From Candidatus Poribacteria bacterium (GTDB lineage Bacteria; Poribacteria; WGA-4E; WGA-3G): DNA of 64,000 bases. Position 1 is the stretch's first letter. The number at the start of each line of letters is the position of its first letter. Location of the stretch: NCBI GenBank assembly GCA_965214095.1, contig OZ243938.1, positions 1,536,001 through 1,600,000 on the forward strand, in the 5' to 3' direction. Below, in pieces: positions 1 through 64,000 of the stretch. Both the position numbers and the translations under genes were made by a program. Below the pieces are notes generated by a model. It was not told where the DNA came from, did no database searches, and saw only the letters and a program-made list of their open reading frames with translations.

Positions 1-461
1 ACAATGAATATTTGTTACGTATTGACAGACCTGGAGAAAATAACAAAATGTCTGCTTTTGTCAGTATTGGTGGATGGGAACCGAGAGCATCTTCTGTTGT
101 ACCTGAAACAAAAACATGGATTCATTTCGCAGCTACTTATGATAGTGGAGCCAATGCCGACCAACTGGTAGTATATGTCAACGGTGAACGTAAAGGATCA
201 AGTACACGTCCTGGAAAAGGGGCTGGTAATAATGATGCTGTTACTATCGGAACATGGAATGGTGGTTCATTTTTCATCGGTATCATTGACGAAGTAGCCA
301 TATTTAAATCTGTCCTAACAGAAGATGATTTGCAGACTATTATGGAACACGGTTTAGAGAAGACCATCAAAGGGATTGCTGCTGTTGAAGCAACTAATAA
401 ATTGGCAACAACATGGAGCACTCTGAAACAGAAGCATAGTATTCGTCGTGTGTCAAATTGA
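1..461 (+). CDS. LamG-like jellyroll domain protein, 3' part (runs off left edge)
   Basis: WIHFAATYD..LVVYVNG..IGTWNG..FIGIIDEVAIF LamG pattern; C-terminal AVEATNKLATTWSTLK motif; frame open to the window edge. Confidence 0.85.
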   Translation, partial: NEYLLRIDRPGENNKMSAFVSIGGWEPRASSVVPETKTWIHFAATYDSGANADQLVVYVNGERKGSSTRPGKGAGNNDAVTIGTWNGGSFFIGIIDEVAIFKSVLTEDDLQTIMEHGLEKTIKGIAAVEATNKLATTWSTLKQKHSIRRVSN

Positions 462-626
462 CATTCGTATTGAAAGTTCATTCCGTTTAAAACTGCTGAT
501 TTGCGATCAGAATATTGATAGGTATGCATTGAAGTTCCTATTGTCTATTATGAGAGAACACCTAACAAATCAATTTGATGATCAGGTACAAGATTCGATT
601 TACCTCGTTTGGAGGGGACATTATAT

Positions 627-2015
627 ATGAATAAATTACGGTTCCATTACCTAAGTTGGGTTGGAACCATTTTACTACTATTGCTAACATTGTCAGCATC
701 CGCTGAAGAAGCTAAGGTGTTTAGCCTTGAAGATAGTCTACAAATTGCAAAACAGAACAATCTTACTATTCAGGTAGTTGAACAAAACCTACAATCTGCT
801 GAAGCACAAATCAGTACTGCCCGCGCTATAATGCTACCAAGACTTTCTGCAAATGGAAACTATACCTATTTTAAAGATGTACAAAAATCAGTAATTCAAG
901 CAGAGGGTGGTTTTGGGTTTCCTATACCTGGCGAAAACATGGATGAAATGTCAACACCGAGTGTAGATAATGAGACTGAACTGATTGAATTGGAGTTTGG
1001 GGCACATCATAATGTTCAAGGTACAGTCAATTTAACACAACCTGTTTTCGCATGGGGACGCTATTATTACGGTTACCAAGCAGCGCAACTTCAGCATGAA
1101 GCATCGCAAAAAGAGTTAAACGCTGCTTATGAAAAACTCCGTATGGATGTAATTGAGGCATTCTATCGTGTGTTAATAGCACAAGAATTCGTTACAGTGG
1201 CAGAACAAAGTGTTGAATTAGTAAAAAAGCAACTCGGTATTGCGGAAACATCTTTTGATGCTGGTGTTACAACTAATTTTGATGTCCTTCGGGCAAAAGT
1301 CCAACTGGCAAATGCTGAATCACAATTAATTCGTGCCAAAAACGGAGTCAAAACAGCACAAAACGCATACAAAACCTTGCTTAACCTACCGCTTTCTGGC
1401 GAGATTTCAGTTGAAGGTTCTTTTGAAATAACTGAAGTCCAAGTTCAGCTGGATGAATTAATTAAATTGGCTCTGGAAACGCGTTCAGAAATTAACCGAT
1501 CTCAACTCAACGAACAAGCAGGTCAAAAACAACTGAGTATCGCGAAGACTCGTAGCCTACCTGATCTCGCTTTTTTTTCAAACTACCAAATTTCCCATAA
1601 CGAAAGACTTACGCAAATGAACCGAATCTGGAGTCTGGGTCTGCAAATCAATATACCTATTTTTGATGGGTTTGCTTCTCGAGCGGGTATAAAACAGAGT
1701 GAATCGGTCCTAAAGCAGCTCCAATTGGGAACAAAACAGGTTATGTCAACTGTAGAGTTTGAGGTGCGCAATACCTATCTCGCCTTACTTGAAGCAAAAA
1801 CTCTCATTGATGTCCAACGTGAAACCGTCGCACAGGCAGAAGAAAGTGTTCGCATTGCAAATCTGCAATTTGAGAACGGTATGATTACGACTGTAGGACT
1901 GACTGACACACAACTCGCATTGATGCAGGCAAAAGTCAATCGCCTACAAGCACAACACGACTATGTTGTGGGTTTAGCACGACTGGAAAAAGCAATAGGA
2001 CAGAAAATAGAATAG
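627..2015 (+). CDS. TolC-family outer membrane efflux protein
   Basis: Signal peptide, two OEP repeats (LSLEDSL..A..NN; LPRLS; INIPIFDG; GMITTV), GGAGG RBS before ATG 627, first gene of RND operon. Confidence 0.93.
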   Translation: MNKLRFHYLSWVGTILLLLLTLSASAEEAKVFSLEDSLQIAKQNNLTIQVVEQNLQSAEAQISTARAIMLPRLSANGNYTYFKDVQKSVIQAEGGFGFPIPGENMDEMSTPSVDNETELIELEFGAHHNVQGTVNLTQPVFAWGRYYYGYQAAQLQHEASQKELNAAYEKLRMDVIEAFYRVLIAQEFVTVAEQSVELVKKQLGIAETSFDAGVTTNFDVLRAKVQLANAESQLIRAKNGVKTAQNAYKTLLNLPLSGEISVEGSFEITEVQVQLDELIKLALETRSEINRSQLNEQAGQKQLSIAKTRSLPDLAFFSNYQISHNERLTQMNRIWSLGLQINIPIFDGFASRAGIKQSESVLKQLQLGTKQVMSTVEFEVRNTYLALLEAKTLIDVQRETVAQAEESVRIANLQFENGMITTVGLTDTQLALMQAKVNRLQAQHDYVVGLARLEKAIGQKIE

Positions 2016-2090
2016 GCATTGCTTACCCAAGAGATACTAATCAGACATGAAGGTGGATATATATCTACCATTAAAAGGAGAATTAGACAA

Positions 2091-3698
2091 TTGAAAAGAC
2101 TTTGGATTGGCATTATCGTAATCGCAGTAATCGCAGTAATCGCAATGTTCCAATTCTTGAAACCTGAAAAACCTGCAATTGAAGCCACAGATCAAACTGA
2201 CGTTTCTAAACCTGTAGAAATTAGAAAAGCCAAACGTGGAGAGATTCGCTCAGAGCTCCAGTTGTCAGGGACAATAGAAGCAGCATCACATGTGAGGGTA
2301 ATACCCAAAATCTCTGGACGTATTATTTCCCTATCTGTTACTGAGGGAGACCGTGTCAAGAAAGGGAAGGAACTTGCTGTTATTGAGCATGAGGAGTTAA
2401 CACTTGCAGTAGAACAAGCAGAGGCAATTCTTGAATCTGCTGAGACTGGGTACTCTCAGGCACAGCAACTTGCTGAAGTCCGCGTGCATTCACAGGTCGC
2501 GCAAGCAAAAGCACAACTCAAGGGTGCTGAAGTATCATTACAACAGGTCCAAGAACTTGCCAAGATTCGCACGGATACGCAAATAGATCAAGCCGAAGCA
2601 GGCTTAAAATCCCTTGTAGCAAATTTGGAAAAAATCAGAACTGGTGCGCGCGATGAAGACCGTCGTCAGGCTGAAGCAGGTTTGAATCAAGCGAAGGCGA
2701 ACCTACTTAATGCCCAAAATAACTATGCACGTATGCAACAACTTTTCAAAAACGGAGCAATTAGTCAGCAATCGTTAGAGAACAGTCAGACACAATTAGA
2801 TATTGTTACTGCCCAACATAAAATTGCTGCCGAACAAGTTCAACTTATTGATAACGGCGCACGGGAAGAAGACATTGAGGCAATGGAAGCACAGGTCGAA
2901 CAAGCAAATGCTGCTCTTAGACTCGCACAAGCCCAAGCCACTACAAAAACATGGGAAAAGGACATCGCACTGGCACAAGCACAAGTTGAAACAGCACACG
3001 CTGGTCTAATATCAGCAGAAGCATTAGAAAAAGCAAAAAGTTGGGAAGCAGAGATTACGACTGCAAAAACTGCACGCACACAAGCGAGTATCGCTCTTAA
3101 ACTTGCCAATAAACGACTTAGAGATGCCACAATTGAAGCACCTATTGATGGTGTAGTCTCACAACGTTTCTTAGATTTAGGTGGAATGGCAGCACCAACA
3201 GCACCATTATTTGAAATCGTAAATATTGACACAGTCAAAGCCACAACAGATGTGATTGAAGTCCATTTGAGTCAATTGGCATTGAATCAACAAGCATCAA
3301 TCAATATTGATGGAATCGATACTCCGATTGAAGGTACAATCACATATATCAGTCCAACGTTACAGCCGATGCAGCGTACTGCAACGGTTGAATTTCAGAT
3401 TGATAACCCTGAAAGCATGCTCAAACCGGGTATGTTTGCCAAAGTTACCGTGCCTGTTGACGTGCGTTCAGACGTAATTTTAGTGCCGCGTGTTTCGCTT
3501 ATTGAAGATTCTAGCACAAAAACGCAAAATGTCTTCGTAGTTGAAGCTGGGATGAGCCAACGTCGTCCTGTGGAAATAGGACTCTCTCGTGGTGGTGAGG
3601 TGGAAATACGCGACGGACTAAATGAAGGAGACTCTGTCATCGTTGCTGGACAACATTCTCTCAAAGTAGGAGAGAGTGTCACGGTTGTTAATCCTTGA
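2091..3698 (+). CDS. RND efflux periplasmic adaptor (MFP) with very long coiled-coil hairpin
   Basis: N-terminal TM anchor, lipoyl halves (PKISGRI..EGDRVKKG; IEAPIDGVV), LKPGMF beta-barrel motif; AGGAG RBS before TTG 2091. Confidence 0.92.
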   Translation: MKRLWIGIIVIAVIAVIAMFQFLKPEKPAIEATDQTDVSKPVEIRKAKRGEIRSELQLSGTIEAASHVRVIPKISGRIISLSVTEGDRVKKGKELAVIEHEELTLAVEQAEAILESAETGYSQAQQLAEVRVHSQVAQAKAQLKGAEVSLQQVQELAKIRTDTQIDQAEAGLKSLVANLEKIRTGARDEDRRQAEAGLNQAKANLLNAQNNYARMQQLFKNGAISQQSLENSQTQLDIVTAQHKIAAEQVQLIDNGAREEDIEAMEAQVEQANAALRLAQAQATTKTWEKDIALAQAQVETAHAGLISAEALEKAKSWEAEITTAKTARTQASIALKLANKRLRDATIEAPIDGVVSQRFLDLGGMAAPTAPLFEIVNIDTVKATTDVIEVHLSQLALNQQASINIDGIDTPIEGTITYISPTLQPMQRTATVEFQIDNPESMLKPGMFAKVTVPVDVRSDVILVPRVSLIEDSSTKTQNVFVVEAGMSQRRPVEIGLSRGGEVEIRDGLNEGDSVIVAGQHSLKVGESVTVVNP

Positions 3699-3775
3699 CA
3701 TATTGAATGCTTATACCGTGAATACGTAAAGACTGATTGCAACAAAAATTTTTACTAAGGAGAAATTTAGCATAA

Positions 3776-6700
3776 ATGTCCATTCCAAAAATGTCAGTTA
3801 ACAATCCAGTATTAGCAAATATGCTGATGATTATTATCATTATATTTGGTGTATATGCATGGATAACACTACCGAGGGAGTTGACTCCAGAAATTGCGTT
3901 ACAGAGTGCAACGGTTACAACATTATATCCTGGTGCATCTCCAGAGGAGGTGGAAAAACTTATATCTGCTCCAATCGAGGATGCGATTGAGGAAAATGTC
4001 AATAAAATCAATCTCATGCTTTCTACTTCATCGGAAGGCAGGTCAATTATTACAATTGATTTTGATGAGATGAGCAATCGTGAATTTGATAAAGAGATGG
4101 AGAATCTACGCACTGCTGTTGAAGGTGTAAATGACTTACCCGAAGAAATATTAGACGATCCCAAAGTGGTGGAATTGGATGTTGCTTCCGGTTTTCCAAT
4201 GTTGACTATAGTCGTCGGTGGTAGTATTTCTGAGGCACAGATGCGAGATATTTCTGAAGAACTGAAAGATGAGATCTTAGAAATCAAAAATATCGCATCC
4301 GTACAAATAGCAGGTCTGCGTGAAAGGGAAATTTGGATTGAAGTAAACCCCGATCGATTGAAAGCCTATAATCTTCCTATAGCAGCCATTAACAGGGCTC
4401 TGCAAGCGGGAAATATCAATTTACCTGCCGGCACATTGGAAATCGGTAATACAGAGTTTATGGTCCGAACAATGGGAGAATTCACCAATCCAGACTACAT
4501 TGGGAATACCATTATTAGTGTCCAACCATCCGGCACACCGATCCGACTTCGAGATGTCGCAACAGTATCTGATACTTACGAAGAAGCACGTACCCTGTCT
4601 CGTATTGATGGTAAATCCTCAATTAGTTTGAGTGTACAGAAAAAGAAAGAGGGTAACACTATTTCATTGGTTGCAGAACTTCGTGATTTAGTTGAAAGAC
4701 ATAAAGATAATCTACCTGACGGTGCTGTTTTAACACCTGTCAACGACTATTCGGTCATCCTAAAAGAACGGTTGGGAATCCTTGAGACGAATGCTGTATT
4801 TGGACTCATTCTTGTTATATTGATGCTATTTCTATTTATTGGATGGCGTAATGCATTATTTGCTGCACTTGGGATTCCAGTTGCGTTTATGGCGACATTT
4901 TGGTTCATGTCAATAGCAGGTTACACACTGAGTGGTGTATCACTGTTTGGTCTTATTTTGGTCGTTGGTATAGTCGTTGACGATGCAATCGTTGTCATTG
5001 AAAATACATATCGGCACATTGAGAGAGGAGAATCTCCAAAGCTTGCTGCAATTCGCGGCGCGGAGGAAGTAGGTTGGCCGGTCTTGGCTGCAAGTTTGAC
5101 AACTATTGGCGCATTTGGTCCACTCATGTTTATGTCCGGTACTTCAGGACAGTTTATGCGAATCGTTCCTATAATGGCGATTATTGTTTTAGTTGCATCA
5201 CTGTTTGAAGTCTTTGTCATTCTGCCAGCACACGTATCAGAATGGGGAAAAGCAAGACCGCAAACTGGCAGAAGTAGACTGGAAGCACTTCGAACAAGAT
5301 CACGCAATGTCTTCAGTCTCACGATCATCATAGCAGGATTCTTTGCGTGGTTTGCCACGATTTTTGACATCATCCGAAGAAGATATGTCAGAATCCTAAA
5401 ACTTACAATACGCAGCAGGTATGTTTTTGTAAGTAGTGTCATCTTGATTGGCATGGTTACATGTGTAGGGGCATTTTCTGTTCTTGACAAAGAACTCTTT
5501 CCAGGTGAAGATTTTCCACAATTTTATGTCAAAGCAGAGATGCCACCATCCTACGGTATTCAGGAGACAACAGCTGTAATCGCTCAACTTGAAGATGCAG
5601 CAAAGAAACTCCCAGAAAGCGAGATCGCTGCAATTGTAAGCAATATCGGTTTACATACACCTACTGCCGGACTAGTAGAAGGCATTACTTATGGATCAAA
5701 TTTTGGAGAACTTATCATTGAGCTTGTCCCAAAACAGGAACGGACACGGGATACTGACCAGATTATTGCTTCACTACGTGAAAACACTACCAATATAAGT
5801 GGAATTGAAGAACTCAATTTTGTCAAACTTCAAGGTGGTCCACCACAAGGACAGGATGTCGAGGTGAAGGTTAAAGGAACGTATTTTTCACAGTTAGTTG
5901 AAATTGCAGATCGATTGAAAGTGACATTAGGTGAAATTGATGGCGTTGAAGATATCAGAGATGATTTCCGAATTGGTAAATCTGAATTACGAATCTATCT
6001 AAAACCTGAAAAAGCAGCACTGTTTGGAATGACTACTATGCAAGTTGCTCAGACTGTTCGTAATGCAATTGAAGGTGCGAAAGCCACAACCTATCGTGAA
6101 GCGGATGAAGCAATTGATGTCGTTGTCAAATATAGGGAAGACCGTCTACAAACAATCGCGGAATTGAAGGATTTATTGATCACAACGCCTATAGGAACGA
6201 TTATTCCACTAAAAGATGTAGCAGTTATTGCTGAGGAAAAAGGATATGCGGATATAAGAAGGTTTGAAGGGGAACGTGCTATTACTGTATATGCATCTGT
6301 TGATAGAACAAAAACTTCTCCCTTCCAAGTCAATGAAATCCTCAGGAGTTCTTTTGCAGATATTGAAGCATTATATCCAGGATATCGGCTTGATTTTCGT
6401 GGTGTATTTGACGAAATCATACAATCTTTTTCGGAATTATGGAAACTCTTTATTGTCGGAGTCCTTGTTATCTATGTGATATTAGGTGCACAATTCAAAT
6501 CATTTACACAACCGGTAATTATCTTGTTTGCTGTGCCGTTTGGAATGATAGGTGCTATGGTTGGGTTGCTCCTTTCCAATGCTACACTTAGCATGGTTGC
6601 GATGTTTGGTATTGTTGCACTCACAGGAATTGTGGTTAACGATTCTATTGTGTTAATTGATTTTATCAACAAATACCGTGCACTCGGTTTCAACAGATGG

Positions 6701-7003
6701 TATGCTATATTAAAGGGTGGAAGTATCCGTTTACGACCAATCATTCTAACTTCATTGACAACGATTTTCGGACTTTTACCGATGTCACTTGGATTTGGTG
6801 GAAAATCTCCTATCTGGACACCTATGGCAAATACAATTATCTTCGGTCTTGCATTTGCAACGCTTATGACACTGTTTGTTATGCCTTCTTTATATGCTAT
6901 CACAACTGACATAGGTAATGTATTTCGGAGAAAGACTGAGGAAGGGTATGACACTGTTCCAGACAGAGATATGTTAGACGCTGCTGCCCCTGCTGATGAT
7001 TAA
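3776..7003 (+). CDS. RND efflux permease (AcrB/AcrD/AcrF family)
   Basis: 1075 aa; YPGASPEEVE, GIVVDDAIVVIEN, RLRPIILTSLTT signature motifs. Confidence 0.96.
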   Translation: MSIPKMSVNNPVLANMLMIIIIIFGVYAWITLPRELTPEIALQSATVTTLYPGASPEEVEKLISAPIEDAIEENVNKINLMLSTSSEGRSIITIDFDEMSNREFDKEMENLRTAVEGVNDLPEEILDDPKVVELDVASGFPMLTIVVGGSISEAQMRDISEELKDEILEIKNIASVQIAGLREREIWIEVNPDRLKAYNLPIAAINRALQAGNINLPAGTLEIGNTEFMVRTMGEFTNPDYIGNTIISVQPSGTPIRLRDVATVSDTYEEARTLSRIDGKSSISLSVQKKKEGNTISLVAELRDLVERHKDNLPDGAVLTPVNDYSVILKERLGILETNAVFGLILVILMLFLFIGWRNALFAALGIPVAFMATFWFMSIAGYTLSGVSLFGLILVVGIVVDDAIVVIENTYRHIERGESPKLAAIRGAEEVGWPVLAASLTTIGAFGPLMFMSGTSGQFMRIVPIMAIIVLVASLFEVFVILPAHVSEWGKARPQTGRSRLEALRTRSRNVFSLTIIIAGFFAWFATIFDIIRRRYVRILKLTIRSRYVFVSSVILIGMVTCVGAFSVLDKELFPGEDFPQFYVKAEMPPSYGIQETTAVIAQLEDAAKKLPESEIAAIVSNIGLHTPTAGLVEGITYGSNFGELIIELVPKQERTRDTDQIIASLRENTTNISGIEELNFVKLQGGPPQGQDVEVKVKGTYFSQLVEIADRLKVTLGEIDGVEDIRDDFRIGKSELRIYLKPEKAALFGMTTMQVAQTVRNAIEGAKATTYREADEAIDVVVKYREDRLQTIAELKDLLITTPIGTIIPLKDVAVIAEEKGYADIRRFEGERAITVYASVDRTKTSPFQVNEILRSSFADIEALYPGYRLDFRGVFDEIIQSFSELWKLFIVGVLVIYVILGAQFKSFTQPVIILFAVPFGMIGAMVGLLLSNATLSMVAMFGIVALTGIVVNDSIVLIDFINKYRALGFNRWYAILKGGSIRLRPIILTSLTTIFGLLPMSLGFGGKSPIWTPMANTIIFGLAFATLMTLFVMPSLYAITTDIGNVFRRKTEEGYDTVPDRDMLDAAAPADD

Positions 7004-7073
7004 ACAAAATGCATGAAGAAATCTATTTTACTCGGTATATAAGACTCTATAGTAAATCATAAAGGAATGAGAT

Positions 7074-8033
7074 ATGAAAATTGCTTTTATTGGTGTAGGT
7101 GGTATAGCTGGAAATTACCGTGGAAGTCTCAGACGTTTGGAGCGTCCTATTGCTGCGATATGTGATATCAACGCAGATCGCGCTGAATCTGTTGCCAGTG
7201 ATGAAAACGCAACAGCATACACTAACCATCAAGATATGCTACAGAAAGAGAAGCCGGATGTTGTATTTACTTGTATTCCGCCCGGTGCACACGACACACA
7301 AGTCGCTGATGCTGCAAAATCCGGGGCTGCAGTCTTTGTTGCGAAACCGGTTGCCCAGGATCTGAATACAGGTAAAAACGCTCGTGATGCAATTGCAGAT
7401 TCAGGTGTCATCAATCAAGTCGGATATATGGCGCGGTATAGTGACATCACTGACAAATCGAAAGAGTTAATCGGGGATAGAGAACTTTCAATGGGGATTG
7501 GCAGATTTTTCGCTCGGATGGGTGCAAATCATCCGTGGTGGGGGAAATTTGAGGTATCCATTGGACAGATGGTTGAACAGACAACACATGTATTCGATCT
7601 TATCCGCTACTTCTTAGGAGATGTTGAGACTGTCCAAGCATTCGGCATCAAAGGCGTATCTGATGATATTGCTGACTTTGAGGAGTGTACTGTCTGTAAT
7701 CTGAAGTTTACGAGTGGAGCCGTAGCAAGCATTACAAGCACTTGTGTGGCGCGTGCACATGAGGGTTTCGCCACCGAGTTGGTTGGGGATGACATCTACC
7801 TCAAACTCACACACGATTTAGGATTACGGGGACAGGTTGCGGGTGAAAGTGTAGAATATACCGGTTCTGAAGCAGGATATTTCCGTCAGGTGGAGCAGTT
7901 TATCAAAGCCGTTGAAGCAAATGACCAAAATATGGTGCGATCATCTTATGCAGATGCATATAAGACGTTTGCTGTTACACTTGCAGCCAATCGTTCGTTA
8001 GAAACAGGACAGGTTGAACAGGTCAAAATATGA
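7074..8033 (+). CDS. Gfo/Idh/MocA family oxidoreductase
   Basis: IAFIGVGGIA Rossmann motif, VFVAKP (EKP-like), VGYMARY, THVFDL. Confidence 0.9.
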   Translation: MKIAFIGVGGIAGNYRGSLRRLERPIAAICDINADRAESVASDENATAYTNHQDMLQKEKPDVVFTCIPPGAHDTQVADAAKSGAAVFVAKPVAQDLNTGKNARDAIADSGVINQVGYMARYSDITDKSKELIGDRELSMGIGRFFARMGANHPWWGKFEVSIGQMVEQTTHVFDLIRYFLGDVETVQAFGIKGVSDDIADFEECTVCNLKFTSGAVASITSTCVARAHEGFATELVGDDIYLKLTHDLGLRGQVAGESVEYTGSEAGYFRQVEQFIKAVEANDQNMVRSSYADAYKTFAVTLAANRSLETGQVEQVKI

Positions 8034-8068
8034 ACACTGTAAAAGTGTTGCATCAGTTGGAAATGGTA

Positions 8069-8485
8069 TCAGGAAACAATCAAAGATTTATCCAGTAGTA
8101 TCCAGGAACGTCTATCTTTCTTAGGGAATGGAAAAGGATTTTTGTATGTACGGACATTTGTAATATGAATAAGTGTGGCATACTTGGCAAAAGTCCATTT
8201 TTCTCTAAATTCTTCAAACCCCATGTCAACAAAGATTTCTCTATGATAATGAGATCTGATGTTGTGTAGTCTTTCGGTGGTTAAGTCTTCGTAAGTCTCT
8301 ATTTTGGAAGCGATGAATTGTCCTTTGACAAGTCCTACGTTTTCCTTCATGTAGACAACATCTCCTTCACTGATTTTTCCGTAGGGCGCACACCGAACTT
8401 TGGAAAGTCTACTGTCAATAGTTTTCTTGCCATCTAAGATAAGGTCAAGCCAAGGTTGTGTGAAAATAGCGAGATGATATTGCAT
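8069..8485 (-). CDS. ASCH domain protein
   Basis: HLAIFTQPWLDLILDGKKTIDSR ... GDVVY ASCH/PUA-like signature; start taken at MQYHL. Confidence 0.82.
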   Translation of the reverse strand: MQYHLAIFTQPWLDLILDGKKTIDSRLSKVRCAPYGKISEGDVVYMKENVGLVKGQFIASKIETYEDLTTERLHNIRSHYHREIFVDMGFEEFREKWTFAKYATLIHITNVRTYKNPFPFPKKDRRSWILLDKSLIVS

Positions 8486-8725
8486 TATTGCGTTCCGTAT
8501 CCGATTGATTATTTTGTATAGTACCATTTCTATAAATGTTTATCCCATTAACATTTGTTAAGAATGTCTTGAAGGACGGCACAAACTGGCAGTTTGTGCT
8601 ACAAAAATGTGGTGTTTTCTATTAGAAATGGTATAACAAGTTCTTTTTTAAATTGTGGCATAGAATGTCCGATGTACAATGTATTGTACAACAGCAAACG
8701 GCATATTTACAGGAATGGTATTACT

Positions 8726-9241
8726 ATGGATAAAGATGATTTTGTAGATTTACATGAAGACATTTATATACTTGAGGCAGTAGGTTTGAATCGCATTGCT
8801 TATGCAGACGGTATCTTGAGAGCTGCGGCTGTAGAAATAGATTCTCGTCTTGCTTATTCTGTATCATCTGAGCAAATAACTTATGTAACAGAAAAGACAC
8901 CGTTTATGGAGTTGTATCCGGATCCGAAACAAGTTTCAGTGATGCGGATGTTGATCGCTGATGGAACATTGCGAGAGATTCGGTTGTTGGATTCTGAAGT
9001 GCAACAAGAATTGCGCAATCACTGGGCTAATCTCCATTTTGGAGAAGATGACCCTACAAAATTAGAAGCAGATCAACTCAAGTATGGACGCATATTGATG
9101 AATTGTAGCAATACTGGCTTTGAAGCATTGGATAAGACATTAATCCCTGAACCTAATCAAGAAAGCAGATATTGGGATAGAATGGTTGAAGTAGCGGATT
9201 CACTAAAAGGCTTAAACGCTGCAAAACATATCTTTTCTTAG
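8726..9241 (+). CDS. hypothetical protein (acidic, about 171 aa)
   Basis: ORF with protein-like composition from ATG 8726; no motif recognised. Confidence 0.6.
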   Translation: MDKDDFVDLHEDIYILEAVGLNRIAYADGILRAAAVEIDSRLAYSVSSEQITYVTEKTPFMELYPDPKQVSVMRMLIADGTLREIRLLDSEVQQELRNHWANLHFGEDDPTKLEADQLKYGRILMNCSNTGFEALDKTLIPEPNQESRYWDRMVEVADSLKGLNAAKHIFS

Positions 9242-9254
9242 GTATTGTGGTAGT

Positions 9255-9737
9255 TCAAATTTCATATATTTTCGCATCCCGTGTTGTCATATCCACAACT
9301 GCGATTGTTGCTTTCCCCGTTGTCCAACCTCCTGTTTCACCGGGATTGAGTAGTAATGCTTTTTCTTTACTTATTTCAATTTTATGCGTGTGTCCGTAGA
9401 CAACGATGTCATATTCACCACTCTTTGCGATGGGGATGGCAAGTTCAGGATAGTGCATGACGGCAATGGACATATCACCAAGTGATGTGCTTGCAAGATT
9501 TGGATGTACTTCACCGATTGCTTCAAACTTTTTAGCAAGGACAACACGTTCTCCATCGTTGTTGCCAAAAACACCAACAACACGACAGTTTAAATCTGCT
9601 AATGGGTCAATTGCAAATGGTGCGATAAAATCCCCAGCATGGACTACTAAATCTACACCAATATCGTTGAATATTTCTACTGCACGTTTGACATTTGGGA
9701 TGTTGTCGTGACTGTCGGACATAACACCAAGTTTCAT
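9255..9737 (-). CDS. metallophosphoesterase (YfcE/MJ0936 family)
   Basis: SDSH, HAGD, GNND, GHTH, LNPG motifs. Confidence 0.92.
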   Translation of the reverse strand: MKLGVMSDSHDNIPNVKRAVEIFNDIGVDLVVHAGDFIAPFAIDPLADLNCRVVGVFGNNDGERVVLAKKFEAIGEVHPNLASTSLGDMSIAVMHYPELAIPIAKSGEYDIVVYGHTHKIEISKEKALLLNPGETGGWTTGKATIAVVDMTTRDAKIYEI

Positions 9738-9752
9738 ATTAATTCCTTCCTT

Positions 9753-11096
9753 TTATGTGTCTACAAAAACTGGTAATCTGTGGATGACATTGCCGAGATA
9801 CCCCTTTGGGTTCCAGGGTTGGGTAAAAGGTTGTGCATTTCCTGCGTTGTCATAGCCGCGTGCCCATATTTCATAATAGCCTTTGTTCTCAATGGTAAGT
9901 TCGGTTTCCCAGTGATACCAAGCATATTTATTTGATGGTGAAGTCAATTGAGTTTCTTGCCATTGGATGCCGAAATCCGTTGAAACAAGAACTTTGTCAA
10001 TTTCACTTTCTCCTGCCCAAGCATGTCCTCTTATTTTTATAGGTGTGCCTGCACGTAATTTTTTATGTGATTCGGGTTGGGTGATGAGAGATTTTACCTG
10101 CCACGAAGTTGCGATAAGCATATCTTCAACGGGTGGGATGTTTCCCGGTTCAACTTGATATGCTGGCATGCGATAGGAGTATCCACTCATTTTTTCAGAG
10201 TCGTGAACTTGGTCTCTTACCCAGATACGATTGAGCCATTTCTGCATTGCACTGCCAATCCATCCTGGGACGATCAATCTTGCGGGAAATCCGTGAGCAG
10301 CGGGTAATGTCTCACCGTTCATCTTTATCGCGATGAGTGTCCGTTCATCCATTGCTTTATCAATCGGAATGCCACGTGAAAAAGATTCGCTTCCATCAGT
10401 TGGGATATCTTCGCCATAGTTACCTGTGTAGATAGCAGACGGTTTTAACCCAGCAGCTTGGAGGACATCACGCATCCGCACACCTGTCCATTCACTACAT
10501 GCGACTGCCCCGAGTTGCCATGGCGTGCCATCTATCTTTGGTTCAAACAGACTCCTACCATTCCCCGCACATTCCAACACAACTTCATAAGTCACCTGTG
10601 GGAAACTTTGCAGATCTTCCATTGATAGCGCAAGTTCTTTGTGTACCTCGCCATCAACCATTAATTTCCATCCGTTGAGATTTTTTTCTATTGCACGTTT
10701 GGGAATGCTGCTGTTGTTTCGCACGAAATGCCTTTCCGTTGGCGTAACATTGTCGTTAAGCAAATGCGGTGCAAATTCCCCGTTAAATGGGTTTTCCGAG
10801 TGCACAAGCATCTCAGGCTTTGGGAGTCCTGATGCATCCAAATCCTCAAGTGCTATAGGCATCATACCTCGCCCCAAGAGACCTTGGTTGACTGCCTCAC
10901 AACCGGCACCGAACAAACCCATACCCATGAGTAATGCGACTTTACCTGTATTGGCAAGAAAATCTCGTCTTGAATGCCTATCGGCAGTCGGTAATCGGCA
11001 GATAGCAGTGTGCGGTTGCATATCACTTTCTGCACCAGATTGCTCTCGACCGACTACTGATGGCTGACTGCTTGAAACTTGATAGTTATTAGTCAT
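9753..11096 (-). CDS. sulfite oxidase-family molybdopterin enzyme (SorA/SoxC-like), Tat-exported probable lipoprotein
   Basis: HFVRNN, LECAGNGR (Mo-ligand Cys), WTGVR, HGFPARLIVPGW, C-terminal dimerisation domain; SRRDFL twin-arginine motif followed by GAGC; start uncertain (11096 or 11021). Confidence 0.9.
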   Translation of the reverse strand: MTNNYQVSSSQPSVVGREQSGAESDMQPHTAICRLPTADRHSRRDFLANTGKVALLMGMGLFGAGCEAVNQGLLGRGMMPIALEDLDASGLPKPEMLVHSENPFNGEFAPHLLNDNVTPTERHFVRNNSSIPKRAIEKNLNGWKLMVDGEVHKELALSMEDLQSFPQVTYEVVLECAGNGRSLFEPKIDGTPWQLGAVACSEWTGVRMRDVLQAAGLKPSAIYTGNYGEDIPTDGSESFSRGIPIDKAMDERTLIAIKMNGETLPAAHGFPARLIVPGWIGSAMQKWLNRIWVRDQVHDSEKMSGYSYRMPAYQVEPGNIPPVEDMLIATSWQVKSLITQPESHKKLRAGTPIKIRGHAWAGESEIDKVLVSTDFGIQWQETQLTSPSNKYAWYHWETELTIENKGYYEIWARGYDNAGNAQPFTQPWNPKGYLGNVIHRLPVFVDT

Positions 11097-12927
11097 CGTC
11101 GCGTTCGCTAAGTAATTCACCTCGTGCAAGACGTTCTGCGTTTTCCGTAGACCACAGAATGTTTTTCATCAGTTTTTGTGCTGTGATGTAACGCGTTGCT
11201 GCCAATAAGTGCATCCGTTTTTCTTCAGGGTCGTCAGATAAGTCGTAATGCCGATATGCGACTTCAAGCACTTGGAACATGTGGAGTTCAGCGTCTTCAC
11301 GTAGCAGAATGTGTGCAAGCGTTCGTTTCAGTGGATTGATGTCATGCCCTTCTTCAAGATATTGATTTACCAGTATCTCCGCCTCAAAAACTTTTTGGAA
11401 GTCAGCGAATTCTTGTAGTCGTTCTAACATCTTTTTTGGTGAGTCGTAAGTCTCGTCGGGTAACCGTTGTCCAGGTTTAGGAATTCGTGCGGCAGGCATG
11501 TTCAACCAACGTAAGTATGCCAAGTAGACTACACCGTGAAATATACCGCGTAGTAAAGTAGCACTGGGTGCATACTGAAAAGCATGATATAAAGCGTGTG
11601 AGTATGAGTAGATATTAGCTACATCGTGCCAGTCACCTTCATTTTTCAGATGGAAACGTGCAGTGCGAATTGCTGAGGCATAAGTCATTGCGCGGCAGAT
11701 GTCAGTGGGTTTGACTCCTTTGCGTAAATATTCCTCTACAATAACAACAGTGGGTTCAAATTCATCTGCGAGCAGTGTCTGCGTAAACTCGGATATATCA
11801 AGTTCTGCTTCGTTAGTTTGGTTGTCTCCCCATATACTATCAAGTCTTTTGAAAATGGGTTGTAAGACTGGTACGGAATCTGCCCATCGAGAAGTTTCCT
11901 CATGACGTGTTCTGCTGACGAGATCAACGACGATGGGACGTAATATCTCATGTGAACCTTCCCAGTTGATGTATTCCAATGCCTCAAACATCTTATTAGC
12001 GAAATCAAGCGCGTGTCCGTCACCTGTGAAGTAATAATCAGTTGCTGCAGTGTAGACGAAATCTGCGATGACAGATTTGTCGTAGTCTCTGTCATTTAAG
12101 GTTAACAAGATACGTTCTGCTGCGCCTCTGTGGCGTTTATCTACAAAATAGCGGAACCATCGTTTTAGTGTCACGAGGTCGTGATCATTTTTTGTTCTTG
12201 GGAATGGGGAACGATAGGGACGTGCACTTCCTGTTGTTCTCCGACTAATCTGACTCAATCCGTGAACGAGAAATAGGTTATGGTCATTTGGGTCAACATC
12301 ATCCCACATGTTTGCTGCAAGTGTGAGTATTGCAACACCTGACGACCATCCATCACTACTTTTGTGTGCGCCGTAGTGGAGTCCTTGTTGTATAATTTCT
12401 GCAGGATCGGCACCCGCATCACGTAGTGCAGTAACTGCTTTTGCGATAAAGAATGTACTACGGTCTTTGAGTCCACGTTCAAGTGCCCGTTTCCCGTTTT
12501 CAATGACTCGTCTTTTAGCTGCCTCGCGTTCACCTTTTGCTAATCCGACGTATAAATAACCGTCTTCACGCATCTCAACAGGAAATGCTTTTAGGTCATC
12601 ACCAGATGCTAAGAAGCATGCACCTGACTTGAGGTCAAATTCCCAGTGGTGCCAGTGGCATATTAGCACGCCATCACGGATGCTACCTTTGGACATTGGA
12701 TAACCCATGTGTGGACAACGGTTGTCAACAGCGTAATAGTGATCGTTATTTTTGAATACAGCGAGATGCGTTCCGTTGACATGGAAGGGTTTGCCTTCCA
12801 GTTCTTCAAAATCTTCAGCGGGACAGAGTTGATGATATACAAGTTGGGATTCGTCTATTTCTATTGGTGGTAGTGGTTCAACGGTAACTGAACCGATGCC
12901 AGTTTCTTCAAGAGCGGGAGTCTGCAT
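11089..12927 (-). CDS. Rieske (2Fe-2S) domain protein with large uncharacterised helical C-terminal region
   Basis: CPHMG..CHWHHWEFDL Rieske motif (CxH..CxxH); C-terminal GHALDFANK and His-rich helical region. Confidence 0.88.
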   Translation of the reverse strand: MQTPALEETGIGSVTVEPLPPIEIDESQLVYHQLCPAEDFEELEGKPFHVNGTHLAVFKNNDHYYAVDNRCPHMGYPMSKGSIRDGVLICHWHHWEFDLKSGACFLASGDDLKAFPVEMREDGYLYVGLAKGEREAAKRRVIENGKRALERGLKDRSTFFIAKAVTALRDAGADPAEIIQQGLHYGAHKSSDGWSSGVAILTLAANMWDDVDPNDHNLFLVHGLSQISRRTTGSARPYRSPFPRTKNDHDLVTLKRWFRYFVDKRHRGAAERILLTLNDRDYDKSVIADFVYTAATDYYFTGDGHALDFANKMFEALEYINWEGSHEILRPIVVDLVSRTRHEETSRWADSVPVLQPIFKRLDSIWGDNQTNEAELDISEFTQTLLADEFEPTVVIVEEYLRKGVKPTDICRAMTYASAIRTARFHLKNEGDWHDVANIYSYSHALYHAFQYAPSATLLRGIFHGVVYLAYLRWLNMPAARIPKPGQRLPDETYDSPKKMLERLQEFADFQKVFEAEILVNQYLEEGHDINPLKRTLAHILLREDAELHMFQVLEVAYRHYDLSDDPEEKRMHLLAATRYITAQKLMKNILWSTENAERLARGELLSERDDD

Positions 12928-13356
12928 GGTGTGCCTCCTTTTGAAGGTTGTTTGTTCGTGGAGGGGTTATAATGATTCGTATGTACTGGATTATCAGTAT
13001 ATCCCACTTTCTAAAAAATGTAAAGAACGAAGGTCAGGGTTATGTAGTTTTAGGATTTTTGTTCAATTTTATTCACTAACGTTAATTTTGTTATGGGTTT
13101 GTATTCCTTTTTGTCTGAACCAGGATTTGCAGGATTAGTAGATTTTCAGGATTATGAGTCTGACGTTTCAAAGTGCCATTGGTAAGATTGGCTGCACTGA
13201 TTTTGGTAAAAAGTGATAATCCAAATCAACGTTGAATAAGCATAAGGTCTTTGGTGAATTTCGTAAACTCTACCCAGCAGATGGTGTGTAATAAATATGT
13301 TAACATAAGAGAGTATGTTTGTCAAGTGCCATTTCAATAATTTTGTAGGAAATCAA

Positions 13357-14217
13357 TCAGTTTGACCGAAAAACGTTATTCGGTTCACCACGATAGAGGT
13401 GAATGTTATACTTCAACGTCAAAGTATCATAAGGAGGAGAAAGATGGAACGGTTCATGGTAGACAGGGGAAGGATGGATTAGGGCGTAGTTCTTTCTATT
13501 ACGCACCCACCATGTTGTTGGATGACGGGGATTGTCGGAATGATCAGTGATTATTACTCCGTAAGTTTCGTTGTCAGCAGGATGTGTAGCAGTGAAGCTG
13601 CACCATTTACTCTGTTTTCCAAAGATGTCCATTGGCTCGGTGCGTCCATCTGCGTCTAATAGTTTTCCCGGCGTAAGAATGTTGTCAAAACGGATTGCCA
13701 TACCGCTGTAATACCTTCCATCTGCACCGGGTTCACCTCGCCGTAAGTCCAGCACAACATCACGGTCGTTTGTTCGGAACGTCAACGTAATGTTTATACT
13801 CATTGAATCTATTGAATCTGCTGTGGGAGGAATGAAGATTGTGATTTTTCGTTGCTCTGTAAGGTGTTTTATTCCTTGCCAATCTATCCATGCGTTTTCA
13901 GTAACCAGATTTACGCCAGCGATACCTGCAATTTGTCTAATAATCCGTTGATGGACGATTTTACCGAAGCCGGTAGGGTCTGCTCCTTTTGCGGGTTGTT
14001 CCCAAAAATTGACATCGTTCACCTTTTTCCACGCAACCCATAGTCCTTGATGATGGACGTGGTCGCCGGGTTCGTTCATTGTTAGCGATGGGGCACCGGG
14101 TAGGTTTAATGGATGGCAGAAAGGACGGTTTCCATCTTCGGGAAAATGGTATCCTAAGACTTGTTGATCATTCCACGCGATAGATAGACTGTGTTTTGAT
14201 TGTGATATTGAGAACAT
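13357..14217 (-). CDS. PmoA-like/DUF6807 family beta-sandwich protein
   Basis: RPFCHPL, DHVHHQGLWVAW, YSGMAIR, DHSDNPRHP..WWVR motifs. Confidence 0.75.
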   Translation of the reverse strand: MFSISQSKHSLSIAWNDQQVLGYHFPEDGNRPFCHPLNLPGAPSLTMNEPGDHVHHQGLWVAWKKVNDVNFWEQPAKGADPTGFGKIVHQRIIRQIAGIAGVNLVTENAWIDWQGIKHLTEQRKITIFIPPTADSIDSMSINITLTFRTNDRDVVLDLRRGEPGADGRYYSGMAIRFDNILTPGKLLDADGRTEPMDIFGKQSKWCSFTATHPADNETYGVIITDHSDNPRHPTTWWVRNRKNYALIHPSPVYHEPFHLSPPYDTLTLKYNIHLYRGEPNNVFRSN

Positions 14218-14253
14218 TCTTTATCCATTTGCCTATTCTTCATTTTCAACGAA

Positions 14254-15051
14254 TTATAGGTCTTGTTCTATAGTATAACCGTGTTCTTCAAGTGCATTAG
14301 ATACAGAATTCCAGATGGATCGTGCTTGTTTAACTGCTTCAGATGCCTCTGTGTTCGTGGCTTCTTGCATGGTCTCTGGATAGCGTGCCTCAACTGCCCA
14401 ACGGGTTAAATTCGACAGGTTTGGATACGCGGTTTTGAGTTGCCAACTCTCAGGCACCATGTCCCGCAGATCATTTAAGTTATGTGTTCTATGAAAGTCG
14501 ATCTGCAAGAAAATTAATGCTGCTTTTAACGCCTTTTCAGCACTTTGTTGTGCAAACCAACACGCTTGACGAGGCGGAATCTGCTGTTGACTCAAAAGCA
14601 TTTCAGCAGTTATCAAATCTTCCTCAGCATAACGTAGCCATCGGGTGGTATCTTCAAGTCTATCGGCTGTTTGCATATCTGATTTTTCCTCTTTGATAGA
14701 CATATTACTGAACGGATTAGATCCGCTTGCATCTGTGTTCCAACTCTTCCAAAGGACTTTACCTTCCTGCTGGGCGTAACGTAGCACCGAACCGATCCGC
14801 GTGCGGTGGCGTTCAAGTTCTTCAGGTGTTGAGACAAGGATGTCCTTCGACACGGGTATGTCGGACAGGTTATCCATAATATCAATGGCAGTTTTCCGCT
14901 TATCAGAGAGTTCTGGAAAAACTATGAGGAGATCTATGTCACTATTTCGATCTGCATCCCCTCTTGCTTGCGAACCGAAGAGAATAATCTGCAAGGGGTC
15001 ATATTCTTGCACGATGCGTTCTGTCATCGTTGAGATAAATTCGTTATTCAT
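14254..15051 (-). CDS. fused minimal nucleotidyltransferase (MNT) - HEPN domain protein
   Basis: N-half LFGSQARGD..SDIDLLIV; C-half WLRYAEEDL, CWFAQQSAEKALKA, RTHNL, ARYP. Confidence 0.88.
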   Translation of the reverse strand: MNNEFISTMTERIVQEYDPLQIILFGSQARGDADRNSDIDLLIVFPELSDKRKTAIDIMDNLSDIPVSKDILVSTPEELERHRTRIGSVLRYAQQEGKVLWKSWNTDASGSNPFSNMSIKEEKSDMQTADRLEDTTRWLRYAEEDLITAEMLLSQQQIPPRQACWFAQQSAEKALKAALIFLQIDFHRTHNLNDLRDMVPESWQLKTAYPNLSNLTRWAVEARYPETMQEATNTEASEAVKQARSIWNSVSNALEEHGYTIEQDL

Positions 15052-15154
15052 CCTATTTTCTCCTCAATTCCTAACTCGGTGATTTCTTACGGGCAAGCGA
15101 TTCACTAAGGCTATAGGATTGTAATTCCCACTATGCTCACGCTAAAACGCCACC

Positions 15155-15979
15155 TTAGTTTAGGAATGGACGCACAACTTCGCGTTCAATAGCCAATCCT
15201 TCCCATTCGTCATCACCCGGTCCGTCGTAGATAAGGGTGTGCGGTCCAGCAAAACCGGCTTTCTGCGTAAGTTCAAGGCATTGGACGTAATCTTCTTTGT
15301 CAATCTCGCGCGGGGCATCAAAATGTGCTTTGGTATGACAGGATTCAGCTAATGGTGCAATTTCTGCTAAGTCATCGTATTTTGTCTCACCACGCCAATT
15401 GCCGAAATCAAGACATAACCCGACTTTATCATCTAATCCATCTAAAATGGTTTTAACGTTATCGGGTGTGGAAAAGATAGAGAACCAGTTTTCAGTCATC
15501 AAACGTATACCAGCATTTTCTGCGCGTTTGGTGAGTTGGGAAAGTGCGTTTTGACTTTGTGCTAAGGTTTCTTCTGACGGTTCCGCTTTTCCACCTATGA
15601 CGCGGGCACATTCTGCACCCAGTTCACCTGCTATGTCAATCCATTTTTCAATCCAAGCGATGTCTCGTTCTGCATGAGATGAATGCGTGATGTCTCCGTC
15701 GTCAATTAATAATGAGAAAAGTTCAAGGTCGGCATCTTGGAGTGCAGCGCGGAGTTCATACAGATATGATTTATCAACTGAAGGAATGTGGAAATGACAG
15801 AGTTCAAACGTATTGATGCCAAACTCAAAAATTCGCATAGGCAAATCTAAAAGTGAAATAGGACCTTTATTGTGGGTTTCAGTAGGGATTTGCATGTCAT
15901 GTGCGGGACCGGTAAATGCTGGTTTCCCGAGTTGACGATGTAAACTCCATGATGAGACAGACAGACGGGGTGCTGGCAT
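15155..15979 (-). CDS. sugar phosphate isomerase/epimerase-family TIM barrel protein
   Basis: SVSSWSLH, LMTENW, LCLDFGNW, HTKAH pattern; GGAG RBS before MPAPR. Confidence 0.8.
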   Translation of the reverse strand: MPAPRLSVSSWSLHRQLGKPAFTGPAHDMQIPTETHNKGPISLLDLPMRIFEFGINTFELCHFHIPSVDKSYLYELRAALQDADLELFSLLIDDGDITHSSHAERDIAWIEKWIDIAGELGAECARVIGGKAEPSEETLAQSQNALSQLTKRAENAGIRLMTENWFSIFSTPDNVKTILDGLDDKVGLCLDFGNWRGETKYDDLAEIAPLAESCHTKAHFDAPREIDKEDYVQCLELTQKAGFAGPHTLIYDGPGDDEWEGLAIEREVVRPFLN

Positions 15980-16054
15980 ATAATTAAGCTCCAAATATAT
16001 TGATGTTTACAATATTTCTCTTAAGTTTAGCGTGAGTTCGGTGGATTTCTTATC

Positions 16055-16079
16055 GGTTGGATTGAGGAACGAAACCCAG
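16055..16079. repeat. degenerate REP-like palindrome
   Basis: GGTTGGATTGAGGAACGAAACCCAG, an imperfect intergenic hairpin. Confidence 0.4.
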
Positions 16080-16087
16080 TTGATAAT

Positions 16088-16807
16088 CTATTTCAATTCT
16101 TTGTTAATCCACATAACAACTTTTTCAACCATAATGGGAGTACCGTCATCAGAAAAGACATGGTCTACGCCGGGTAGTTCAATGAGTTCTGTGGGTTCAT
16201 TTGCAAACTGAAGAATATCAATACTATCTTGGATTGGAACAATGTCATCTTCTGCGCCGTGAACTAATAGCCATGGACCACCAAATTTGCTTGCTTGTTT
16301 TGCAACGCTTTCAATCGTTGCCATGTCATCTATATAAGTTTGTGAGAGCGGACAGTCCGGTTCATCCCACATAAAGCCTTTGTCGGGAGTTACATCCCCA
16401 AATTCACGGTCGGCAAATGCTTCTGTGTGCACCATTCCGGCAAGTGAGACGAGAACTTCAATCCGTTCATCTGCAGCTGCACGGAGTACACCGACAGCAC
16501 CACCCATACTGTGTCCAACATAGCATACTTTGTGATCGTTGAGAACATCAAGGACGTTACCGAGGTCTGCTACTTCTTTCGTGATGGTAGAGTCTGAAAA
16601 TTTACCCTCAGAATCACCGTTGCCAGAGAATGAGAAGCGTAAGGCAGCGATGCCAGCATCTGCAAGTCCTTCTGCTAATGCAATAAGGGCAGGTCTGTCT
16701 TTGTTGCCGGTAACACCGTGTCCAATGACTACGATTCTGTCGTCTTTTCCTTCGTGGTATGTATAATCCAGTTTTTCGTTGTGTTCGTTTCTAATTTCAC
16801 CAAACAT
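16088..16807 (-). CDS. alpha/beta hydrolase
   Basis: HG oxyanion motif, GHSMGG nucleophile elbow, HGAEDDIVP, GVDHVF. Confidence 0.92.
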   Translation of the reverse strand: MFGEIRNEHNEKLDYTYHEGKDDRIVVIGHGVTGNKDRPALIALAEGLADAGIAALRFSFSGNGDSEGKFSDSTITKEVADLGNVLDVLNDHKVCYVGHSMGGAVGVLRAAADERIEVLVSLAGMVHTEAFADREFGDVTPDKGFMWDEPDCPLSQTYIDDMATIESVAKQASKFGGPWLLVHGAEDDIVPIQDSIDILQFANEPTELIELPGVDHVFSDDGTPIMVEKVVMWINKELK

Positions 16808-16895
16808 AAAATTGTTGGGCGGAACACACTCCGCCCAAATTTCCTTTTATTATAGCGGTTAATACCACATAAATTAAGTTGAATCTTAACAAGAA

Positions 16896-19193
16896 CTAAT
16901 GTCCATTATTCTTCAATGCCTCAACAACCTTTTCAGGTTTGATCGGCAGCTCTGTAACACGGATGCCAATAGCATTCTTGACAGCATTTGCCATTGTTGC
17001 TAATGTTGGCGTTATAGGAGGTTCACCAACACCTTTGGCTCCATAAGGACCATTGGGTGCGGGAACTTCTACGATCACAGATTCAACAGTCGGTAGGTCA
17101 GCAGAGGTCGGCACACGGTAATCTACGAATCCGGGATTAACATTTCCGTTTTCACCGTATTGCATCTCTTCCATCATTGCCCATGCGTAACCTTGCACTA
17201 CACCACCTTCAATTTGTCCTTCAACTGCCATCGGATTTATGGCAAACCCTACATCTTGAGAAGCAATAAGTTTGAGGACTCTGGTTCTACCGGTGTCTGG
17301 ATCCACTTCAACTTTAGCGATCTGTGCGGCGAGCGCGGGTGTGCTCGGTTGCCGTGCGAAAGAACCCTTACCGACAATCGGTCCACCTGTCGTTGAGAGA
17401 CTATACGCTGCAAGTTCACCTAAAGAGATGGATTTCGGTGGGTCTGCCGTAATAAGATGAACACCACCATCTTTCAATTCAAGGTTATCCTCGTTTGTGT
17501 TTAGTCGTTCTGCAGCGAGTTCAAGAATACGTCTACGTGCATCTTCTGCCGCGAGTTTAGCCGTGTTACCCATTGTGAAGGTTACCACGCTACCACCTGA
17601 ACCTGTAGAGTAAGGGGCTGAGTCTGTGTCTCCACGTCGGATTGTGACACTTTCGTACGGAACGGTTAGGATTTCAGCGATAATCTGTGTGATTGCGGTA
17701 TCTGTACCTGTTATATCCATAGAACCGTGGAAAATCCTTGCGCTTCCATCCTCGTGGACAGAAACATAAACACCACCAGGACCGCATCCATTTGTCCAAT
17801 CGCCGACAGCAACTCCCCATCCTTGGTTATCATTCGTTTCTCTATTCCACCATCCAGCTGCATCTGCAACTGCTTCTAAAGTTTCCTTGTATCCGACTTT
17901 CGGTTCACTGCCACCTGCGGGAACAGCGTCTCCTTCTTCACGCATATTCATCAGACGGAATTTGACCGGATCCATGCCAATCTTTTCAGCAATATCGTCA
18001 AGTTGTGATTCACCAGCGAAAATGGCTTGTGGTGCACCGGGTGCTCTATATGCAGCAGTTCCAGATTTGTTTGTATGCACACCATAAGCATCTACCTTGA
18101 TGTTCGGTATTTTGTAGACACCGCGGACTCTTATGGTACTACCGATGGAGGCACCAGAGACAGAACCGGAATCCCAAAATGCAAGTGCTTGACGTGCAAG
18201 AATTTGTCCGTCTTTGGTCGCACCTGTTTTGATTTTGATAACACATCCGGGTGCTGGTCTGCCATCAAGGAATTCTTCTTCCCGCGTCATTTGTACACGA
18301 ACTGGTCGTCCGGCTTTTTGTGAGAGCAGTACAGCAGGAACGTGCGTGATAATCACGCCAAAACGTCCACCAAAACCGCCACCCATCGTAGTTCCGATGA
18401 CGTTGATTTGTGTGAGAGGGATACCGAGTGTGCCAGCAATACCGGATCGGATAGCAAAAGGGCCTTGCGTAGATGCCCACACCGTAACCTTACCTGAAGA
18501 ATCTGCACTTGCTACTGAGACATGCGGTTCCATGTATGTTTGATGAACACGAGGAATCACATAAGTATCTTCAACGACGACATCAGATTCAGCAAATCCT
18601 TTTTCAACATCTCCAGCTTCTGTGTGCGTTTCTGCAGAAATGTTATAGTAAATTTCATCAGAATATTTTTCTAATTCTGCCTGAAGTTTGCGAATTGTAT
18701 CGTTATTGCCATCTGAATCTGCATCAGACAGTTCCTTTATTTTTCCGTTGATGCTTCGCCGGTTTGGACCATCTTTTGTCTCATCCCCGTGCAAACGAGG
18801 AGCAGATGGTTTTATTGATTCTATGACATCTTGCACAACCGGTAGCACTTCATATTCAATTTTGATGAGTTCTGCTGCTTCTTCAGCAACATCTGCGTCT
18901 GTAGCAGCGACAGCTGCGAGAGGTTCACCTAAGTAAAGCACTTTATCCGTAGCAAAGACACGGCGTCCGCTTGGTACATCGTCTTGTGTAACAATTGCCC
19001 TGACTCCAGGGAGTTTTTCTGCTTCGCTTGTGTCAATACTGAGGATATTCGCGTGTGCGTGTTTGCTACGAACGATTTTGCCATAGAGCATACCAGCAGG
19101 ATGAATATCTGCACCATATTGCGCTGCACCCGTTACTTTTTCAACTGCATCCACGCGCGGCAGTTTTTTACCGACAACCGAATAATCTGACAT
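16896..19193 (-). CDS. xanthine dehydrogenase-family molybdopterin-binding large subunit (set 1)
   Basis: KVTG..Y, GGGFGG, AYRAPGA, GQIEGG, KGVGEP motifs. Confidence 0.94.
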   Translation of the reverse strand: MSDYSVVGKKLPRVDAVEKVTGAAQYGADIHPAGMLYGKIVRSKHAHANILSIDTSEAEKLPGVRAIVTQDDVPSGRRVFATDKVLYLGEPLAAVAATDADVAEEAAELIKIEYEVLPVVQDVIESIKPSAPRLHGDETKDGPNRRSINGKIKELSDADSDGNNDTIRKLQAELEKYSDEIYYNISAETHTEAGDVEKGFAESDVVVEDTYVIPRVHQTYMEPHVSVASADSSGKVTVWASTQGPFAIRSGIAGTLGIPLTQINVIGTTMGGGFGGRFGVIITHVPAVLLSQKAGRPVRVQMTREEEFLDGRPAPGCVIKIKTGATKDGQILARQALAFWDSGSVSGASIGSTIRVRGVYKIPNIKVDAYGVHTNKSGTAAYRAPGAPQAIFAGESQLDDIAEKIGMDPVKFRLMNMREEGDAVPAGGSEPKVGYKETLEAVADAAGWWNRETNDNQGWGVAVGDWTNGCGPGGVYVSVHEDGSARIFHGSMDITGTDTAITQIIAEILTVPYESVTIRRGDTDSAPYSTGSGGSVVTFTMGNTAKLAAEDARRRILELAAERLNTNEDNLELKDGGVHLITADPPKSISLGELAAYSLSTTGGPIVGKGSFARQPSTPALAAQIAKVEVDPDTGRTRVLKLIASQDVGFAINPMAVEGQIEGGVVQGYAWAMMEEMQYGENGNVNPGFVDYRVPTSADLPTVESVIVEVPAPNGPYGAKGVGEPPITPTLATMANAVKNAIGIRVTELPIKPEKVVEALKNNGH

Positions 19194-19229
19194 CCAATTC
19201 TCCTTTCTCCGTTTATTATCTCTTTATGA

Positions 19230-19472
19230 CTACGCTTCTGCAACATTGGCAGTAGTGGGGATTTGTATTTTCCCACGTCCAATGGCAGTATTACATCTCT
19301 TGCAGACTTTGAATGTCTGTTCATCCACTTCGCGTGAATAAAGCACCTTTACACCTGTCCGTCCACAAGCGGGACATGTTCCACGTCCGTTATTGTATAT
19401 GCCTTCATGGACATTGCCGTTGGGATCAACATATAGGTGTCTGATTCCTGAGCCACGATGTGTTTTTGCCAT
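19230..19472 (-). CDS. small basic C4 zinc-ribbon protein
   Basis: MAKTHRGSG..GRGTCPAC..VCKRC; AAGGAG RBS; lies inside the operon. Confidence 0.78.
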   Translation of the reverse strand: MAKTHRGSGIRHLYVDPNGNVHEGIYNNGRGTCPACGRTGVKVLYSREVDEQTFKVCKRCNTAIGRGKIQIPTTANVAEA

Positions 19473-19516
19473 CTTTTTCTCCTTTATAATTTCGGCAGAT
19501 TTATTCTGCTTGTTCT

Positions 19517-20032
19517 TTATGAGTTAGTACGTATCTCTTCTGCTGCTTGTAGAACGGCTTCAAGAATCTTTGTATATCCAGTGCACCGGCAGATGTTGCC
19601 ACCAAGTGCAAACCTGAATTCTTCTTCAGTCCGATTTGGATTTTCGTCTACGAGTGCTTTTGATGCCATGATAAAACCGGGTGTGCAAAATCCGCACTGG
19701 TAACCACCGGTATCAATAAATGCTTGTTGAATAGGATGGAGTTCACCTTCGCTGGCTAAACCTTCAATAGTAGTGATTTCTTTTCCAGAGGCGGTAACGC
19801 CAAGTACCATACAGGATGTGACCGCTTTTCCATCAACGATGACGGTGCAGGCACCGCAATCTCCCGTGCTACATCCTTCTTTAGTTCCTGTCAAACCGAT
19901 TGTATCGCGAAGCACTGCAAGTAGCGTTTTGCGAGGTTCAACCAGCAAATCGTGTTCATCTCCATTAACTTTTAGACTGACAGGGTGTTTTGGCGAAGCT
20001 TGCAAGCCAAAACTTGTATTAGATCGTGACAT
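19517..20032 (-). CDS. xanthine dehydrogenase-family 2x[2Fe-2S] small subunit (set 1)
   Basis: GTKEGCSTGDCGACT..C, QCGFCTPG, CRCTGY; AGGAG RBS before MSRSN. Confidence 0.94.
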   Translation of the reverse strand: MSRSNTSFGLQASPKHPVSLKVNGDEHDLLVEPRKTLLAVLRDTIGLTGTKEGCSTGDCGACTVIVDGKAVTSCMVLGVTASGKEITTIEGLASEGELHPIQQAFIDTGGYQCGFCTPGFIMASKALVDENPNRTEEEFRFALGGNICRCTGYTKILEAVLQAAEEIRTNS

Positions 20033-20093
20033 TTCTTCTCCTTGTTTCATAGTTACGATATAAAGAGGTTGCTAAGATACAAATGCAATTTCC

Positions 20094-20942
20094 TTATGCT
20101 CTATCTATAGCGAGTTGTAGGGTTCGTCTTGTAAGGACATTAACCATTTCCTTGCGGTGTTCAGCGGAGCAGCGTAGATCGGATATTGGACTGGTTGCGG
20201 CTGCGGCTGCTTCACCTGCTTGATCCAGAAGTTCAGATGTGATTTCTTTACCTTTTAGGAGATCTTCCGCTTCAGTCGCTCGGATAGGAGTAGGAGCAAC
20301 AGCGGCGAGTCCAATTCGTGCCTCAGTAATCGTTCCGTTGTCTATATTGACTGCGGATGCCACACCGATGAATGCCAAGTCCATGACTTCACGGATTTTA
20401 TGCTTGATATAGTGGGAACCAGATGCAGGACTCGGTAGACGGAATTGTGTAATGATCTCACCGGGTTTTAGGACAGTTTGTCCGGGGCCTGTGAAAAGTT
20501 CATTGATAGGTACTGAGCGTTCTCCATCCGTACTTGCGATGTCAACCTGTGCATCAGCAACGAGTAGACCAGCAACTGTATCTGCTGCAGGAGATGCATG
20601 CGCGATATTTCCTCCGATAGTTGCGAGGTTCCGAATCTGAATGGATCCAATTTCCGACGCGCCTTCTGCTAATGCTGTGTGGTGTTTTTGGACATCATCG
20701 GACAATTCAACATCACGCACTTTTGTCATCGCCCCGATAGTGATACTACCATCTGAATCGGTTGTTATGTCATTGAGCCCTTGGATTTTCTGTAGGCTAA
20801 TTACGGATTGCGGTGTTTCGGTATATGCCTTCATGCCGATAACAAGGTCTGTTCCGCCTGCAAGGAGTTGTGCGTGTTCTTCTGCAAACAAACGAGACGC
20901 TTCCGCGAGGGTGGTCGGTTCAAAATATTCAAAACTTTTCAC
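20094..20942 (-). CDS. xanthine dehydrogenase-family FAD-binding medium subunit (set 1)
   Basis: AGGTDL, QIRNLATIGGN, ASPAAD, PISDLR motifs. Confidence 0.94.
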   Translation of the reverse strand: MKSFEYFEPTTLAEASRLFAEEHAQLLAGGTDLVIGMKAYTETPQSVISLQKIQGLNDITTDSDGSITIGAMTKVRDVELSDDVQKHHTALAEGASEIGSIQIRNLATIGGNIAHASPAADTVAGLLVADAQVDIASTDGERSVPINELFTGPGQTVLKPGEIITQFRLPSPASGSHYIKHKIREVMDLAFIGVASAVNIDNGTITEARIGLAAVAPTPIRATEAEDLLKGKEITSELLDQAGEAAAAATSPISDLRCSAEHRKEMVNVLTRRTLQLAIDRA

Positions 20943-21126
20943 ATCTGTTCCTCCGTTTCATTTATTATTTAACGACAATAGATCTCATGTTTTCTTACTT
21001 ATAAGGATACCCAATTACAGCACAATTGTCAACCTAAATCCTGGTCTATAAAGTTTATGTATCGCAACTGAAAGAATATATTATCACCCTTCTGAGATCA
21101 TATTTTGCATTAACCCATTTTAAATA

Positions 21127-21645
21127 TTAACCCATTTCAAATATAGTAAAGATAGGAATATTCCCTGTTTTTTCTCGTCCATTAAGTTCCGGTAGTTCAA
21201 TTAAGAGGGCAATACCTACAATGTCTCCTTCCAATTTTTCTACAAGCTCTATTGTTGCAGCAAGTGTACCACCGGTAGCCAAGAGATCATCACATACAAG
21301 CACACGACTTCCTTTTGGAAAAGCATCTTGATGAATAGTGAGTGTATCATTACCGTATTCAAGTTCGTAGGTCACTTGATATGTGTGGTATGGTAGCTTT
21401 CCCTCTTTACGAACAGGAGCAAAGGCTGCCCCCATGCGGTACGCAAGTGCCGAAGCAAAAATGAATCCCCTTGCTTCGGGACCTACAATTACGTCAATTT
21501 CCTCATGTTTGTAATGGTCTGCGTATACCTCAATTACTGCATTGAAGACAGCGGCATTTCCTAAAAGCGGGGTAATGTCTTTAAATATAATACCTGGTTT
21601 TGGATAATCTGGTATATATCGGATAAACTTGGATAAACCTTCCAT
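21127..21645 (-). CDS. apt: adenine phosphoribosyltransferase
   Basis: PDYPKPGIIFKDITP, EARGFIF, RKEGKLP, YELEYG, DDLLATGGT. Confidence 0.96.
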   Translation of the reverse strand: MEGLSKFIRYIPDYPKPGIIFKDITPLLGNAAVFNAVIEVYADHYKHEEIDVIVGPEARGFIFASALAYRMGAAFAPVRKEGKLPYHTYQVTYELEYGNDTLTIHQDAFPKGSRVLVCDDLLATGGTLAATIELVEKLEGDIVGIALLIELPELNGREKTGNIPIFTIFEMG

Positions 21646-21674
21646 AGTGTAAAAATACTCCTATAAATGGATAT

Positions 21675-22928
21675 TTACATTCCAGAAGGTGTAGGCCATC
21701 CGGGTGTCGGTTCGGTACGGAGTGCTTCTATTTCATACAACTCTTCCACGCTAATTTCACGTTTCAGTTTTGCAGATAGGAGCGCACCGCTCATAATCTC
21801 TGTTGTTTTCAAACCGACATCACCATTGCTAACGGGTTGTGCATCACTGTTGCAGGCATCAAGAAAGTCACGAAACTTATCGGGGAAACTCCTATCAGGA
21901 AGTTCTAACGGTGTTTCTTTAAGGTTACCTTGGTATCGTCTACGATTACCTTTATCGTCTGTTTCCCATTTTCCTTTTTCAAGGAAGAGTTTATCTCCAC
22001 TGAACGACCCTTTAGAGCCGAAGATGAAAATGCCTTGGGGTTGTCCTGCCATGTTGCTTGACCAACCGTGTTCATAAGTAAACGACATACCGTTTGTAAA
22101 TCGGACAAATACTGATACGAATTCCTCAACATCGTTAATCTCTTCACCGGTATATTCTGGAGGCATGCCACGATATGCGATACCACTGATTGTGGCGGGT
22201 TGTGGTGAACCGAGCAGATAGATTGAACGGTTGATGTCGTAGACACCGGTGTCATAGGTCGTACCACCGCCGCTGTAAGCTGAGTTTAGGAACCATTTGC
22301 CGAAACCGAACATGTCAACATTGGGTCTGCCACGGAGACGGTAACTGGTAAGTCTACCATAGTGGACATCACCGATTTTTCCAGAGGTGACATACTCGCG
22401 GATTGCATAACTCGTTTTGTTGAGACATGTGCCACCGCTCTGATATGCAAGTTTCACACCTGCTTTGTCAGTTGCATCGCGCATGTTTCTTGCTTCTGTT
22501 GCTGTGCGTGCCATCGGTTTTTCACAGAAGACATGGAGACCTGCTTTGGCTGCTGCCACTGTGGGTGCTTCATGAACGAATGGAGGGGTAGCAAGACTGA
22601 CTGCGTCTAAATCACACTCCTTTATCATCTCATTGAAGTCATTGTATATTTTTACACCGTTGTCTTTATATTCTGTCCAACGTGCTGCGTTCTCTTTCAA
22701 ATGTTCTTTCGCTTCAGCGGAATCCGATTTTTTTGCTTCCTCTGTTGCCGAGTTAGCACGACCTTCTGCACCTGAAAGCACCTCTGCAGCTCTACGTTGT
22801 GCGTTTGCATCCACCGTATCGCATACTGCAACGATTTCTGCATGTCGTGGATGGGCAAGATAACCGTTGACGTGTGAACCGGATATCATGCCGCAACCGA
22901 TTAGTCCTATTCTGATCCTTTTTGCCAT
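21675..22928 (-). CDS. Gfo/Idh/MocA family oxidoreductase with helical insertion
   Basis: GLIGCGMIS, ATPPFVH, HVFCEKPMA, SGGGTTYDTGVY. Confidence 0.9.
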   Translation of the reverse strand: MAKRIRIGLIGCGMISGSHVNGYLAHPRHAEIVAVCDTVDANAQRRAAEVLSGAEGRANSATEEAKKSDSAEAKEHLKENAARWTEYKDNGVKIYNDFNEMIKECDLDAVSLATPPFVHEAPTVAAAKAGLHVFCEKPMARTATEARNMRDATDKAGVKLAYQSGGTCLNKTSYAIREYVTSGKIGDVHYGRLTSYRLRGRPNVDMFGFGKWFLNSAYSGGGTTYDTGVYDINRSIYLLGSPQPATISGIAYRGMPPEYTGEEINDVEEFVSVFVRFTNGMSFTYEHGWSSNMAGQPQGIFIFGSKGSFSGDKLFLEKGKWETDDKGNRRRYQGNLKETPLELPDRSFPDKFRDFLDACNSDAQPVSNGDVGLKTTEIMSGALLSAKLKREISVEELYEIEALRTEPTPGWPTPSGM

Positions 22929-22970
22929 TCTAATGCTCCTTAGTAAATTCTGATGTATCCTTTAATTATA

Positions 22971-23244
22971 CTATAGTTTGGACAGTTTTTTGAGGACTTG
23001 AACAGTGCTCTGGACAAGGAGCATCACAGTCATCGGACCTATTTCTTGAATGATACACCTGTCGCCCCGCTGGGGCTTGCATTGGTCGGGGCACAGTTTT
23101 CTATACACATTCCGCCCCGCTGGGGCTGCTCATTTTGATATTTTCACACTTTTTCATCAAAGTATTATCCTATCCAAAACTCACAATATATTGCAAATGC
23201 CAGCAATATCAGTGTGTAACCAAGAGAAATTGTCCAAACTATAG
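22971..23244. mobile_element. MITE (274 bp) with 14-bp terminal inverted repeats and 8-bp target-site duplication
   Basis: CTATAGTTTGGACA (22971-22984) / TGTCCAAACTATAG (23231-23244); TAATTATA on both sides (22963-22970, 23245-23252). Confidence 0.85.
23063..23127. repeat. REP-like doublet CGCCCCGCTGGGGCT x2
   Basis: Identical 15-mers at 23063-23077 and 23113-23127, each a GCCCC-N3-GGGGC hairpin. Confidence 0.8.
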
Positions 23245-23391
23245 TAATTATAGATGTATTATTCTTTTTGTCAAGAAATAGTTAAAGTCCAGATGTGTAG
23301 AGTCTTTGTCAAGACATCTCAATAACCGTTTCTTGTAAATTTTGGTTAATTTTGATAATCTATTATTCAACAGAACAATGAATTTTGGAGA

Positions 23392-24234
23392 ATGTTAATG
23401 TTTACTATTCAGTCCACTTTAACCGAAGAGGAAAAGTGGTCCTTTGATTTACATGGATTCCTCGTTTTGCGGAATGTCCTCTCAAGAGATCAAATTGATG
23501 AGATGTTAGCTGTGCTGCAGCATTGGCTAACAATAGATGAATCAGACATCCCACAACCATTACACCGTGGCAGACAAGAACCGTGTAAAACACATATAAA
23601 CCATATACAATATGGACATCGTCTGTTTCAAGACCTTGCCATGAACTCACATATTATTCGAGTTGTAGCAGGATTAATGATGAACGCACCGCGTCTCTTT
23701 CATAACAATTTCACGATGATGACAAGGCACGATTTTCCTCAACATTTTCATCGTGATGATAGCGGGTTTAAGTTTCCACCGGATTTCAGCAATCCGCATA
23801 ACGATTATCAAGCAGGTGGAGGACATATCTATTGTAACCATATTGCAACATGGGTGGCATTGGTGGATGTGCCAGAGGAAACAGGATTTTGCCTTGTCCC
23901 CGGCAGTCATAAATCTCAATTTCAAACGCCAGAAGGTTTACCTGTCAAACACGATCCACCTACCTCAATCACGTTACCGATGCAGGCGGGAGATGTTGCC
24001 ATTTTTTCAACGAACCTGCTCCATGATGCAAGCCCGTGGACAGAGGATTATCCTCGTATGAACATATTTCAACGGTATCAGTTGAGTGTGTATTTCAATG
24101 AAGGTGGAAAGGGAGGGTATCCGTTTGATGAATATCGTAATCAGATTTGTGAGGAACAGTATGAACTGGAATCGTTTTCTAAAGAACTGAAGGCAGTTGT
24201 TAAACGCATTTTACCAAATAGAGGTGGTGAATGA
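23392..24234 (+). CDS. phytanoyl-CoA dioxygenase (PhyH)-family Fe(II)/2OG oxygenase
   Basis: FDLHGFLVLRNVL, FHRD (HxD), VPGSHKS, AGDVAIF..LLH. Confidence 0.88.
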   Translation: MLMFTIQSTLTEEEKWSFDLHGFLVLRNVLSRDQIDEMLAVLQHWLTIDESDIPQPLHRGRQEPCKTHINHIQYGHRLFQDLAMNSHIIRVVAGLMMNAPRLFHNNFTMMTRHDFPQHFHRDDSGFKFPPDFSNPHNDYQAGGGHIYCNHIATWVALVDVPEETGFCLVPGSHKSQFQTPEGLPVKHDPPTSITLPMQAGDVAIFSTNLLHDASPWTEDYPRMNIFQRYQLSVYFNEGGKGGYPFDEYRNQICEEQYELESFSKELKAVVKRILPNRGGE

Positions 24235-24995
24235 AACTAAAGAATCAGGTATGTATTATTACAGGTGGTGGTAGTGGCATTGGTCGTGATGCAGCCATCA
24301 AAATGGCACAGGAAGGTGCTAAGGTTGTGATTATTGGGAGAACAGAGTCTAAGTTAGATGCTGTCAAAACAGAAGTAGAAACTGTAGGAGGAATAGCGGT
24401 AAGTTGTACGCTTGATGTATCTGACTACGATGCAGTTCTACAGATGGCAAACGATGTGCATGACAACTTTGGAAAGATTGATATCCTTGTGAACAATGCT
24501 GGACACAGTTCACACAATCGTAGACTCCTCAATACGACACCTGAGGAGGTGCGTTCAGTCGTTGATTCAAATCTGATTGGGACATTTTTCTGCACACAAG
24601 CGGTTGTGCCTGCAATGCTGAAAGCAAAATCGGGAACAATTATCAATATATCTTCGCTTGCGGCGGTCACGCCGGGTCCTTTTAGTGGCTTCGCTTACGG
24701 CGCGGCAAAAGCAGGAGTGATAAACTTCACCGAGTTTCTTAACAACGATTTGAGGAATACAGGCATTAGGGCAAGTGTGATAATTCCTGGAGAGGTAGCA
24801 ACACCTATTTTGGATAACCGTCCAATTCCACCAGATGATGATGCACGTACAATGATGGTAGATGTCGCAGAAACATCAGAGGCAATACTGCTCATTGCAA
24901 CTCTACCACCACGGAGTAACATACCGGAATTGGTGATCCGTCCTACAATGCACCGTGATATGGCGGGGGAAGTCGTTGAATTAGATGAACAATAA
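24231..24995 (+). CDS. short-chain dehydrogenase/reductase
   Basis: TGGGSGIG, NNAG, YGAAK; ATGA overlap with upstream gene. Confidence 0.93.
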   Translation: MKLKNQVCIITGGGSGIGRDAAIKMAQEGAKVVIIGRTESKLDAVKTEVETVGGIAVSCTLDVSDYDAVLQMANDVHDNFGKIDILVNNAGHSSHNRRLLNTTPEEVRSVVDSNLIGTFFCTQAVVPAMLKAKSGTIINISSLAAVTPGPFSGFAYGAAKAGVINFTEFLNNDLRNTGIRASVIIPGEVATPILDNRPIPPDDDARTMMVDVAETSEAILLIATLPPRSNIPELVIRPTMHRDMAGEVVELDEQ

Positions 24996-24996
24996 C

Positions 24997-26136
24997 TTAA
25001 GGTTTGTATATGGTTGTTTCAGGATAGAAACGTGCCCAAGCAAACCAGTAGATGTTGACAGAGGATAGCCGTTGTAAACGTTTCCCCTTGTGTTTACCTG
25101 ATGTCGCTTTACCAGTAATGAGATTCCATTCTGTACCGGAGTTATCTTTAGCGAAATGACCATCCGTGGATGTAAAAAGTATCACTTTATTGTCTACTAT
25201 ACGCCTAAAAACAGAGGTTGCAAACGACTCTTTGTCGTGAAAAATTAACAAAGGCACACCGTTGACTGTATCGTTGAGTATAGCGGTTTTCGCAAATTGT
25301 GTAAGCGGATAAGCACTATACTGTGTTTTATAATGGGCAACTGCACCAGGAGCACCATCTTGTCCATCAGCACCATCTTGTCCATCAGCACCATCTTGTC
25401 CATCAGCACCTGCCGCTCCATCTAATCCGTCCTCACCATGTTTTCGTTGGACTTGGACTCCGATCACAAGGGATTTATTAGGAAGTCTTTTATCGGTATA
25501 TTTCATGCCACTTACACCAGTGTCTCGGCTGGCGTGATACCTTTGATATGTATCATGACTCAGACTTTCAACCATACGTCCCCTAAATGGAATTGAAAGA
25601 ACTTTCGTATCAGGGTAATTTGTCATCCACTTATTCCACTCAATTTGTGGCATAGAAGCAAGAGGTTTTAATTGTTTGCCTTTCAACGGTCCCTGTATCG
25701 CTTTTCCAGTGATGTGTGACCAGAGGGAACGCGTTTGATGATCGTACATTAACAGTGAATCTCTCCATAATTTTCCACTGACACCGAAGGTATAGGTTTC
25801 TCCTTCCAGTTCCCGACTATACACGATAGCCGTATTGCAAAGTGGTCACCATGTGGTAGCGATTTTCTCTCCACCGACAACATCGTTGACAATCTCATGT
25901 CCGTTCAGTAGATAGATTGAGTATGCATGGCTCTCATCGTTGAATGTTACACCGATGACCGGTGCATCCATGTCTAATTTTGCTTTGGCAGCTGGTACGA
26001 ACTGTGGTTTTATGATTGCGGGGATTGCATCAAAACGGAGTAGGGTTTTGATCGGATCGTTGTCATATTCTGCTGCGGTTGCACAAAGGGTGGCGGAGCA
26101 TAAAAGCGTGAGAATAAGGGTGTAATGTTTCATCAT
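24997..26136 (-). CDS. DUF3179-family secreted protein, probable selenoprotein (in-frame UGA at 25846-25848)
   Basis: The two track ORFs are in the same frame, separated only by TGA: ..IATTW-TGA-PLCNTAIVY..; DAIPAI, HEIVND, FGVSGKL..LLMYD..T.SLWS, YWFAW..FYP motifs; signal peptide. Confidence 0.85.
25351..25410. repeat. 18-bp tandem repeat x3.3 encoding collagen-like GADGQD
   Basis: AGCACCATCTTGTCCATC at 25351, 25369 and 25387. Confidence 0.95.
25814..25832 (-). promoter_or_regulatory. candidate bacterial SECIS hairpin
   Basis: mRNA CGGCUAU-CGUGU-AUAGUCG (7-bp stem, G-containing loop) beginning 13 nt after the UGA. Confidence 0.6.
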
Positions 26137-26240
26137 CTTTCCTTGCTTTTCCAATGAGAATGTGTTATAAAATTCTTGTCTAACTGGATAGAATTATACA
26201 CCAATAAACGTAGGATAACAAATCAAAACAGTAGGAAATA

Positions 26241-26300
26241 ATGGAACCACCAAAAGCATTTGCCTCATATTCACATGATTCTGATGAACACAAACAGTAG
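26241..26300 (+). pseudogene. N-terminal remnant of a SEFIR/TIR-domain gene
   Basis: AGGA RBS then MEPPKAFASYSHDSDEHKQ*, matching the PKVFISYSHDS..HK.WV start of SEFIR/TIR domains with TAG in place of the Trp codon. Confidence 0.65.
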
Positions 26301-26318
26301 ATGCTAACAAAATAATCT

Positions 26319-26617
26319 CCATAGGCATCAATTTAGGAGGGATTACGCTATAATCCCAGGTCGGTAGGTTCGGTTTCCTAACCGAACCATAGGCGTCAAT
26401 TTAAGAGAATTACGCTATAATTCCAGGCTGGTAGGTTCGGTTTCCTAACCGAACCGGATCTTCCGCGAGAACCGTCTATCAAAGATTTTGGCACAAAGCC
26501 GGTTCGGTTAGGAAACCGAACCTACCGGTACTTGGAAGGATGCTAAATTGACGCTTATGGTTCGGTTTCCTAACCGAACCTACCGACCCTGGAAAGACGC
26601 TAAATTGACATCCATGG
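26319..26617. mobile_element. outer MITE with 17-bp target-site duplication
   Basis: Ends CCATAGGCATCAATTTAG / CTAAATTGACATCCATGG; TGCTAACAAAATAATCT at 26302-26318 and 26618-26634. Confidence 0.85.
26387..26560. mobile_element. inner MITE of the same family with 18-bp target-site duplication, carrying an inverted GTAG-REP pair
   Basis: Ends CCATAGGCGTCAATTTA / TAAATTGACGCTTATGG; TTCGGTTTCCTAACCGAA at 26369-26386 and 26561-26578. Confidence 0.85.
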
Positions 26618-26709
26618 TGCTAACAAAATAATCTCTTATACTCCATTCACAACGTTGGCATCTTTGTAGTCACCGCTTAGCACATCAATCGGTTGCGGCT
26701 TAGTAATAA

Positions 26710-26991
26710 TTATCTGACACGTTTTCCTTTTATCTGAGCCAAAGCCATGAGAGCTTCAATCCGTTTCAGGTTACGAATTTCCAATTGATGCAACAACGTA
26801 TGATACTCGGAAAGTTCATCTTCGCTTATAGTTTGATTTTTACACTTGTGCAACAGATCCTGATAACGTATCTGATCTTTTTCCGGTAATCGTGAATTTT
26901 CTTGAATGATCTCTAACAAGATGCTTTCCTGATTGGTATCCTGTGCTGAAGTCAATTCTTTGTTATAATTCTGTGATTTTGTATGTTTCAT
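26710..26991 (-). CDS. small helical conserved hypothetical protein (antitoxin-like)
   Basis: LPEKDQIRYQDLL..K..ISEDE..EY..L..QLE..N..RIEAL..LAQ pattern resembles small accessory proteins; family recalled, not verified. Confidence 0.6.
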   Translation of the reverse strand: MKHTKSQNYNKELTSAQDTNQESILLEIIQENSRLPEKDQIRYQDLLHKCKNQTISEDELSEYHTLLHQLEIRNLKRIEALMALAQIKGKRVR

Positions 26992-27300
26992 TTGCTTCCA
27001 TCCTTCGCTGACAGTTCCGGTGAAAATTACGACGGTAACTGTCTGTGTGCGGGTATCAACCTATATTTTGACATACCTTTTTCGTTTAAGTATCGTAAAG
27101 CATTCGATTAGATCATTGTTGAAATAAGAGAAGTTGTATTTAGAGTTTATGCCACTAAACGTTAATAGTGCAGTAAGCGTTTACACTACCTTAAAGCAGA
27201 CACAAACCATAAGACGCGAGTTGCTTTCATTGAAATTATACTATAGGAAACGCAAGGATTAACTAAACTCATGTTGGTATGCTGGTTTCTAACAAAATAC

Positions 27301-27328
27301 TTGCATCTTTTCGTATTTATGATATAAT
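27301..27328 (+). promoter_or_regulatory. sigma70-type promoter for XDH set 2
   Basis: TTGCAT-N16-TATAAT with TGn extended -10. Confidence 0.55.
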
Positions 27329-27381
27329 CTGAATCAAAATATTAGTTTATCCAATATCATATTGAGAGGAGATTGTTGCCT

Positions 27382-28260
27382 ATGCAAGCATTTGAGTATA
27401 TTGATGCTAAAACAGTATCAGAAGCCGTAGCATTGCTTAATGAAAAAGGGGACAAAGCCCGATTACTCGCTGGTGGCACAGATCTTATTGTGCAAGCACG
27501 GGAGGGTAGAAGAGAACTTGATTGGATGATAGACATAAAATCCATTGCTGAAGTCAATGAGTTAGCCTATGATTCAGAGACAGGACTTACACTCGGTGCA
27601 GCAGTCCCGTGTTATCAGATCTATGCTGTTGATGCGATATGCGAAGCCTATCCCGGTTTAGTCGACGCAACTAAAATTATCGGTGGGACTGCTATACAGG
27701 GACGCGCAGGCGTTGGTGGAAACCTCTGTAACGCTTCACCCGCAGCAGATTGTATTCCTCCACTAATTGTGCTAAATTCCACTTGTGTTATTGCTGGAGC
27801 AAACGGCGAACGTGAAATAGCAGTTGAAGATTTCTGCACAGGTCCCGGTCAGACAGCACTTGAAAAAGGTGAAATGTTGGTCTCTTTAAAAATACCCGCA
27901 CCACCAAAAAATTCAAGCTCATATTATCTTAGATTTATTCCACGGAATGAAATGGACATTGCAGTCGTCGGTGCAGGTGCATCTGTCGTTTTAGATGATG
28001 CGAAACAACGTATTGTCTCCGCACGAATCGCCCTCGGTGCTGTTGCTCCTACTCCATTATTTGCTGAAGAGGCAAGTGCGCTTCTTTCTGACAAAGAGAT
28101 TTCTGATGATGTTATTGACGAAGCCGCACAAGCCGCACAAGCCATTGCACGTCCTATCAGCGATATGCGCGGAACTGCAGAACAACGTGCACACCTCGTT
28201 GGTGTATTGACACGACGCGCACTCAACGGAGCAATCCAAAGAGTCAGAGACGCAGCATAA
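27382..28260 (+). CDS. xanthine dehydrogenase-family FAD-binding medium subunit (set 2)
   Basis: AGGTDL, IQGRAGVGGNLCNASPAAD, PISDMRG. Confidence 0.94.
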   Translation: MQAFEYIDAKTVSEAVALLNEKGDKARLLAGGTDLIVQAREGRRELDWMIDIKSIAEVNELAYDSETGLTLGAAVPCYQIYAVDAICEAYPGLVDATKIIGGTAIQGRAGVGGNLCNASPAADCIPPLIVLNSTCVIAGANGEREIAVEDFCTGPGQTALEKGEMLVSLKIPAPPKNSSSYYLRFIPRNEMDIAVVGAGASVVLDDAKQRIVSARIALGAVAPTPLFAEEASALLSDKEISDDVIDEAAQAAQAIARPISDMRGTAEQRAHLVGVLTRRALNGAIQRVRDAA

Positions 28261-28320
28261 TTCTTAGCGAAATTATAACGGACAATATATAGTATCTAAA
28301 AGTAAAAGGAAACCGATATT

Positions 28321-28791
28321 ATGGCGAGAAGATCACACGTTCAAACCACAATCAATGACGAAACGGTGGAATTTCTCTGTGAACCACGCCAAAGTTTATT
28401 GGAAGTTCTCAGAGATGAACTCCACCTCACTGGGGCAAAAGAGGGGTGTAACAACGGTAATTGTGGTGCATGCAGTGTCATACTTGACGGTAGACTCGTC
28501 AATTCATGCCTGGTTTTAGGTGTTGAGACTGAAGGTAAATCTGTTGAGACCATAGAAGGTCTTGCCGAACCAGAAAAATTGCATCCGATTCAAGATGCCT
28601 TTCTTGAGAACGCCGCACTTCAATGTGGTATATGCACTCCCGGATTTATCATGAGTGCAAAAGCATTATTAGAAAATAACCCAAACCCAACGGAACATGA
28701 AGTCCGATACTGGTTAGCGGGAAATTTGTGCCGCTGCACCGGTTACGATAAGATCGTTCGTGCTGTGCTTGATGCAGCCGCAGCTACATAG
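28321..28791 (+). CDS. xanthine dehydrogenase-family 2x[2Fe-2S] small subunit (set 2)
   Basis: KEGCNNGNCGAC..C, QCGICTPG, CRCTGY. Confidence 0.95.
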   Translation: MARRSHVQTTINDETVEFLCEPRQSLLEVLRDELHLTGAKEGCNNGNCGACSVILDGRLVNSCLVLGVETEGKSVETIEGLAEPEKLHPIQDAFLENAALQCGICTPGFIMSAKALLENNPNPTEHEVRYWLAGNLCRCTGYDKIVRAVLDAAAAT

Positions 28792-28803
28792 AAGGAGTGT
28801 CTT

Positions 28804-31059
28804 ATGTCTGAAAAGAAAGAATACAAAGTTATTGGAACGCGTCCTATCCGACATGATGGCGTAGATAAAGTCACAGGAAGGGCAATTTATGGGGCAGATT
28901 TTCAGATTACTGGACTCTTGCACGGTAGAGTGCTACGAAGTCCACATGCCCATGCACGAATCGTATCAATTGACACAAGTCGTGCTGAAGCACATCCAGG
29001 TGTTAAAGGTGTTGTGACAGCACAAGACCTACCCGCAGCAGAAGACAAAATGGCAGACCTTGGTGAAGGTGCGGTTAATCTCAAATATCTCTGTGACAAC
29101 ATTTTCGCAAGTGATAAAGCACTTTATAAGGGACACGCTATCGCTGCAGTTGCCGCTACAAATCCGCATATTGCAGAAGAAGCATGCGAACTGATAGATG
29201 TTGAATATGAGGTGCTTCCACCGGTTTTAGAAGTGCGTCAAGCAATGGAACCTGATGCCCCTATCCTGCACGAAAACTTAACTACATCCTCACTGGGTGA
29301 CACAGAAGATAAACCGACAAACATTGCCAGTCACTTACAACACAAGAAAGGCGACATAGAAAAAGGATTTGATGAAGCAGAAGTTGTTATTGAAAGAGAT
29401 TTTGTTACAGGCACCGTCCATCAAGGTTATATTGAACCACACAACGCTACTGCACATTACAATCAAGATGGACAGTTAACAGTGTGGTGCAGCACACAAG
29501 GTGCATTTACCGTCCGTGAACAACTTGCTGAAATCCTTCAGTATCCGGTTTCTAAAATCAAAGTTGTTCCATTAGAAATTGGTGGCGGATTTGGTGGTAA
29601 GATTAATGTCTACATTAAACCTGTTGCAGCACTCCTAGCGAAGAAAACCGGTAAACCTGTGAAAGTCTTGATGAACCGCGCTGATGTATTTGAAGGCACA
29701 GGTCCAACGCCTGCATCTTACATCACAATTAAAATTGGTGCGAAAAAAGACGGTAAAATCACTGCAGCACAAACCTCACTTGCCTTTGAAGCAGGTGCAT
29801 ATCCCGGTTCACCAGTCGGTGCAGGTGCAATGTGTGTCTTTGCTCCCTACAACATTGAAAATGTCCTCATTGATGGTTACGATGTTGTTGTGAATAAACC
29901 GAAGTCTGCTCCTTATCGTGCCCCAGGTGCAACGAACGCAGCCTTCGGCACAGAGACCGTTGTAGATGAACTCGCGGAGGAATTGAATATAGATCCGCTT
30001 GAGTTACGACTTATGAATGGTGCTAAAGAAGGTGATCGTCGTCCAGACGGTCCCGTTTATCCACGTATCGGTTTTATTGAAACACTTGAAGCGGCAAAGG
30101 AACATCCTCACTACACTTCCGCAAATGGTAAGAAATACCATGGACGTGGAATCGCTTCTGGTTTCTGGTTTAACATCGGTCTGGAATCCAGTGTGACAAT
30201 TAATGTTAATCCTGATGGCACTATTAACCTCGTTGAAGGTTCTACGGATATTGGTGGTACGCGTGCATCAATTGCAATGCAAGCTGCCGAAGTTCTCGGT
30301 ATCCCTGCTGAATCGGTCAATCCGACTGTTGTTGATACCAATTCCATCGGTTATACTGCTGTCACTGGTGGCAGTCGAACAACTTATGCAACTGGTTATG
30401 CTGCGTATGAAGCGGCACAAGATGTAGTGAAACAGATGAAAGTACGCGCTGCTAAACTTTGGGAAGTTGATGAAGACAATGTACAGTTTGCTGATGGTGA
30501 ATTCTCAAGTATCAACGGCAAAGAGGAACAGATTAGTTTCCGTGACTTATCCGCCAAACTTAGTCAAACTGGTGGTCCTGTTGTTGGCAGAGCTACAATG
30601 AATCCTGCAGGTGCTGGTGGAGCATTCGCAACACATGTTGTTGATGTTGAAGTGGACGTAGAAACCGGTAAGGTTGAAATCCTACGTTACACTGCAACGC
30701 AAGATGCTGGCAAAGCCATTCATCCCAGTTATGTTGAAGGACAAATCCAGGGAGGAGTCGTGCAAGGTATTGGTTGGGCATTGAATGAGGAATACATTTA
30801 CAATGACGAAGGCACAATGACAAACGCAAGTTTCCTTGATTACCGTATGCCAACCTGCTTAGATTTGCCGATGATTGATGCAGTTATCGTAGAAGTGCCG
30901 AATCCTGGACATCCGTATGGTGTACGTGGTGTAGGTGAAGTGCCGATTGTTCCGCCACCTGCAGCAATTGCTAACGCAATTTACGATGCCATCGGTATCC
31001 GAATGACCGAACTGCCTATGTCGCCTGACCGCCTCTTAAAAGCGATGGGTAAAATATAA
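28804..31059 (+). CDS. xanthine dehydrogenase-family molybdopterin-binding large subunit (set 2)
   Basis: KVTGRAIY, GGGFGGK, PYRAPGA, GGSR, GQIQGG, RGVGEVP. Confidence 0.95.
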   Translation: MSEKKEYKVIGTRPIRHDGVDKVTGRAIYGADFQITGLLHGRVLRSPHAHARIVSIDTSRAEAHPGVKGVVTAQDLPAAEDKMADLGEGAVNLKYLCDNIFASDKALYKGHAIAAVAATNPHIAEEACELIDVEYEVLPPVLEVRQAMEPDAPILHENLTTSSLGDTEDKPTNIASHLQHKKGDIEKGFDEAEVVIERDFVTGTVHQGYIEPHNATAHYNQDGQLTVWCSTQGAFTVREQLAEILQYPVSKIKVVPLEIGGGFGGKINVYIKPVAALLAKKTGKPVKVLMNRADVFEGTGPTPASYITIKIGAKKDGKITAAQTSLAFEAGAYPGSPVGAGAMCVFAPYNIENVLIDGYDVVVNKPKSAPYRAPGATNAAFGTETVVDELAEELNIDPLELRLMNGAKEGDRRPDGPVYPRIGFIETLEAAKEHPHYTSANGKKYHGRGIASGFWFNIGLESSVTINVNPDGTINLVEGSTDIGGTRASIAMQAAEVLGIPAESVNPTVVDTNSIGYTAVTGGSRTTYATGYAAYEAAQDVVKQMKVRAAKLWEVDEDNVQFADGEFSSINGKEEQISFRDLSAKLSQTGGPVVGRATMNPAGAGGAFATHVVDVEVDVETGKVEILRYTATQDAGKAIHPSYVEGQIQGGVVQGIGWALNEEYIYNDEGTMTNASFLDYRMPTCLDLPMIDAVIVEVPNPGHPYGVRGVGEVPIVPPPAAIANAIYDAIGIRMTELPMSPDRLLKAMGKI

Positions 31060-31087
31060 GAATTTACATTTCAAGTTTTGCATATCT

Positions 31088-31113
31088 GTAGGCACGGTTT
31101 ATAGCCGTGCCTA
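31088..31113. repeat. GTAG-type REP-like palindrome
   Basis: GTAGGCACGGTTTATAGCCGTGCCTA hairpin between the large subunit gene and the moaD-like gene. Confidence 0.65.
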
Positions 31114-31134
31114 TCCATTATAGGAATATCTACA

Positions 31135-31431
31135 ATGCCAGTTGTTGCCATTCCCGCCCTCATACGCAATCTTACTGATGGAGAAGAAAGTGTCACAGTT
31201 GAAGGTGCTACCATCCGTGAGATAATAAACAACCTTGAGAACCAATATCCGGGGACAAAAGCAAAACTTTGTGATGGTGACCGTATCCATCCCAGTATCG
31301 GTGTCTATATCAACGGTGTGCTAACCAGAGTCGCCATGCACGATCGCGTTGATGCCGATGCTGAACTCCACTTCCTACCTGCCATTAGTGGTGGTGTTTC
31401 ATTAAATACTGAAAAACCTGAAAAAAGATAA
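31135..31431 (+). CDS. MoaD/ThiS-family ubiquitin-like sulfur carrier with extension after the di-glycine
   Basis: IPALIR.LT.G..V.VEGATI, VYING, FLPAISGG followed by VSLNTEKPEKR. Confidence 0.85.
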   Translation: MPVVAIPALIRNLTDGEESVTVEGATIREIINNLENQYPGTKAKLCDGDRIHPSIGVYINGVLTRVAMHDRVDADAELHFLPAISGGVSLNTEKPEKR

Positions 31432-31486
31432 CACCGAAGATTCCAAAACCTTAAGAATACCTATTCAAAGTACAGACATAATCAAT

Positions 31487-34400
31487 ATGAATTTTCAAAG
31501 ACACTGTGACCGCTATCTACAGAGAATACGTCAGACACAATCAGACCCAAATGCAACGCCTGAACTATCTTTACTCCCACATCTCAAGACGTTTCTGGAA
31601 GATGTTACAGCAAACGCAGACTTTTTTGACAACCCCAACATCAGATTCACACTGGAACCCAGAACAATCAACCAGATCGGACGACCCGACATCATCGCAA
31701 CAGACGGATTGTTACCCATCGGCTATATTGAAGCGGAATCGGACAGCACAGACCTAAATAACCTAACAGGACACGCCGCACAACAGAACCAACGTTTTAG
31801 AGAAAACCTTGATAACTTCATTCTTACCAACTTCACCGATTTTGAGTTGTGGATAGATGGACAATGCAACAAAACAGCACGAATTTTAGAGAACATTGAT
31901 GATTTAGAGATACTATTAGAGCGGTTCCTAAACGCATCTATCCAAATCGGCACACCGGAAGCACTCGCAAAATACCTTGCAAGACGGACCCGAGAACTCC
32001 AAACACAGATCGCAACGACACTCACCGATGAGGACAGTGAAACCTACAGAATGTTCAAAGCGTTCAAGGAAACGTTGCTCGCGACACTCACTCCTAACGA
32101 TTTCTCGGATATGTATGCACAAACTCTCACGTATGGGTTATTCGCTGCACGCTGCACATTGCCGAATGCAACAAATTTTTCACGTCACACCGCAGTTGGC
32201 ACACTCCCAAGATCAAATCCGTTTCTCGTCCAACTTTTTTATCATGTCGCCTCTCCGAGACTTGAGACGAATGTCACTTACATTCTGGATGACATTGCAA
32301 CGCTTCTCCAAAACGTTCCAACAGCCATGCTCCGTACAGCATTTACTGCAAGAAATCCACTTGAAGACCCGGTTATCCATTTTTATGAGACGTTCCTAAA
32401 AGAATATAATCCGAAACTCCGCTTTGACCGCGGGGTTTTTTATACGCCGCCACAGGTTATCTCCTACATTGTTCGCTCAGTGGATTCCTTGCTCAAAACA
32501 AAGCTCAACAGACCCGATGGACTTGCCGATGACGACACGCTTATCCTCGATCCTGCCACGGGTACGGGTGGATTTCTGTTGACAGTGCTTGACCATATCC
32601 GAGAATATGTTACAGAAAATTATGGCACCGGGGATTGGAACCAGTATATAAACGCAAATTTAGTAAAACGGATTTTTGGATTTGAACTGCTTGTCGCACC
32701 GTATACGATTGCACATCTGAAGTTGAGTCTGTTTCTGCAGGCGCAAGGGTGGCGCACCAATGAACGTCTCGGAGTTTATCTTACCAATGCTTTGGAACAA
32801 CCGGATGAAATGCAGGCTCCCTTGCCTTTTGCTGCATTTATCTCTGATGAAGCAAACGCTGCACTCTCTGTGAAAAGGGACGCCCCTGTCCTCGTCATCC
32901 TCGGCAATCCACCCTATAAGCAACATTCTGCCAACCCAAGCCGAGTCGGTAACGATTTAACTTTTATCGGTGGACTCATGGAAGATTACAGCCAGGTAGA
33001 TGGAGAACCACTTGGTGAAGTCAACCCAAGAGCACTCCAGGATGACTATGTGAAATTTATCCGGTGGGCACAGTGGCGAATTGACAGAAACGGGGAGGGC
33101 GTTATCGGTTATATTGTTAACAACAATTTTCTTGATGCACCTACAGCTCGCGGCATGCGGCAAAATCTGTTAGACAGTTTCAACACAATATACGTACTCA
33201 ATTTACATGGCAGTAATAGAAGAACGGAAGCGGTGCCAACGGGACAGAAAGATGAAAATGTCTTTGATATTATACAAGGGGTTTGCATTCTGCTATGTGT
33301 CAAAGAACGCGATAATCTTGATTCTACAAAGGTCTATCACGCTGATATGTGGGGATCCCGAGAAGAGAGATATAGGACACTTTCAGAGACCGATGTACAA
33401 TCTACGACGTGGTGTGAACTACAACCGGCATCACCTTATTACCTTTTTGTACCGCAAGAAATGGACTACAGTGCTGAATATGAAAGCAGATGGAAAATTA
33501 CAGACATCTTTCAAACTAGTTCAATTGGAATTGTCACCGCGCGAGATAAATTGACAATTCATTGGACTCCTGAAGAGATAAGGGAAACGGTAACCGATTT
33601 TGTCACACTTTCTATTGATGATGCCAGGGAAAAATATAACTTAAGAAAGGATAGCCAAGATTGGAAAATCCATCTTGCCCAAGCCGATCTCCAAAATAAT
33701 CCCAATGCGGAAAAACATGTATCACCAATTTACTACCGACCGTTTGATACACGTTGGACATATTATACTGCGCACTCGCGTGGATTTCATTGTAGACCTC
33801 GCCCTGAGATTATGCCACACTTGCGCAGGAAAAACCTTGCTCTCAGCGTCTGTCGTATTGTCAAAAGTCCCGTATGGCAACATGCCTTGATTTCCGATAA
33901 AATTACAGATAATTGTTATATCTCAAACACAACCAGTGAATCTGCACATGTGTTTCCGCTCTACCTATATCCAGATTCAGAGGCATTATTAGGCTCAACA
34001 GAACCTGAACTCAATTTCAAACCCGAATTTCTCACTGCCCTTTCGGAGACGTTACAACTCCCACAAACCCCACCGTTTGGACTCTCCGAAGGTGTCACAC
34101 CAGAGGAGATTCTCGCTTATATCTATGCTGTGCTTTATAGTCCTACCTATCGTGAACGGTATTATGAATTTCTAAAATACGATTTTCCGCGTATCCCTTT
34201 ACCTAAAGATATTGATCATTTCCGCAAACTCGCATCGTTGGGGCAGGAATTGATTAATTGGCATCTGTTGAAGGAAGTGCAGATTCCAGTTCGTCATCGC
34301 TTTGAAGGTGAAGGTAACAGTGTTGTCTCAAGACACAGCTATGAAGATGGGAACGTGTGGATTAACGACACACAATATTTTACGGATGTGCCTGCGGAAG

Positions 34401-34567
34401 TATGGGAATATAAAATAGGAGCATATCAGGTATGTGAGAAGTGGTTGAAGGATAGGAAGGGAGAAACGTTGAGTCATGCGGAGGTTCGTCAGTATCGTTC
34501 TATTTTGGTTGCTGTTGCGGAGACGTTGCGGGTTGTGAGGGAGATTGATGGGGTGCTTGAATTTTAA
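31487..34567 (+). CDS. single-chain restriction-modification enzyme (N6-adenine methyltransferase with type ISP/IIL-like C-terminal target-recognition region)
   Basis: N-terminal RPD..GYIEA nuclease-like motif, GVFYTP, LDPATGTGGFL (motif I), GNPPY (motif IV), YRPFD, DFPRIP, IGAYQVCEKWLKDRK. Confidence 0.9.
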   Translation: MNFQRHCDRYLQRIRQTQSDPNATPELSLLPHLKTFLEDVTANADFFDNPNIRFTLEPRTINQIGRPDIIATDGLLPIGYIEAESDSTDLNNLTGHAAQQNQRFRENLDNFILTNFTDFELWIDGQCNKTARILENIDDLEILLERFLNASIQIGTPEALAKYLARRTRELQTQIATTLTDEDSETYRMFKAFKETLLATLTPNDFSDMYAQTLTYGLFAARCTLPNATNFSRHTAVGTLPRSNPFLVQLFYHVASPRLETNVTYILDDIATLLQNVPTAMLRTAFTARNPLEDPVIHFYETFLKEYNPKLRFDRGVFYTPPQVISYIVRSVDSLLKTKLNRPDGLADDDTLILDPATGTGGFLLTVLDHIREYVTENYGTGDWNQYINANLVKRIFGFELLVAPYTIAHLKLSLFLQAQGWRTNERLGVYLTNALEQPDEMQAPLPFAAFISDEANAALSVKRDAPVLVILGNPPYKQHSANPSRVGNDLTFIGGLMEDYSQVDGEPLGEVNPRALQDDYVKFIRWAQWRIDRNGEGVIGYIVNNNFLDAPTARGMRQNLLDSFNTIYVLNLHGSNRRTEAVPTGQKDENVFDIIQGVCILLCVKERDNLDSTKVYHADMWGSREERYRTLSETDVQSTTWCELQPASPYYLFVPQEMDYSAEYESRWKITDIFQTSSIGIVTARDKLTIHWTPEEIRETVTDFVTLSIDDAREKYNLRKDSQDWKIHLAQADLQNNPNAEKHVSPIYYRPFDTRWTYYTAHSRGFHCRPRPEIMPHLRRKNLALSVCRIVKSPVWQHALISDKITDNCYISNTTSESAHVFPLYLYPDSEALLGSTEPELNFKPEFLTALSETLQLPQTPPFGLSEGVTPEEILAYIYAVLYSPTYRERYYEFLKYDFPRIPLPKDIDHFRKLASLGQELINWHLLKEVQIPVRHRFEGEGNSVVSRHSYEDGNVWINDTQYFTDVPAEVWEYKIGAYQVCEKWLKDRKGETLSHAEVRQYRSILVAVAETLRVVREIDGVLEF

Positions 34568-34640
34568 ACGATCTAATACAACGTAGGTATGTTTTGTGTC
34601 AACGTGACGAATTTTGGCAATCTGTTTTATGGAGATTATT

Positions 34641-34994
34641 ATGGCTGAAGGACAATTTTTATTTACTTTGGATTACGAACAGTTCATGGAAAATTGGGGT
34701 GAAAGTATTCTCAGGTACCTAAAAGAGGAATTTGATAGAAGCAAAATTTCTCTTTCGCGAAGTTTGCTACTTTCCACGGAAACTGAAAACTCTTATTGGT
34801 TGTTAGTAGATTTTGAAAAAGCAGCAGGGAAAAACCAGGAAACACGAGATGCAGTGCTACTGGCATGCACAGATGCAATTTTTGATGCTAATCAAAGCGG
34901 GTATCTTTCTGTGAAAACAAGTCGTTCAGAAAGTGGTGCTCCAAAAATTCGACTAAGTTATCACCTGCTTCCAAATAGTCAACGAGATTTTTGA
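34641..34994 (+). CDS. hypothetical protein
   Basis: GGAG RBS before ATG 34641; no motif recognised. Confidence 0.55.
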   Translation: MAEGQFLFTLDYEQFMENWGESILRYLKEEFDRSKISLSRSLLLSTETENSYWLLVDFEKAAGKNQETRDAVLLACTDAIFDANQSGYLSVKTSRSESGAPKIRLSYHLLPNSQRDF

Positions 34995-35129
34995 TGGGAA
35001 CACGCGTGTTTTTGAAAACAAGTGTGCTGCTCATAATCCTCGGCTGGCAGGTAATGATGTCTTTAAATGCCTATTCGTCAAATTTTGCACGTGCGTTTCT
35101 CCTTGAAGGATTCAAAACTAAGTGGCAGC

Positions 35130-35432
35130 TTATCTTTTCTTTTTTTCCCATTCTCTTGCATCTTCTCGCGTCGTGCGTCTCCCGACTTGATGAACATAAA
35201 CATCTTTACCGTAATCCCGTTGAAGTTCCTTTTCACGGCGGTGTAAATCATTCGTAATTCCGCTACGGATAATTTTGTCCCCTTGTTTTAGATGGTATTT
35301 ATAGGTATCACGCTTAGGTTCTACATGAACCCCTCTTGCTTCAAGAACTTCCTTGACTGCTCGTTCTATTTTTGCTCTTGAGAGTTGTCCTGGTTTATAG
35401 GGTGGGTATTTGACGATCCTTTGTCTTGGCAT
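35130..35432 (-). CDS. small basic protein with a minimal GIY-YIG-like C-terminal domain
   Basis: YKYHL..GDKI..GITNDLHRREKE..AREWE pattern; GGAGG RBS before MPRQR. Confidence 0.6.
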   Translation of the reverse strand: MPRQRIVKYPPYKPGQLSRAKIERAVKEVLEARGVHVEPKRDTYKYHLKQGDKIIRSGITNDLHRREKELQRDYGKDVYVHQVGRRTTREDAREWEKKKR

Positions 35433-35455
35433 TCTAATCGCCTCCATAGAATATG

Positions 35456-36088
35456 TTACAGTTTACTATTTGATTGAAGATTCAGCCACTCCACAACAAC
35501 AAAAATATAATCCTTGAAGAATTTTAAGTCTTCAATTTCTAACTGAAACTTCTGAGTTAGTTGAGGTAAATCCTCCAAGAAATCTTGGTAATGTTTCCAA
35601 ATTATGCTTCCACTTGGAATTGTCTGGCGATCCGATACGGTGAGAAGCCAATTCCGAACAACCCGTACCACTTCCTCAGGATTATTGTGATGAACAAAAA
35701 TATCTTGACCTGCAATATCTGAAATGAATTTTTGATACCGATACAGTTCTCTATCCATCACAAGGCATTTTTTTGTCTCCTGTTTTTCTACACCAAATCT
35801 CTTAGCACCTAGAAAAATCCCTAACTCTAAGGGCATATTAAATCGAGGTAGAAGTGAAACTTCATCTAATTCTGTCCGCGATATATCATGGATTCCATAA
35901 CGGCAATCCTCAATAATATTATAAATCTTATCAATCCGAACTTGACTTGCGTCCCCTGCCTCAAGCGCACAACGAGCAACAAAACCGCAATCATGCACGG
36001 CAAATATCATCGCATCAAACAAAGGTTTGTAATCTGAGTCAAAAGGGCAATTTATAAAAACATTATCATTATAATGGGTTGAATTCAT
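35456..36088 (-). CDS. TIR-like / nucleoside 2-deoxyribosyltransferase-like protein
   Basis: VFINCPFD, KIYNIIEDCRYGIHDISR, RFNMPLELG (Glu at the TIR/NDT catalytic position), SDIAG. Confidence 0.7.
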   Translation of the reverse strand: MNSTHYNDNVFINCPFDSDYKPLFDAMIFAVHDCGFVARCALEAGDASQVRIDKIYNIIEDCRYGIHDISRTELDEVSLLPRFNMPLELGIFLGAKRFGVEKQETKKCLVMDRELYRYQKFISDIAGQDIFVHHNNPEEVVRVVRNWLLTVSDRQTIPSGSIIWKHYQDFLEDLPQLTQKFQLEIEDLKFFKDYIFVVVEWLNLQSNSKL

Positions 36089-36207
36089 GAATTCCTACTC
36101 GTTTTACATAAGTAGAAGTTTTTTTGAAAACAATTTAGCACATTTTTTGTAAAGTATACCATAAATTTTATGAGTTTTCAATCTTTTGGAAAACCCAAAA
36201 GCCCTTT

Positions 36208-36825
36208 TCAACTCATATCAGTTACAGATTTGAACACAGAATCAACTGCACCAAAAAGCGTTGATAAATTAGCTAATGCAAAGTCTGTTCTGTTTTGGGT
36301 AAAGGTATCGCCGATAAGTCGTCCAAATTGCCATAATGTTCCATCGGTGACAATACCGTACACGGGTAGGGATGCACCATCATTCACTTTTTTAGCATTT
36401 ATTTTTTGTGCGGCGACTAACTCAGCCAGACATTGTCCCCATCCATGCTCAAAGTCGTTTTTCTTCGCCTCAACGAGCAGTATCAACGGGCTTCCAACAA
36501 CGGTTTTGCCTAATTCAGATTTGGTAGAGATAAAATAGTCTGGTGTTCCGTTTAAGATGTCATCGTAAGTGATGGTTTGCTTTATCCAGAGCGCGTATTG
36601 ATCGGCATAAGCTTTATAACTCTCCTTCAAAACAGGAAAGATAATCGTCTCACACCGTGATGCTTCAGACGCAAAAACGTTGATATGTTCTCTGGTAAAT
36701 TCAAAGTCTCGCAAGAACTCCACCGAAGGGGTTGCCAGTTCAACTTCAACGAAATCATCTTCCGCATAAGTGACTCTGAACCTTTCTTGTACCTCAGAAA
36801 TTGTTTTAAAATCGCTAAACGCCAT
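36208..36825 (-). CDS. PD-(D/E)XK restriction-endonuclease-fold protein (HsdR N-terminal-like)
   Basis: LNGTPDY..LVEAKK..GWGQCLAEL.AAQ..VYGIVTDG..WQF. Confidence 0.78.
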   Translation of the reverse strand: MAFSDFKTISEVQERFRVTYAEDDFVEVELATPSVEFLRDFEFTREHINVFASEASRCETIIFPVLKESYKAYADQYALWIKQTITYDDILNGTPDYFISTKSELGKTVVGSPLILLVEAKKNDFEHGWGQCLAELVAAQKINAKKVNDGASLPVYGIVTDGTLWQFGRLIGDTFTQNRTDFALANLSTLFGAVDSVFKSVTDMS

Positions 36826-36945
36826 GATATTACTTCTCTATTAAAGTCAAAATGCCTGCCAACAGCGTCTGTAAATCTAGGGAATATCCTTAAAACTTTC
36901 AAATTTTATATGTGCGTTTCTCATTGTAAAGAACATTGTAAAGAA

Positions 36946-37161
36946 TTAAGCAGATTTTCGTTCCTCAAAAAGTTCATGTCGCAGCAGCATGAGCTGCGAT
37001 GCTTGCAACGTCTCTAAAGCATACGTCTGACCTTTAAGATCACAAAACACAACTTCAAATATGTCCGGTTCATATACCTCAACAATAGTACCAACTTGCC
37101 CACGGTATAATTTGAGTGTTGGCATGTCTTCTATGAGTGCAACCGTATCAAATAGTTTCAT
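36946..37161 (-). CDS. DUF4926 domain protein
   Basis: LFDTVAL.ED....LYRGQVGTIVE....FEV.F.D..GQTYA. Confidence 0.85.
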   Translation of the reverse strand: MKLFDTVALIEDMPTLKLYRGQVGTIVEVYEPDIFEVVFCDLKGQTYALETLQASQLMLLRHELFEERKSA

Positions 37162-37196
37162 TAGTGAAGTGTCCACTCTTATTTGACAGGTAAATA

Positions 37197-37260
37197 TCGC
37201 GATTCGGAGATCGCTCCTACCGACTGACCACTCATTGTAGGAGGGAACTCCGATTCCCGA
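37197..37260. repeat. inverted GTAG-REP doublet
   Basis: TCGCGATTCGGAGATCGCTCCTAC and GTAGGAGGGAACTCCGATTCCCGA separated by 16 bp. Confidence 0.75.
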
Positions 37261-37724
37261 TTTCTTTGGCGATCCACAATTTTAGAGTAGACAAACCACT
37301 AGTTATTCCTTTAGTCAAGGATATAGCAAGTTACAAATCAATGTTAAGTATACCGATAGTATTAACCTGTATATTTCCGTGCAATGCTATGCATTTCACT
37401 TCTTATACGGTTTGCAAGTTGCTAAAAAAGCAACCAGGGGCTATCTCCCAAAGCACTTCTGAATTATCAGAAATGCACTTAATTGTTTGCGAATATCCTG
37501 TTTTATCGTGGTTTTTGATAAATTAGGCTTGGTTATTGCCTAAAATACTGCAAACAATGTCTAAATACTGTAACATATATCAACCAATTTATCAAGAATA
37601 TATAGAATTTTAGATACTTTTACTCAGCCTTATTCTCAACTTATATGCAAATCACACATCGCTTTTTATCGCTAAAATTATACCATTTCCAAATAATAAC
37701 TAATCATTACCAGGACGAGTGTTC

Positions 37725-37853
37725 GTAGTCGCGCAATTCATTGCGTCTAGGTGTGTAAAGTTTTTGGCATGAACTTCTTACCATCCATTGCATCTAACAA
37801 GAAAAAACCCTTGAATTGACACCATCCATATTGTAGCACTGGGTCTCCGTGCT
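37725..37853. repeat. two isolated degenerate GTAG-REP-like palindromes
   Basis: GTAGTCGCGCAATTCATTGCGTCT (37725-37748) and GTAGCACTGGGTCTCCGTGCT (37833-37853). Confidence 0.5.
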
Positions 37854-38578
37854 TCACAATGTTGACTTTATCAAAAAATAATAATCAGTTGAATTTGGTA
37901 TGAGACATCCTACGCAGAATCAACTCCGAATTTAGGACAGTTCTAACAAAACCGACCCAGACCCCTCAGAATCGTAATTGGTAAAATTGGTAATTTTTCT
38001 TATAGACGAATCCAGTGATAGCCTACATAATGCAACTTTTAAAAATACCAATTGCCTTTGGATAGCATGGAGTTGTCCTCAGAGATCACAGCAAGCGATC
38101 CCAAAACAGGTGCTTGGCACAGTTGTGACAAACTGCAGAATTGGTATAAGAAAATACAATTCCAATCGATAACCGGTTGTTTGTTTGCGGGGTGGTCTGG
38201 TTGGTTCTGTGGGTTCTCTGTGGTGCGGGTATTCTCTTTGTACGGTGGCAGACAATCCGAGCGGCGCGTTGCGTTATCGCGTCGATTTATACTGGGTTGG
38301 TATACTGATGTTGTTCGGTTGGTGTGTTATTCTCACATGGATTATTTTTTTGTAAAAACGTGTATATTTCTTTGGATATTGAGTTGAGTGTCAAAAACTT
38401 TATACACCCTTGCGTCTCTAATATTCTTTACATAAGTCTGTTAGAAATGGTATAATTTCATTATAGTGTTGAGAAACATTTAGAGGCAATCATTACTCAA
38501 CGTCAAAATGCTTTAGAGAACTTTGACATATTTGTTACTGCGCCAGAAGGAAACCGAGTAGCACGTGATCAAGTATTA

Positions 38579-38653
38579 GTTGACGCAGACGCAGAACTCC
38601 ATTTCCTACCTGCTATTAGTGGTGGAGGACAAGGAGCTTCCTACCAATTCTAA
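38579..38653 (+). pseudogene. 3' remnant of a second moaD/thiS-like gene
   Basis: Encodes VDADAELHFLPAISGG, identical in protein to 31348-31394; no start codon in its frame back to the stop at 38453. Confidence 0.8.
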
Positions 38654-38659
38654 GGACCA

Positions 38660-39451
38660 ATGAAACAAATGCAAAATCAAAAGATACCAGAAACTAAAGC
38701 ACTGCACCCCATCCCTAATAGATTGGTTGTCCTCACCTTTGATGATGGCAACAAATCAGATTATACTTATGTTGCTCCTCTGTTAAAACGATACGGTTTT
38801 GGAGCGACTTTTTTCATTACAGAAGGACTCGGTTTTCTCAACAACAAAGATCATTATGTTACATGGGAAGAAATCCGTGAGTTGCACGATGAAGGTTTTG
38901 AAATCGGTAATCACACGCGCTATCATAAGCATGCCAACACACAATCGAAAGAGGAATTGCTGTCAGACTTGATACACATTGATGAACGGTGTGAAGAATA
39001 CGGTATCCCTATTCCTGAGACCTTCGGCTATCCTGCGGATTGTCGTGGACCGGAAGCGATAGAAGCGTTGTTAGAAAAAGGGTATCGATTCGCACGACGT
39101 GGCATTGGTCCAGATTTTCCATTTCATCCAGAGGGTGGACGTGGTCCTGCTTATGATCCGAATGTCCATCACCCGTTGGTCATCCCTTCAACAGGTGTCC
39201 CTGGTCCTAACTATAAATTTGATGATTTGGTTTGGGCAGTAGAACAAGCTAAGGATGGAAAAATCGCTGTCTTGACATTTCACGGTGTGCCTGCTCTTGA
39301 ACACCCGTGGGTTGATACCCCACCTGAAGTGTTTGAGACCTACATGGATTATCTACGAGACAAAGAATGTACCGTTATTGCCTTGCGTGATTTAGCAAAC
39401 TATATTGATCCAAGCAAATCAACTGGTAGAGACATTACATATTGGCCATAA
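38660..39451 (+). CDS. polysaccharide deacetylase (CE4/NodB) paralog A
   Basis: LTFDDG, EIGNHT.YH, FGYP, LTFHGV. Confidence 0.9.
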   Translation: MKQMQNQKIPETKALHPIPNRLVVLTFDDGNKSDYTYVAPLLKRYGFGATFFITEGLGFLNNKDHYVTWEEIRELHDEGFEIGNHTRYHKHANTQSKEELLSDLIHIDERCEEYGIPIPETFGYPADCRGPEAIEALLEKGYRFARRGIGPDFPFHPEGGRGPAYDPNVHHPLVIPSTGVPGPNYKFDDLVWAVEQAKDGKIAVLTFHGVPALEHPWVDTPPEVFETYMDYLRDKECTVIALRDLANYIDPSKSTGRDITYWP

Positions 39452-39663
39452 AGTGCTACATGTTGCGGTCAGTGTAGGGTCAGTCAATGACAGGAGTGTA
39501 ATAACCAGTCCTAACTAAACTTCTGGGATCGAAATGGTTTTGGTTGACAGTCTATGGTAGGTGTGTTATTCTTTCCACAATTGATTCCGATGTGGTGCCG
39601 TTAGGAAATTTGCCACCGTATAAATCCCACTGTTTTATTCAAGACCTTAAAGGAGAAGTTATT

Positions 39664-40356
39664 ATGAAATCAAGAGAAATGAGATTCAGCGTCTTCACAC
39701 TCTTTTCATTTATTTTCATCTCAGTATATGCACCTCTTTGTGTTGGCGAGGTGTTGTTTGAGGATGACTTTGGGAAGAACAATATTGACAATGATAAATG
39801 GATACCAACAGGAAGTTGGTCCCTGGATGGTGGCACCCTTGACGTTAATGGCGGAGAAGTCGGAATTACTGTCAAAAAGGATTTCACAGACTTTGATTTC
39901 ATTGTTGACTTTAATATGGTCAGCCCGCTATGGGCAGCCAACTGGGTCGTGCGTGCGGAAGACCCAAACAATTGTACGCTGGTTCAAATCGTCGCAGATG
40001 ATCGTAATCAATTTTGGTGGTTTACGAGAGTTGGTGGTAATTATATCGTTAATGATGAAGATAAGTTAGATAATGAATCAGGTGTACACGCTGAACTTGG
40101 TAAATGGTATACGATAAAAATAGTTGCGGAAGGTGATCGTTACGACCTCTATCTCGGTGAGCGTGGAAAGAAACTTGAGTTATCGTGTACTTGGATGGAT
40201 AAAACCCATGACAAGGGTGCCATAGGTTTCAGAGCTGGTGGTGCTGAACATTGTCTGTATGATAATGTGTTAGTGACAACCGTAGGATACAGTCTTGCAG
40301 TGAACCCCGATGATGCTCTGCCAGTTACATGGGGCAAACTCAAGATGGGGAAATGA
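39664..40356 (+). CDS. secreted DUF1080/lectin-like jellyroll protein
   Basis: Signal peptide, LFEDDF, GKWYTIKIV, GAIGF, YDNVLV; C-terminal AVNPDDALPVTWGKLK. Confidence 0.75.
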   Translation: MKSREMRFSVFTLFSFIFISVYAPLCVGEVLFEDDFGKNNIDNDKWIPTGSWSLDGGTLDVNGGEVGITVKKDFTDFDFIVDFNMVSPLWAANWVVRAEDPNNCTLVQIVADDRNQFWWFTRVGGNYIVNDEDKLDNESGVHAELGKWYTIKIVAEGDRYDLYLGERGKKLELSCTWMDKTHDKGAIGFRAGGAEHCLYDNVLVTTVGYSLAVNPDDALPVTWGKLKMGK

Positions 40357-41267
40357 GTTCGGAAGGAACAATTCTAATGCACGCCGAATTGCCATTTGTA
40401 GACTGCACAGACATGGTTGAAAGTCGGGATAGACTTCTTGAACACAGTCACCAGAATGGGTATCTCTTCTTTCCTGGACTACTCCCTGTAGAGTCAGTAC
40501 TTGAGTTACGTCAACAGGTGCTCCGTGTAGCAGAGCAGCACGAACTCCTTGCACCGGACTCTGATCCAGATGCTGGTATCCGTCGGAAAGGTGTTTTCAT
40601 TTGTGAACAGGATGGATCCGAGACCTTCAGGCGTTTCTACATTGATGTCCAGAAACTCCGACTTTTCCACGCGCTTCCACATCACGAGCGTATCCTAAGG
40701 GTCTTGGAAGTTCTGTTTGGAACAGACGTTTTCATCCATCCGCGCCACATCTGTCACGTCATCTTCCCAGGAGAACATCAGTATACCACACCGCCGCATC
40801 AGGACTTCAGTCCGGTTCGTGGCTCACAGGAAACTTGGACTGTGTGGACACCATTGGGAGACTGTGATGCAGCGTTGGGAGGTTTAGCAATTGCACGTGG
40901 ATCAAACCGTCGCGGGTTATTAGATGACGGTGGTGTCCGTTCGCGTGAGTTGATCGAAGACAGTACTGAATGGGCTTGGAACCCCTTCAAGTCCGGAGAT
41001 GTCCTCATGTTTCATAGTTTAACGATTCACCAAGGTCGGCACAATATGACCGATGACCGTATACGGCTTGCAACAAGTGCACGCTACCAGTCGGTCAATG
41101 AACCCGTTGACGAGGATGCCCTCACCGTCCATCTGGGTTGTGCAAAATGGGAAGAAGTCTATTCCGAGTGGGAAGCAGACGATTCGCTGAAGTATTACTG
41201 GAACGCTATTGATATGGATGTCCAGCCGGCTTACCATCGCCGCAGGAGAAAATCAAAAAATAGTTAG
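40353..41267 (+). CDS. phytanoyl-CoA dioxygenase (PhyH)-family oxygenase
   Basis: NGYLFFPGLL, TPPHQDF (HxD), WTPLGD, GDVLMFHSLTIH; ATGA overlap. Confidence 0.9.
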   Translation: MSSEGTILMHAELPFVDCTDMVESRDRLLEHSHQNGYLFFPGLLPVESVLELRQQVLRVAEQHELLAPDSDPDAGIRRKGVFICEQDGSETFRRFYIDVQKLRLFHALPHHERILRVLEVLFGTDVFIHPRHICHVIFPGEHQYTTPPHQDFSPVRGSQETWTVWTPLGDCDAALGGLAIARGSNRRGLLDDGGVRSRELIEDSTEWAWNPFKSGDVLMFHSLTIHQGRHNMTDDRIRLATSARYQSVNEPVDEDALTVHLGCAKWEEVYSEWEADDSLKYYWNAIDMDVQPAYHRRRRKSKNS

Positions 41268-41274
41268 GTGTAAA

Positions 41275-42063
41275 ATGCAAAAAGAGAATCGCGGGTTATC
41301 TGGTGCTAAAGCACTGCGACCCATCCCCGATAAATTAGTTGTCCTCACCTTTGATGACGGCAACAAGTCAGATTATACTAATGTTGCTCCTCTGTTAAAA
41401 CGATACGGTTTTGGAGCGACTTTTTTCATAACAGAAGGTCTCGGTTTTCTCAACAACAAAGATCACTATGTTACATGGGAAGAAATTCGTGAGTTACACG
41501 ATGAAGGTTTTGAGATAGGTAACCATACCCGTTATCATAATAACATCAACACACTATCACAGGAAGAGTTTTTGGAAGAATTGATCCACATTGACAATCG
41601 GTGTGAGGCGCATGAAATCCCTATTCCTGAGACCTTTGCTTATCCTGGAGACAGTCGTGGTCCAGAAGCGATAGAAGTATTGAAAGAAAAAGGCTATCCT
41701 TTCGCACGACGTGGTGTCGGACCAGATTTTCCCTATGACTTAGAAGGTGGACGCGGTCCTGCTTACGATCCGGATGTTCATCATCCGTTGGTTATTCCTT
41801 CAACAGGTGTCCCTGGTCCAAGCTATAAATTTGAGGACTTGGTTTGGGCAGTAGAACAAGCTAAGGATGGGAAAATCGCTGTCTTGACATTTCACGGTGT
41901 GCCTGCTCTTGAACACCCGTGGGTTGATACCCCACCTGAAGTGTTTGAGACCTACATGGATTATCTACGAGACAAAGAATGTACCGTTATTGCCTTGCGT
42001 GATTTGGCAAAATACGTTGATTCATCAAAAACAACAGGTAAAGACATAACATATTTTCCATAA
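41275..42063 (+). CDS. polysaccharide deacetylase (CE4/NodB) paralog B
   Basis: Same motifs as 38660-39451; close paralog. Confidence 0.9.
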   Translation: MQKENRGLSGAKALRPIPDKLVVLTFDDGNKSDYTNVAPLLKRYGFGATFFITEGLGFLNNKDHYVTWEEIRELHDEGFEIGNHTRYHNNINTLSQEEFLEELIHIDNRCEAHEIPIPETFAYPGDSRGPEAIEVLKEKGYPFARRGVGPDFPYDLEGGRGPAYDPDVHHPLVIPSTGVPGPSYKFEDLVWAVEQAKDGKIAVLTFHGVPALEHPWVDTPPEVFETYMDYLRDKECTVIALRDLAKYVDSSKTTGKDITYFP

Positions 42064-42238
42064 TAATACCCTGGTGGCACGATAGTAAAGAGTTGATCGA
42101 AACTACAAAGTTTGATGTCTATGACAACATTATCACCAAAACCACTGAAACTATAGACGATTAAATACCATAAAATACCATTTAATTTGCCAAAAAGCAT
42201 AATATTTTCAAAATATATGCTTTTTTTCTTATTTTAAT

Positions 42239-42267
42239 TTGACAAACGAATTTTAAGTGGGTATAAT
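42239..42267 (+). promoter_or_regulatory. rRNA promoter
   Basis: Perfect TTGACA-N17-TATAAT with AT-rich UP element; boxA-like AGTTCTTTGA at 42302. Confidence 0.88.
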
Positions 42268-42389
42268 ATATCTTACCTTTCAACAATTTGGAAGGTGAAG
42301 TAGTTCTTTGAAAGTTAAATAGTGAACGTGACGTGCCTATTAATAGCTTGTGAGTACGCTTCAATTATTTGATGATGTACTTCAAAACT

Positions 42390-43948
<1,559 letters not shown>

Positions 43949-44060
43949 CAATTAACAAGGATATTCTCACACGATTTCCTTGTTCAAACGCTCTGAATCT
44001 TACAAGGCACTTACGACTTCCTATTTAACTTTCAATTGACTCTTTTTCTACCTTCTCTAA

Positions 44061-44134
44061 GGGCTTATAGCTCAGAAGGTTAGAGCGCGCGCCTGATAAG
44101 CGCGAGGTCCCTGGTTCGATTCCAGGTAAGCCCA
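44061..44134 (+). tRNA. tRNA-Ile(GAT)
   Basis: GGGCTTA/TAAGCCC acceptor stem, CGCGC-CTGATAA-GCGCG anticodon arm, GGTTCGATTCC T-arm; CCA not encoded. Confidence 0.96.
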
Positions 44135-44280
44135 TCTCTATTACCATATCAACCAATCATTTTCATCTGATAAACAGCCAACCCAAACTCATTAGAGAAT
44201 AAATCCAAACACAGAATAAAGCGCAAAGTCTCTGTGTCCTCCAATTCTTTATTATTTACAAAACGATTTTCATGCTTTCT

Positions 44281-44307
44281 GTAACCTGATATACGTTTAT
44301 TTCGTAA
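44281..44307 (+). promoter_or_regulatory. candidate autoregulatory ECF promoter
   Basis: GTAACC-N16-CGTAA, fitting the general ECF AAC..CGT consensus, about 60 bp before the sigma gene. Confidence 0.45.
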
Positions 44308-44370
44308 TTTTGCCACCTGAATTGGTTTCTTATGTTTCGGTCTATTAGAGCACGGAGGAGGGTTTAGCCT

Positions 44371-44991
44371 ATGGCGCGCCAAGCGAAGAACAAACTATCT
44401 GCTACCGAAGATACTTACTTAGCCACACAAGTCAAACAAGGGAATGAAGCAGCGTTTAGACAGTTGTTTGATAAACACTATGAGTGGGTCTATAGTAAGG
44501 CATATCGTATGCTAAAATACCACCATCAGGATGCAGAAGAGGTTAGTTTGGACGTATTTACTAAGGTCTGGGAAAAACTACAAGATAATAAATGGGACCC
44601 AAAGAAAGGAAGTTTTTGGGCTTGGCTAAATAAACTCGCGTTTAATACAATTGTTGATGCAATACGAAAAAGAGAACGGATTCGTGAATCGGTCCAAACC
44701 TATGAAGAACAGAATAACTTGCCGTTGAACCAGTACGAGGATGATGCCCCCGGGCCAGACAAACATATTATCGCTCAGGAAGCACAAGAAATATTAGAAA
44801 AGGCTCTTGAACAGGTCACAAGACCTAACCACCGTATTGCTTGGATATTACGACATTTAGAAGGATGTAGTGTCGCAGAGATTTCCCATATACTTAATAC
44901 AAAAGAAGGTACTGTGAAAATCTGGATTCACAGATGCACAATAGAACTCAGACAGATAATGGTCAACAATGGAATTACATGGATACAATAG
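44371..44991 (+). CDS. ECF-family RNA polymerase sigma factor
   Basis: GNEAAFRQLF..H, DAEEV..DVFTKVW, FWAWL, region 4 EG.SVAEIS.IL...EGTVK..IHR; GGAGG RBS. Confidence 0.93.
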   Translation: MARQAKNKLSATEDTYLATQVKQGNEAAFRQLFDKHYEWVYSKAYRMLKYHHQDAEEVSLDVFTKVWEKLQDNKWDPKKGSFWAWLNKLAFNTIVDAIRKRERIRESVQTYEEQNNLPLNQYEDDAPGPDKHIIAQEAQEILEKALEQVTRPNHRIAWILRHLEGCSVAEISHILNTKEGTVKIWIHRCTIELRQIMVNNGITWIQ

Positions 44992-45118
44992 TACTCTGTC
45001 CATTTTTTGTATTGTCCGTTGGGGAGAGAAACGACACCCGACTTTCTTTATGATAAGGGGCTGCATGTTGGGTGTCGTCCCTCTACCCCATTGAACAACG
45101 TTATTGAAGGAGATAATC

Positions 45119-47179
45119 GTGCCAGACAAAACCACTTCAAACCTAATACTTAGACCACTTAACGACACAGATGTTACAACTTGGGAACTCCCCGAAGGTG
45201 CAATTACCCGATTGGGACGGGGTAGACTGGTGAATATATCATTTTCACCTGATGGGAAGTATCTTGCTGTAGCAACTCCTATCGGATGTTGGTTGTATGA
45301 CCTACCCACGCTTACCCCTCGCTCATTGATTGAAACGGAACGCGGAATGCTTACGAAAATTGCTTTTTCTCGTGATGGACGGTGGATTGCTACGGGCAAC
45401 GCGGATGGTATCGTTAAGGTATGGGACACAGATACCTCACAGTGTCTTGCCAAAATAGATTACCACAAGATAATGGGAGGACCGTTGGGTTATTGTGATT
45501 TGAACTTTTCGGAGGATGGCAAATATCTTGCTGTGTCCAGCTCCAGTGGGTGTGCTGTCTTCACTTGGCACACAAATACTGATGAACCCATAGCACAGTT
45601 CTCGATTGATGCAGCAGATACGAATGGAAAACGCGTTCCTATCTACTTATCTCCTAACAGGAATATGTTTGCATACGTATCTTCTGTGTCTCCCATGACT
45701 ACAATAATGATTAAAGATATTGACACCGGTGAACATATTACAGACTATAGTTGTCCAGCACTTTATGCATTCACAGGTCTTGTATTTTCACCGTGTGGTC
45801 AGTATCTTGCATCTGTACATCAGAACGGCAATGTGCAGGTGCGTAATATTGACAATGCCACATCGGAGATAGTACATACCTTATCAGATGCGACTTCTGT
45901 GAGACTTGCGTATACGTCTGTTGGTGCATTGCGTATTGCTGAAATTCATGAGGAAAAAGTTGTAATTTGGGATACGGAGCAGTTTCAGAAGGTAGGTACA
46001 TTGGAATTTGAGAGACACGGAAGGAAAATATTTCGATTTTCGGACGATGGAACACATTTCGTAATCGCTAATTCACGCGAATTCCAAGTATGGAGGGATG
46101 GCGGATTGATTAAAGTTGTGTCTATGTCTGCTGCACATATAGGTATTATTAGATGGGTACGTTTTTCTCAACAGAAAAAGACACTAATTAGTGGACACGG
46201 ACCAAGTAATATGTTCTGGTCTTTAGAGGATCACCAGTTACAACATATCTTCTATCCCAAAACAGAGGGTTACTTTTTGGGAAGAAGTAGCGTCTTATCA
46301 CCTTGTGAAGAATCTCTTGCTACCCCTATTTTAGGTATCCGCAATAGCAACGACATCGCTATTACAATTTGGCATATTACATCTGGCACCTTAATTGCTG
46401 AGATGACTGGACATGAAAGACATGTCGTCCAGATGGCGTATTCACCGTCTGGAGACTTTTTAGTTAGTGCATCGTCACTTGGTGAGCTCATTGTATGGGA
46501 CACGCAGTTTTGGGAAAAGCGTCACGAACTTATAGGACATACTAAAGATATTACGAGTGTCTTTTTTCACCCTGATGGGAAGCAGCTTGTCACCGCGTCC
46601 AATGACAGGACTGCACGAGTCTGGAATGTTGAGAATGGTGAACAGGTCGGTTCACTTCCTTTAGACACAATCATAAAAGATATATCCCTTTATAGAGGTG
46701 GATCCCAAGAAATCCAGGCGTTAATAAAATGGAAACAGCAATTGGAGTCTGAGCAGTCAACTGATCAAACCATTTGTTCTGATATCCGGTTTTCTCCGTG
46801 CGGTACACTCATCGCCGGTAGGTTATATCGGCGCGGTAAATGGAAGAAGAAAATGGCAAATGAGATTAGACTTTGGGATGCAGCAACCTTAGAAATACGA
46901 ATGACGATACTGCTCCCTGCAGATGATTCCCTTACACGTGCGCTTACATTTTCACCATGCAGCCGCTACCTTGCCTCTGGAACGTGGTGGAAAAAAGGTT
47001 TAGAGAAGATGCGAATAAGGTTATGGGAGGTTGCGAGTGGGGAAAATATTGCTACCTTCTGGGGACATCCAACAGATATTCATGACCTGGCATTTTCACC
47101 TGATGGTTCGCTTCTCGCAAGTGGTAGTTATGATGGGACTATCCTCTTGTGGGACATGAAACCTTTTATTAACTCTTAG
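45119..47179 (+). CDS. WD40 repeat protein 1
   Basis: TTWELPEGAITRLGRG, many FSPDG/FSPCG..WD blades, C-terminal GHPTD..ASGSYDGTILLWD. Confidence 0.93.
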   Translation: MPDKTTSNLILRPLNDTDVTTWELPEGAITRLGRGRLVNISFSPDGKYLAVATPIGCWLYDLPTLTPRSLIETERGMLTKIAFSRDGRWIATGNADGIVKVWDTDTSQCLAKIDYHKIMGGPLGYCDLNFSEDGKYLAVSSSSGCAVFTWHTNTDEPIAQFSIDAADTNGKRVPIYLSPNRNMFAYVSSVSPMTTIMIKDIDTGEHITDYSCPALYAFTGLVFSPCGQYLASVHQNGNVQVRNIDNATSEIVHTLSDATSVRLAYTSVGALRIAEIHEEKVVIWDTEQFQKVGTLEFERHGRKIFRFSDDGTHFVIANSREFQVWRDGGLIKVVSMSAAHIGIIRWVRFSQQKKTLISGHGPSNMFWSLEDHQLQHIFYPKTEGYFLGRSSVLSPCEESLATPILGIRNSNDIAITIWHITSGTLIAEMTGHERHVVQMAYSPSGDFLVSASSLGELIVWDTQFWEKRHELIGHTKDITSVFFHPDGKQLVTASNDRTARVWNVENGEQVGSLPLDTIIKDISLYRGGSQEIQALIKWKQQLESEQSTDQTICSDIRFSPCGTLIAGRLYRRGKWKKKMANEIRLWDAATLEIRMTILLPADDSLTRALTFSPCSRYLASGTWWKKGLEKMRIRLWEVASGENIATFWGHPTDIHDLAFSPDGSLLASGSYDGTILLWDMKPFINS

Positions 47180-47314
47180 ACATTCCTTATCAATTCATTT
47201 ATAGCATTGCGATACCTGTTGCATTACACAACTCTGTCAGTCAATTTTACATAATATATCAGAGCATGAAGTTACCGAGTCTTGCATCTCATATACCAAT
47301 AAAGGAGATAATTT

Positions 47315-49285
47315 TTGAAAAACAGAGAACCCATAACACCTTCAATTAGACCTATCCACGACACGGATGTAACAACATGGGAACTCCCCGAAGGGGCAAT
47401 TGCCCGGTTGGGGCGGGGTGGAATTATGGGTAATATCATTCACGCACCTGATGGAAAGCACTTTGTTGTTCCAAGTTCCATAGGAGTCTGGTGGTACAAT
47501 ATATCTACAATGACACCTAATGCACTAATGGACACAGACAGAGGATACATTACTGCTATCTCATTTTCTCCAAATGGTAAAAGGCTTGCAACAGGTGATG
47601 GAGACGGTCTGGTCAAAGTATGGGATGTACAGAATGGTGTCAACATCGCGCAGATGGATCGGGATGAAAATGAGAAACCCTACCATTGTGTTTCCCGATT
47701 CGCATTTTCATCTGATAGTCAGTTTATTGCAGCTTCCAGTTTCCGTGATTATATCCTATACATCTGGAACACTGAAACGGGCAAACAAATTGGCAAATTC
47801 CACGATAATACCAATTATAGGTGGTGGCCTACTCTGCTACGTCCTATTGCCTTCTCTCCGGATGGCAGTTTGATAGCGTGTACAATGCCTGATGAGGGTC
47901 TATTCGCACATGCAGATCGTCGTGGAACGATCCGTACTCCCAATCATTCTTCCAACTATATTTCTGTATGGAATATAAAAACAAGTGAACAAATAGCATG
48001 TATTACAGAACATCCTGATTTTGTTAATAGTATTGTCTTTTCTCCTTGTGGAAAGTTTCTTATCTCTGGAGGAAGAGATGGAACAGTGAGGGTGTGGTCA
48101 GTTGAAACTTGGAAGATGCTCCATTCATTTAATAATCTTGGAACAGAACGGAAACAACTCTTCTATTCACCTAAAAGTGAATTGTTTGCTAAAGAAGCCT
48201 CTAAGGATAATTTCACTGTATGGAATGTATATGAAGGTCAAAAAACCGACACATACCTTGAAGAACATCGAAATATTCAAATCCCATATTCCACAAAGGA
48301 AGCACCATTTATTGTAGCCGATGAGAACGAATTTAGAGTGTGGAAAGTCGGTGATACTCAACCACATACTTTTGTTCATTCACACATAGAATTCTCTGAT
48401 TCAGTAGTATTCACAGAGGATGGAAAAACACTCGCAGGGGCAATTCGAGAAAATGGTATTATGTTGTGGGATATGACTAAACCATCATTTCCGCTAACAC
48501 ATTTGAATATATCTGGTAACAAGAAAATTGTTTCTTCGTTTGGTTCAGAAAAGATTTCTGTTATGGGTATAGAGGGGAACGCAGCTAAAGTATGGGTGTC
48601 TGGAGAGAGTCAACCAAGACATATATTCACACTTCCTAACGGAAAAGAAGAAGCGACATCAGCAGCATTCGCACAGGTAGAGAACCTGTTAGTTTGCAGT
48701 GGAACACAAAATAAACTCTACATATGGAACACTCAAACGAAAGAAATATTACATACACTCACACCAGATTTATCGGATGAAGATTCCATAGCATATTTGG
48801 AATTTAGTCCAGATGCAAAACTACTTTTCAGTGTCTCGGGACGGGGTCCCAGAACCTATCTATGGCAAGTTGAAACAGGAGAGATAATTGATACTTTCAC
48901 CTATAATACCAGAGTCATTACTTTTTCCCCATGTAGTTCAATAATAGCTTGTGCAGTACCCCCAGGAATTATATTATGGGATGTAAATCGTTCTGAAACC
49001 GTCATCGCAATGCCTGAGAAGGAAGAAGATTTTCTTGTAGCATTGTCATTTTCTCCATGCGGAAGATATTTAGTTTCCGGTTCAAATTGGCAGCAACGTA
49101 TGAATATAAAGAAAGTGGCTATTCGGTTATGGGAGGTTGCAAGTGGCAAAAACATTGCCACTTTTAGAGGACACCCAACTGATATTCAGTCATTGGCTTT
49201 CTCCCCAGATGGTAAACTGTTAGCCAGCGCAAGTTTTGATGGTACCATCCTCCTCTGGGATATGAAACCCTTTATTAACTCTTAG
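47315..49285 (+). CDS. WD40 repeat protein 2
   Basis: Same terminal motifs; AAGGAG RBS, TTG start. Confidence 0.93.
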   Translation: MKNREPITPSIRPIHDTDVTTWELPEGAIARLGRGGIMGNIIHAPDGKHFVVPSSIGVWWYNISTMTPNALMDTDRGYITAISFSPNGKRLATGDGDGLVKVWDVQNGVNIAQMDRDENEKPYHCVSRFAFSSDSQFIAASSFRDYILYIWNTETGKQIGKFHDNTNYRWWPTLLRPIAFSPDGSLIACTMPDEGLFAHADRRGTIRTPNHSSNYISVWNIKTSEQIACITEHPDFVNSIVFSPCGKFLISGGRDGTVRVWSVETWKMLHSFNNLGTERKQLFYSPKSELFAKEASKDNFTVWNVYEGQKTDTYLEEHRNIQIPYSTKEAPFIVADENEFRVWKVGDTQPHTFVHSHIEFSDSVVFTEDGKTLAGAIRENGIMLWDMTKPSFPLTHLNISGNKKIVSSFGSEKISVMGIEGNAAKVWVSGESQPRHIFTLPNGKEEATSAAFAQVENLLVCSGTQNKLYIWNTQTKEILHTLTPDLSDEDSIAYLEFSPDAKLLFSVSGRGPRTYLWQVETGEIIDTFTYNTRVITFSPCSSIIACAVPPGIILWDVNRSETVIAMPEKEEDFLVALSFSPCGRYLVSGSNWQQRMNIKKVAIRLWEVASGKNIATFRGHPTDIQSLAFSPDGKLLASASFDGTILLWDMKPFINS

Positions 49286-49423
49286 ACATTCCTTATCAAT
49301 TCATTTATAGCATAGCATAACAATACCGGTTGGATTACACAACTCTATCAGTCAATTTCACATTACATATCGTAGTGCGAAGTTACCGAACCTCGCAAGC
49401 CATAAAACAATAAAGGAGAATTG

Positions 49424-51418
49424 ATGGAAACCACAAAAACACAAACAACCACCCCTTTTCACTTTGATGATAGCAAAGTATGTAATTGGACACTTCCCGA
49501 AGGTGCAATCGCTCGATTAGGACGTGGAAGTGTACGTGATATGGAATTTTCACCGGATGGACAGTACTTCGCTGTTGGAACAACAATAGGACTTTGGATG
49601 TATCAACTTTCAACACTTTCCCCAATCACGCTCTGGGAAACTGATAGAGGATATATTGAAAGTGTTACATTCTCACCTGATGGTCGATGGATTGCTTCAA
49701 CTACACTTAACGAAGCACTCAGGGTGTGGGATATCCAGAACAAGAGTTGTATTACTGAGATGGAATTTAAGGAGAAACATACCAATTTCGGAATTGACAA
49801 ACCTGTTTTTTCCGCAGATGGAGACTGTCTTGTTGCATTTAATGTGAACAACAAGGTTTATTTTTTGTGTCCTCGCACCGGTACGAAAATGAGAGAAACA
49901 GAAATCAAAGTAAATGGAACAGAAAACGAAACAATTGATGGGATCTATCCCACTTGTTTTTCTCCGGATATCAGTTTGTTGGCAGGTGCGTGTTGCGATC
50001 ATAGAAACCGTACCGTTGAATTCATTGCACTGTGGGATGTGGAGACAGGTGAACAAGTCACTCGTCTTGAATGGACTGAAAGATGGGGTAACCTCTGTTT
50101 TTCACCGTGTGGAAGGTTTCTTGCTGCCGGCAGTTCAGAGGGTAAAATTCATGTGTGGGATGTGGAAAGTGGAAGTCTGATTGCAAGCTATTCTGACTAT
50201 GGAGATGCACGGATGACACCACATTATCCCTCGGAAGGTGGATTGATTGCAACTATGGTTTTTCCATCTGAACCCAAAATTGAAGTCTGGGATTTAGAAA
50301 GAAACGAAAAAATGGCGACGTTCGAAAAAGGGAGCAAACATAGTTTTGTCCGTTTTTCGAAAGATGACACAAAATTTGCATATACTGATGATGGGGAAAT
50401 CAAATTCTGGACAAAAGAAAAACCCATCTCGAAATTACTGCCGAGTATTAAAGGACATACACGTCCAGTCAGTTCATTAGTCTATGCAACAGATGAGAAA
50501 ACGCTTGTGGCTACGTACTGGGGGTGGAAAGCACTTTTTTGGGATGTTCCACGCAGACGAGGACAACGTCCAACTGGAACAGATTTACCCACAAGTAAAA
50601 CACTTCATCTCTATCAGGACAATGAGGGGAAAGTATATGCAACGGGTGGAGACAGTGCCTACCTAAGAGTGTGGAAGAATGGCAATAGTGAATCAATCAC
50701 CGATATTCCAATACATGAGCAAAAACTGCAATCAATCACAGGTAGTGAGGCGTTCGCATTAACAGCAGACCGGATAGCGCGGGCAGATAGAGATCATAAC
50801 ATCTATGTATGGATGTGTAAATCGAAATCAAATAGTAGTGATAATAAAAAGGACTGGATATTGCAAGTAAATCTGACCGGACATACAGAATACATTGAAG
50901 CTTTGGCATTTAGTCCTGACGCAAAACAACTCGTGAGTATATCGCGAGATAAAACTGCCAGATTATGGGATGTTGAATCAGGAGAACAGATCATACAACT
51001 ACCTTTAACCCCGCCTTCAAGTCCCAGACGATACCGAAGTTATGACAGAGGTATTACATTTTCACCTCGTGGAGACTTAATTGCAGGTGGACAGTGGGGA
51101 GAGATAGTGCTGTGGAATGCGACAGATGGAAAAATCTATAGGACAATTCCACAACCAGAAGGAAATCAGCGACCGATTACATTATGTTTTTCACCATGTG
51201 GGGAGTATCTCCTTTCCGGTTCATGGTGGCAAGGTGGTTTGCAGAAAGTGCCTATCCGTTTGTGGAAAGTAGCGACAGGTGAGAATATTGCCACGTTTTC
51301 TGGACACACTACAGACGTTCAGTGTTTTGCATTTAATCAGGATTGCACTGTTCTCGCCAGCGGTGGATATGATGGGGTAATATTCCTCTGGGATTTGAAA
51401 CCGTATATCAATTCATAA
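49424..51418 (+). CDS. WD40 repeat protein 3
   Basis: WTLPEGAIARLGRG, WD blades, GHTTD..LWDLKP. Confidence 0.93.
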   Translation: METTKTQTTTPFHFDDSKVCNWTLPEGAIARLGRGSVRDMEFSPDGQYFAVGTTIGLWMYQLSTLSPITLWETDRGYIESVTFSPDGRWIASTTLNEALRVWDIQNKSCITEMEFKEKHTNFGIDKPVFSADGDCLVAFNVNNKVYFLCPRTGTKMRETEIKVNGTENETIDGIYPTCFSPDISLLAGACCDHRNRTVEFIALWDVETGEQVTRLEWTERWGNLCFSPCGRFLAAGSSEGKIHVWDVESGSLIASYSDYGDARMTPHYPSEGGLIATMVFPSEPKIEVWDLERNEKMATFEKGSKHSFVRFSKDDTKFAYTDDGEIKFWTKEKPISKLLPSIKGHTRPVSSLVYATDEKTLVATYWGWKALFWDVPRRRGQRPTGTDLPTSKTLHLYQDNEGKVYATGGDSAYLRVWKNGNSESITDIPIHEQKLQSITGSEAFALTADRIARADRDHNIYVWMCKSKSNSSDNKKDWILQVNLTGHTEYIEALAFSPDAKQLVSISRDKTARLWDVESGEQIIQLPLTPPSSPRRYRSYDRGITFSPRGDLIAGGQWGEIVLWNATDGKIYRTIPQPEGNQRPITLCFSPCGEYLLSGSWWQGGLQKVPIRLWKVATGENIATFSGHTTDVQCFAFNQDCTVLASGGYDGVIFLWDLKPYINS

Positions 51419-51512
51419 CATTCCTCGTCAATTCTCTTGGTCAAATTCGCAATTCATCTCAACGTGCAAGATTAACGAATCTCGCCATTTATTAGAGTAA
51501 GGAGACATCATT

Positions 51513-53522
51513 ATGAAAAATGAAACCACATCAACCCCAGTACTTAGACCACATGATGACACAGATGTAACAACATGGGAACTGCCCGAAGGGGCAATTG
51601 CTCGATTGGGACGGGGTGGTCTGAGGGATATGGCATTTTCACCAGATGGACATCATTTTGCAGTCGGAACGAACATAGGACTCTGGATATACGAACTTTC
51701 CACGCTGTCCCCGATCGCGCTGTGGGAAACGGATAGGGGATATATTGATAGTGTTACATTTTCACCAGATGCTCAATGGCTTGCCGCATATACATATCAG
51801 CAAGCACTCAGAGTATGGGACATCCAAAATCAAGTGTGTGTTGCAGAGATGGAGTTGCCGAAAGGACGAAAAGGGCAGATTCGTTTGTCTAATATGAAAC
51901 CGATCTTTTCTCAAGATGGAGAAGAACTCTTCGCTTTCAATTATTTCATCGGGAGGGTTTATATCTGGTGTCCACGAACTGGCGCGTTAAAAAATGAAAT
52001 AGAGATAAAATTAAGTGATACTGACATCAAATCCATAAATGCCATCTATCCAAGCTACTTTTCTCCAGATTTGAGTTTGTTGGCAGGCACTTGTTACGAT
52101 CATAGTGACCGTACCGCTGAATTCATTGCAGTGTGGCAGGTAGAAACGGGAGAACAAATCGCTCGTCTTGATTGGACTGAAAGGTGGGGTCGTCATTGCT
52201 TTTCGCCGTGTGGACGATTTTTTGCTACCACTGGCTCAGAAGGAAGATTACATGTGTGGAACGTGGAGACTGGAAACCTTGAGGAAACCTATACCGATCA
52301 CGAGGATACTCAAATACATCCATATTATACACCGGAAGGTGAATTAATAGCCGCGGTAGTCTTTCCATCTCAGCCTAAACTTGAAGTCTGGAATTTAAAA
52401 AAAGGTGAAAAAATTGACACATGTGAACATCAGAGTCAGGGAAGTTCTGTTCGTTTTTCGACGAGTGGTACACAATTCGCCTACACTGATAGAGGTGAAA
52501 TCAAAATCTGGATAGAAGGTAGCCCCATCGCTCAAGCATGCCCGACTATTCAGGGGCACACTGGGACTGTCGGTTCATTAGTCTTCGCACCGGATAAAAA
52601 AACGTTAGTGACTGCCTACTGGGGTAGGAACACGGTTTTATGGGATGTTTCAAGTCAGTGTGCCCGATATCCAACCGAAAAAGAACTACCCAATAGTATA
52701 CGTGATGTTTACCCGACTTCAATCGGGACAATCTTTGCTGTTGGCGGAGACGAAAAAACATTAGAAGTATGTGAGTTTGGAAGCGGTGAATCCATCGCTG
52801 AAATTCCTATTCCTGAATCCGGGTTGTTATTGGGAACGGGGACCGATGCGTCAGCACTGACAGCTCAACGGTTGGCACGTGCTGGTAAAGATCGCAACAT
52901 CTATGTGTGGGAGTACACACCTTCATCTAATGAAATAAACGAAGGAGGAAACTGGGAAAAGTGTGCCGTCCTTATAGGACACGCAGAATATGTTAATGCG
53001 TTGGCATTGAGTCCCGATGGAAAGCGGCTCGCAAGTATCCCTATAGTGCGTCGTCCACAAAAACGAACCGCTCTATTATGGGATGTTGATGCTGAAGAAC
53101 AGATTACTCAGTTACCCCTAACTACACCGGAACGGGGAGGATATAACAGTTACCAGACGGGGATAACGTTTTCACCAGATGGTAACATAATCGCTGGTGG
53201 ATTTTGGAACGAGATTGTTTTGTGGGATGCAACAGATGGAAAAACGCTTATGACGATTCCTCAATCGGAAGAGAATCAGCGACCAATTACACTTCGTTTC
53301 ACGCCGTGCGGCCAATATTTGGTTGCGGGTGCTTGGTGGAAAGGTGGACTAAAAAAGACATCCATCTGTTTATGGGAAGTCGCAACAGGTAAGAGGATCA
53401 CCACGTTTAAGGGACATACCACTGATGTACAGTGCTTTGCATTTTCGCAGGACTGTACCGTTCTTGCAAGTGGTGGACATGATGGTGCGATTTACCTTTG
53501 GGATCTGAAACCTTATCTGTAG
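51513..53522 (+). CDS. WD40 repeat protein 4 (close paralog of 3)
   Basis: Same architecture; shares e.g. YPxxFSPDxSLLAG, RLxWTERWG and GHTTDVQCFAF with protein 3. Confidence 0.93.
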   Translation: MKNETTSTPVLRPHDDTDVTTWELPEGAIARLGRGGLRDMAFSPDGHHFAVGTNIGLWIYELSTLSPIALWETDRGYIDSVTFSPDAQWLAAYTYQQALRVWDIQNQVCVAEMELPKGRKGQIRLSNMKPIFSQDGEELFAFNYFIGRVYIWCPRTGALKNEIEIKLSDTDIKSINAIYPSYFSPDLSLLAGTCYDHSDRTAEFIAVWQVETGEQIARLDWTERWGRHCFSPCGRFFATTGSEGRLHVWNVETGNLEETYTDHEDTQIHPYYTPEGELIAAVVFPSQPKLEVWNLKKGEKIDTCEHQSQGSSVRFSTSGTQFAYTDRGEIKIWIEGSPIAQACPTIQGHTGTVGSLVFAPDKKTLVTAYWGRNTVLWDVSSQCARYPTEKELPNSIRDVYPTSIGTIFAVGGDEKTLEVCEFGSGESIAEIPIPESGLLLGTGTDASALTAQRLARAGKDRNIYVWEYTPSSNEINEGGNWEKCAVLIGHAEYVNALALSPDGKRLASIPIVRRPQKRTALLWDVDAEEQITQLPLTTPERGGYNSYQTGITFSPDGNIIAGGFWNEIVLWDATDGKTLMTIPQSEENQRPITLRFTPCGQYLVAGAWWKGGLKKTSICLWEVATGKRITTFKGHTTDVQCFAFSQDCTVLASGGHDGAIYLWDLKPYL

Positions 53523-53540
53523 AATACAAGGAGATGTTTT

Positions 53541-55550
53541 ATGGAAAACAGAAAACCTATAATCCCTACATTTAGACCTTACCAAGACGCAGATGTGACA
53601 ACTTGGGGACTGCCCGATGGAGCAATTGCACGGTTAGGACGAGGCGTTATACGCGATATTGCAATTTCTTCAGAAAAAAGGATTTTTGCTGTTGCTACTC
53701 ACATCGGAACATGGATATATGAACTTGATACAAAGCAACCCGTTGCATTATTGGATACCGAAAGAGGTATGGTTAGTAACGTCGCTCTTTCTGGCAATGG
53801 TCAGTGGATTGCCACCAGTAATTGGGACTGTATCATTAAAGTACAAGAAACAGATACCCAACAGTGTGTTGCCAAAATACAAGGATGGTACAAAAACACC
53901 TCCCAACTCACCTTCTCACCTGACAATCAATATATTGCCGCAACGGGTTATGGATACGGAGACGTATATATGTGGCACACACAATCCGGGAAACATGTCG
54001 CAAGTTTCAGGTTGGAAGGTAGGGTGGAAGGGAAACGTAAGAAAGATGAAAGGTACCCCACCCGTTACCCAATCTGCTTTTCACCTGATGGGCAGCTGCT
54101 GGCTTATGCTTCTGATAAGTTCACTCTCACTGTCCGACACCTAAAATCGCAACAACGTATCGCATCTTTGCCTACAACTCTTCATCTATCCAGTCAATGT
54201 TATGTATATGGTCTCGTTTTCTCACCATGTAGTCAGTTTCTTGCTGCAAGTGTTCAAGATCTCAATACAGAAAAAAACATTGAGGTGCAAGTGTGGAATA
54301 TCAATAAAGAGACCTTAGAGACAACATACACAGACATCGGTGGAACTCGAGTGCTTCCTGCATATACCCCCGAAAATGCCTTACAAGTTGCTGTTACCTA
54401 TAAAAATAAGATCGTCATGTTAGATGGGTCTCAAGGAGAAAAACTTGACTCCATTGAATACCAAACTACTCCTAAAGCAGTCAATGTTTCTTCTGATGGA
54501 CAACTGTGGGTGATCATTACTTCGCATCAGATCAACGTATGGCAGGCAGATTCATCCATCACAGTAATTCCAATCGAAGAACCTTCTTCACCATCCAATG
54601 CTATGTTTTTCTCTCAATCGGATAATATGTTGATATGCAAGTACTGGAGCGAAAGTAGTATTGTCTTTTGGGATATTGGTAAGAAACAGAGGATTCGACC
54701 ACCGATTATGGTAAATAGTAACGGCAAAAAGTGTGCCCTGTCACCCTGTGAAAATTTGTTGGCTCTCATAGGAGAAGATATGCAGACGCTTGAAGTCTGG
54801 AATATCGCATCAGGAACTCAAATAGCAGAACTCTCCGAACATAAGAGTTCAATTTCTGCCATGGCCTTTTCACCTTCAGGTCAACACCTCATCAGCGGTG
54901 ATACTGATGGAAATCTTGTTGTGTGGAGTGTCCAGCGATGGGAAAAGCAGTACGCATTCATCGCTCATACAGATGTAATTAAAGCTATAGCCATTCACCC
55001 AAATTGTCAGAAATTTGCAACCGTCGAATGGGATGGTCCTGTCCATTTGTGGGATGTTACGAGTGGGAAACAACTTGGATCACCAAGTGTAGACTTCACT
55101 TTAGCTGATACATCTCTGTATAAAGGAGATGCACGTGAAATCCATCGTCATATCAATCAAAGTTCAAAAACGGAATGGATCAATTCCATTGCATTTTCTC
55201 CATGTGGTACATTTATTGCAGGTGGACTTTATGGAGAAGTGCGCTTCTGGGATTCAGCAACTTTAGAACCCTACATGGGGTTGATTCTACCCGAAAGTTG
55301 CTGGCGTGTCGGCAAGGTAGTATTTTCCCCATGTGGAAGGTATCTTGTCTCAGGTACTTGGTGGAACAAAACAGACAAAGTCTCCATCCGAATATGGGAA
55401 GTTGCTACTGGAGAAAACATCCATACATTCTGGGGACATCCATCAGATATTCAAAATCTCGCTCTTTCAAAGGGTGGAGAACTCTTGGCAAGTAGTAGTT
55501 ATGAGGGCACTATCTTGCTATGGGATCTTAAACCGTATATCAGCACATAA
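53541..55550 (+). CDS. WD40 repeat protein 5
   Basis: TTWGLPDGAIARLGRG, WD blades. Confidence 0.93.
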   Translation: MENRKPIIPTFRPYQDADVTTWGLPDGAIARLGRGVIRDIAISSEKRIFAVATHIGTWIYELDTKQPVALLDTERGMVSNVALSGNGQWIATSNWDCIIKVQETDTQQCVAKIQGWYKNTSQLTFSPDNQYIAATGYGYGDVYMWHTQSGKHVASFRLEGRVEGKRKKDERYPTRYPICFSPDGQLLAYASDKFTLTVRHLKSQQRIASLPTTLHLSSQCYVYGLVFSPCSQFLAASVQDLNTEKNIEVQVWNINKETLETTYTDIGGTRVLPAYTPENALQVAVTYKNKIVMLDGSQGEKLDSIEYQTTPKAVNVSSDGQLWVIITSHQINVWQADSSITVIPIEEPSSPSNAMFFSQSDNMLICKYWSESSIVFWDIGKKQRIRPPIMVNSNGKKCALSPCENLLALIGEDMQTLEVWNIASGTQIAELSEHKSSISAMAFSPSGQHLISGDTDGNLVVWSVQRWEKQYAFIAHTDVIKAIAIHPNCQKFATVEWDGPVHLWDVTSGKQLGSPSVDFTLADTSLYKGDAREIHRHINQSSKTEWINSIAFSPCGTFIAGGLYGEVRFWDSATLEPYMGLILPESCWRVGKVVFSPCGRYLVSGTWWNKTDKVSIRIWEVATGENIHTFWGHPSDIQNLALSKGGELLASSSYEGTILLWDLKPYIST

Positions 55551-55645
55551 ATATGCCTTGTCATTTCTCTTGGTCAATTTCTTGAACAACTTAATTTGTA
55601 ACATTAACGACTCTCGCCATTTATAAGTGTAAAGGAGACATCATT

Positions 55646-57838
55646 TTGAGAAACAAACACACTTCAACTCCCGCTCTGCGACCACTTAACGACACAGATG
55701 TAACAACTTGGGAACTCCCTGAAGGCGCAATTGCTCGTTTAGGCAGAGGGCAGATAGGCAAAATAGCATTTTCACCCGATGGGACACATCTTGCTGTTCC
55801 AACACGTATCGGTTGTTGGTTGTATGACCTTGATACGATGACAAACCGCGCATTATGGGGAACAGAGCGTGGGATGGTCGCAACCATCTCATTTTCTGAC
55901 GATGCACAATGGGTTGCTACCAGCGACTGGGATGGTGTTGTGAAGATATGGAACACGCAAAACCTACAATGTGTCGCAGAAATAGATGTGCCCGAGGATT
56001 CGAGAGCTGTAAGAGTCGCGGCTACCAATGTCACCTTTTTGCCTGATAGACAACACTTAGCCATGTACTATTGTGACACATATTCCGACCAGACTCCAAG
56101 ATACTATGACAGACAGTGTGCCGTTTACGACTGGCGTACAGACATCGACACGCCTATCAAAAGCTACACAATAAAATCTGGGCGGGAAGGAGGCAACGTT
56201 GCTCCCAAAGTAATTTCATCAGATGGCAGCCTCTTTGCATACACGTCTGATGCAAACATGACATCCGTCATTTGTATGGAAACTAAGGAACTGATTGCAG
56301 AACTTCACGATGACTACACCGAAGAATCTGTAAGTGGATGTGACAGACTCGTTTTTTCTCCCTGTGGAGAGTATCTCGCCGCCTGTAACAGGGGAAACAA
56401 GGTGCATATATGGAATATACATAATGGCACCTTGGAAATGGCACCTACCACTTATGGTGAAAATCACTACATAATGTTTGGCATACCTTCTTATACGAAG
56501 GATGGGACCTTACAGGTTGCTGGTATCGGTGGCATGAAAGTCGTGTTATGGGATGCAGCTCAACAGGAGACAATAGATACTTTTGAATCTTGGAATCCGT
56601 CTAATATCAGTGCATGTTTTTCAAAAGATGGCACACGTTTTGCTGTTGCTAATGCACGCGGAGAACTCCATGTCTGGACAGAAGGGGCAGCAGCACTTGC
56701 ATCTCTCCCTGTACATCATCAGAACGCCGGTTCAGTAAGTTTTTCTAAAGATGGTCGTACACTGGTAAGTACACACCGGACCCATTCCGCAGTCTGTGTA
56801 TGGAATGTTACAAGCCGACAGGTTAAACGCACATTCCACTTTGAGAACAGGAACCCCAATATACCCGGTGGCATTGTTACCTCACCCGGTGGGGAACTAT
56901 TGGCAATCAACAAAGCAAAGGAAGATTCAATTAGTGTTTGGCATCTTCCATCTGACACACAAGTCACAGAATTCACCGGAAAAAAATTGAGAGTCAGAAA
57001 AATGGTGTTCTCACCAACTGGGGAATATCTTGTGAGTGTAAACAATCTTACCTCTATTAAAGTTTGGCATGTTGCATCCGGTACACAAGTCACTGAACTT
57101 CCCAAAAGTCCATCTTCACATGTGTTCAAGATAGGGTTCTCACCTACAGGGGCATACTTCGTTGTCATCTATGGAGATAGTATCGCTGTGTGGGATGTGC
57201 AGCAATGGGAAAAACACTATCACGCACCACTAACACCACAAACATATCCGGGCTGGAAGTTGCATTTTGATTTGGATGGTAAGCAGTTTTACACTCGTCC
57301 TCCAAGAGGAGCTGCTATAGTCTGGAATTTCAAAAGCGACGAACAAATCGGATTGCTTGATATTGAACCATGTATAGATACTTCTATATATAAAGGCATG
57401 CTACAAGACCTTCAACGTGCCCAAGAGCGTCAGAGGGAAGGTCCCCGTCGCATTAGAGCACTCCAGACTTCTACTTGTCATGACATTATCGCTGGTGGAA
57501 TGTGGGGTGAAATTAGACTTTGGGACGCAACTACCTTCAAAACGCTGATGGCACTAATTCAACCTACAGGATATCAAGCACCCTACGCGCTCGCATTTTC
57601 ACCATGTGGTAAATACCTTGCCTCTGGTTCTCGATGGGACCCGAAATGGGAAAAGGGACAGCAAAAAACCTCCGTCCGTTTGTGGGATATTGCCACGTGT
57701 GAAAATTTTCACACCTTCTGGGCACACCCTACTGATATATTATCGGTCAATTTTTCACCGGATGGCAAACTGCTGGCAAGTAGTAGTTATGATGGCACCA
57801 TCCTCCTTTGGGATGTAAAACCCTTTATAAGTGCTTAA
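55646..57838 (+). CDS. WD40 repeat protein 6
   Basis: Same architecture; AAGGAG RBS, TTG start. Confidence 0.93.
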   Translation: MRNKHTSTPALRPLNDTDVTTWELPEGAIARLGRGQIGKIAFSPDGTHLAVPTRIGCWLYDLDTMTNRALWGTERGMVATISFSDDAQWVATSDWDGVVKIWNTQNLQCVAEIDVPEDSRAVRVAATNVTFLPDRQHLAMYYCDTYSDQTPRYYDRQCAVYDWRTDIDTPIKSYTIKSGREGGNVAPKVISSDGSLFAYTSDANMTSVICMETKELIAELHDDYTEESVSGCDRLVFSPCGEYLAACNRGNKVHIWNIHNGTLEMAPTTYGENHYIMFGIPSYTKDGTLQVAGIGGMKVVLWDAAQQETIDTFESWNPSNISACFSKDGTRFAVANARGELHVWTEGAAALASLPVHHQNAGSVSFSKDGRTLVSTHRTHSAVCVWNVTSRQVKRTFHFENRNPNIPGGIVTSPGGELLAINKAKEDSISVWHLPSDTQVTEFTGKKLRVRKMVFSPTGEYLVSVNNLTSIKVWHVASGTQVTELPKSPSSHVFKIGFSPTGAYFVVIYGDSIAVWDVQQWEKHYHAPLTPQTYPGWKLHFDLDGKQFYTRPPRGAAIVWNFKSDEQIGLLDIEPCIDTSIYKGMLQDLQRAQERQREGPRRIRALQTSTCHDIIAGGMWGEIRLWDATTFKTLMALIQPTGYQAPYALAFSPCGKYLASGSRWDPKWEKGQQKTSVRLWDIATCENFHTFWAHPTDILSVNFSPDGKLLASSSYDGTILLWDVKPFISA

Positions 57839-57970
57839 AGCCATTCATGTCAATTCACCGATAGTATATCGGCTGCTGCTGGCATAGTGAACTCACCCAA
57901 CCAACTTCGTAATAAGCATGCTAGACACTTAAACCTCAAACACTTTTTGGCAACAACAGGAGGCACTTTT

Positions 57971-60007
57971 ATGGAAAACAGACAACCTTTAACTCCCGTA
58001 CTGCGACCACTTAACGACACTGATGTAACAACTTGGGAACTCTCCGAAGGTGCAATTGCCCGATTCGGACACGGATTGAGACTTGACGTAGAATTCTCAC
58101 CCGATGCCGCATATCTTTCCGTAGCAACAAAAATTGGATTCTGGCTATATGATACGGATACCCTTGCACCTCGCGCATTGTGGGGTACCGAACGCGGCAT
58201 GATGAATGTCGCCACCTTCTCGCATGATTCACGTTGGATTGCCACTGGTGACCAAGACGGGATTCTCAAGGTGTGGGATACACAAAACGGACAGTGCGTT
58301 GCAAAAACTGACTGGGGAGGTACTGAGGAACGCAATGTCATCCTTCATGCCCACTTTTCACTGGACGATCAATATCTCGCTGCTTCCGGTTTTGGACATA
58401 GTGCTGTCTATACCTGGAATAGAGAACTCAACGCACCTATCAGGAATTTTAAACTTGAAAAGCCAAAATTAGCGGATTATAGAAAAGAAGGTACTTCTTA
58501 TGACAGATATTTTCCCATCGCTTTTTCACCCAACAGTAATCTATTCGCTTATGTGTCTTCACCGGAAGCAGTAACGGTTTCAGATATAAACACAAGTGAA
58601 GAGATAGCACACCTCACGGGACACACTACCCCATTACATACCCTCCTGTTTTCACCCTGTGGACAACACCTTGCGAGTGCAAGTCGTGGCACTGCAGTTC
58701 AAGTATGGGATATTCATAATGAATCTCTTGTTATGGCACCCAAAACATATCAAGGTGAAAGAGTAAGACTTGCGTACACACCAGATGAGACATTACGTGT
58801 TGCAGACATTTATAATGACAAAGTGGTAATGTGGGATGCTTCACAGCACAAAAAGTTGGATACCTTCAACACTATTGGGAATACAGACAGTAAGGCAAGG
58901 TTTTCAAACGATGGAACAAAATTCGCAATTACATGCAGGAACCGCAAAATCCAAATATGGCATGAAGATGATTCTACTACAAAATCGTTCTTTTCTGGAT
59001 ATGGAAGTATTCCTTATTCGGTGGCATTTATGCAGGATAACAAAACATTGATCGGTGGGAACTGGGGAGGTACTGGTAAGTTATTTTGGGATATAAATAG
59101 ACGGGAAGTCCAGCGGATACTGCCACCAGAGAAACGCAGTTCTTCCAGAGGATGCATGACGTTGTCTCCAGATGATCAACTCTTGGCTATTGATACAGGA
59201 GACAATGATATACACGTCTGGCATGTTGAAACTGATGAATTAGTTGCAGAACTAACAGGACATGAAAATCGGATTTATTCGTTGACGTTTTCTCCTACCG
59301 GTAAATACCTTGTCAGTGGAGGATGGAAAGACGAATTATACGTTTGGGATGTCGCGCGCTGGGAAAAACATCACACACTTATAGGACATACAAGTTCAAT
59401 TGAGGCAATTGCATTCCATCCTGATGGAAAACGGTTCGTTACCTCCTCCAGGGATGGAACAGCCTTGCTATGGAATGTTGAAACCGGAGAACAAATCTCA
59501 CCACTTCCTTTACCTGAAACCTTAGAGGATGTCTCTCTATACAGGGGTGAACCAGACGAAATTGAACGAGTTATCAATGGTGGGAATCTTCAATATAAGA
59601 AATATCAACACATGCAATCTATTGTTTTTTCGCCTTGTGGCAACTGGATTGCTGGTGGACTCGGCACATGGATCGCTGATGCGTTAATAAATGAAATCCG
59701 ATTGTGGGACACAGAAACGTTAGAAACACGCATGATATTCCTTCAACCTCATGGATGTATTCGTCCGTGGGCATTAGCATTTTCTCCGTGTGGAAAGTAT
59801 CTCGCATCAGGTGCTTGGTGGAAATGGGGATTAGACAAAGCACCTATCCACTTGTGGGAAATGACGACTGGCGAAAATATCCATACTTTCTGGGGACACG
59901 CATCGGATGTTCAAGATGTAGCCTTTTCACCAGATGGAAAATATTTGGCAAGTGGCAGTTATGATGGCACTGTCCTATTGTGGGCTATGGAACCATTTCT
60001 TGATTAG
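57971..60007 (+). CDS. WD40 repeat protein 7
   Basis: AGGAGG RBS before MENRQP; WD blades. Confidence 0.93.
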   Translation: MENRQPLTPVLRPLNDTDVTTWELSEGAIARFGHGLRLDVEFSPDAAYLSVATKIGFWLYDTDTLAPRALWGTERGMMNVATFSHDSRWIATGDQDGILKVWDTQNGQCVAKTDWGGTEERNVILHAHFSLDDQYLAASGFGHSAVYTWNRELNAPIRNFKLEKPKLADYRKEGTSYDRYFPIAFSPNSNLFAYVSSPEAVTVSDINTSEEIAHLTGHTTPLHTLLFSPCGQHLASASRGTAVQVWDIHNESLVMAPKTYQGERVRLAYTPDETLRVADIYNDKVVMWDASQHKKLDTFNTIGNTDSKARFSNDGTKFAITCRNRKIQIWHEDDSTTKSFFSGYGSIPYSVAFMQDNKTLIGGNWGGTGKLFWDINRREVQRILPPEKRSSSRGCMTLSPDDQLLAIDTGDNDIHVWHVETDELVAELTGHENRIYSLTFSPTGKYLVSGGWKDELYVWDVARWEKHHTLIGHTSSIEAIAFHPDGKRFVTSSRDGTALLWNVETGEQISPLPLPETLEDVSLYRGEPDEIERVINGGNLQYKKYQHMQSIVFSPCGNWIAGGLGTWIADALINEIRLWDTETLETRMIFLQPHGCIRPWALAFSPCGKYLASGAWWKWGLDKAPIHLWEMTTGENIHTFWGHASDVQDVAFSPDGKYLASGSYDGTVLLWAMEPFLD

Positions 60008-60083
60008 CATATATATGCATCAGATTGAACTAAAGTATTCTTTAGTGTCCAAACAAGCTGTAGCAATTGCTGAGGAGATTATT

Positions 60084-62075
60084 ATGTATCATAATCAAAT
60101 CTATAATACGAATCAAATGAAGTCTGATAATACAGATGTAACAACATGGGAACTCCCCGATGGCGCAATCGCCCGATTAGGACGGGGTTGGGTGCGCCGA
60201 GATATAGCATTTTCACCTAAAGGGGTGTGTCTAGCTATTGCGACAGACATCGGTTGTTGGTTATATGACCTTGATACGATGGTGCCACGTGTGTTGTGGG
60301 ATACAGAACGGGGGATGGTTTCTGCCATCTCCTTTTCACACGATGCACGATGGATTGCTACCGGAAACACCGATGGCACCTTGAAGATATGGTCCACAGA
60401 AACTCTCCAATACATCATAGAAATTGAAACCGGAAAACCTGTTTTCCAACTTAGCTTTTCACCAGATGGACAGTACTTAGCATGTGTCAGTAAAATGTCT
60501 ACGGGAAGTTGTCGAACAAGTATTTATATTTGGCGTGAAAACACCGGCACACCGATCATAGATTTCTCTTTTACATCTAAGCCAGGCGGGCATAATTCAT
60601 ACGCAACAGCTTTTTCACATAATGGTGAACTATTTGCATATACGTCTGATTATAATATCATATCTGTAATAAATGTAGAGACGAATGAATGTATCGCTCA
60701 ACTTCCGGAAGTATCCACTGAACAACGGTCCGCTGTTGGTCCTCAACTCATTTTTTCTCACTGCGGGAAGTATCTTTCTGGCTACATTCGAAAAAATAGG
60801 ATCTACGTTTGGGATCTCTTCTGCGGTACAATGGAAAAATCGATGGAATATAATAAAATCAATAGGTTGATCCCGACCTTCACATCTGATAGTACTTTGC
60901 GGGTAGCATGTATCTCTGACAACGAGGTGGTCATCTCAAACGCAGCTCAGCAGGAGAAAGTGGATACCTTTGAAATTTGGGGACCGTCTGAAGTATCAGC
61001 TTGTTTCTCAGCAGATGGATCAAGATTTATTATTTCGAATAGACGCGGCGACCTTTACATGTGGACAGAAACCTCTTCTCCATCTGTAAATATTCTCACT
61101 GGACATTTGCCAGGGGTTAGACAGGTAGGTTTTTCTAAAGATAGCAGAACACTAGTGAGTAATTACGATTATCGAGCTGGATGTCGGTTATGGAATGTTG
61201 AGAGTAAACGGGTCGGATTGACCTTTCTTTTTCAATATTCGGATCGTAATTCACCCGGTAAGATGGTTATCTCCCAAGGTCAGGAATTCTTCGCTACTAC
61301 TAACGGAAACGGTATTAATATTTGGGATATAGCATCTGGCACACAAATATCAGAACTTACCGTAAAGCCTACAAGTGTACGCAATATGGCTTTTTCACTA
61401 ACTGGGGAATATCTCATAGGAAACCACAGAGGAGGAGTTACAGTATGGAATACGATGCAATGGGAAAAGTGCTATACTCTGAGTATTGAACAAATTGATC
61501 TCCGTAAAGCTCGGTTGCTGTTTCATCCAAACGGTGAGTTTTTTATAATTATTCCGCGTGAAGGGGATAATCTTATTTGGGATCTCAAGAGTGGTGATCA
61601 AGTTGGCACACTATCCACAGCAATGTGCTCAGATATCACCCTATTTAGAGGTCTAAAAACGGACATCCAGAGAGCTCCTAAACAGCAAACACACCCTCGA
61701 CGTGTATGGGGATTTGAGGCATCCCCTCGTGGCACACTTCTCGCTGGGGGAATGTGGGATGAAATTAGAATTTGGGACGCTGCTACCTTAGAAACGCGTA
61801 TGGTCATAATTCCACCTGAAGGATGTCAAAAGCAGCATACGCTTGCATTTTCCCCTTGTAGCCGCTACCTTGCCTCCGGTACATGGTGGCAAAGGGGTCA
61901 GAAGAAGGTATCCATCCGGTTATGGGAGGTAGCTACAGGTGAGAATATACATACTTTCTGGGGACACCCTACTGATGTGCAGTGTCTCGCTTTCTCACCG
62001 GATGGCAGGATTTTGGCAAGTGGTAGTTTTGATGGCACCATCCTCCTCTGGGATATGAAACCATTTATAAATTAA
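60084..62075 (+). CDS. WD40 repeat protein 8
   Basis: GAGGAG RBS before MYHNQ; WD blades. Confidence 0.93.
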   Translation: MYHNQIYNTNQMKSDNTDVTTWELPDGAIARLGRGWVRRDIAFSPKGVCLAIATDIGCWLYDLDTMVPRVLWDTERGMVSAISFSHDARWIATGNTDGTLKIWSTETLQYIIEIETGKPVFQLSFSPDGQYLACVSKMSTGSCRTSIYIWRENTGTPIIDFSFTSKPGGHNSYATAFSHNGELFAYTSDYNIISVINVETNECIAQLPEVSTEQRSAVGPQLIFSHCGKYLSGYIRKNRIYVWDLFCGTMEKSMEYNKINRLIPTFTSDSTLRVACISDNEVVISNAAQQEKVDTFEIWGPSEVSACFSADGSRFIISNRRGDLYMWTETSSPSVNILTGHLPGVRQVGFSKDSRTLVSNYDYRAGCRLWNVESKRVGLTFLFQYSDRNSPGKMVISQGQEFFATTNGNGINIWDIASGTQISELTVKPTSVRNMAFSLTGEYLIGNHRGGVTVWNTMQWEKCYTLSIEQIDLRKARLLFHPNGEFFIIIPREGDNLIWDLKSGDQVGTLSTAMCSDITLFRGLKTDIQRAPKQQTHPRRVWGFEASPRGTLLAGGMWDEIRIWDAATLETRMVIIPPEGCQKQHTLAFSPCSRYLASGTWWQRGQKKVSIRLWEVATGENIHTFWGHPTDVQCLAFSPDGRILASGSFDGTILLWDMKPFIN

Positions 62076-62395
62076 CGACTTGTGCTAAAAAACTAAATGT
62101 TAAGTATTGATTCACACATTCAGGTCCTTTTGTCCGTATTTCTTTCACTTAAGATGCTCTTTAGTCCCGTATGAAGATAAAAAACAAATAGGGTAATTTG
62201 ACTTCAAAGTCCAGCGCGCTTACAAAGCGCGCCTACGGGTTTGACAAGCGCGCAAGCAAAGCACGCCTACAGGTCTTGGGTTAATTAAGATTAACCGTTT
62301 AATAAATTAATCTTCATTAGGGACGATATGCTTATAGTGTTAATGCTATTAAATGTAAAAACCAACAAGACAGAATGTTAACTGGCACAAGTCGT
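62075..62395. mobile_element. MITE (321 bp) with 11-bp terminal inverted repeats and 6-bp target-site duplication
   Basis: ACGACTTGTGC / GCACAAGTCGT; AAATTA at 62069-62074 and 62396-62401; the paralogous junction near 60000 lacks it. Confidence 0.8.
62213..62270 (-). repeat. tandem GTAG-REP doublet
   Basis: Minus strand GTAGGCGTGCTTTGCTTGCGCGC and GTAGGCGCGCTTTGTAAGCGCGC. Confidence 0.75.
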
Positions 62396-62478
62396 AAATT
62401 AGCATATATGTGCATCAGATTGAACTAAAATATTCTTTAGTGTCCAAACAAGCCGTAGCAATTGCTGAGGAGATTATT

Positions 62479-64000
62479 ATGCATCATAATCAAAACTATA
62501 ATACGAATCAAATGAAGTCTGATAATACAGATGTGACAACTTGGAAACTTCCTGAAGGTGCGATCGGCAGATTAGCCAGAGGACGCGTGTCAGATATGTC
62601 CTTTTCAACTGATGGTAAATATCTTGCCGTCGCAACCCCCATCGGCTGTTGGTTGTATGATAGATTGTCGCTGAAACCACTTGACTTGTTTGAAACAGAA
62701 AGTGGAATGCTTAATACCATTGTCTTTTCACGCGATACCCGGTTGATTGCCACCAGTAATTTTGATGGCGTAGTGAAGGTATGGGACGTACAAACGCTAA
62801 AGTGTCTCGCAAAGATAAACCATCGCAAGAATATAGATGCAACTTCAGGATATTCTTGGAACCTCCATTTTTCTTGGGACAACGCATACTTAGCAGCATC
62901 TTGTTTTGACAAACAAAATGTTGTCTACGCGTGGCACAAAAACACTGATGAACCTATCACGATATTTCCGATTGACGTAGCAGAAGAGAGCGGACACCAT
63001 TTTCCTATCTGTTTTTCTCCGATAGGGAACTTACTTGCATACGTATCTGCTGGAACACCGCATCACACTCTCACCATTTCCGATATAGAGACCAGTGAAC
63101 ACATCACACATCTCAACTGCATAGCACCATTGGTATACCGAGGTCTTGTCTTTTCTCCTTGTGGGCAATATATAGCTGCTGCTAATCAGAACAATGAAGT
63201 CTTGGTGTGGAATGTTTACAACGACACTTTGGAAATGGAACCCACTACTTATGATGGGAGGAGGTTAATCCCTGCCTATACACCCGATGGCACACTACGC
63301 GTTGCCGATATTTACGACTATAAAGTTGTAATATGGGATGCTATCCGAAAAGAAAAAATAGATACATTTGACCGTCAGAACCCCAGACATGATCATTTTT
63401 TAAGCGGACATCAGGAACATTTTTCAAGCGATGGCTCGTATGTCGCAACGATCCTCTCACGTAGCAATCTTTGTGTGTGGACAGTCGGGTCACCATCAAC
63501 CAAAGTTTCAAGTCCTGCTGATCATAAACCTGTTGCACATTCGGTTGCTTTTTCTAAAAACGGAAAGACATTAGCAAGTGGACATGGGTTTGGTATGTAT
63601 CACGTATTCTGGGATGCTGCACAAAGACAAACAGAACAAATATTCCCAATGCCAAATATCCAAGCACAACGTACAACTCTAACTAAAGACCTAACAGAAG
63701 AAGAGAAACAGCAGTGGTACCGTGTCAGTGCTTTGTCGCCTTGTGGAGAACGACTGACACTTCGCGACCTTCCGAGGGGGTCAGTTGAAATTTGGGATAT
63801 TGCGTCTGAAACCCTCATTACAGAACTATCGGACAGTAACAGATTTAGATCTTGGCGTGAAATGCGTTTTTCACCTACAGGTGAACATTTTATCGGCATA
63901 ACAGCTACAGGTGATATTGATGTCTGGGATACACAGTCCGGTGAGAAAGTCAATACACTCGCAGGAGATAACCGACTGATTTTGACAACTGCGTTTCACC
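62479..64000 (+). CDS. WD40 repeat protein 9 (partial, runs off right edge; absent from ORF track)
   Basis: ATG 62479 reads MHHNQNYNTNQMKSDNTDVTTWKLPEGAIGRLARG.. with WD blades continuing towards the edge. Confidence 0.9.
   Translation, partial: MHHNQNYNTNQMKSDNTDVTTWKLPEGAIGRLARGRVSDMSFSTDGKYLAVATPIGCWLYDRLSLKPLDLFETESGMLNTIVFSRDTRLIATSNFDGVVKVWDVQTLKCLAKINHRKNIDATSGYSWNLHFSWDNAYLAASCFDKQNVVYAWHKNTDEPITIFPIDVAEESGHHFPICFSPIGNLLAYVSAGTPHHTLTISDIETSEHITHLNCIAPLVYRGLVFSPCGQYIAAANQNNEVLVWNVYNDTLEMEPTTYDGRRLIPAYTPDGTLRVADIYDYKVVIWDAIRKEKIDTFDRQNPRHDHFLSGHQEHFSSDGSYVATILSRSNLCVWTVGSPSTKVSSPADHKPVAHSVAFSKNGKTLASGHGFGMYHVFWDAAQRQTEQIFPMPNIQAQRTTLTKDLTEEEKQQWYRVSALSPCGERLTLRDLPRGSVEIWDIASETLITELSDSNRFRSWREMRFSPTGEHFIGITATGDIDVWDTQSGEKVNTLAGDNRLILTTAFH

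Follow-up and report, generated by a model that had tools for sequence, protein, structure and literature searches.

A tandem array of double WD40 propeller genes behind a duplicated ECF sigma factor gene in Candidatus Poribacteria

RESULTS

An ECF sigma gene followed by 14 or 15 WD40 genes

The window analyzed here is a 64,000-nt stretch of a Candidatus Poribacteria genome (contig OZ243938.1, positions 1,536,001 to 1,600,000). Judged by the source names of homologues, the organism is of a Poribacteria sponge-symbiont type. In the ORF listing, a 206-aa ECF sigma factor ORF at 44371-44991(+) is followed by nine co-oriented ORFs for double WD40 propellers (W1 to W9; Table 1), all nine of which score above the Pfam cut-off for PF00400 (53-191 bits). 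This confirms the first-pass annotation, which had placed at least nine such genes behind an ECF gene, and the array proves to be larger. It runs past the window end as 14 genes, to C1:1611386, and a 15th, looser member lies at C1:1614139-1616169, so that the window holds the head of an array of 14-15 genes and about 35 kb. Every array gene is intact in frame and has an RBS and a start codon of its own; the genes are old paralogues, mostly 31-48% identical. With the likely starts of W1, W7, W8, and W9 chosen by RBS and by analogy with paralogues, the products of W1 to W9 have about 656-730 aa. The shared terminal blocks noted earlier were found again, the N-terminal one (..DVTTWELPEGAIARLGRG) in all nine window genes, with the variant KVCNWTLPEGAIARLGRG in W3, and the C-terminal one (GH..ASxSxDGTILLWD) in all eight complete genes.

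Table 1. Features at the head of the array (window positions)
Feature	Position	Strand	Longest ORF	Remarks
16S rRNA gene	42390..43940	+		Rfam RF00177, 1543 bits; single genome copy by blastn
tRNA-Ile (GAT)	44061..44134	+		ARAGORN; Rfam RF00005, 74 bits; last RNA gene ahead of ECF gene
ECF-type promoter-like motif TGTAAC-N17-TCGTA	44280..44306	+		Ends 65 nt ahead of ECF ATG; putative function
ECF sigma factor, copy B	44371..44991	+		206 aa; Pfam and NCBIfam; duplicate of copy A
Spacer with strong hairpin	44992..45103	+		RNA fold -41.2 kcal/mol, z = -4.3; between ECF gene and W1
W1, double WD40 propeller	45119..47179	+	45104-47179	GTG 45119 likely start, AAGGAG RBS ahead
W2, double WD40 propeller	47315..49285	+	47315-49285	656 aa; protein chosen for modelling
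W3	49421..51418	+	49421-51418	665 aa; 58% identical to W4; covered by RNA-library contigs of related strain
W4	51513..53522	+	51513-53522	669 aa; covered by RNA-library contigs of related strain
W5	53541..55550	+	53541-55550	669 aa; 18 nt separate W4 from W5
W6	55646..57838	+	55646-57838	730 aa
W7	57971..60007	+	57887-60007	ATG 57971 likely start
W8	60084..62075	+	59934-62075	ATG 60084 likely start, GAGGAG RBS ahead
W9	62479..64000	+	62410-end (3' open)	ATG 62479 likely start; open at window edge, end at C1:1600560

By prediction, the array proteins are cytoplasmic and form double seven-bladed WD40 propellers, with neither signal peptide nor TM helix. No hydrophobic stretch passed the TM test in any of the 15 proteins, and the Pfam matches listed include no NTPase, nuclease, or other effector domain, which supports their earlier description as stand-alone propellers. 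For W2, the double-propeller fold is supported by an AlphaFold2 model (pLDDT 83.1, pTM 0.84, 14 blades by strand order), with which Foldseek matched tandem WD40 propellers only.

The ECF gene is a recent duplicate at a split rrn operon

Copy B exceeds the Pfam cut-offs for Sigma70_r2 (47.8 bits; cut-off 24), Sigma70_ECF (41.3; 21.1), and Sigma70_r4_2 (31.3; 25.7), and that of NCBIfam TIGR02937 (94.4; 42.9). A conserved, single-copy parent type, copy A, lies at C1:1261229-1261846(-) and is 81% identical to copy B in amino acids and 79% in nucleotides over the ORF. When this genome and 40 relatives were searched, the parent type was present in 38 of the 41 and the second copy in 4. Between species, dN/dS is 0.19-0.24 for copy B versus 0.02-0.035 for copy A. 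Copy B is a recent, lineage-specific duplicate, under purifying selection and found in one sub-lineage only. The gene downstream of copy A encodes an FHA-domain protein; copy A had no WD40 neighbor in any of the seven genomes examined, and no classical anti-sigma gene adjoins copy B. In a tree of 50 ECF domains, the two copies share a long branch amid solo ECFs and fall outside the clade with most extended ECFs; the window's ECF lacks an extension and is not of the fused kind described below.

The 16S rRNA and tRNA-Ile genes lie directly upstream of the ECF gene, a context absent from the first-pass annotation. The rrn operon is split after tRNA-Ile, and its 23S gene is at C1:961981-964979(-). 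The order 16S-tRNA-Ile-ECF-WD40 array was found in G000, G021, and G005, and a short G016 contig carries 16S/tRNA-Ile-ECF. At the same site, five of nine ECF-less genus members examined have the array without an ECF gene, G001 has three unrelated ORFs, and in other families the 23S gene is linked there. The proposed synteny of ECF gene and array stands for three genomes but is absent from five sister species. Each paralogue type has sister-species orthologues (65-91% identity, in different order, in G021, G005, G022, G017, G003, G024, and G006); gene number and order at the locus differ, and the first WD40 gene after the ECF gene is not the same across species.

Upstream of copy A and copy B orthologues, the motif TG[AT]A[AG]C-N14-19-CG[TC][TA] lies at -74 to -98 in all 30 regions. 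Within the 37-kb array region, its occurrence ahead of the ECF gene is the sole intergenic match, and WD40 genes lack it both inside the array and outside; genome-wide it has 85 matches versus 122 in a reversed-sequence control. Promoter-like sites (48 versus 44.8 expected) and terminator-like sites (16 versus 14.6) are at chance level, and none of the listed terminator-like sites falls within an intergenic spacer of the array; the spacers in its first half measure 18-135 nt. The -41 kcal/mol hairpin between the ECF gene and W1, which is part of a dispersed repeat (about 80-100 bp) with 16 further genome sites at 81-85% identity (blastn), could stop transcripts. In a related strain, contigs from an RNA library include the ECF gene and the W3/W4 types; being contigs only, they are no proof of transcription. 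The claim that the array is sigma controlled is thus not supported as it was stated: copy B is a second copy in a few genomes, the array occurs at this site without it, and the ECF-type promoter precedes the ECF gene alone.

Constant ends and variable middles

Among array genes, amino acid identity reaches 0.62/0.53 over the first 60 columns of the alignment and 0.62-0.67 over the final 60; between these it is 0.20-0.48. Synonymous-codon identity stays flat along the genes (0.39-0.56), with values at the ends (0.53 and 0.43-0.45) no higher than elsewhere; this points to protein-level selection, rather than gene conversion, as what keeps the ends constant. Per-blade entropy among paralogues is lowest in blades 1, 2, 13, and 14; these comprise the N-terminal strand and the last blades and form the clasp at which the two chain ends come together. 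Variation falls in blades 3-12, most in loops matching the canonical ligand-binding top face by strand order. Loop entropy is 2.07 bits at the top versus 1.49 bits at the bottom (Mann-Whitney p = 1e-10), with the faces assigned by strand order in a model rather than by coordinates and with loop entropy inflated by alignment error. Divergence is not uniform, in keeping with the diversified repertoire first described. Higher variability of the top face is commonplace in WD40 families generally. The constant ends also occur in 62 family members with a signal-peptide-like N-terminus, and a sigma-docking surface there is thus unlikely.

A large family that includes ECF fusions

This genome holds about 111 ORFs of the family. 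An N-terminus resembling a signal peptide is present in 62 and absent from 31, 12 are ECF fusions, and 6 have other N-terminal extensions. Some exported-looking members carry cohesin, dockerin, and a T9SS-type tail. All 15 array genes fall in one clade of 23 (FastTree SH-like support 0.982), made up of 21 signal-peptide-less genes and two TM-less ECF::WD40 fusions; it includes no signal-peptide member. At four of five loci of this cytoplasmic clade, an ECF domain is part of the locus or found within 3 kb of it, versus 7 of 40 signal-peptide-type loci; these counts come from few, paralogous, and hence not independent loci.

Eight of the 12 fusions have one TM helix and four have none; their ECF domains score 72-98 bits on TIGR02937 and, in the 50-domain tree, belong to other ECF clades than copy B. 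One Cys, in sigma2, is invariant in all 35 extended ECF domains, and ECF-TM-BNR/Sortilin fusions also occur in this genome. In the two fusions of the array clade, a C-terminal WD40 part is joined directly to the ECF domain. That at C1:891161-893767 is a single ORF of 868-883 aa, with 65-82% identity in eight other species, and its residues 1-330 are fully (100%) covered in 26 database clusters. Its linker keeps an 'F-MENQ..GDVTTW' stretch resembling the old start of a stand-alone gene. In other species the orthologous WD40 is unfused, and of 11 such genomes 9 have no ECF gene upstream of it, so this propeller works without a sigma factor.

DISCUSSION

The fusions within the array's own clade, together with the presence of the same WD40 both fused and unfused across species, make it most likely that the cytoplasmic propellers are sensing or regulatory partner modules able to couple to ECF sigma factors, with the coupling optional rather than obligatory. 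Part of the sigma link first proposed survives in the two same-clade members that are translationally fused to ECF domains. The account of the locus that we prefer, to which we would give about an even chance, is of a diversified repertoire of cytoplasmic binding proteins, optionally coupled to ECF sigmas, with ECF read-through in this sub-lineage. Each propeller would be a protein-binding scaffold or receptor and have a specificity of its own. Copy B brought its own ECF-type promoter to the site between tRNA-Ile and the array, and transcription from that promoter may continue through the hairpin spacer into the array, which sister species would express without an ECF and which would here gain ECF-dependent expression as well.

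We consider it rather unlikely, if a serious rival, that the ECF adjacency is incidental, with the tRNA-Ile spacer of the split rrn operon acting as a hot spot for insertion and recombination where a duplicate ECF gene happened to come to rest, and the array proteins being eukaryote-like repeat proteins that act on sponge-host or own proteins without any tie to a sigma factor. Contact with host proteins could then come, for example, after symbiont lysis or uptake. The array without an ECF in five sister species, the recent arrival of copy B in only four genomes, the variable site, and the dispersed repeat ahead of W1 all fit, as do the 62 of 111 exported-looking relatives and the high WD40 abundance in Poribacteria recorded as eukaryote-like repeat proteins (PMC3909097, in the part concerned). 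However, no export signal is present in the array proteins themselves, their clade holds two ECF fusions conserved across species, and in four species purifying selection maintains copy B at this site, its promoter still intact.

Direct binding of copy B by the array proteins, as soluble anti-sigma or co-sigma factors each gating the sigma on a different ligand, seems improbable. Adjacency and co-orientation in three to four species, the lack of a classical anti-sigma gene beside copy B, and the covalent joining of same-clade propellers to ECF domains speak for it; so does the cataloguing of WD40/propeller domains in anti-sigma factors of ECF39, ECF232, and ECF266 (PMC7826278, as far as its entries for these groups go), but those sit in the membrane and have their propeller on the outside of the cell. 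Moreover, about 20 residues precede the propeller, too few for an anti-sigma domain, and no anti-sigma family appears among the best 25 of 35-51 Pfam matches per protein. Copy A, close as it is to copy B, has an FHA-domain rather than a WD40 neighbor, the first gene after the ECF varies by species, and the fused ECF domains come from other ECF clades.

An intracellular anti-phage repertoire, in which WD40 would do the sensing as it does in STAND-type defence proteins, is very improbable: diversified paralogues with variable putative binding faces and tandem birth-and-death evolution would suit it, but the Pfam matches listed include no effector domain, all that PADLOC gave was a weak, partial match to WD repeats (17-39 bits; model of 1972 positions), and the paralogue types, 65-91% conserved between species, show no rapid sequence turnover. 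Most strongly disfavoured, and hardly credible, are silent cassettes that recombination would move into an expression site, as happens in antigenic variation: constant ends and variable middles along a long tandem array recall them, but each gene is intact with its own start signals, synonymous-codon identity does not rise at the ends, and paralogue types are stably inherited between species.

Optional coupling of propellers to ECF sigmas, as we prefer it, has relatives among described systems. WD40 sensor domains on ECF-linked proteins are catalogued for ECF39, 57, 62, 232, and 266 (PMC7826278, in the entries concerned), and this locus is one of a family of about 111 genes; it is thus not the isolated, undescribed system for which the first-pass annotation had taken it as the best candidate in the window. 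Closest is ECF57, planctomycetal sigmas with a C-terminal extension that has WD40-like repeats in part of the members (Casas-Pastor et al. 2021, PMC7826278; review PMC8999054). As in the 12 fusions here, an ECF domain is followed covalently by a WD40 propeller thought to regulate the sigma by protein interaction. As described there, ECF57 is 100% from Planctomycetes, with about two TM helices and, in sigma2 and sigma4, a Cys pair that is fully conserved, whereas the fusions here are poribacterial, have one TM helix or none, and share only the sigma2 Cys; the window's own ECF lacks an extension, and the free propeller arrays have no counterpart in the ECF57 description. ECF39, ECF232s4/5, ECF266, and ECF62 have, in the account given of them, membrane anti-sigma factors or kinases with an extracytoplasmic WD40/beta-propeller sensor (PMC7826278). 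The eight ECF-TM-WD40 fusions and the checked ECF-TM-BNR/Sortilin fusions fit that use of a propeller as ECF-pathway sensor; the array proteins, predicted to be cytoplasmic and without TM helix, anti-sigma domain, or kinase domain, differ from it.

Kamke et al. (2014; PMC3909097) recorded the WD40 abundance in single-cell genomes of Poribacteria, with a Por-secretion C-terminal sorting domain in some of the genes, as in longer members of the family here. Phylum and domain class are the same; that account gives Pfam domain counts and no description of the double-propeller architecture of the family, its tandem arrays, its signal-peptide-less clade, or the ECF fusions, and the word 'sigma' is absent from its text. 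Among eukaryotic proteins, Aip1 (1nr0), Gemin5 (5h3u), UTP/PWP2 of the SSU processome, and doublet-microtubule WD proteins are likewise single chains folded into two seven-bladed propellers (Foldseek TM 0.45-0.69), but at 12-23% sequence identity the likeness is of generic fold only and transfers no functional inference. The known kinds are thus the repeat proteins of sponge symbionts and ECFs with WD40 sensor domains, and the variation on them here is free cytoplasmic arrays with a facultative ECF link.

A tandem array of double WD40 propellers

In the genome holding the window (5.25 Mb in 4 contigs, 94% complete), an ECF sigma gene, here called copy B, stands at the head of a long run of WD40 genes (W1 to W14 and a looser 15th). 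The first-pass annotation had described at least nine such genes with constant ends, encoding double propellers that it took to be under control of the sigma factor; the run is both real and larger than it stated. Nine co-oriented ORFs were called downstream of copy B within the window, all nine scoring above the Pfam cut-off for PF00400 (WD40) at 53-191 bits. The array reaches C1:1611386 (C1 is contig OZ243938.1) with 14 genes; beyond two paralogous ORFs there follows the 15th, more divergent WD40 gene. The constant ends were also confirmed: the conserved N-terminal block (N-block, '..DVTTWELPEGAIARLGRG') is present in 9/9 window ORFs, and the C-terminal one (C-block, 'GH..LASxSxDGTILLWD') in all 8 complete genes. 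An AlphaFold2 model of W2 (48-row alignment; pLDDT 83.1, pTM 0.84) has strands for 14 blades, and Foldseek matches it to tandem WD40 propellers (12-23% identity); together these support the term double propeller.

The array proteins carry little besides the propellers. None of the 15 has a hydrophobic stretch that passes the TM test, and neither a Sec signal nor a Por_Secre_tail was found in them: ahead of the N-block, 12-residue hydropathy peaks at -1.8 to 1.1, and past the C-block the chain continues for 0-5 residues. Nor do they resemble anti-sigma factors of the ASD, zf-HC2 or RskA kinds, with an N-terminal domain of about 90 aa, as only about 20 residues precede the propellers, there is no TM helix, and no anti-sigma family is among the best 25 of the 35-51 Pfam rows per protein. 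NCBIfam returned no model above cut-offs for W1 and W2.

Several features of the array region were seen in passing. The W8-W9 spacer is unusually long and holds GC-rich repeated words (GCGCGC..TACA/GG), and a conserved leader, about 55 nt long and ending in GAGGAGATTATTATG, recurs in several genes from W8 onward. The two ORFs between W14 and the 15th gene are tandem paralogues of 425 and 440 aa, 67% identical and the sole two copies in the genome. They have no Pfam match above cut-off; by eye their N terminus is like sigma region 2, and in one relative (G006) the array is followed by a similar start. The protein atlas scores of the 425-aa ORF are weak (0.84-0.86), and we treat them as a lead and not as a finding.

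Positions of the main features (numbers without prefix are window positions; C1, contig OZ243938.1, of which the window is C1:1536001-1600000; L, extracted locus with its own numbering)
Feature	Position	Remark
ORF pair upstream of 16S gene	38694-39451, 41306-42063	87% identical over 758 nt; local gene duplication
16S rRNA gene	42390-43940	sole copy detected in genome; with tRNA-Ile, directly upstream of ECF gene
tRNA-Ile	44061-44134	between 16S rRNA gene and ECF gene
ECF sigma gene, copy B	44371-44991 (+)	206 aa
Dispersed hairpin repeat	44989-45088	about 80-100 bp
Further repeat copies beside WD40 genes	C1:908933, 908989, 2051275, 5030083	four copies
W1, W7, W8, W9	45119, 57971, 60084, 62479	probable starts, from RBS position and paralogue analogy
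W8-W9 spacer	62076-62409	334 nt
425- and 440-aa paralogues	C1:1611460-1614139	L056 11460-12737 and 12817-14139
ECF sigma gene, copy A	C1:1261229-1261846 (-)	conserved parent of copy B
FHA-domain protein gene	C1:1260550-1261191 (-)	L057 1550-2191; 213 aa
tRNA-Ala(TGC) and 23S gene	C1:961981-965150	
TM-less ECF fusions in the cytoplasmic clade	C1:888713, C1:891161	
Tandem run of extended ECF genes	C1:3228977-3285826	about 16 genes, about 1000 aa each
Propellers with dockerin and FlgD_ig/Por_Secre_tail	C1:4824832-4838534, 982953-989061	L061, L064

Constant ends and variable middles

Pairwise identity among the 14 core array proteins is mostly 31-48%, with some younger pairs (W9/W11/W14, 75-83%; W12/W13, 73%; W5/W10, 62%; W3/W4, 58%). 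In windows along the alignment, identity is 0.62/0.53 over the first 60 columns, 0.62-0.67 over the last 60 and 0.20-0.48 between. Synonymous-codon identity at positions with the same residue is flat along the genes, at 0.39-0.56; on this basis we reject a gene-conversion or cassette model and take the ends to be kept by selection at the protein level.

In strand order on the W2 model, the conserved part is blades 13, 14, 1 and 2, with an entropy of 0.72-1.30 bits, compared with 1.55-2.06 elsewhere. The last blade runs only as far as strand C at the C terminus, and an N-terminal 'ARLGR' strand stands alone, from which we infer that this strand would close the last blade in a classical velcro. 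The D-A and B-C loops, which by this assignment would lie on the top face, are more variable among paralogues than the bottom loops (2.07 versus 1.49 bits, p = 1e-10), and the gap is smaller in 32 W2 orthologue-like rows (1.44 versus 1.17, p = 0.007). It is unlikely that the end blocks form a sigma-binding surface, because the same blocks occur in family members of the signal-peptide type.

The ECF gene at the head of the array is a late recruit

Copy B encodes an ECF (group 4) sigma factor with sigma2 and sigma4 domains only (Pfam Sigma70_r2 47.8, cut-off 24; Sigma70_r4_2 31.3, cut-off 25.7; Sigma70_ECF 41.3, cut-off 21.1). It scores 94.4 bits on TIGR02937 (cut-off 42.9), and no NCBIfam equivalog model reaches cut-off. 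The protein ends with sigma4, has no C-terminal extension and groups with solo ECFs in the tree; its two invariant Cys residues (C166 and C189) both lie in sigma4.

A parent gene, copy A, shares 81% protein and 79% DNA identity with copy B, over the ORF only. When this genome and 40 relatives were searched, the copy-A/B type, called at E <= 1e-30, was found in 38 of the 41 genomes, with identities of 77-81% for members of the genus and 60-65% for three other families. A second ECF copy is present only in G000 (the genome studied here), G021, G005 and G016, where it is 86-100% identical to the window gene and always in the order 16S-tRNA-Ile-ECF. Behind it are 14-15 WD40 genes in G000, four in G005, and a 91-aa remnant, three full genes and two fragments in G021; the G016 contig ends 1.2 kb past the ECF gene. 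No WD40 gene neighbors copy A in any of the seven genomes examined. Selection on copy B is purifying but less strict, with dN/dS values (0.19-0.24) 7-10 times those of copy A (0.02-0.035); dS between the two is 1.0-2.3. Upstream of both copies, in 30/30 regions at -74 to -98, we found the motif TG(A/T)A(A/G)C-N14-19-CG(T/C)(T/A), a putative autoregulatory ECF promoter with a 'GAAC-like' -35 and a 'CGT' -10 element. The array-head ECF is a late, lineage-specific recruit and not the founder of a conserved operon.

In G000, the gene 38 nt downstream of copy A encodes a protein of 213 aa whose C-terminal part is an FHA domain (26 bits against a cut-off of 20.7); the gene after that encodes a TPR/peptidase-MA protein. 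Copy A and the FHA-domain protein are a candidate regulator pair for this ECF type.

Arrays occur without the ECF gene

Copy B is confined to four of 41 genomes, and arrays are also found in its absence. Of nine genus members that lack copy B, five carry WD40 genes right after 16S-tRNA-Ile, with no ECF gene in between (five genes in 12 kb in G022, five in G017, four in G006, one each in G003 and G024), and four have none there (G001, G007, G009 and G020); five genomes of other families have no WD40 gene directly behind tRNA-Ile. W-type orthologues recur in sister arrays at 65-91% identity, in differing order and number, and G000 and G021 differ in which gene comes first after the ECF. A genome-wide search with the promoter motif gave 85 matches, compared with 122 in a reversed-sequence control; 8 of the 85 lie upstream of ORFs and none upstream of any WD40 gene. 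With a relaxed motif, the 37-kb array region gave 4 matches versus 4 in the control, the ECF's own promoter being the sole one upstream of a gene. Given that the ECF gene is a late recruit and not the founder, the control by sigma factor proposed in the first-pass annotation is not established.

Transcription might enter the array by read-through from the ECF promoter. The ECF-W1 spacer holds a strong hairpin (-41.2 kcal/mol, z = -4.3), and none of the listed terminator-like sites falls in spacers between array genes, with sigma-70 promoter-like and intrinsic terminator-like sites both at chance level. This leaves read-through into the array a possibility. The spacer hairpin belongs to a dispersed repeat with 16 further copies in the genome at 81-85% identity, four of them beside WD40 genes.

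RNA data came from three metatranscriptome runs of one study, as contigs only, 90-99% like a related strain. In each run, one contig reaches from the tRNA-Ile end or spacer through the complete ECF gene to the 3' remnant of a WD40 gene, which resembles the arrangement in G021. Other contigs cover the W3/W4 types; such contigs cannot show transcription, strand or co-transcription, and the absence of cover for W1, W2 and W5-W8 carries no weight. Complex prediction for W1 with copy B (score 0.00, mark 0.32) gives no evidence either way.

The break in the rrn operon (loci L042 and L051-L053) falls exactly between tRNA-Ile and tRNA-Ala: tRNA-Ala(TGC) and the 23S gene are found on the opposite strand at a distance of 615 kb, adjoining two WD40 genes of the signal-peptide type. 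The linked order 16S-tRNA-tRNA-23S-5S was found in three Rfam-scanned genomes of other families, and G001, a member of the same genus, has three ORFs in an insertion of about 4 kb between tRNA-Ile and the tRNA-23S part. The spacer behind tRNA-Ile looks like a hot spot for insertion or rearrangement.

A large propeller family with ECF fusions

The array is one locus of a very large propeller family with three topologies. HMMs of the N- and C-terminal blocks were searched against all ORFs of the genome; with at least 550 aa and an N-block required, the family numbers 111 ORFs, which at about 2 kb each make up very roughly 4% of the genome. Sixty-two are signal-peptide-like, with a hydrophobic N terminus that ends right at the N-block, 31 lack such a signal, 12 are ECF fusions (single ORFs with an ECF sigma domain followed by a propeller) and 6 have other N-terminal extensions. 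A Sec signal and Por_Secre_tail, absent from the array proteins, do occur in other members. Four longer members that were tested have a C-terminal dockerin and FlgD_ig/Por_Secre_tail, the Por_Secre_tail cut-off being reached by three of the four and cohesin found in three of the four; by domain content these are predicted cell-surface or secreted versions of the same propeller. At two loci (L061 and L064), the order is signal peptide, double propeller, then dockerin and FlgD_ig/Por_Secre_tail.

The sigma parts of the 12 fusions score 72-98 bits on TIGR02937. Eight have one TM helix between sigma domain and propeller, which would place the propeller outside the cell, and four have none. Another 23 ECFs carry C-terminal parts that do not belong to this WD40 family; the three checked are all ECF-TM-BNR/Sortilin propellers, and many of this type sit in one tandem run at C1:3.23-3.29 Mb. 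Genes of that run begin with the ECF sigma domain, and those tested continue with one TM helix and a BNR/Sortilin-Vps10-type or WD40 propeller; some neighboring sigma domains are near-identical (tree branch lengths about 0-0.01).

In a FastTree of 107 propeller modules, all 15 array genes fall in a clade of 23 (support 0.982) that we call cytoplasmic. It comprises 21 signal-peptide-less genes and two TM-less ECF fusions, with no signal-peptide member. One of the two, at C1:891161, is 39-40% identical to W2, among the closest full-length matches outside the array, and recurs as a single ORF of 868-883 aa in 8 other genus members at 65-82% identity. Twenty-six database clusters span all of its residues 1-330, annotated only as 'sigma-70 family RNA polymerase sigma factor'. 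Its linker keeps 'F-MENQ...GDVTTW', which resembles the N termini of free W proteins and suggests that the fusion arose by joining an ECF gene to a downstream WD40 gene. The same propeller type is free in other species (72-76% identity, 11 genomes); nine of these have no ECF upstream, and G003 and G019 retain in-frame ECF remnants with stops. The fusion ECF domains belong to at least two ECF clades, neither being that of the window ECF. For 4/5 cytoplasmic-clade loci, compared with 7/40 signal-peptide-type loci, there is an ECF domain either in the locus itself or at most 3 kb away, the loci being few and related to one another. The AlphaFold2 model of the 868-aa TM-less fusion (9 orthologues) is poor (pLDDT 66, pTM 0.55; sigma part 25-55), of a quality that allows no reading of sigma-propeller docking. 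At the family level, cytoplasmic propellers of this clade do have a real link to ECF domains, as seen from TM-less fusions that are conserved and from proximity that recurs.

Discussion

This link, seen through fusions and proximity, is in our view the most interesting lead from the locus. On the ordinary reading, the locus illustrates how a family grows by tandem birth and death, how a conserved four-blade clasp is combined with variable binding faces, and how duplication, insertion and fusion bring regulators into such families.

A more ambitious reading, which we consider rather improbable, is that Poribacteria run a modular 'sigma-plus-propeller' form of sensing, in which double WD40 propellers are interchangeable receptor modules and the 15-gene array feeds ECF-dependent transcription in trans. 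One can envision receptor modules at three places: at the surface, at the membrane tethered to an ECF sigma factor, and in the cytoplasm, either ECF-fused or free. The array would act in trans through copy B or the fused paralogues, and its propellers might sense, for example, host- or phage-derived proteins that reach the symbiont cytoplasm. 

Known ECF signaling deals mainly with envelope signals. Should propellers indeed be coupled to ECF sigma factors, the TM-less fusions of ECF to double propellers, together with their free paralogues, would add a cytoplasmic, protein-sensing ECF input, and a testable role would emerge for one of the largest 'eukaryote-like' families in a sponge symbiont that is dominant and uncultivated.

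How do these genes compare with known systems? A literature search joining Poribacteria and ECF sigma found no paper. PADLOC gave 0 families for the ECF or the two ORFs after W14, and matched the array only in part, through WD repeats (17-39 bits) of a single 1972-position model, which does not identify it as a defense system. Excerpts of PMC3909097 record that WD40 is abundant in Poribacteria and that there are WD40 genes carrying a Por-type sorting domain. In excerpts of PMC7826278, WD40 or propeller sensor domains are described in membrane anti-sigma factors of ECF39, ECF232 and ECF266, and WD40 repeats in ECF62 kinases. The nearest comparison is ECF57, for which excerpts of PMC7826278 and PMC8999054 describe a Planctomycetes-only group with a C-terminal extension that bears WD40-like repeats in part of the members, about 2 TM helices and a completely conserved Cys pair in sigma2 and sigma4. 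Classification of the window ECF did not place it there, as it lacks the C-terminal extension and the other ECF57 features so described. Set against the same excerpts, the 35 extended ECF domains of this genome have, instead of the pair, one sigma2 column with at least 50% Cys (35/35); the WD40 fusions have one TM helix (8/12) or none (4/12), not two; and the homologues are named Candidatus Poribacteria rather than Planctomycetes. With 0-1 TM helices and one conserved Cys, the genome's fusions share the ECF57 architecture, as outlined in those excerpts, only loosely.
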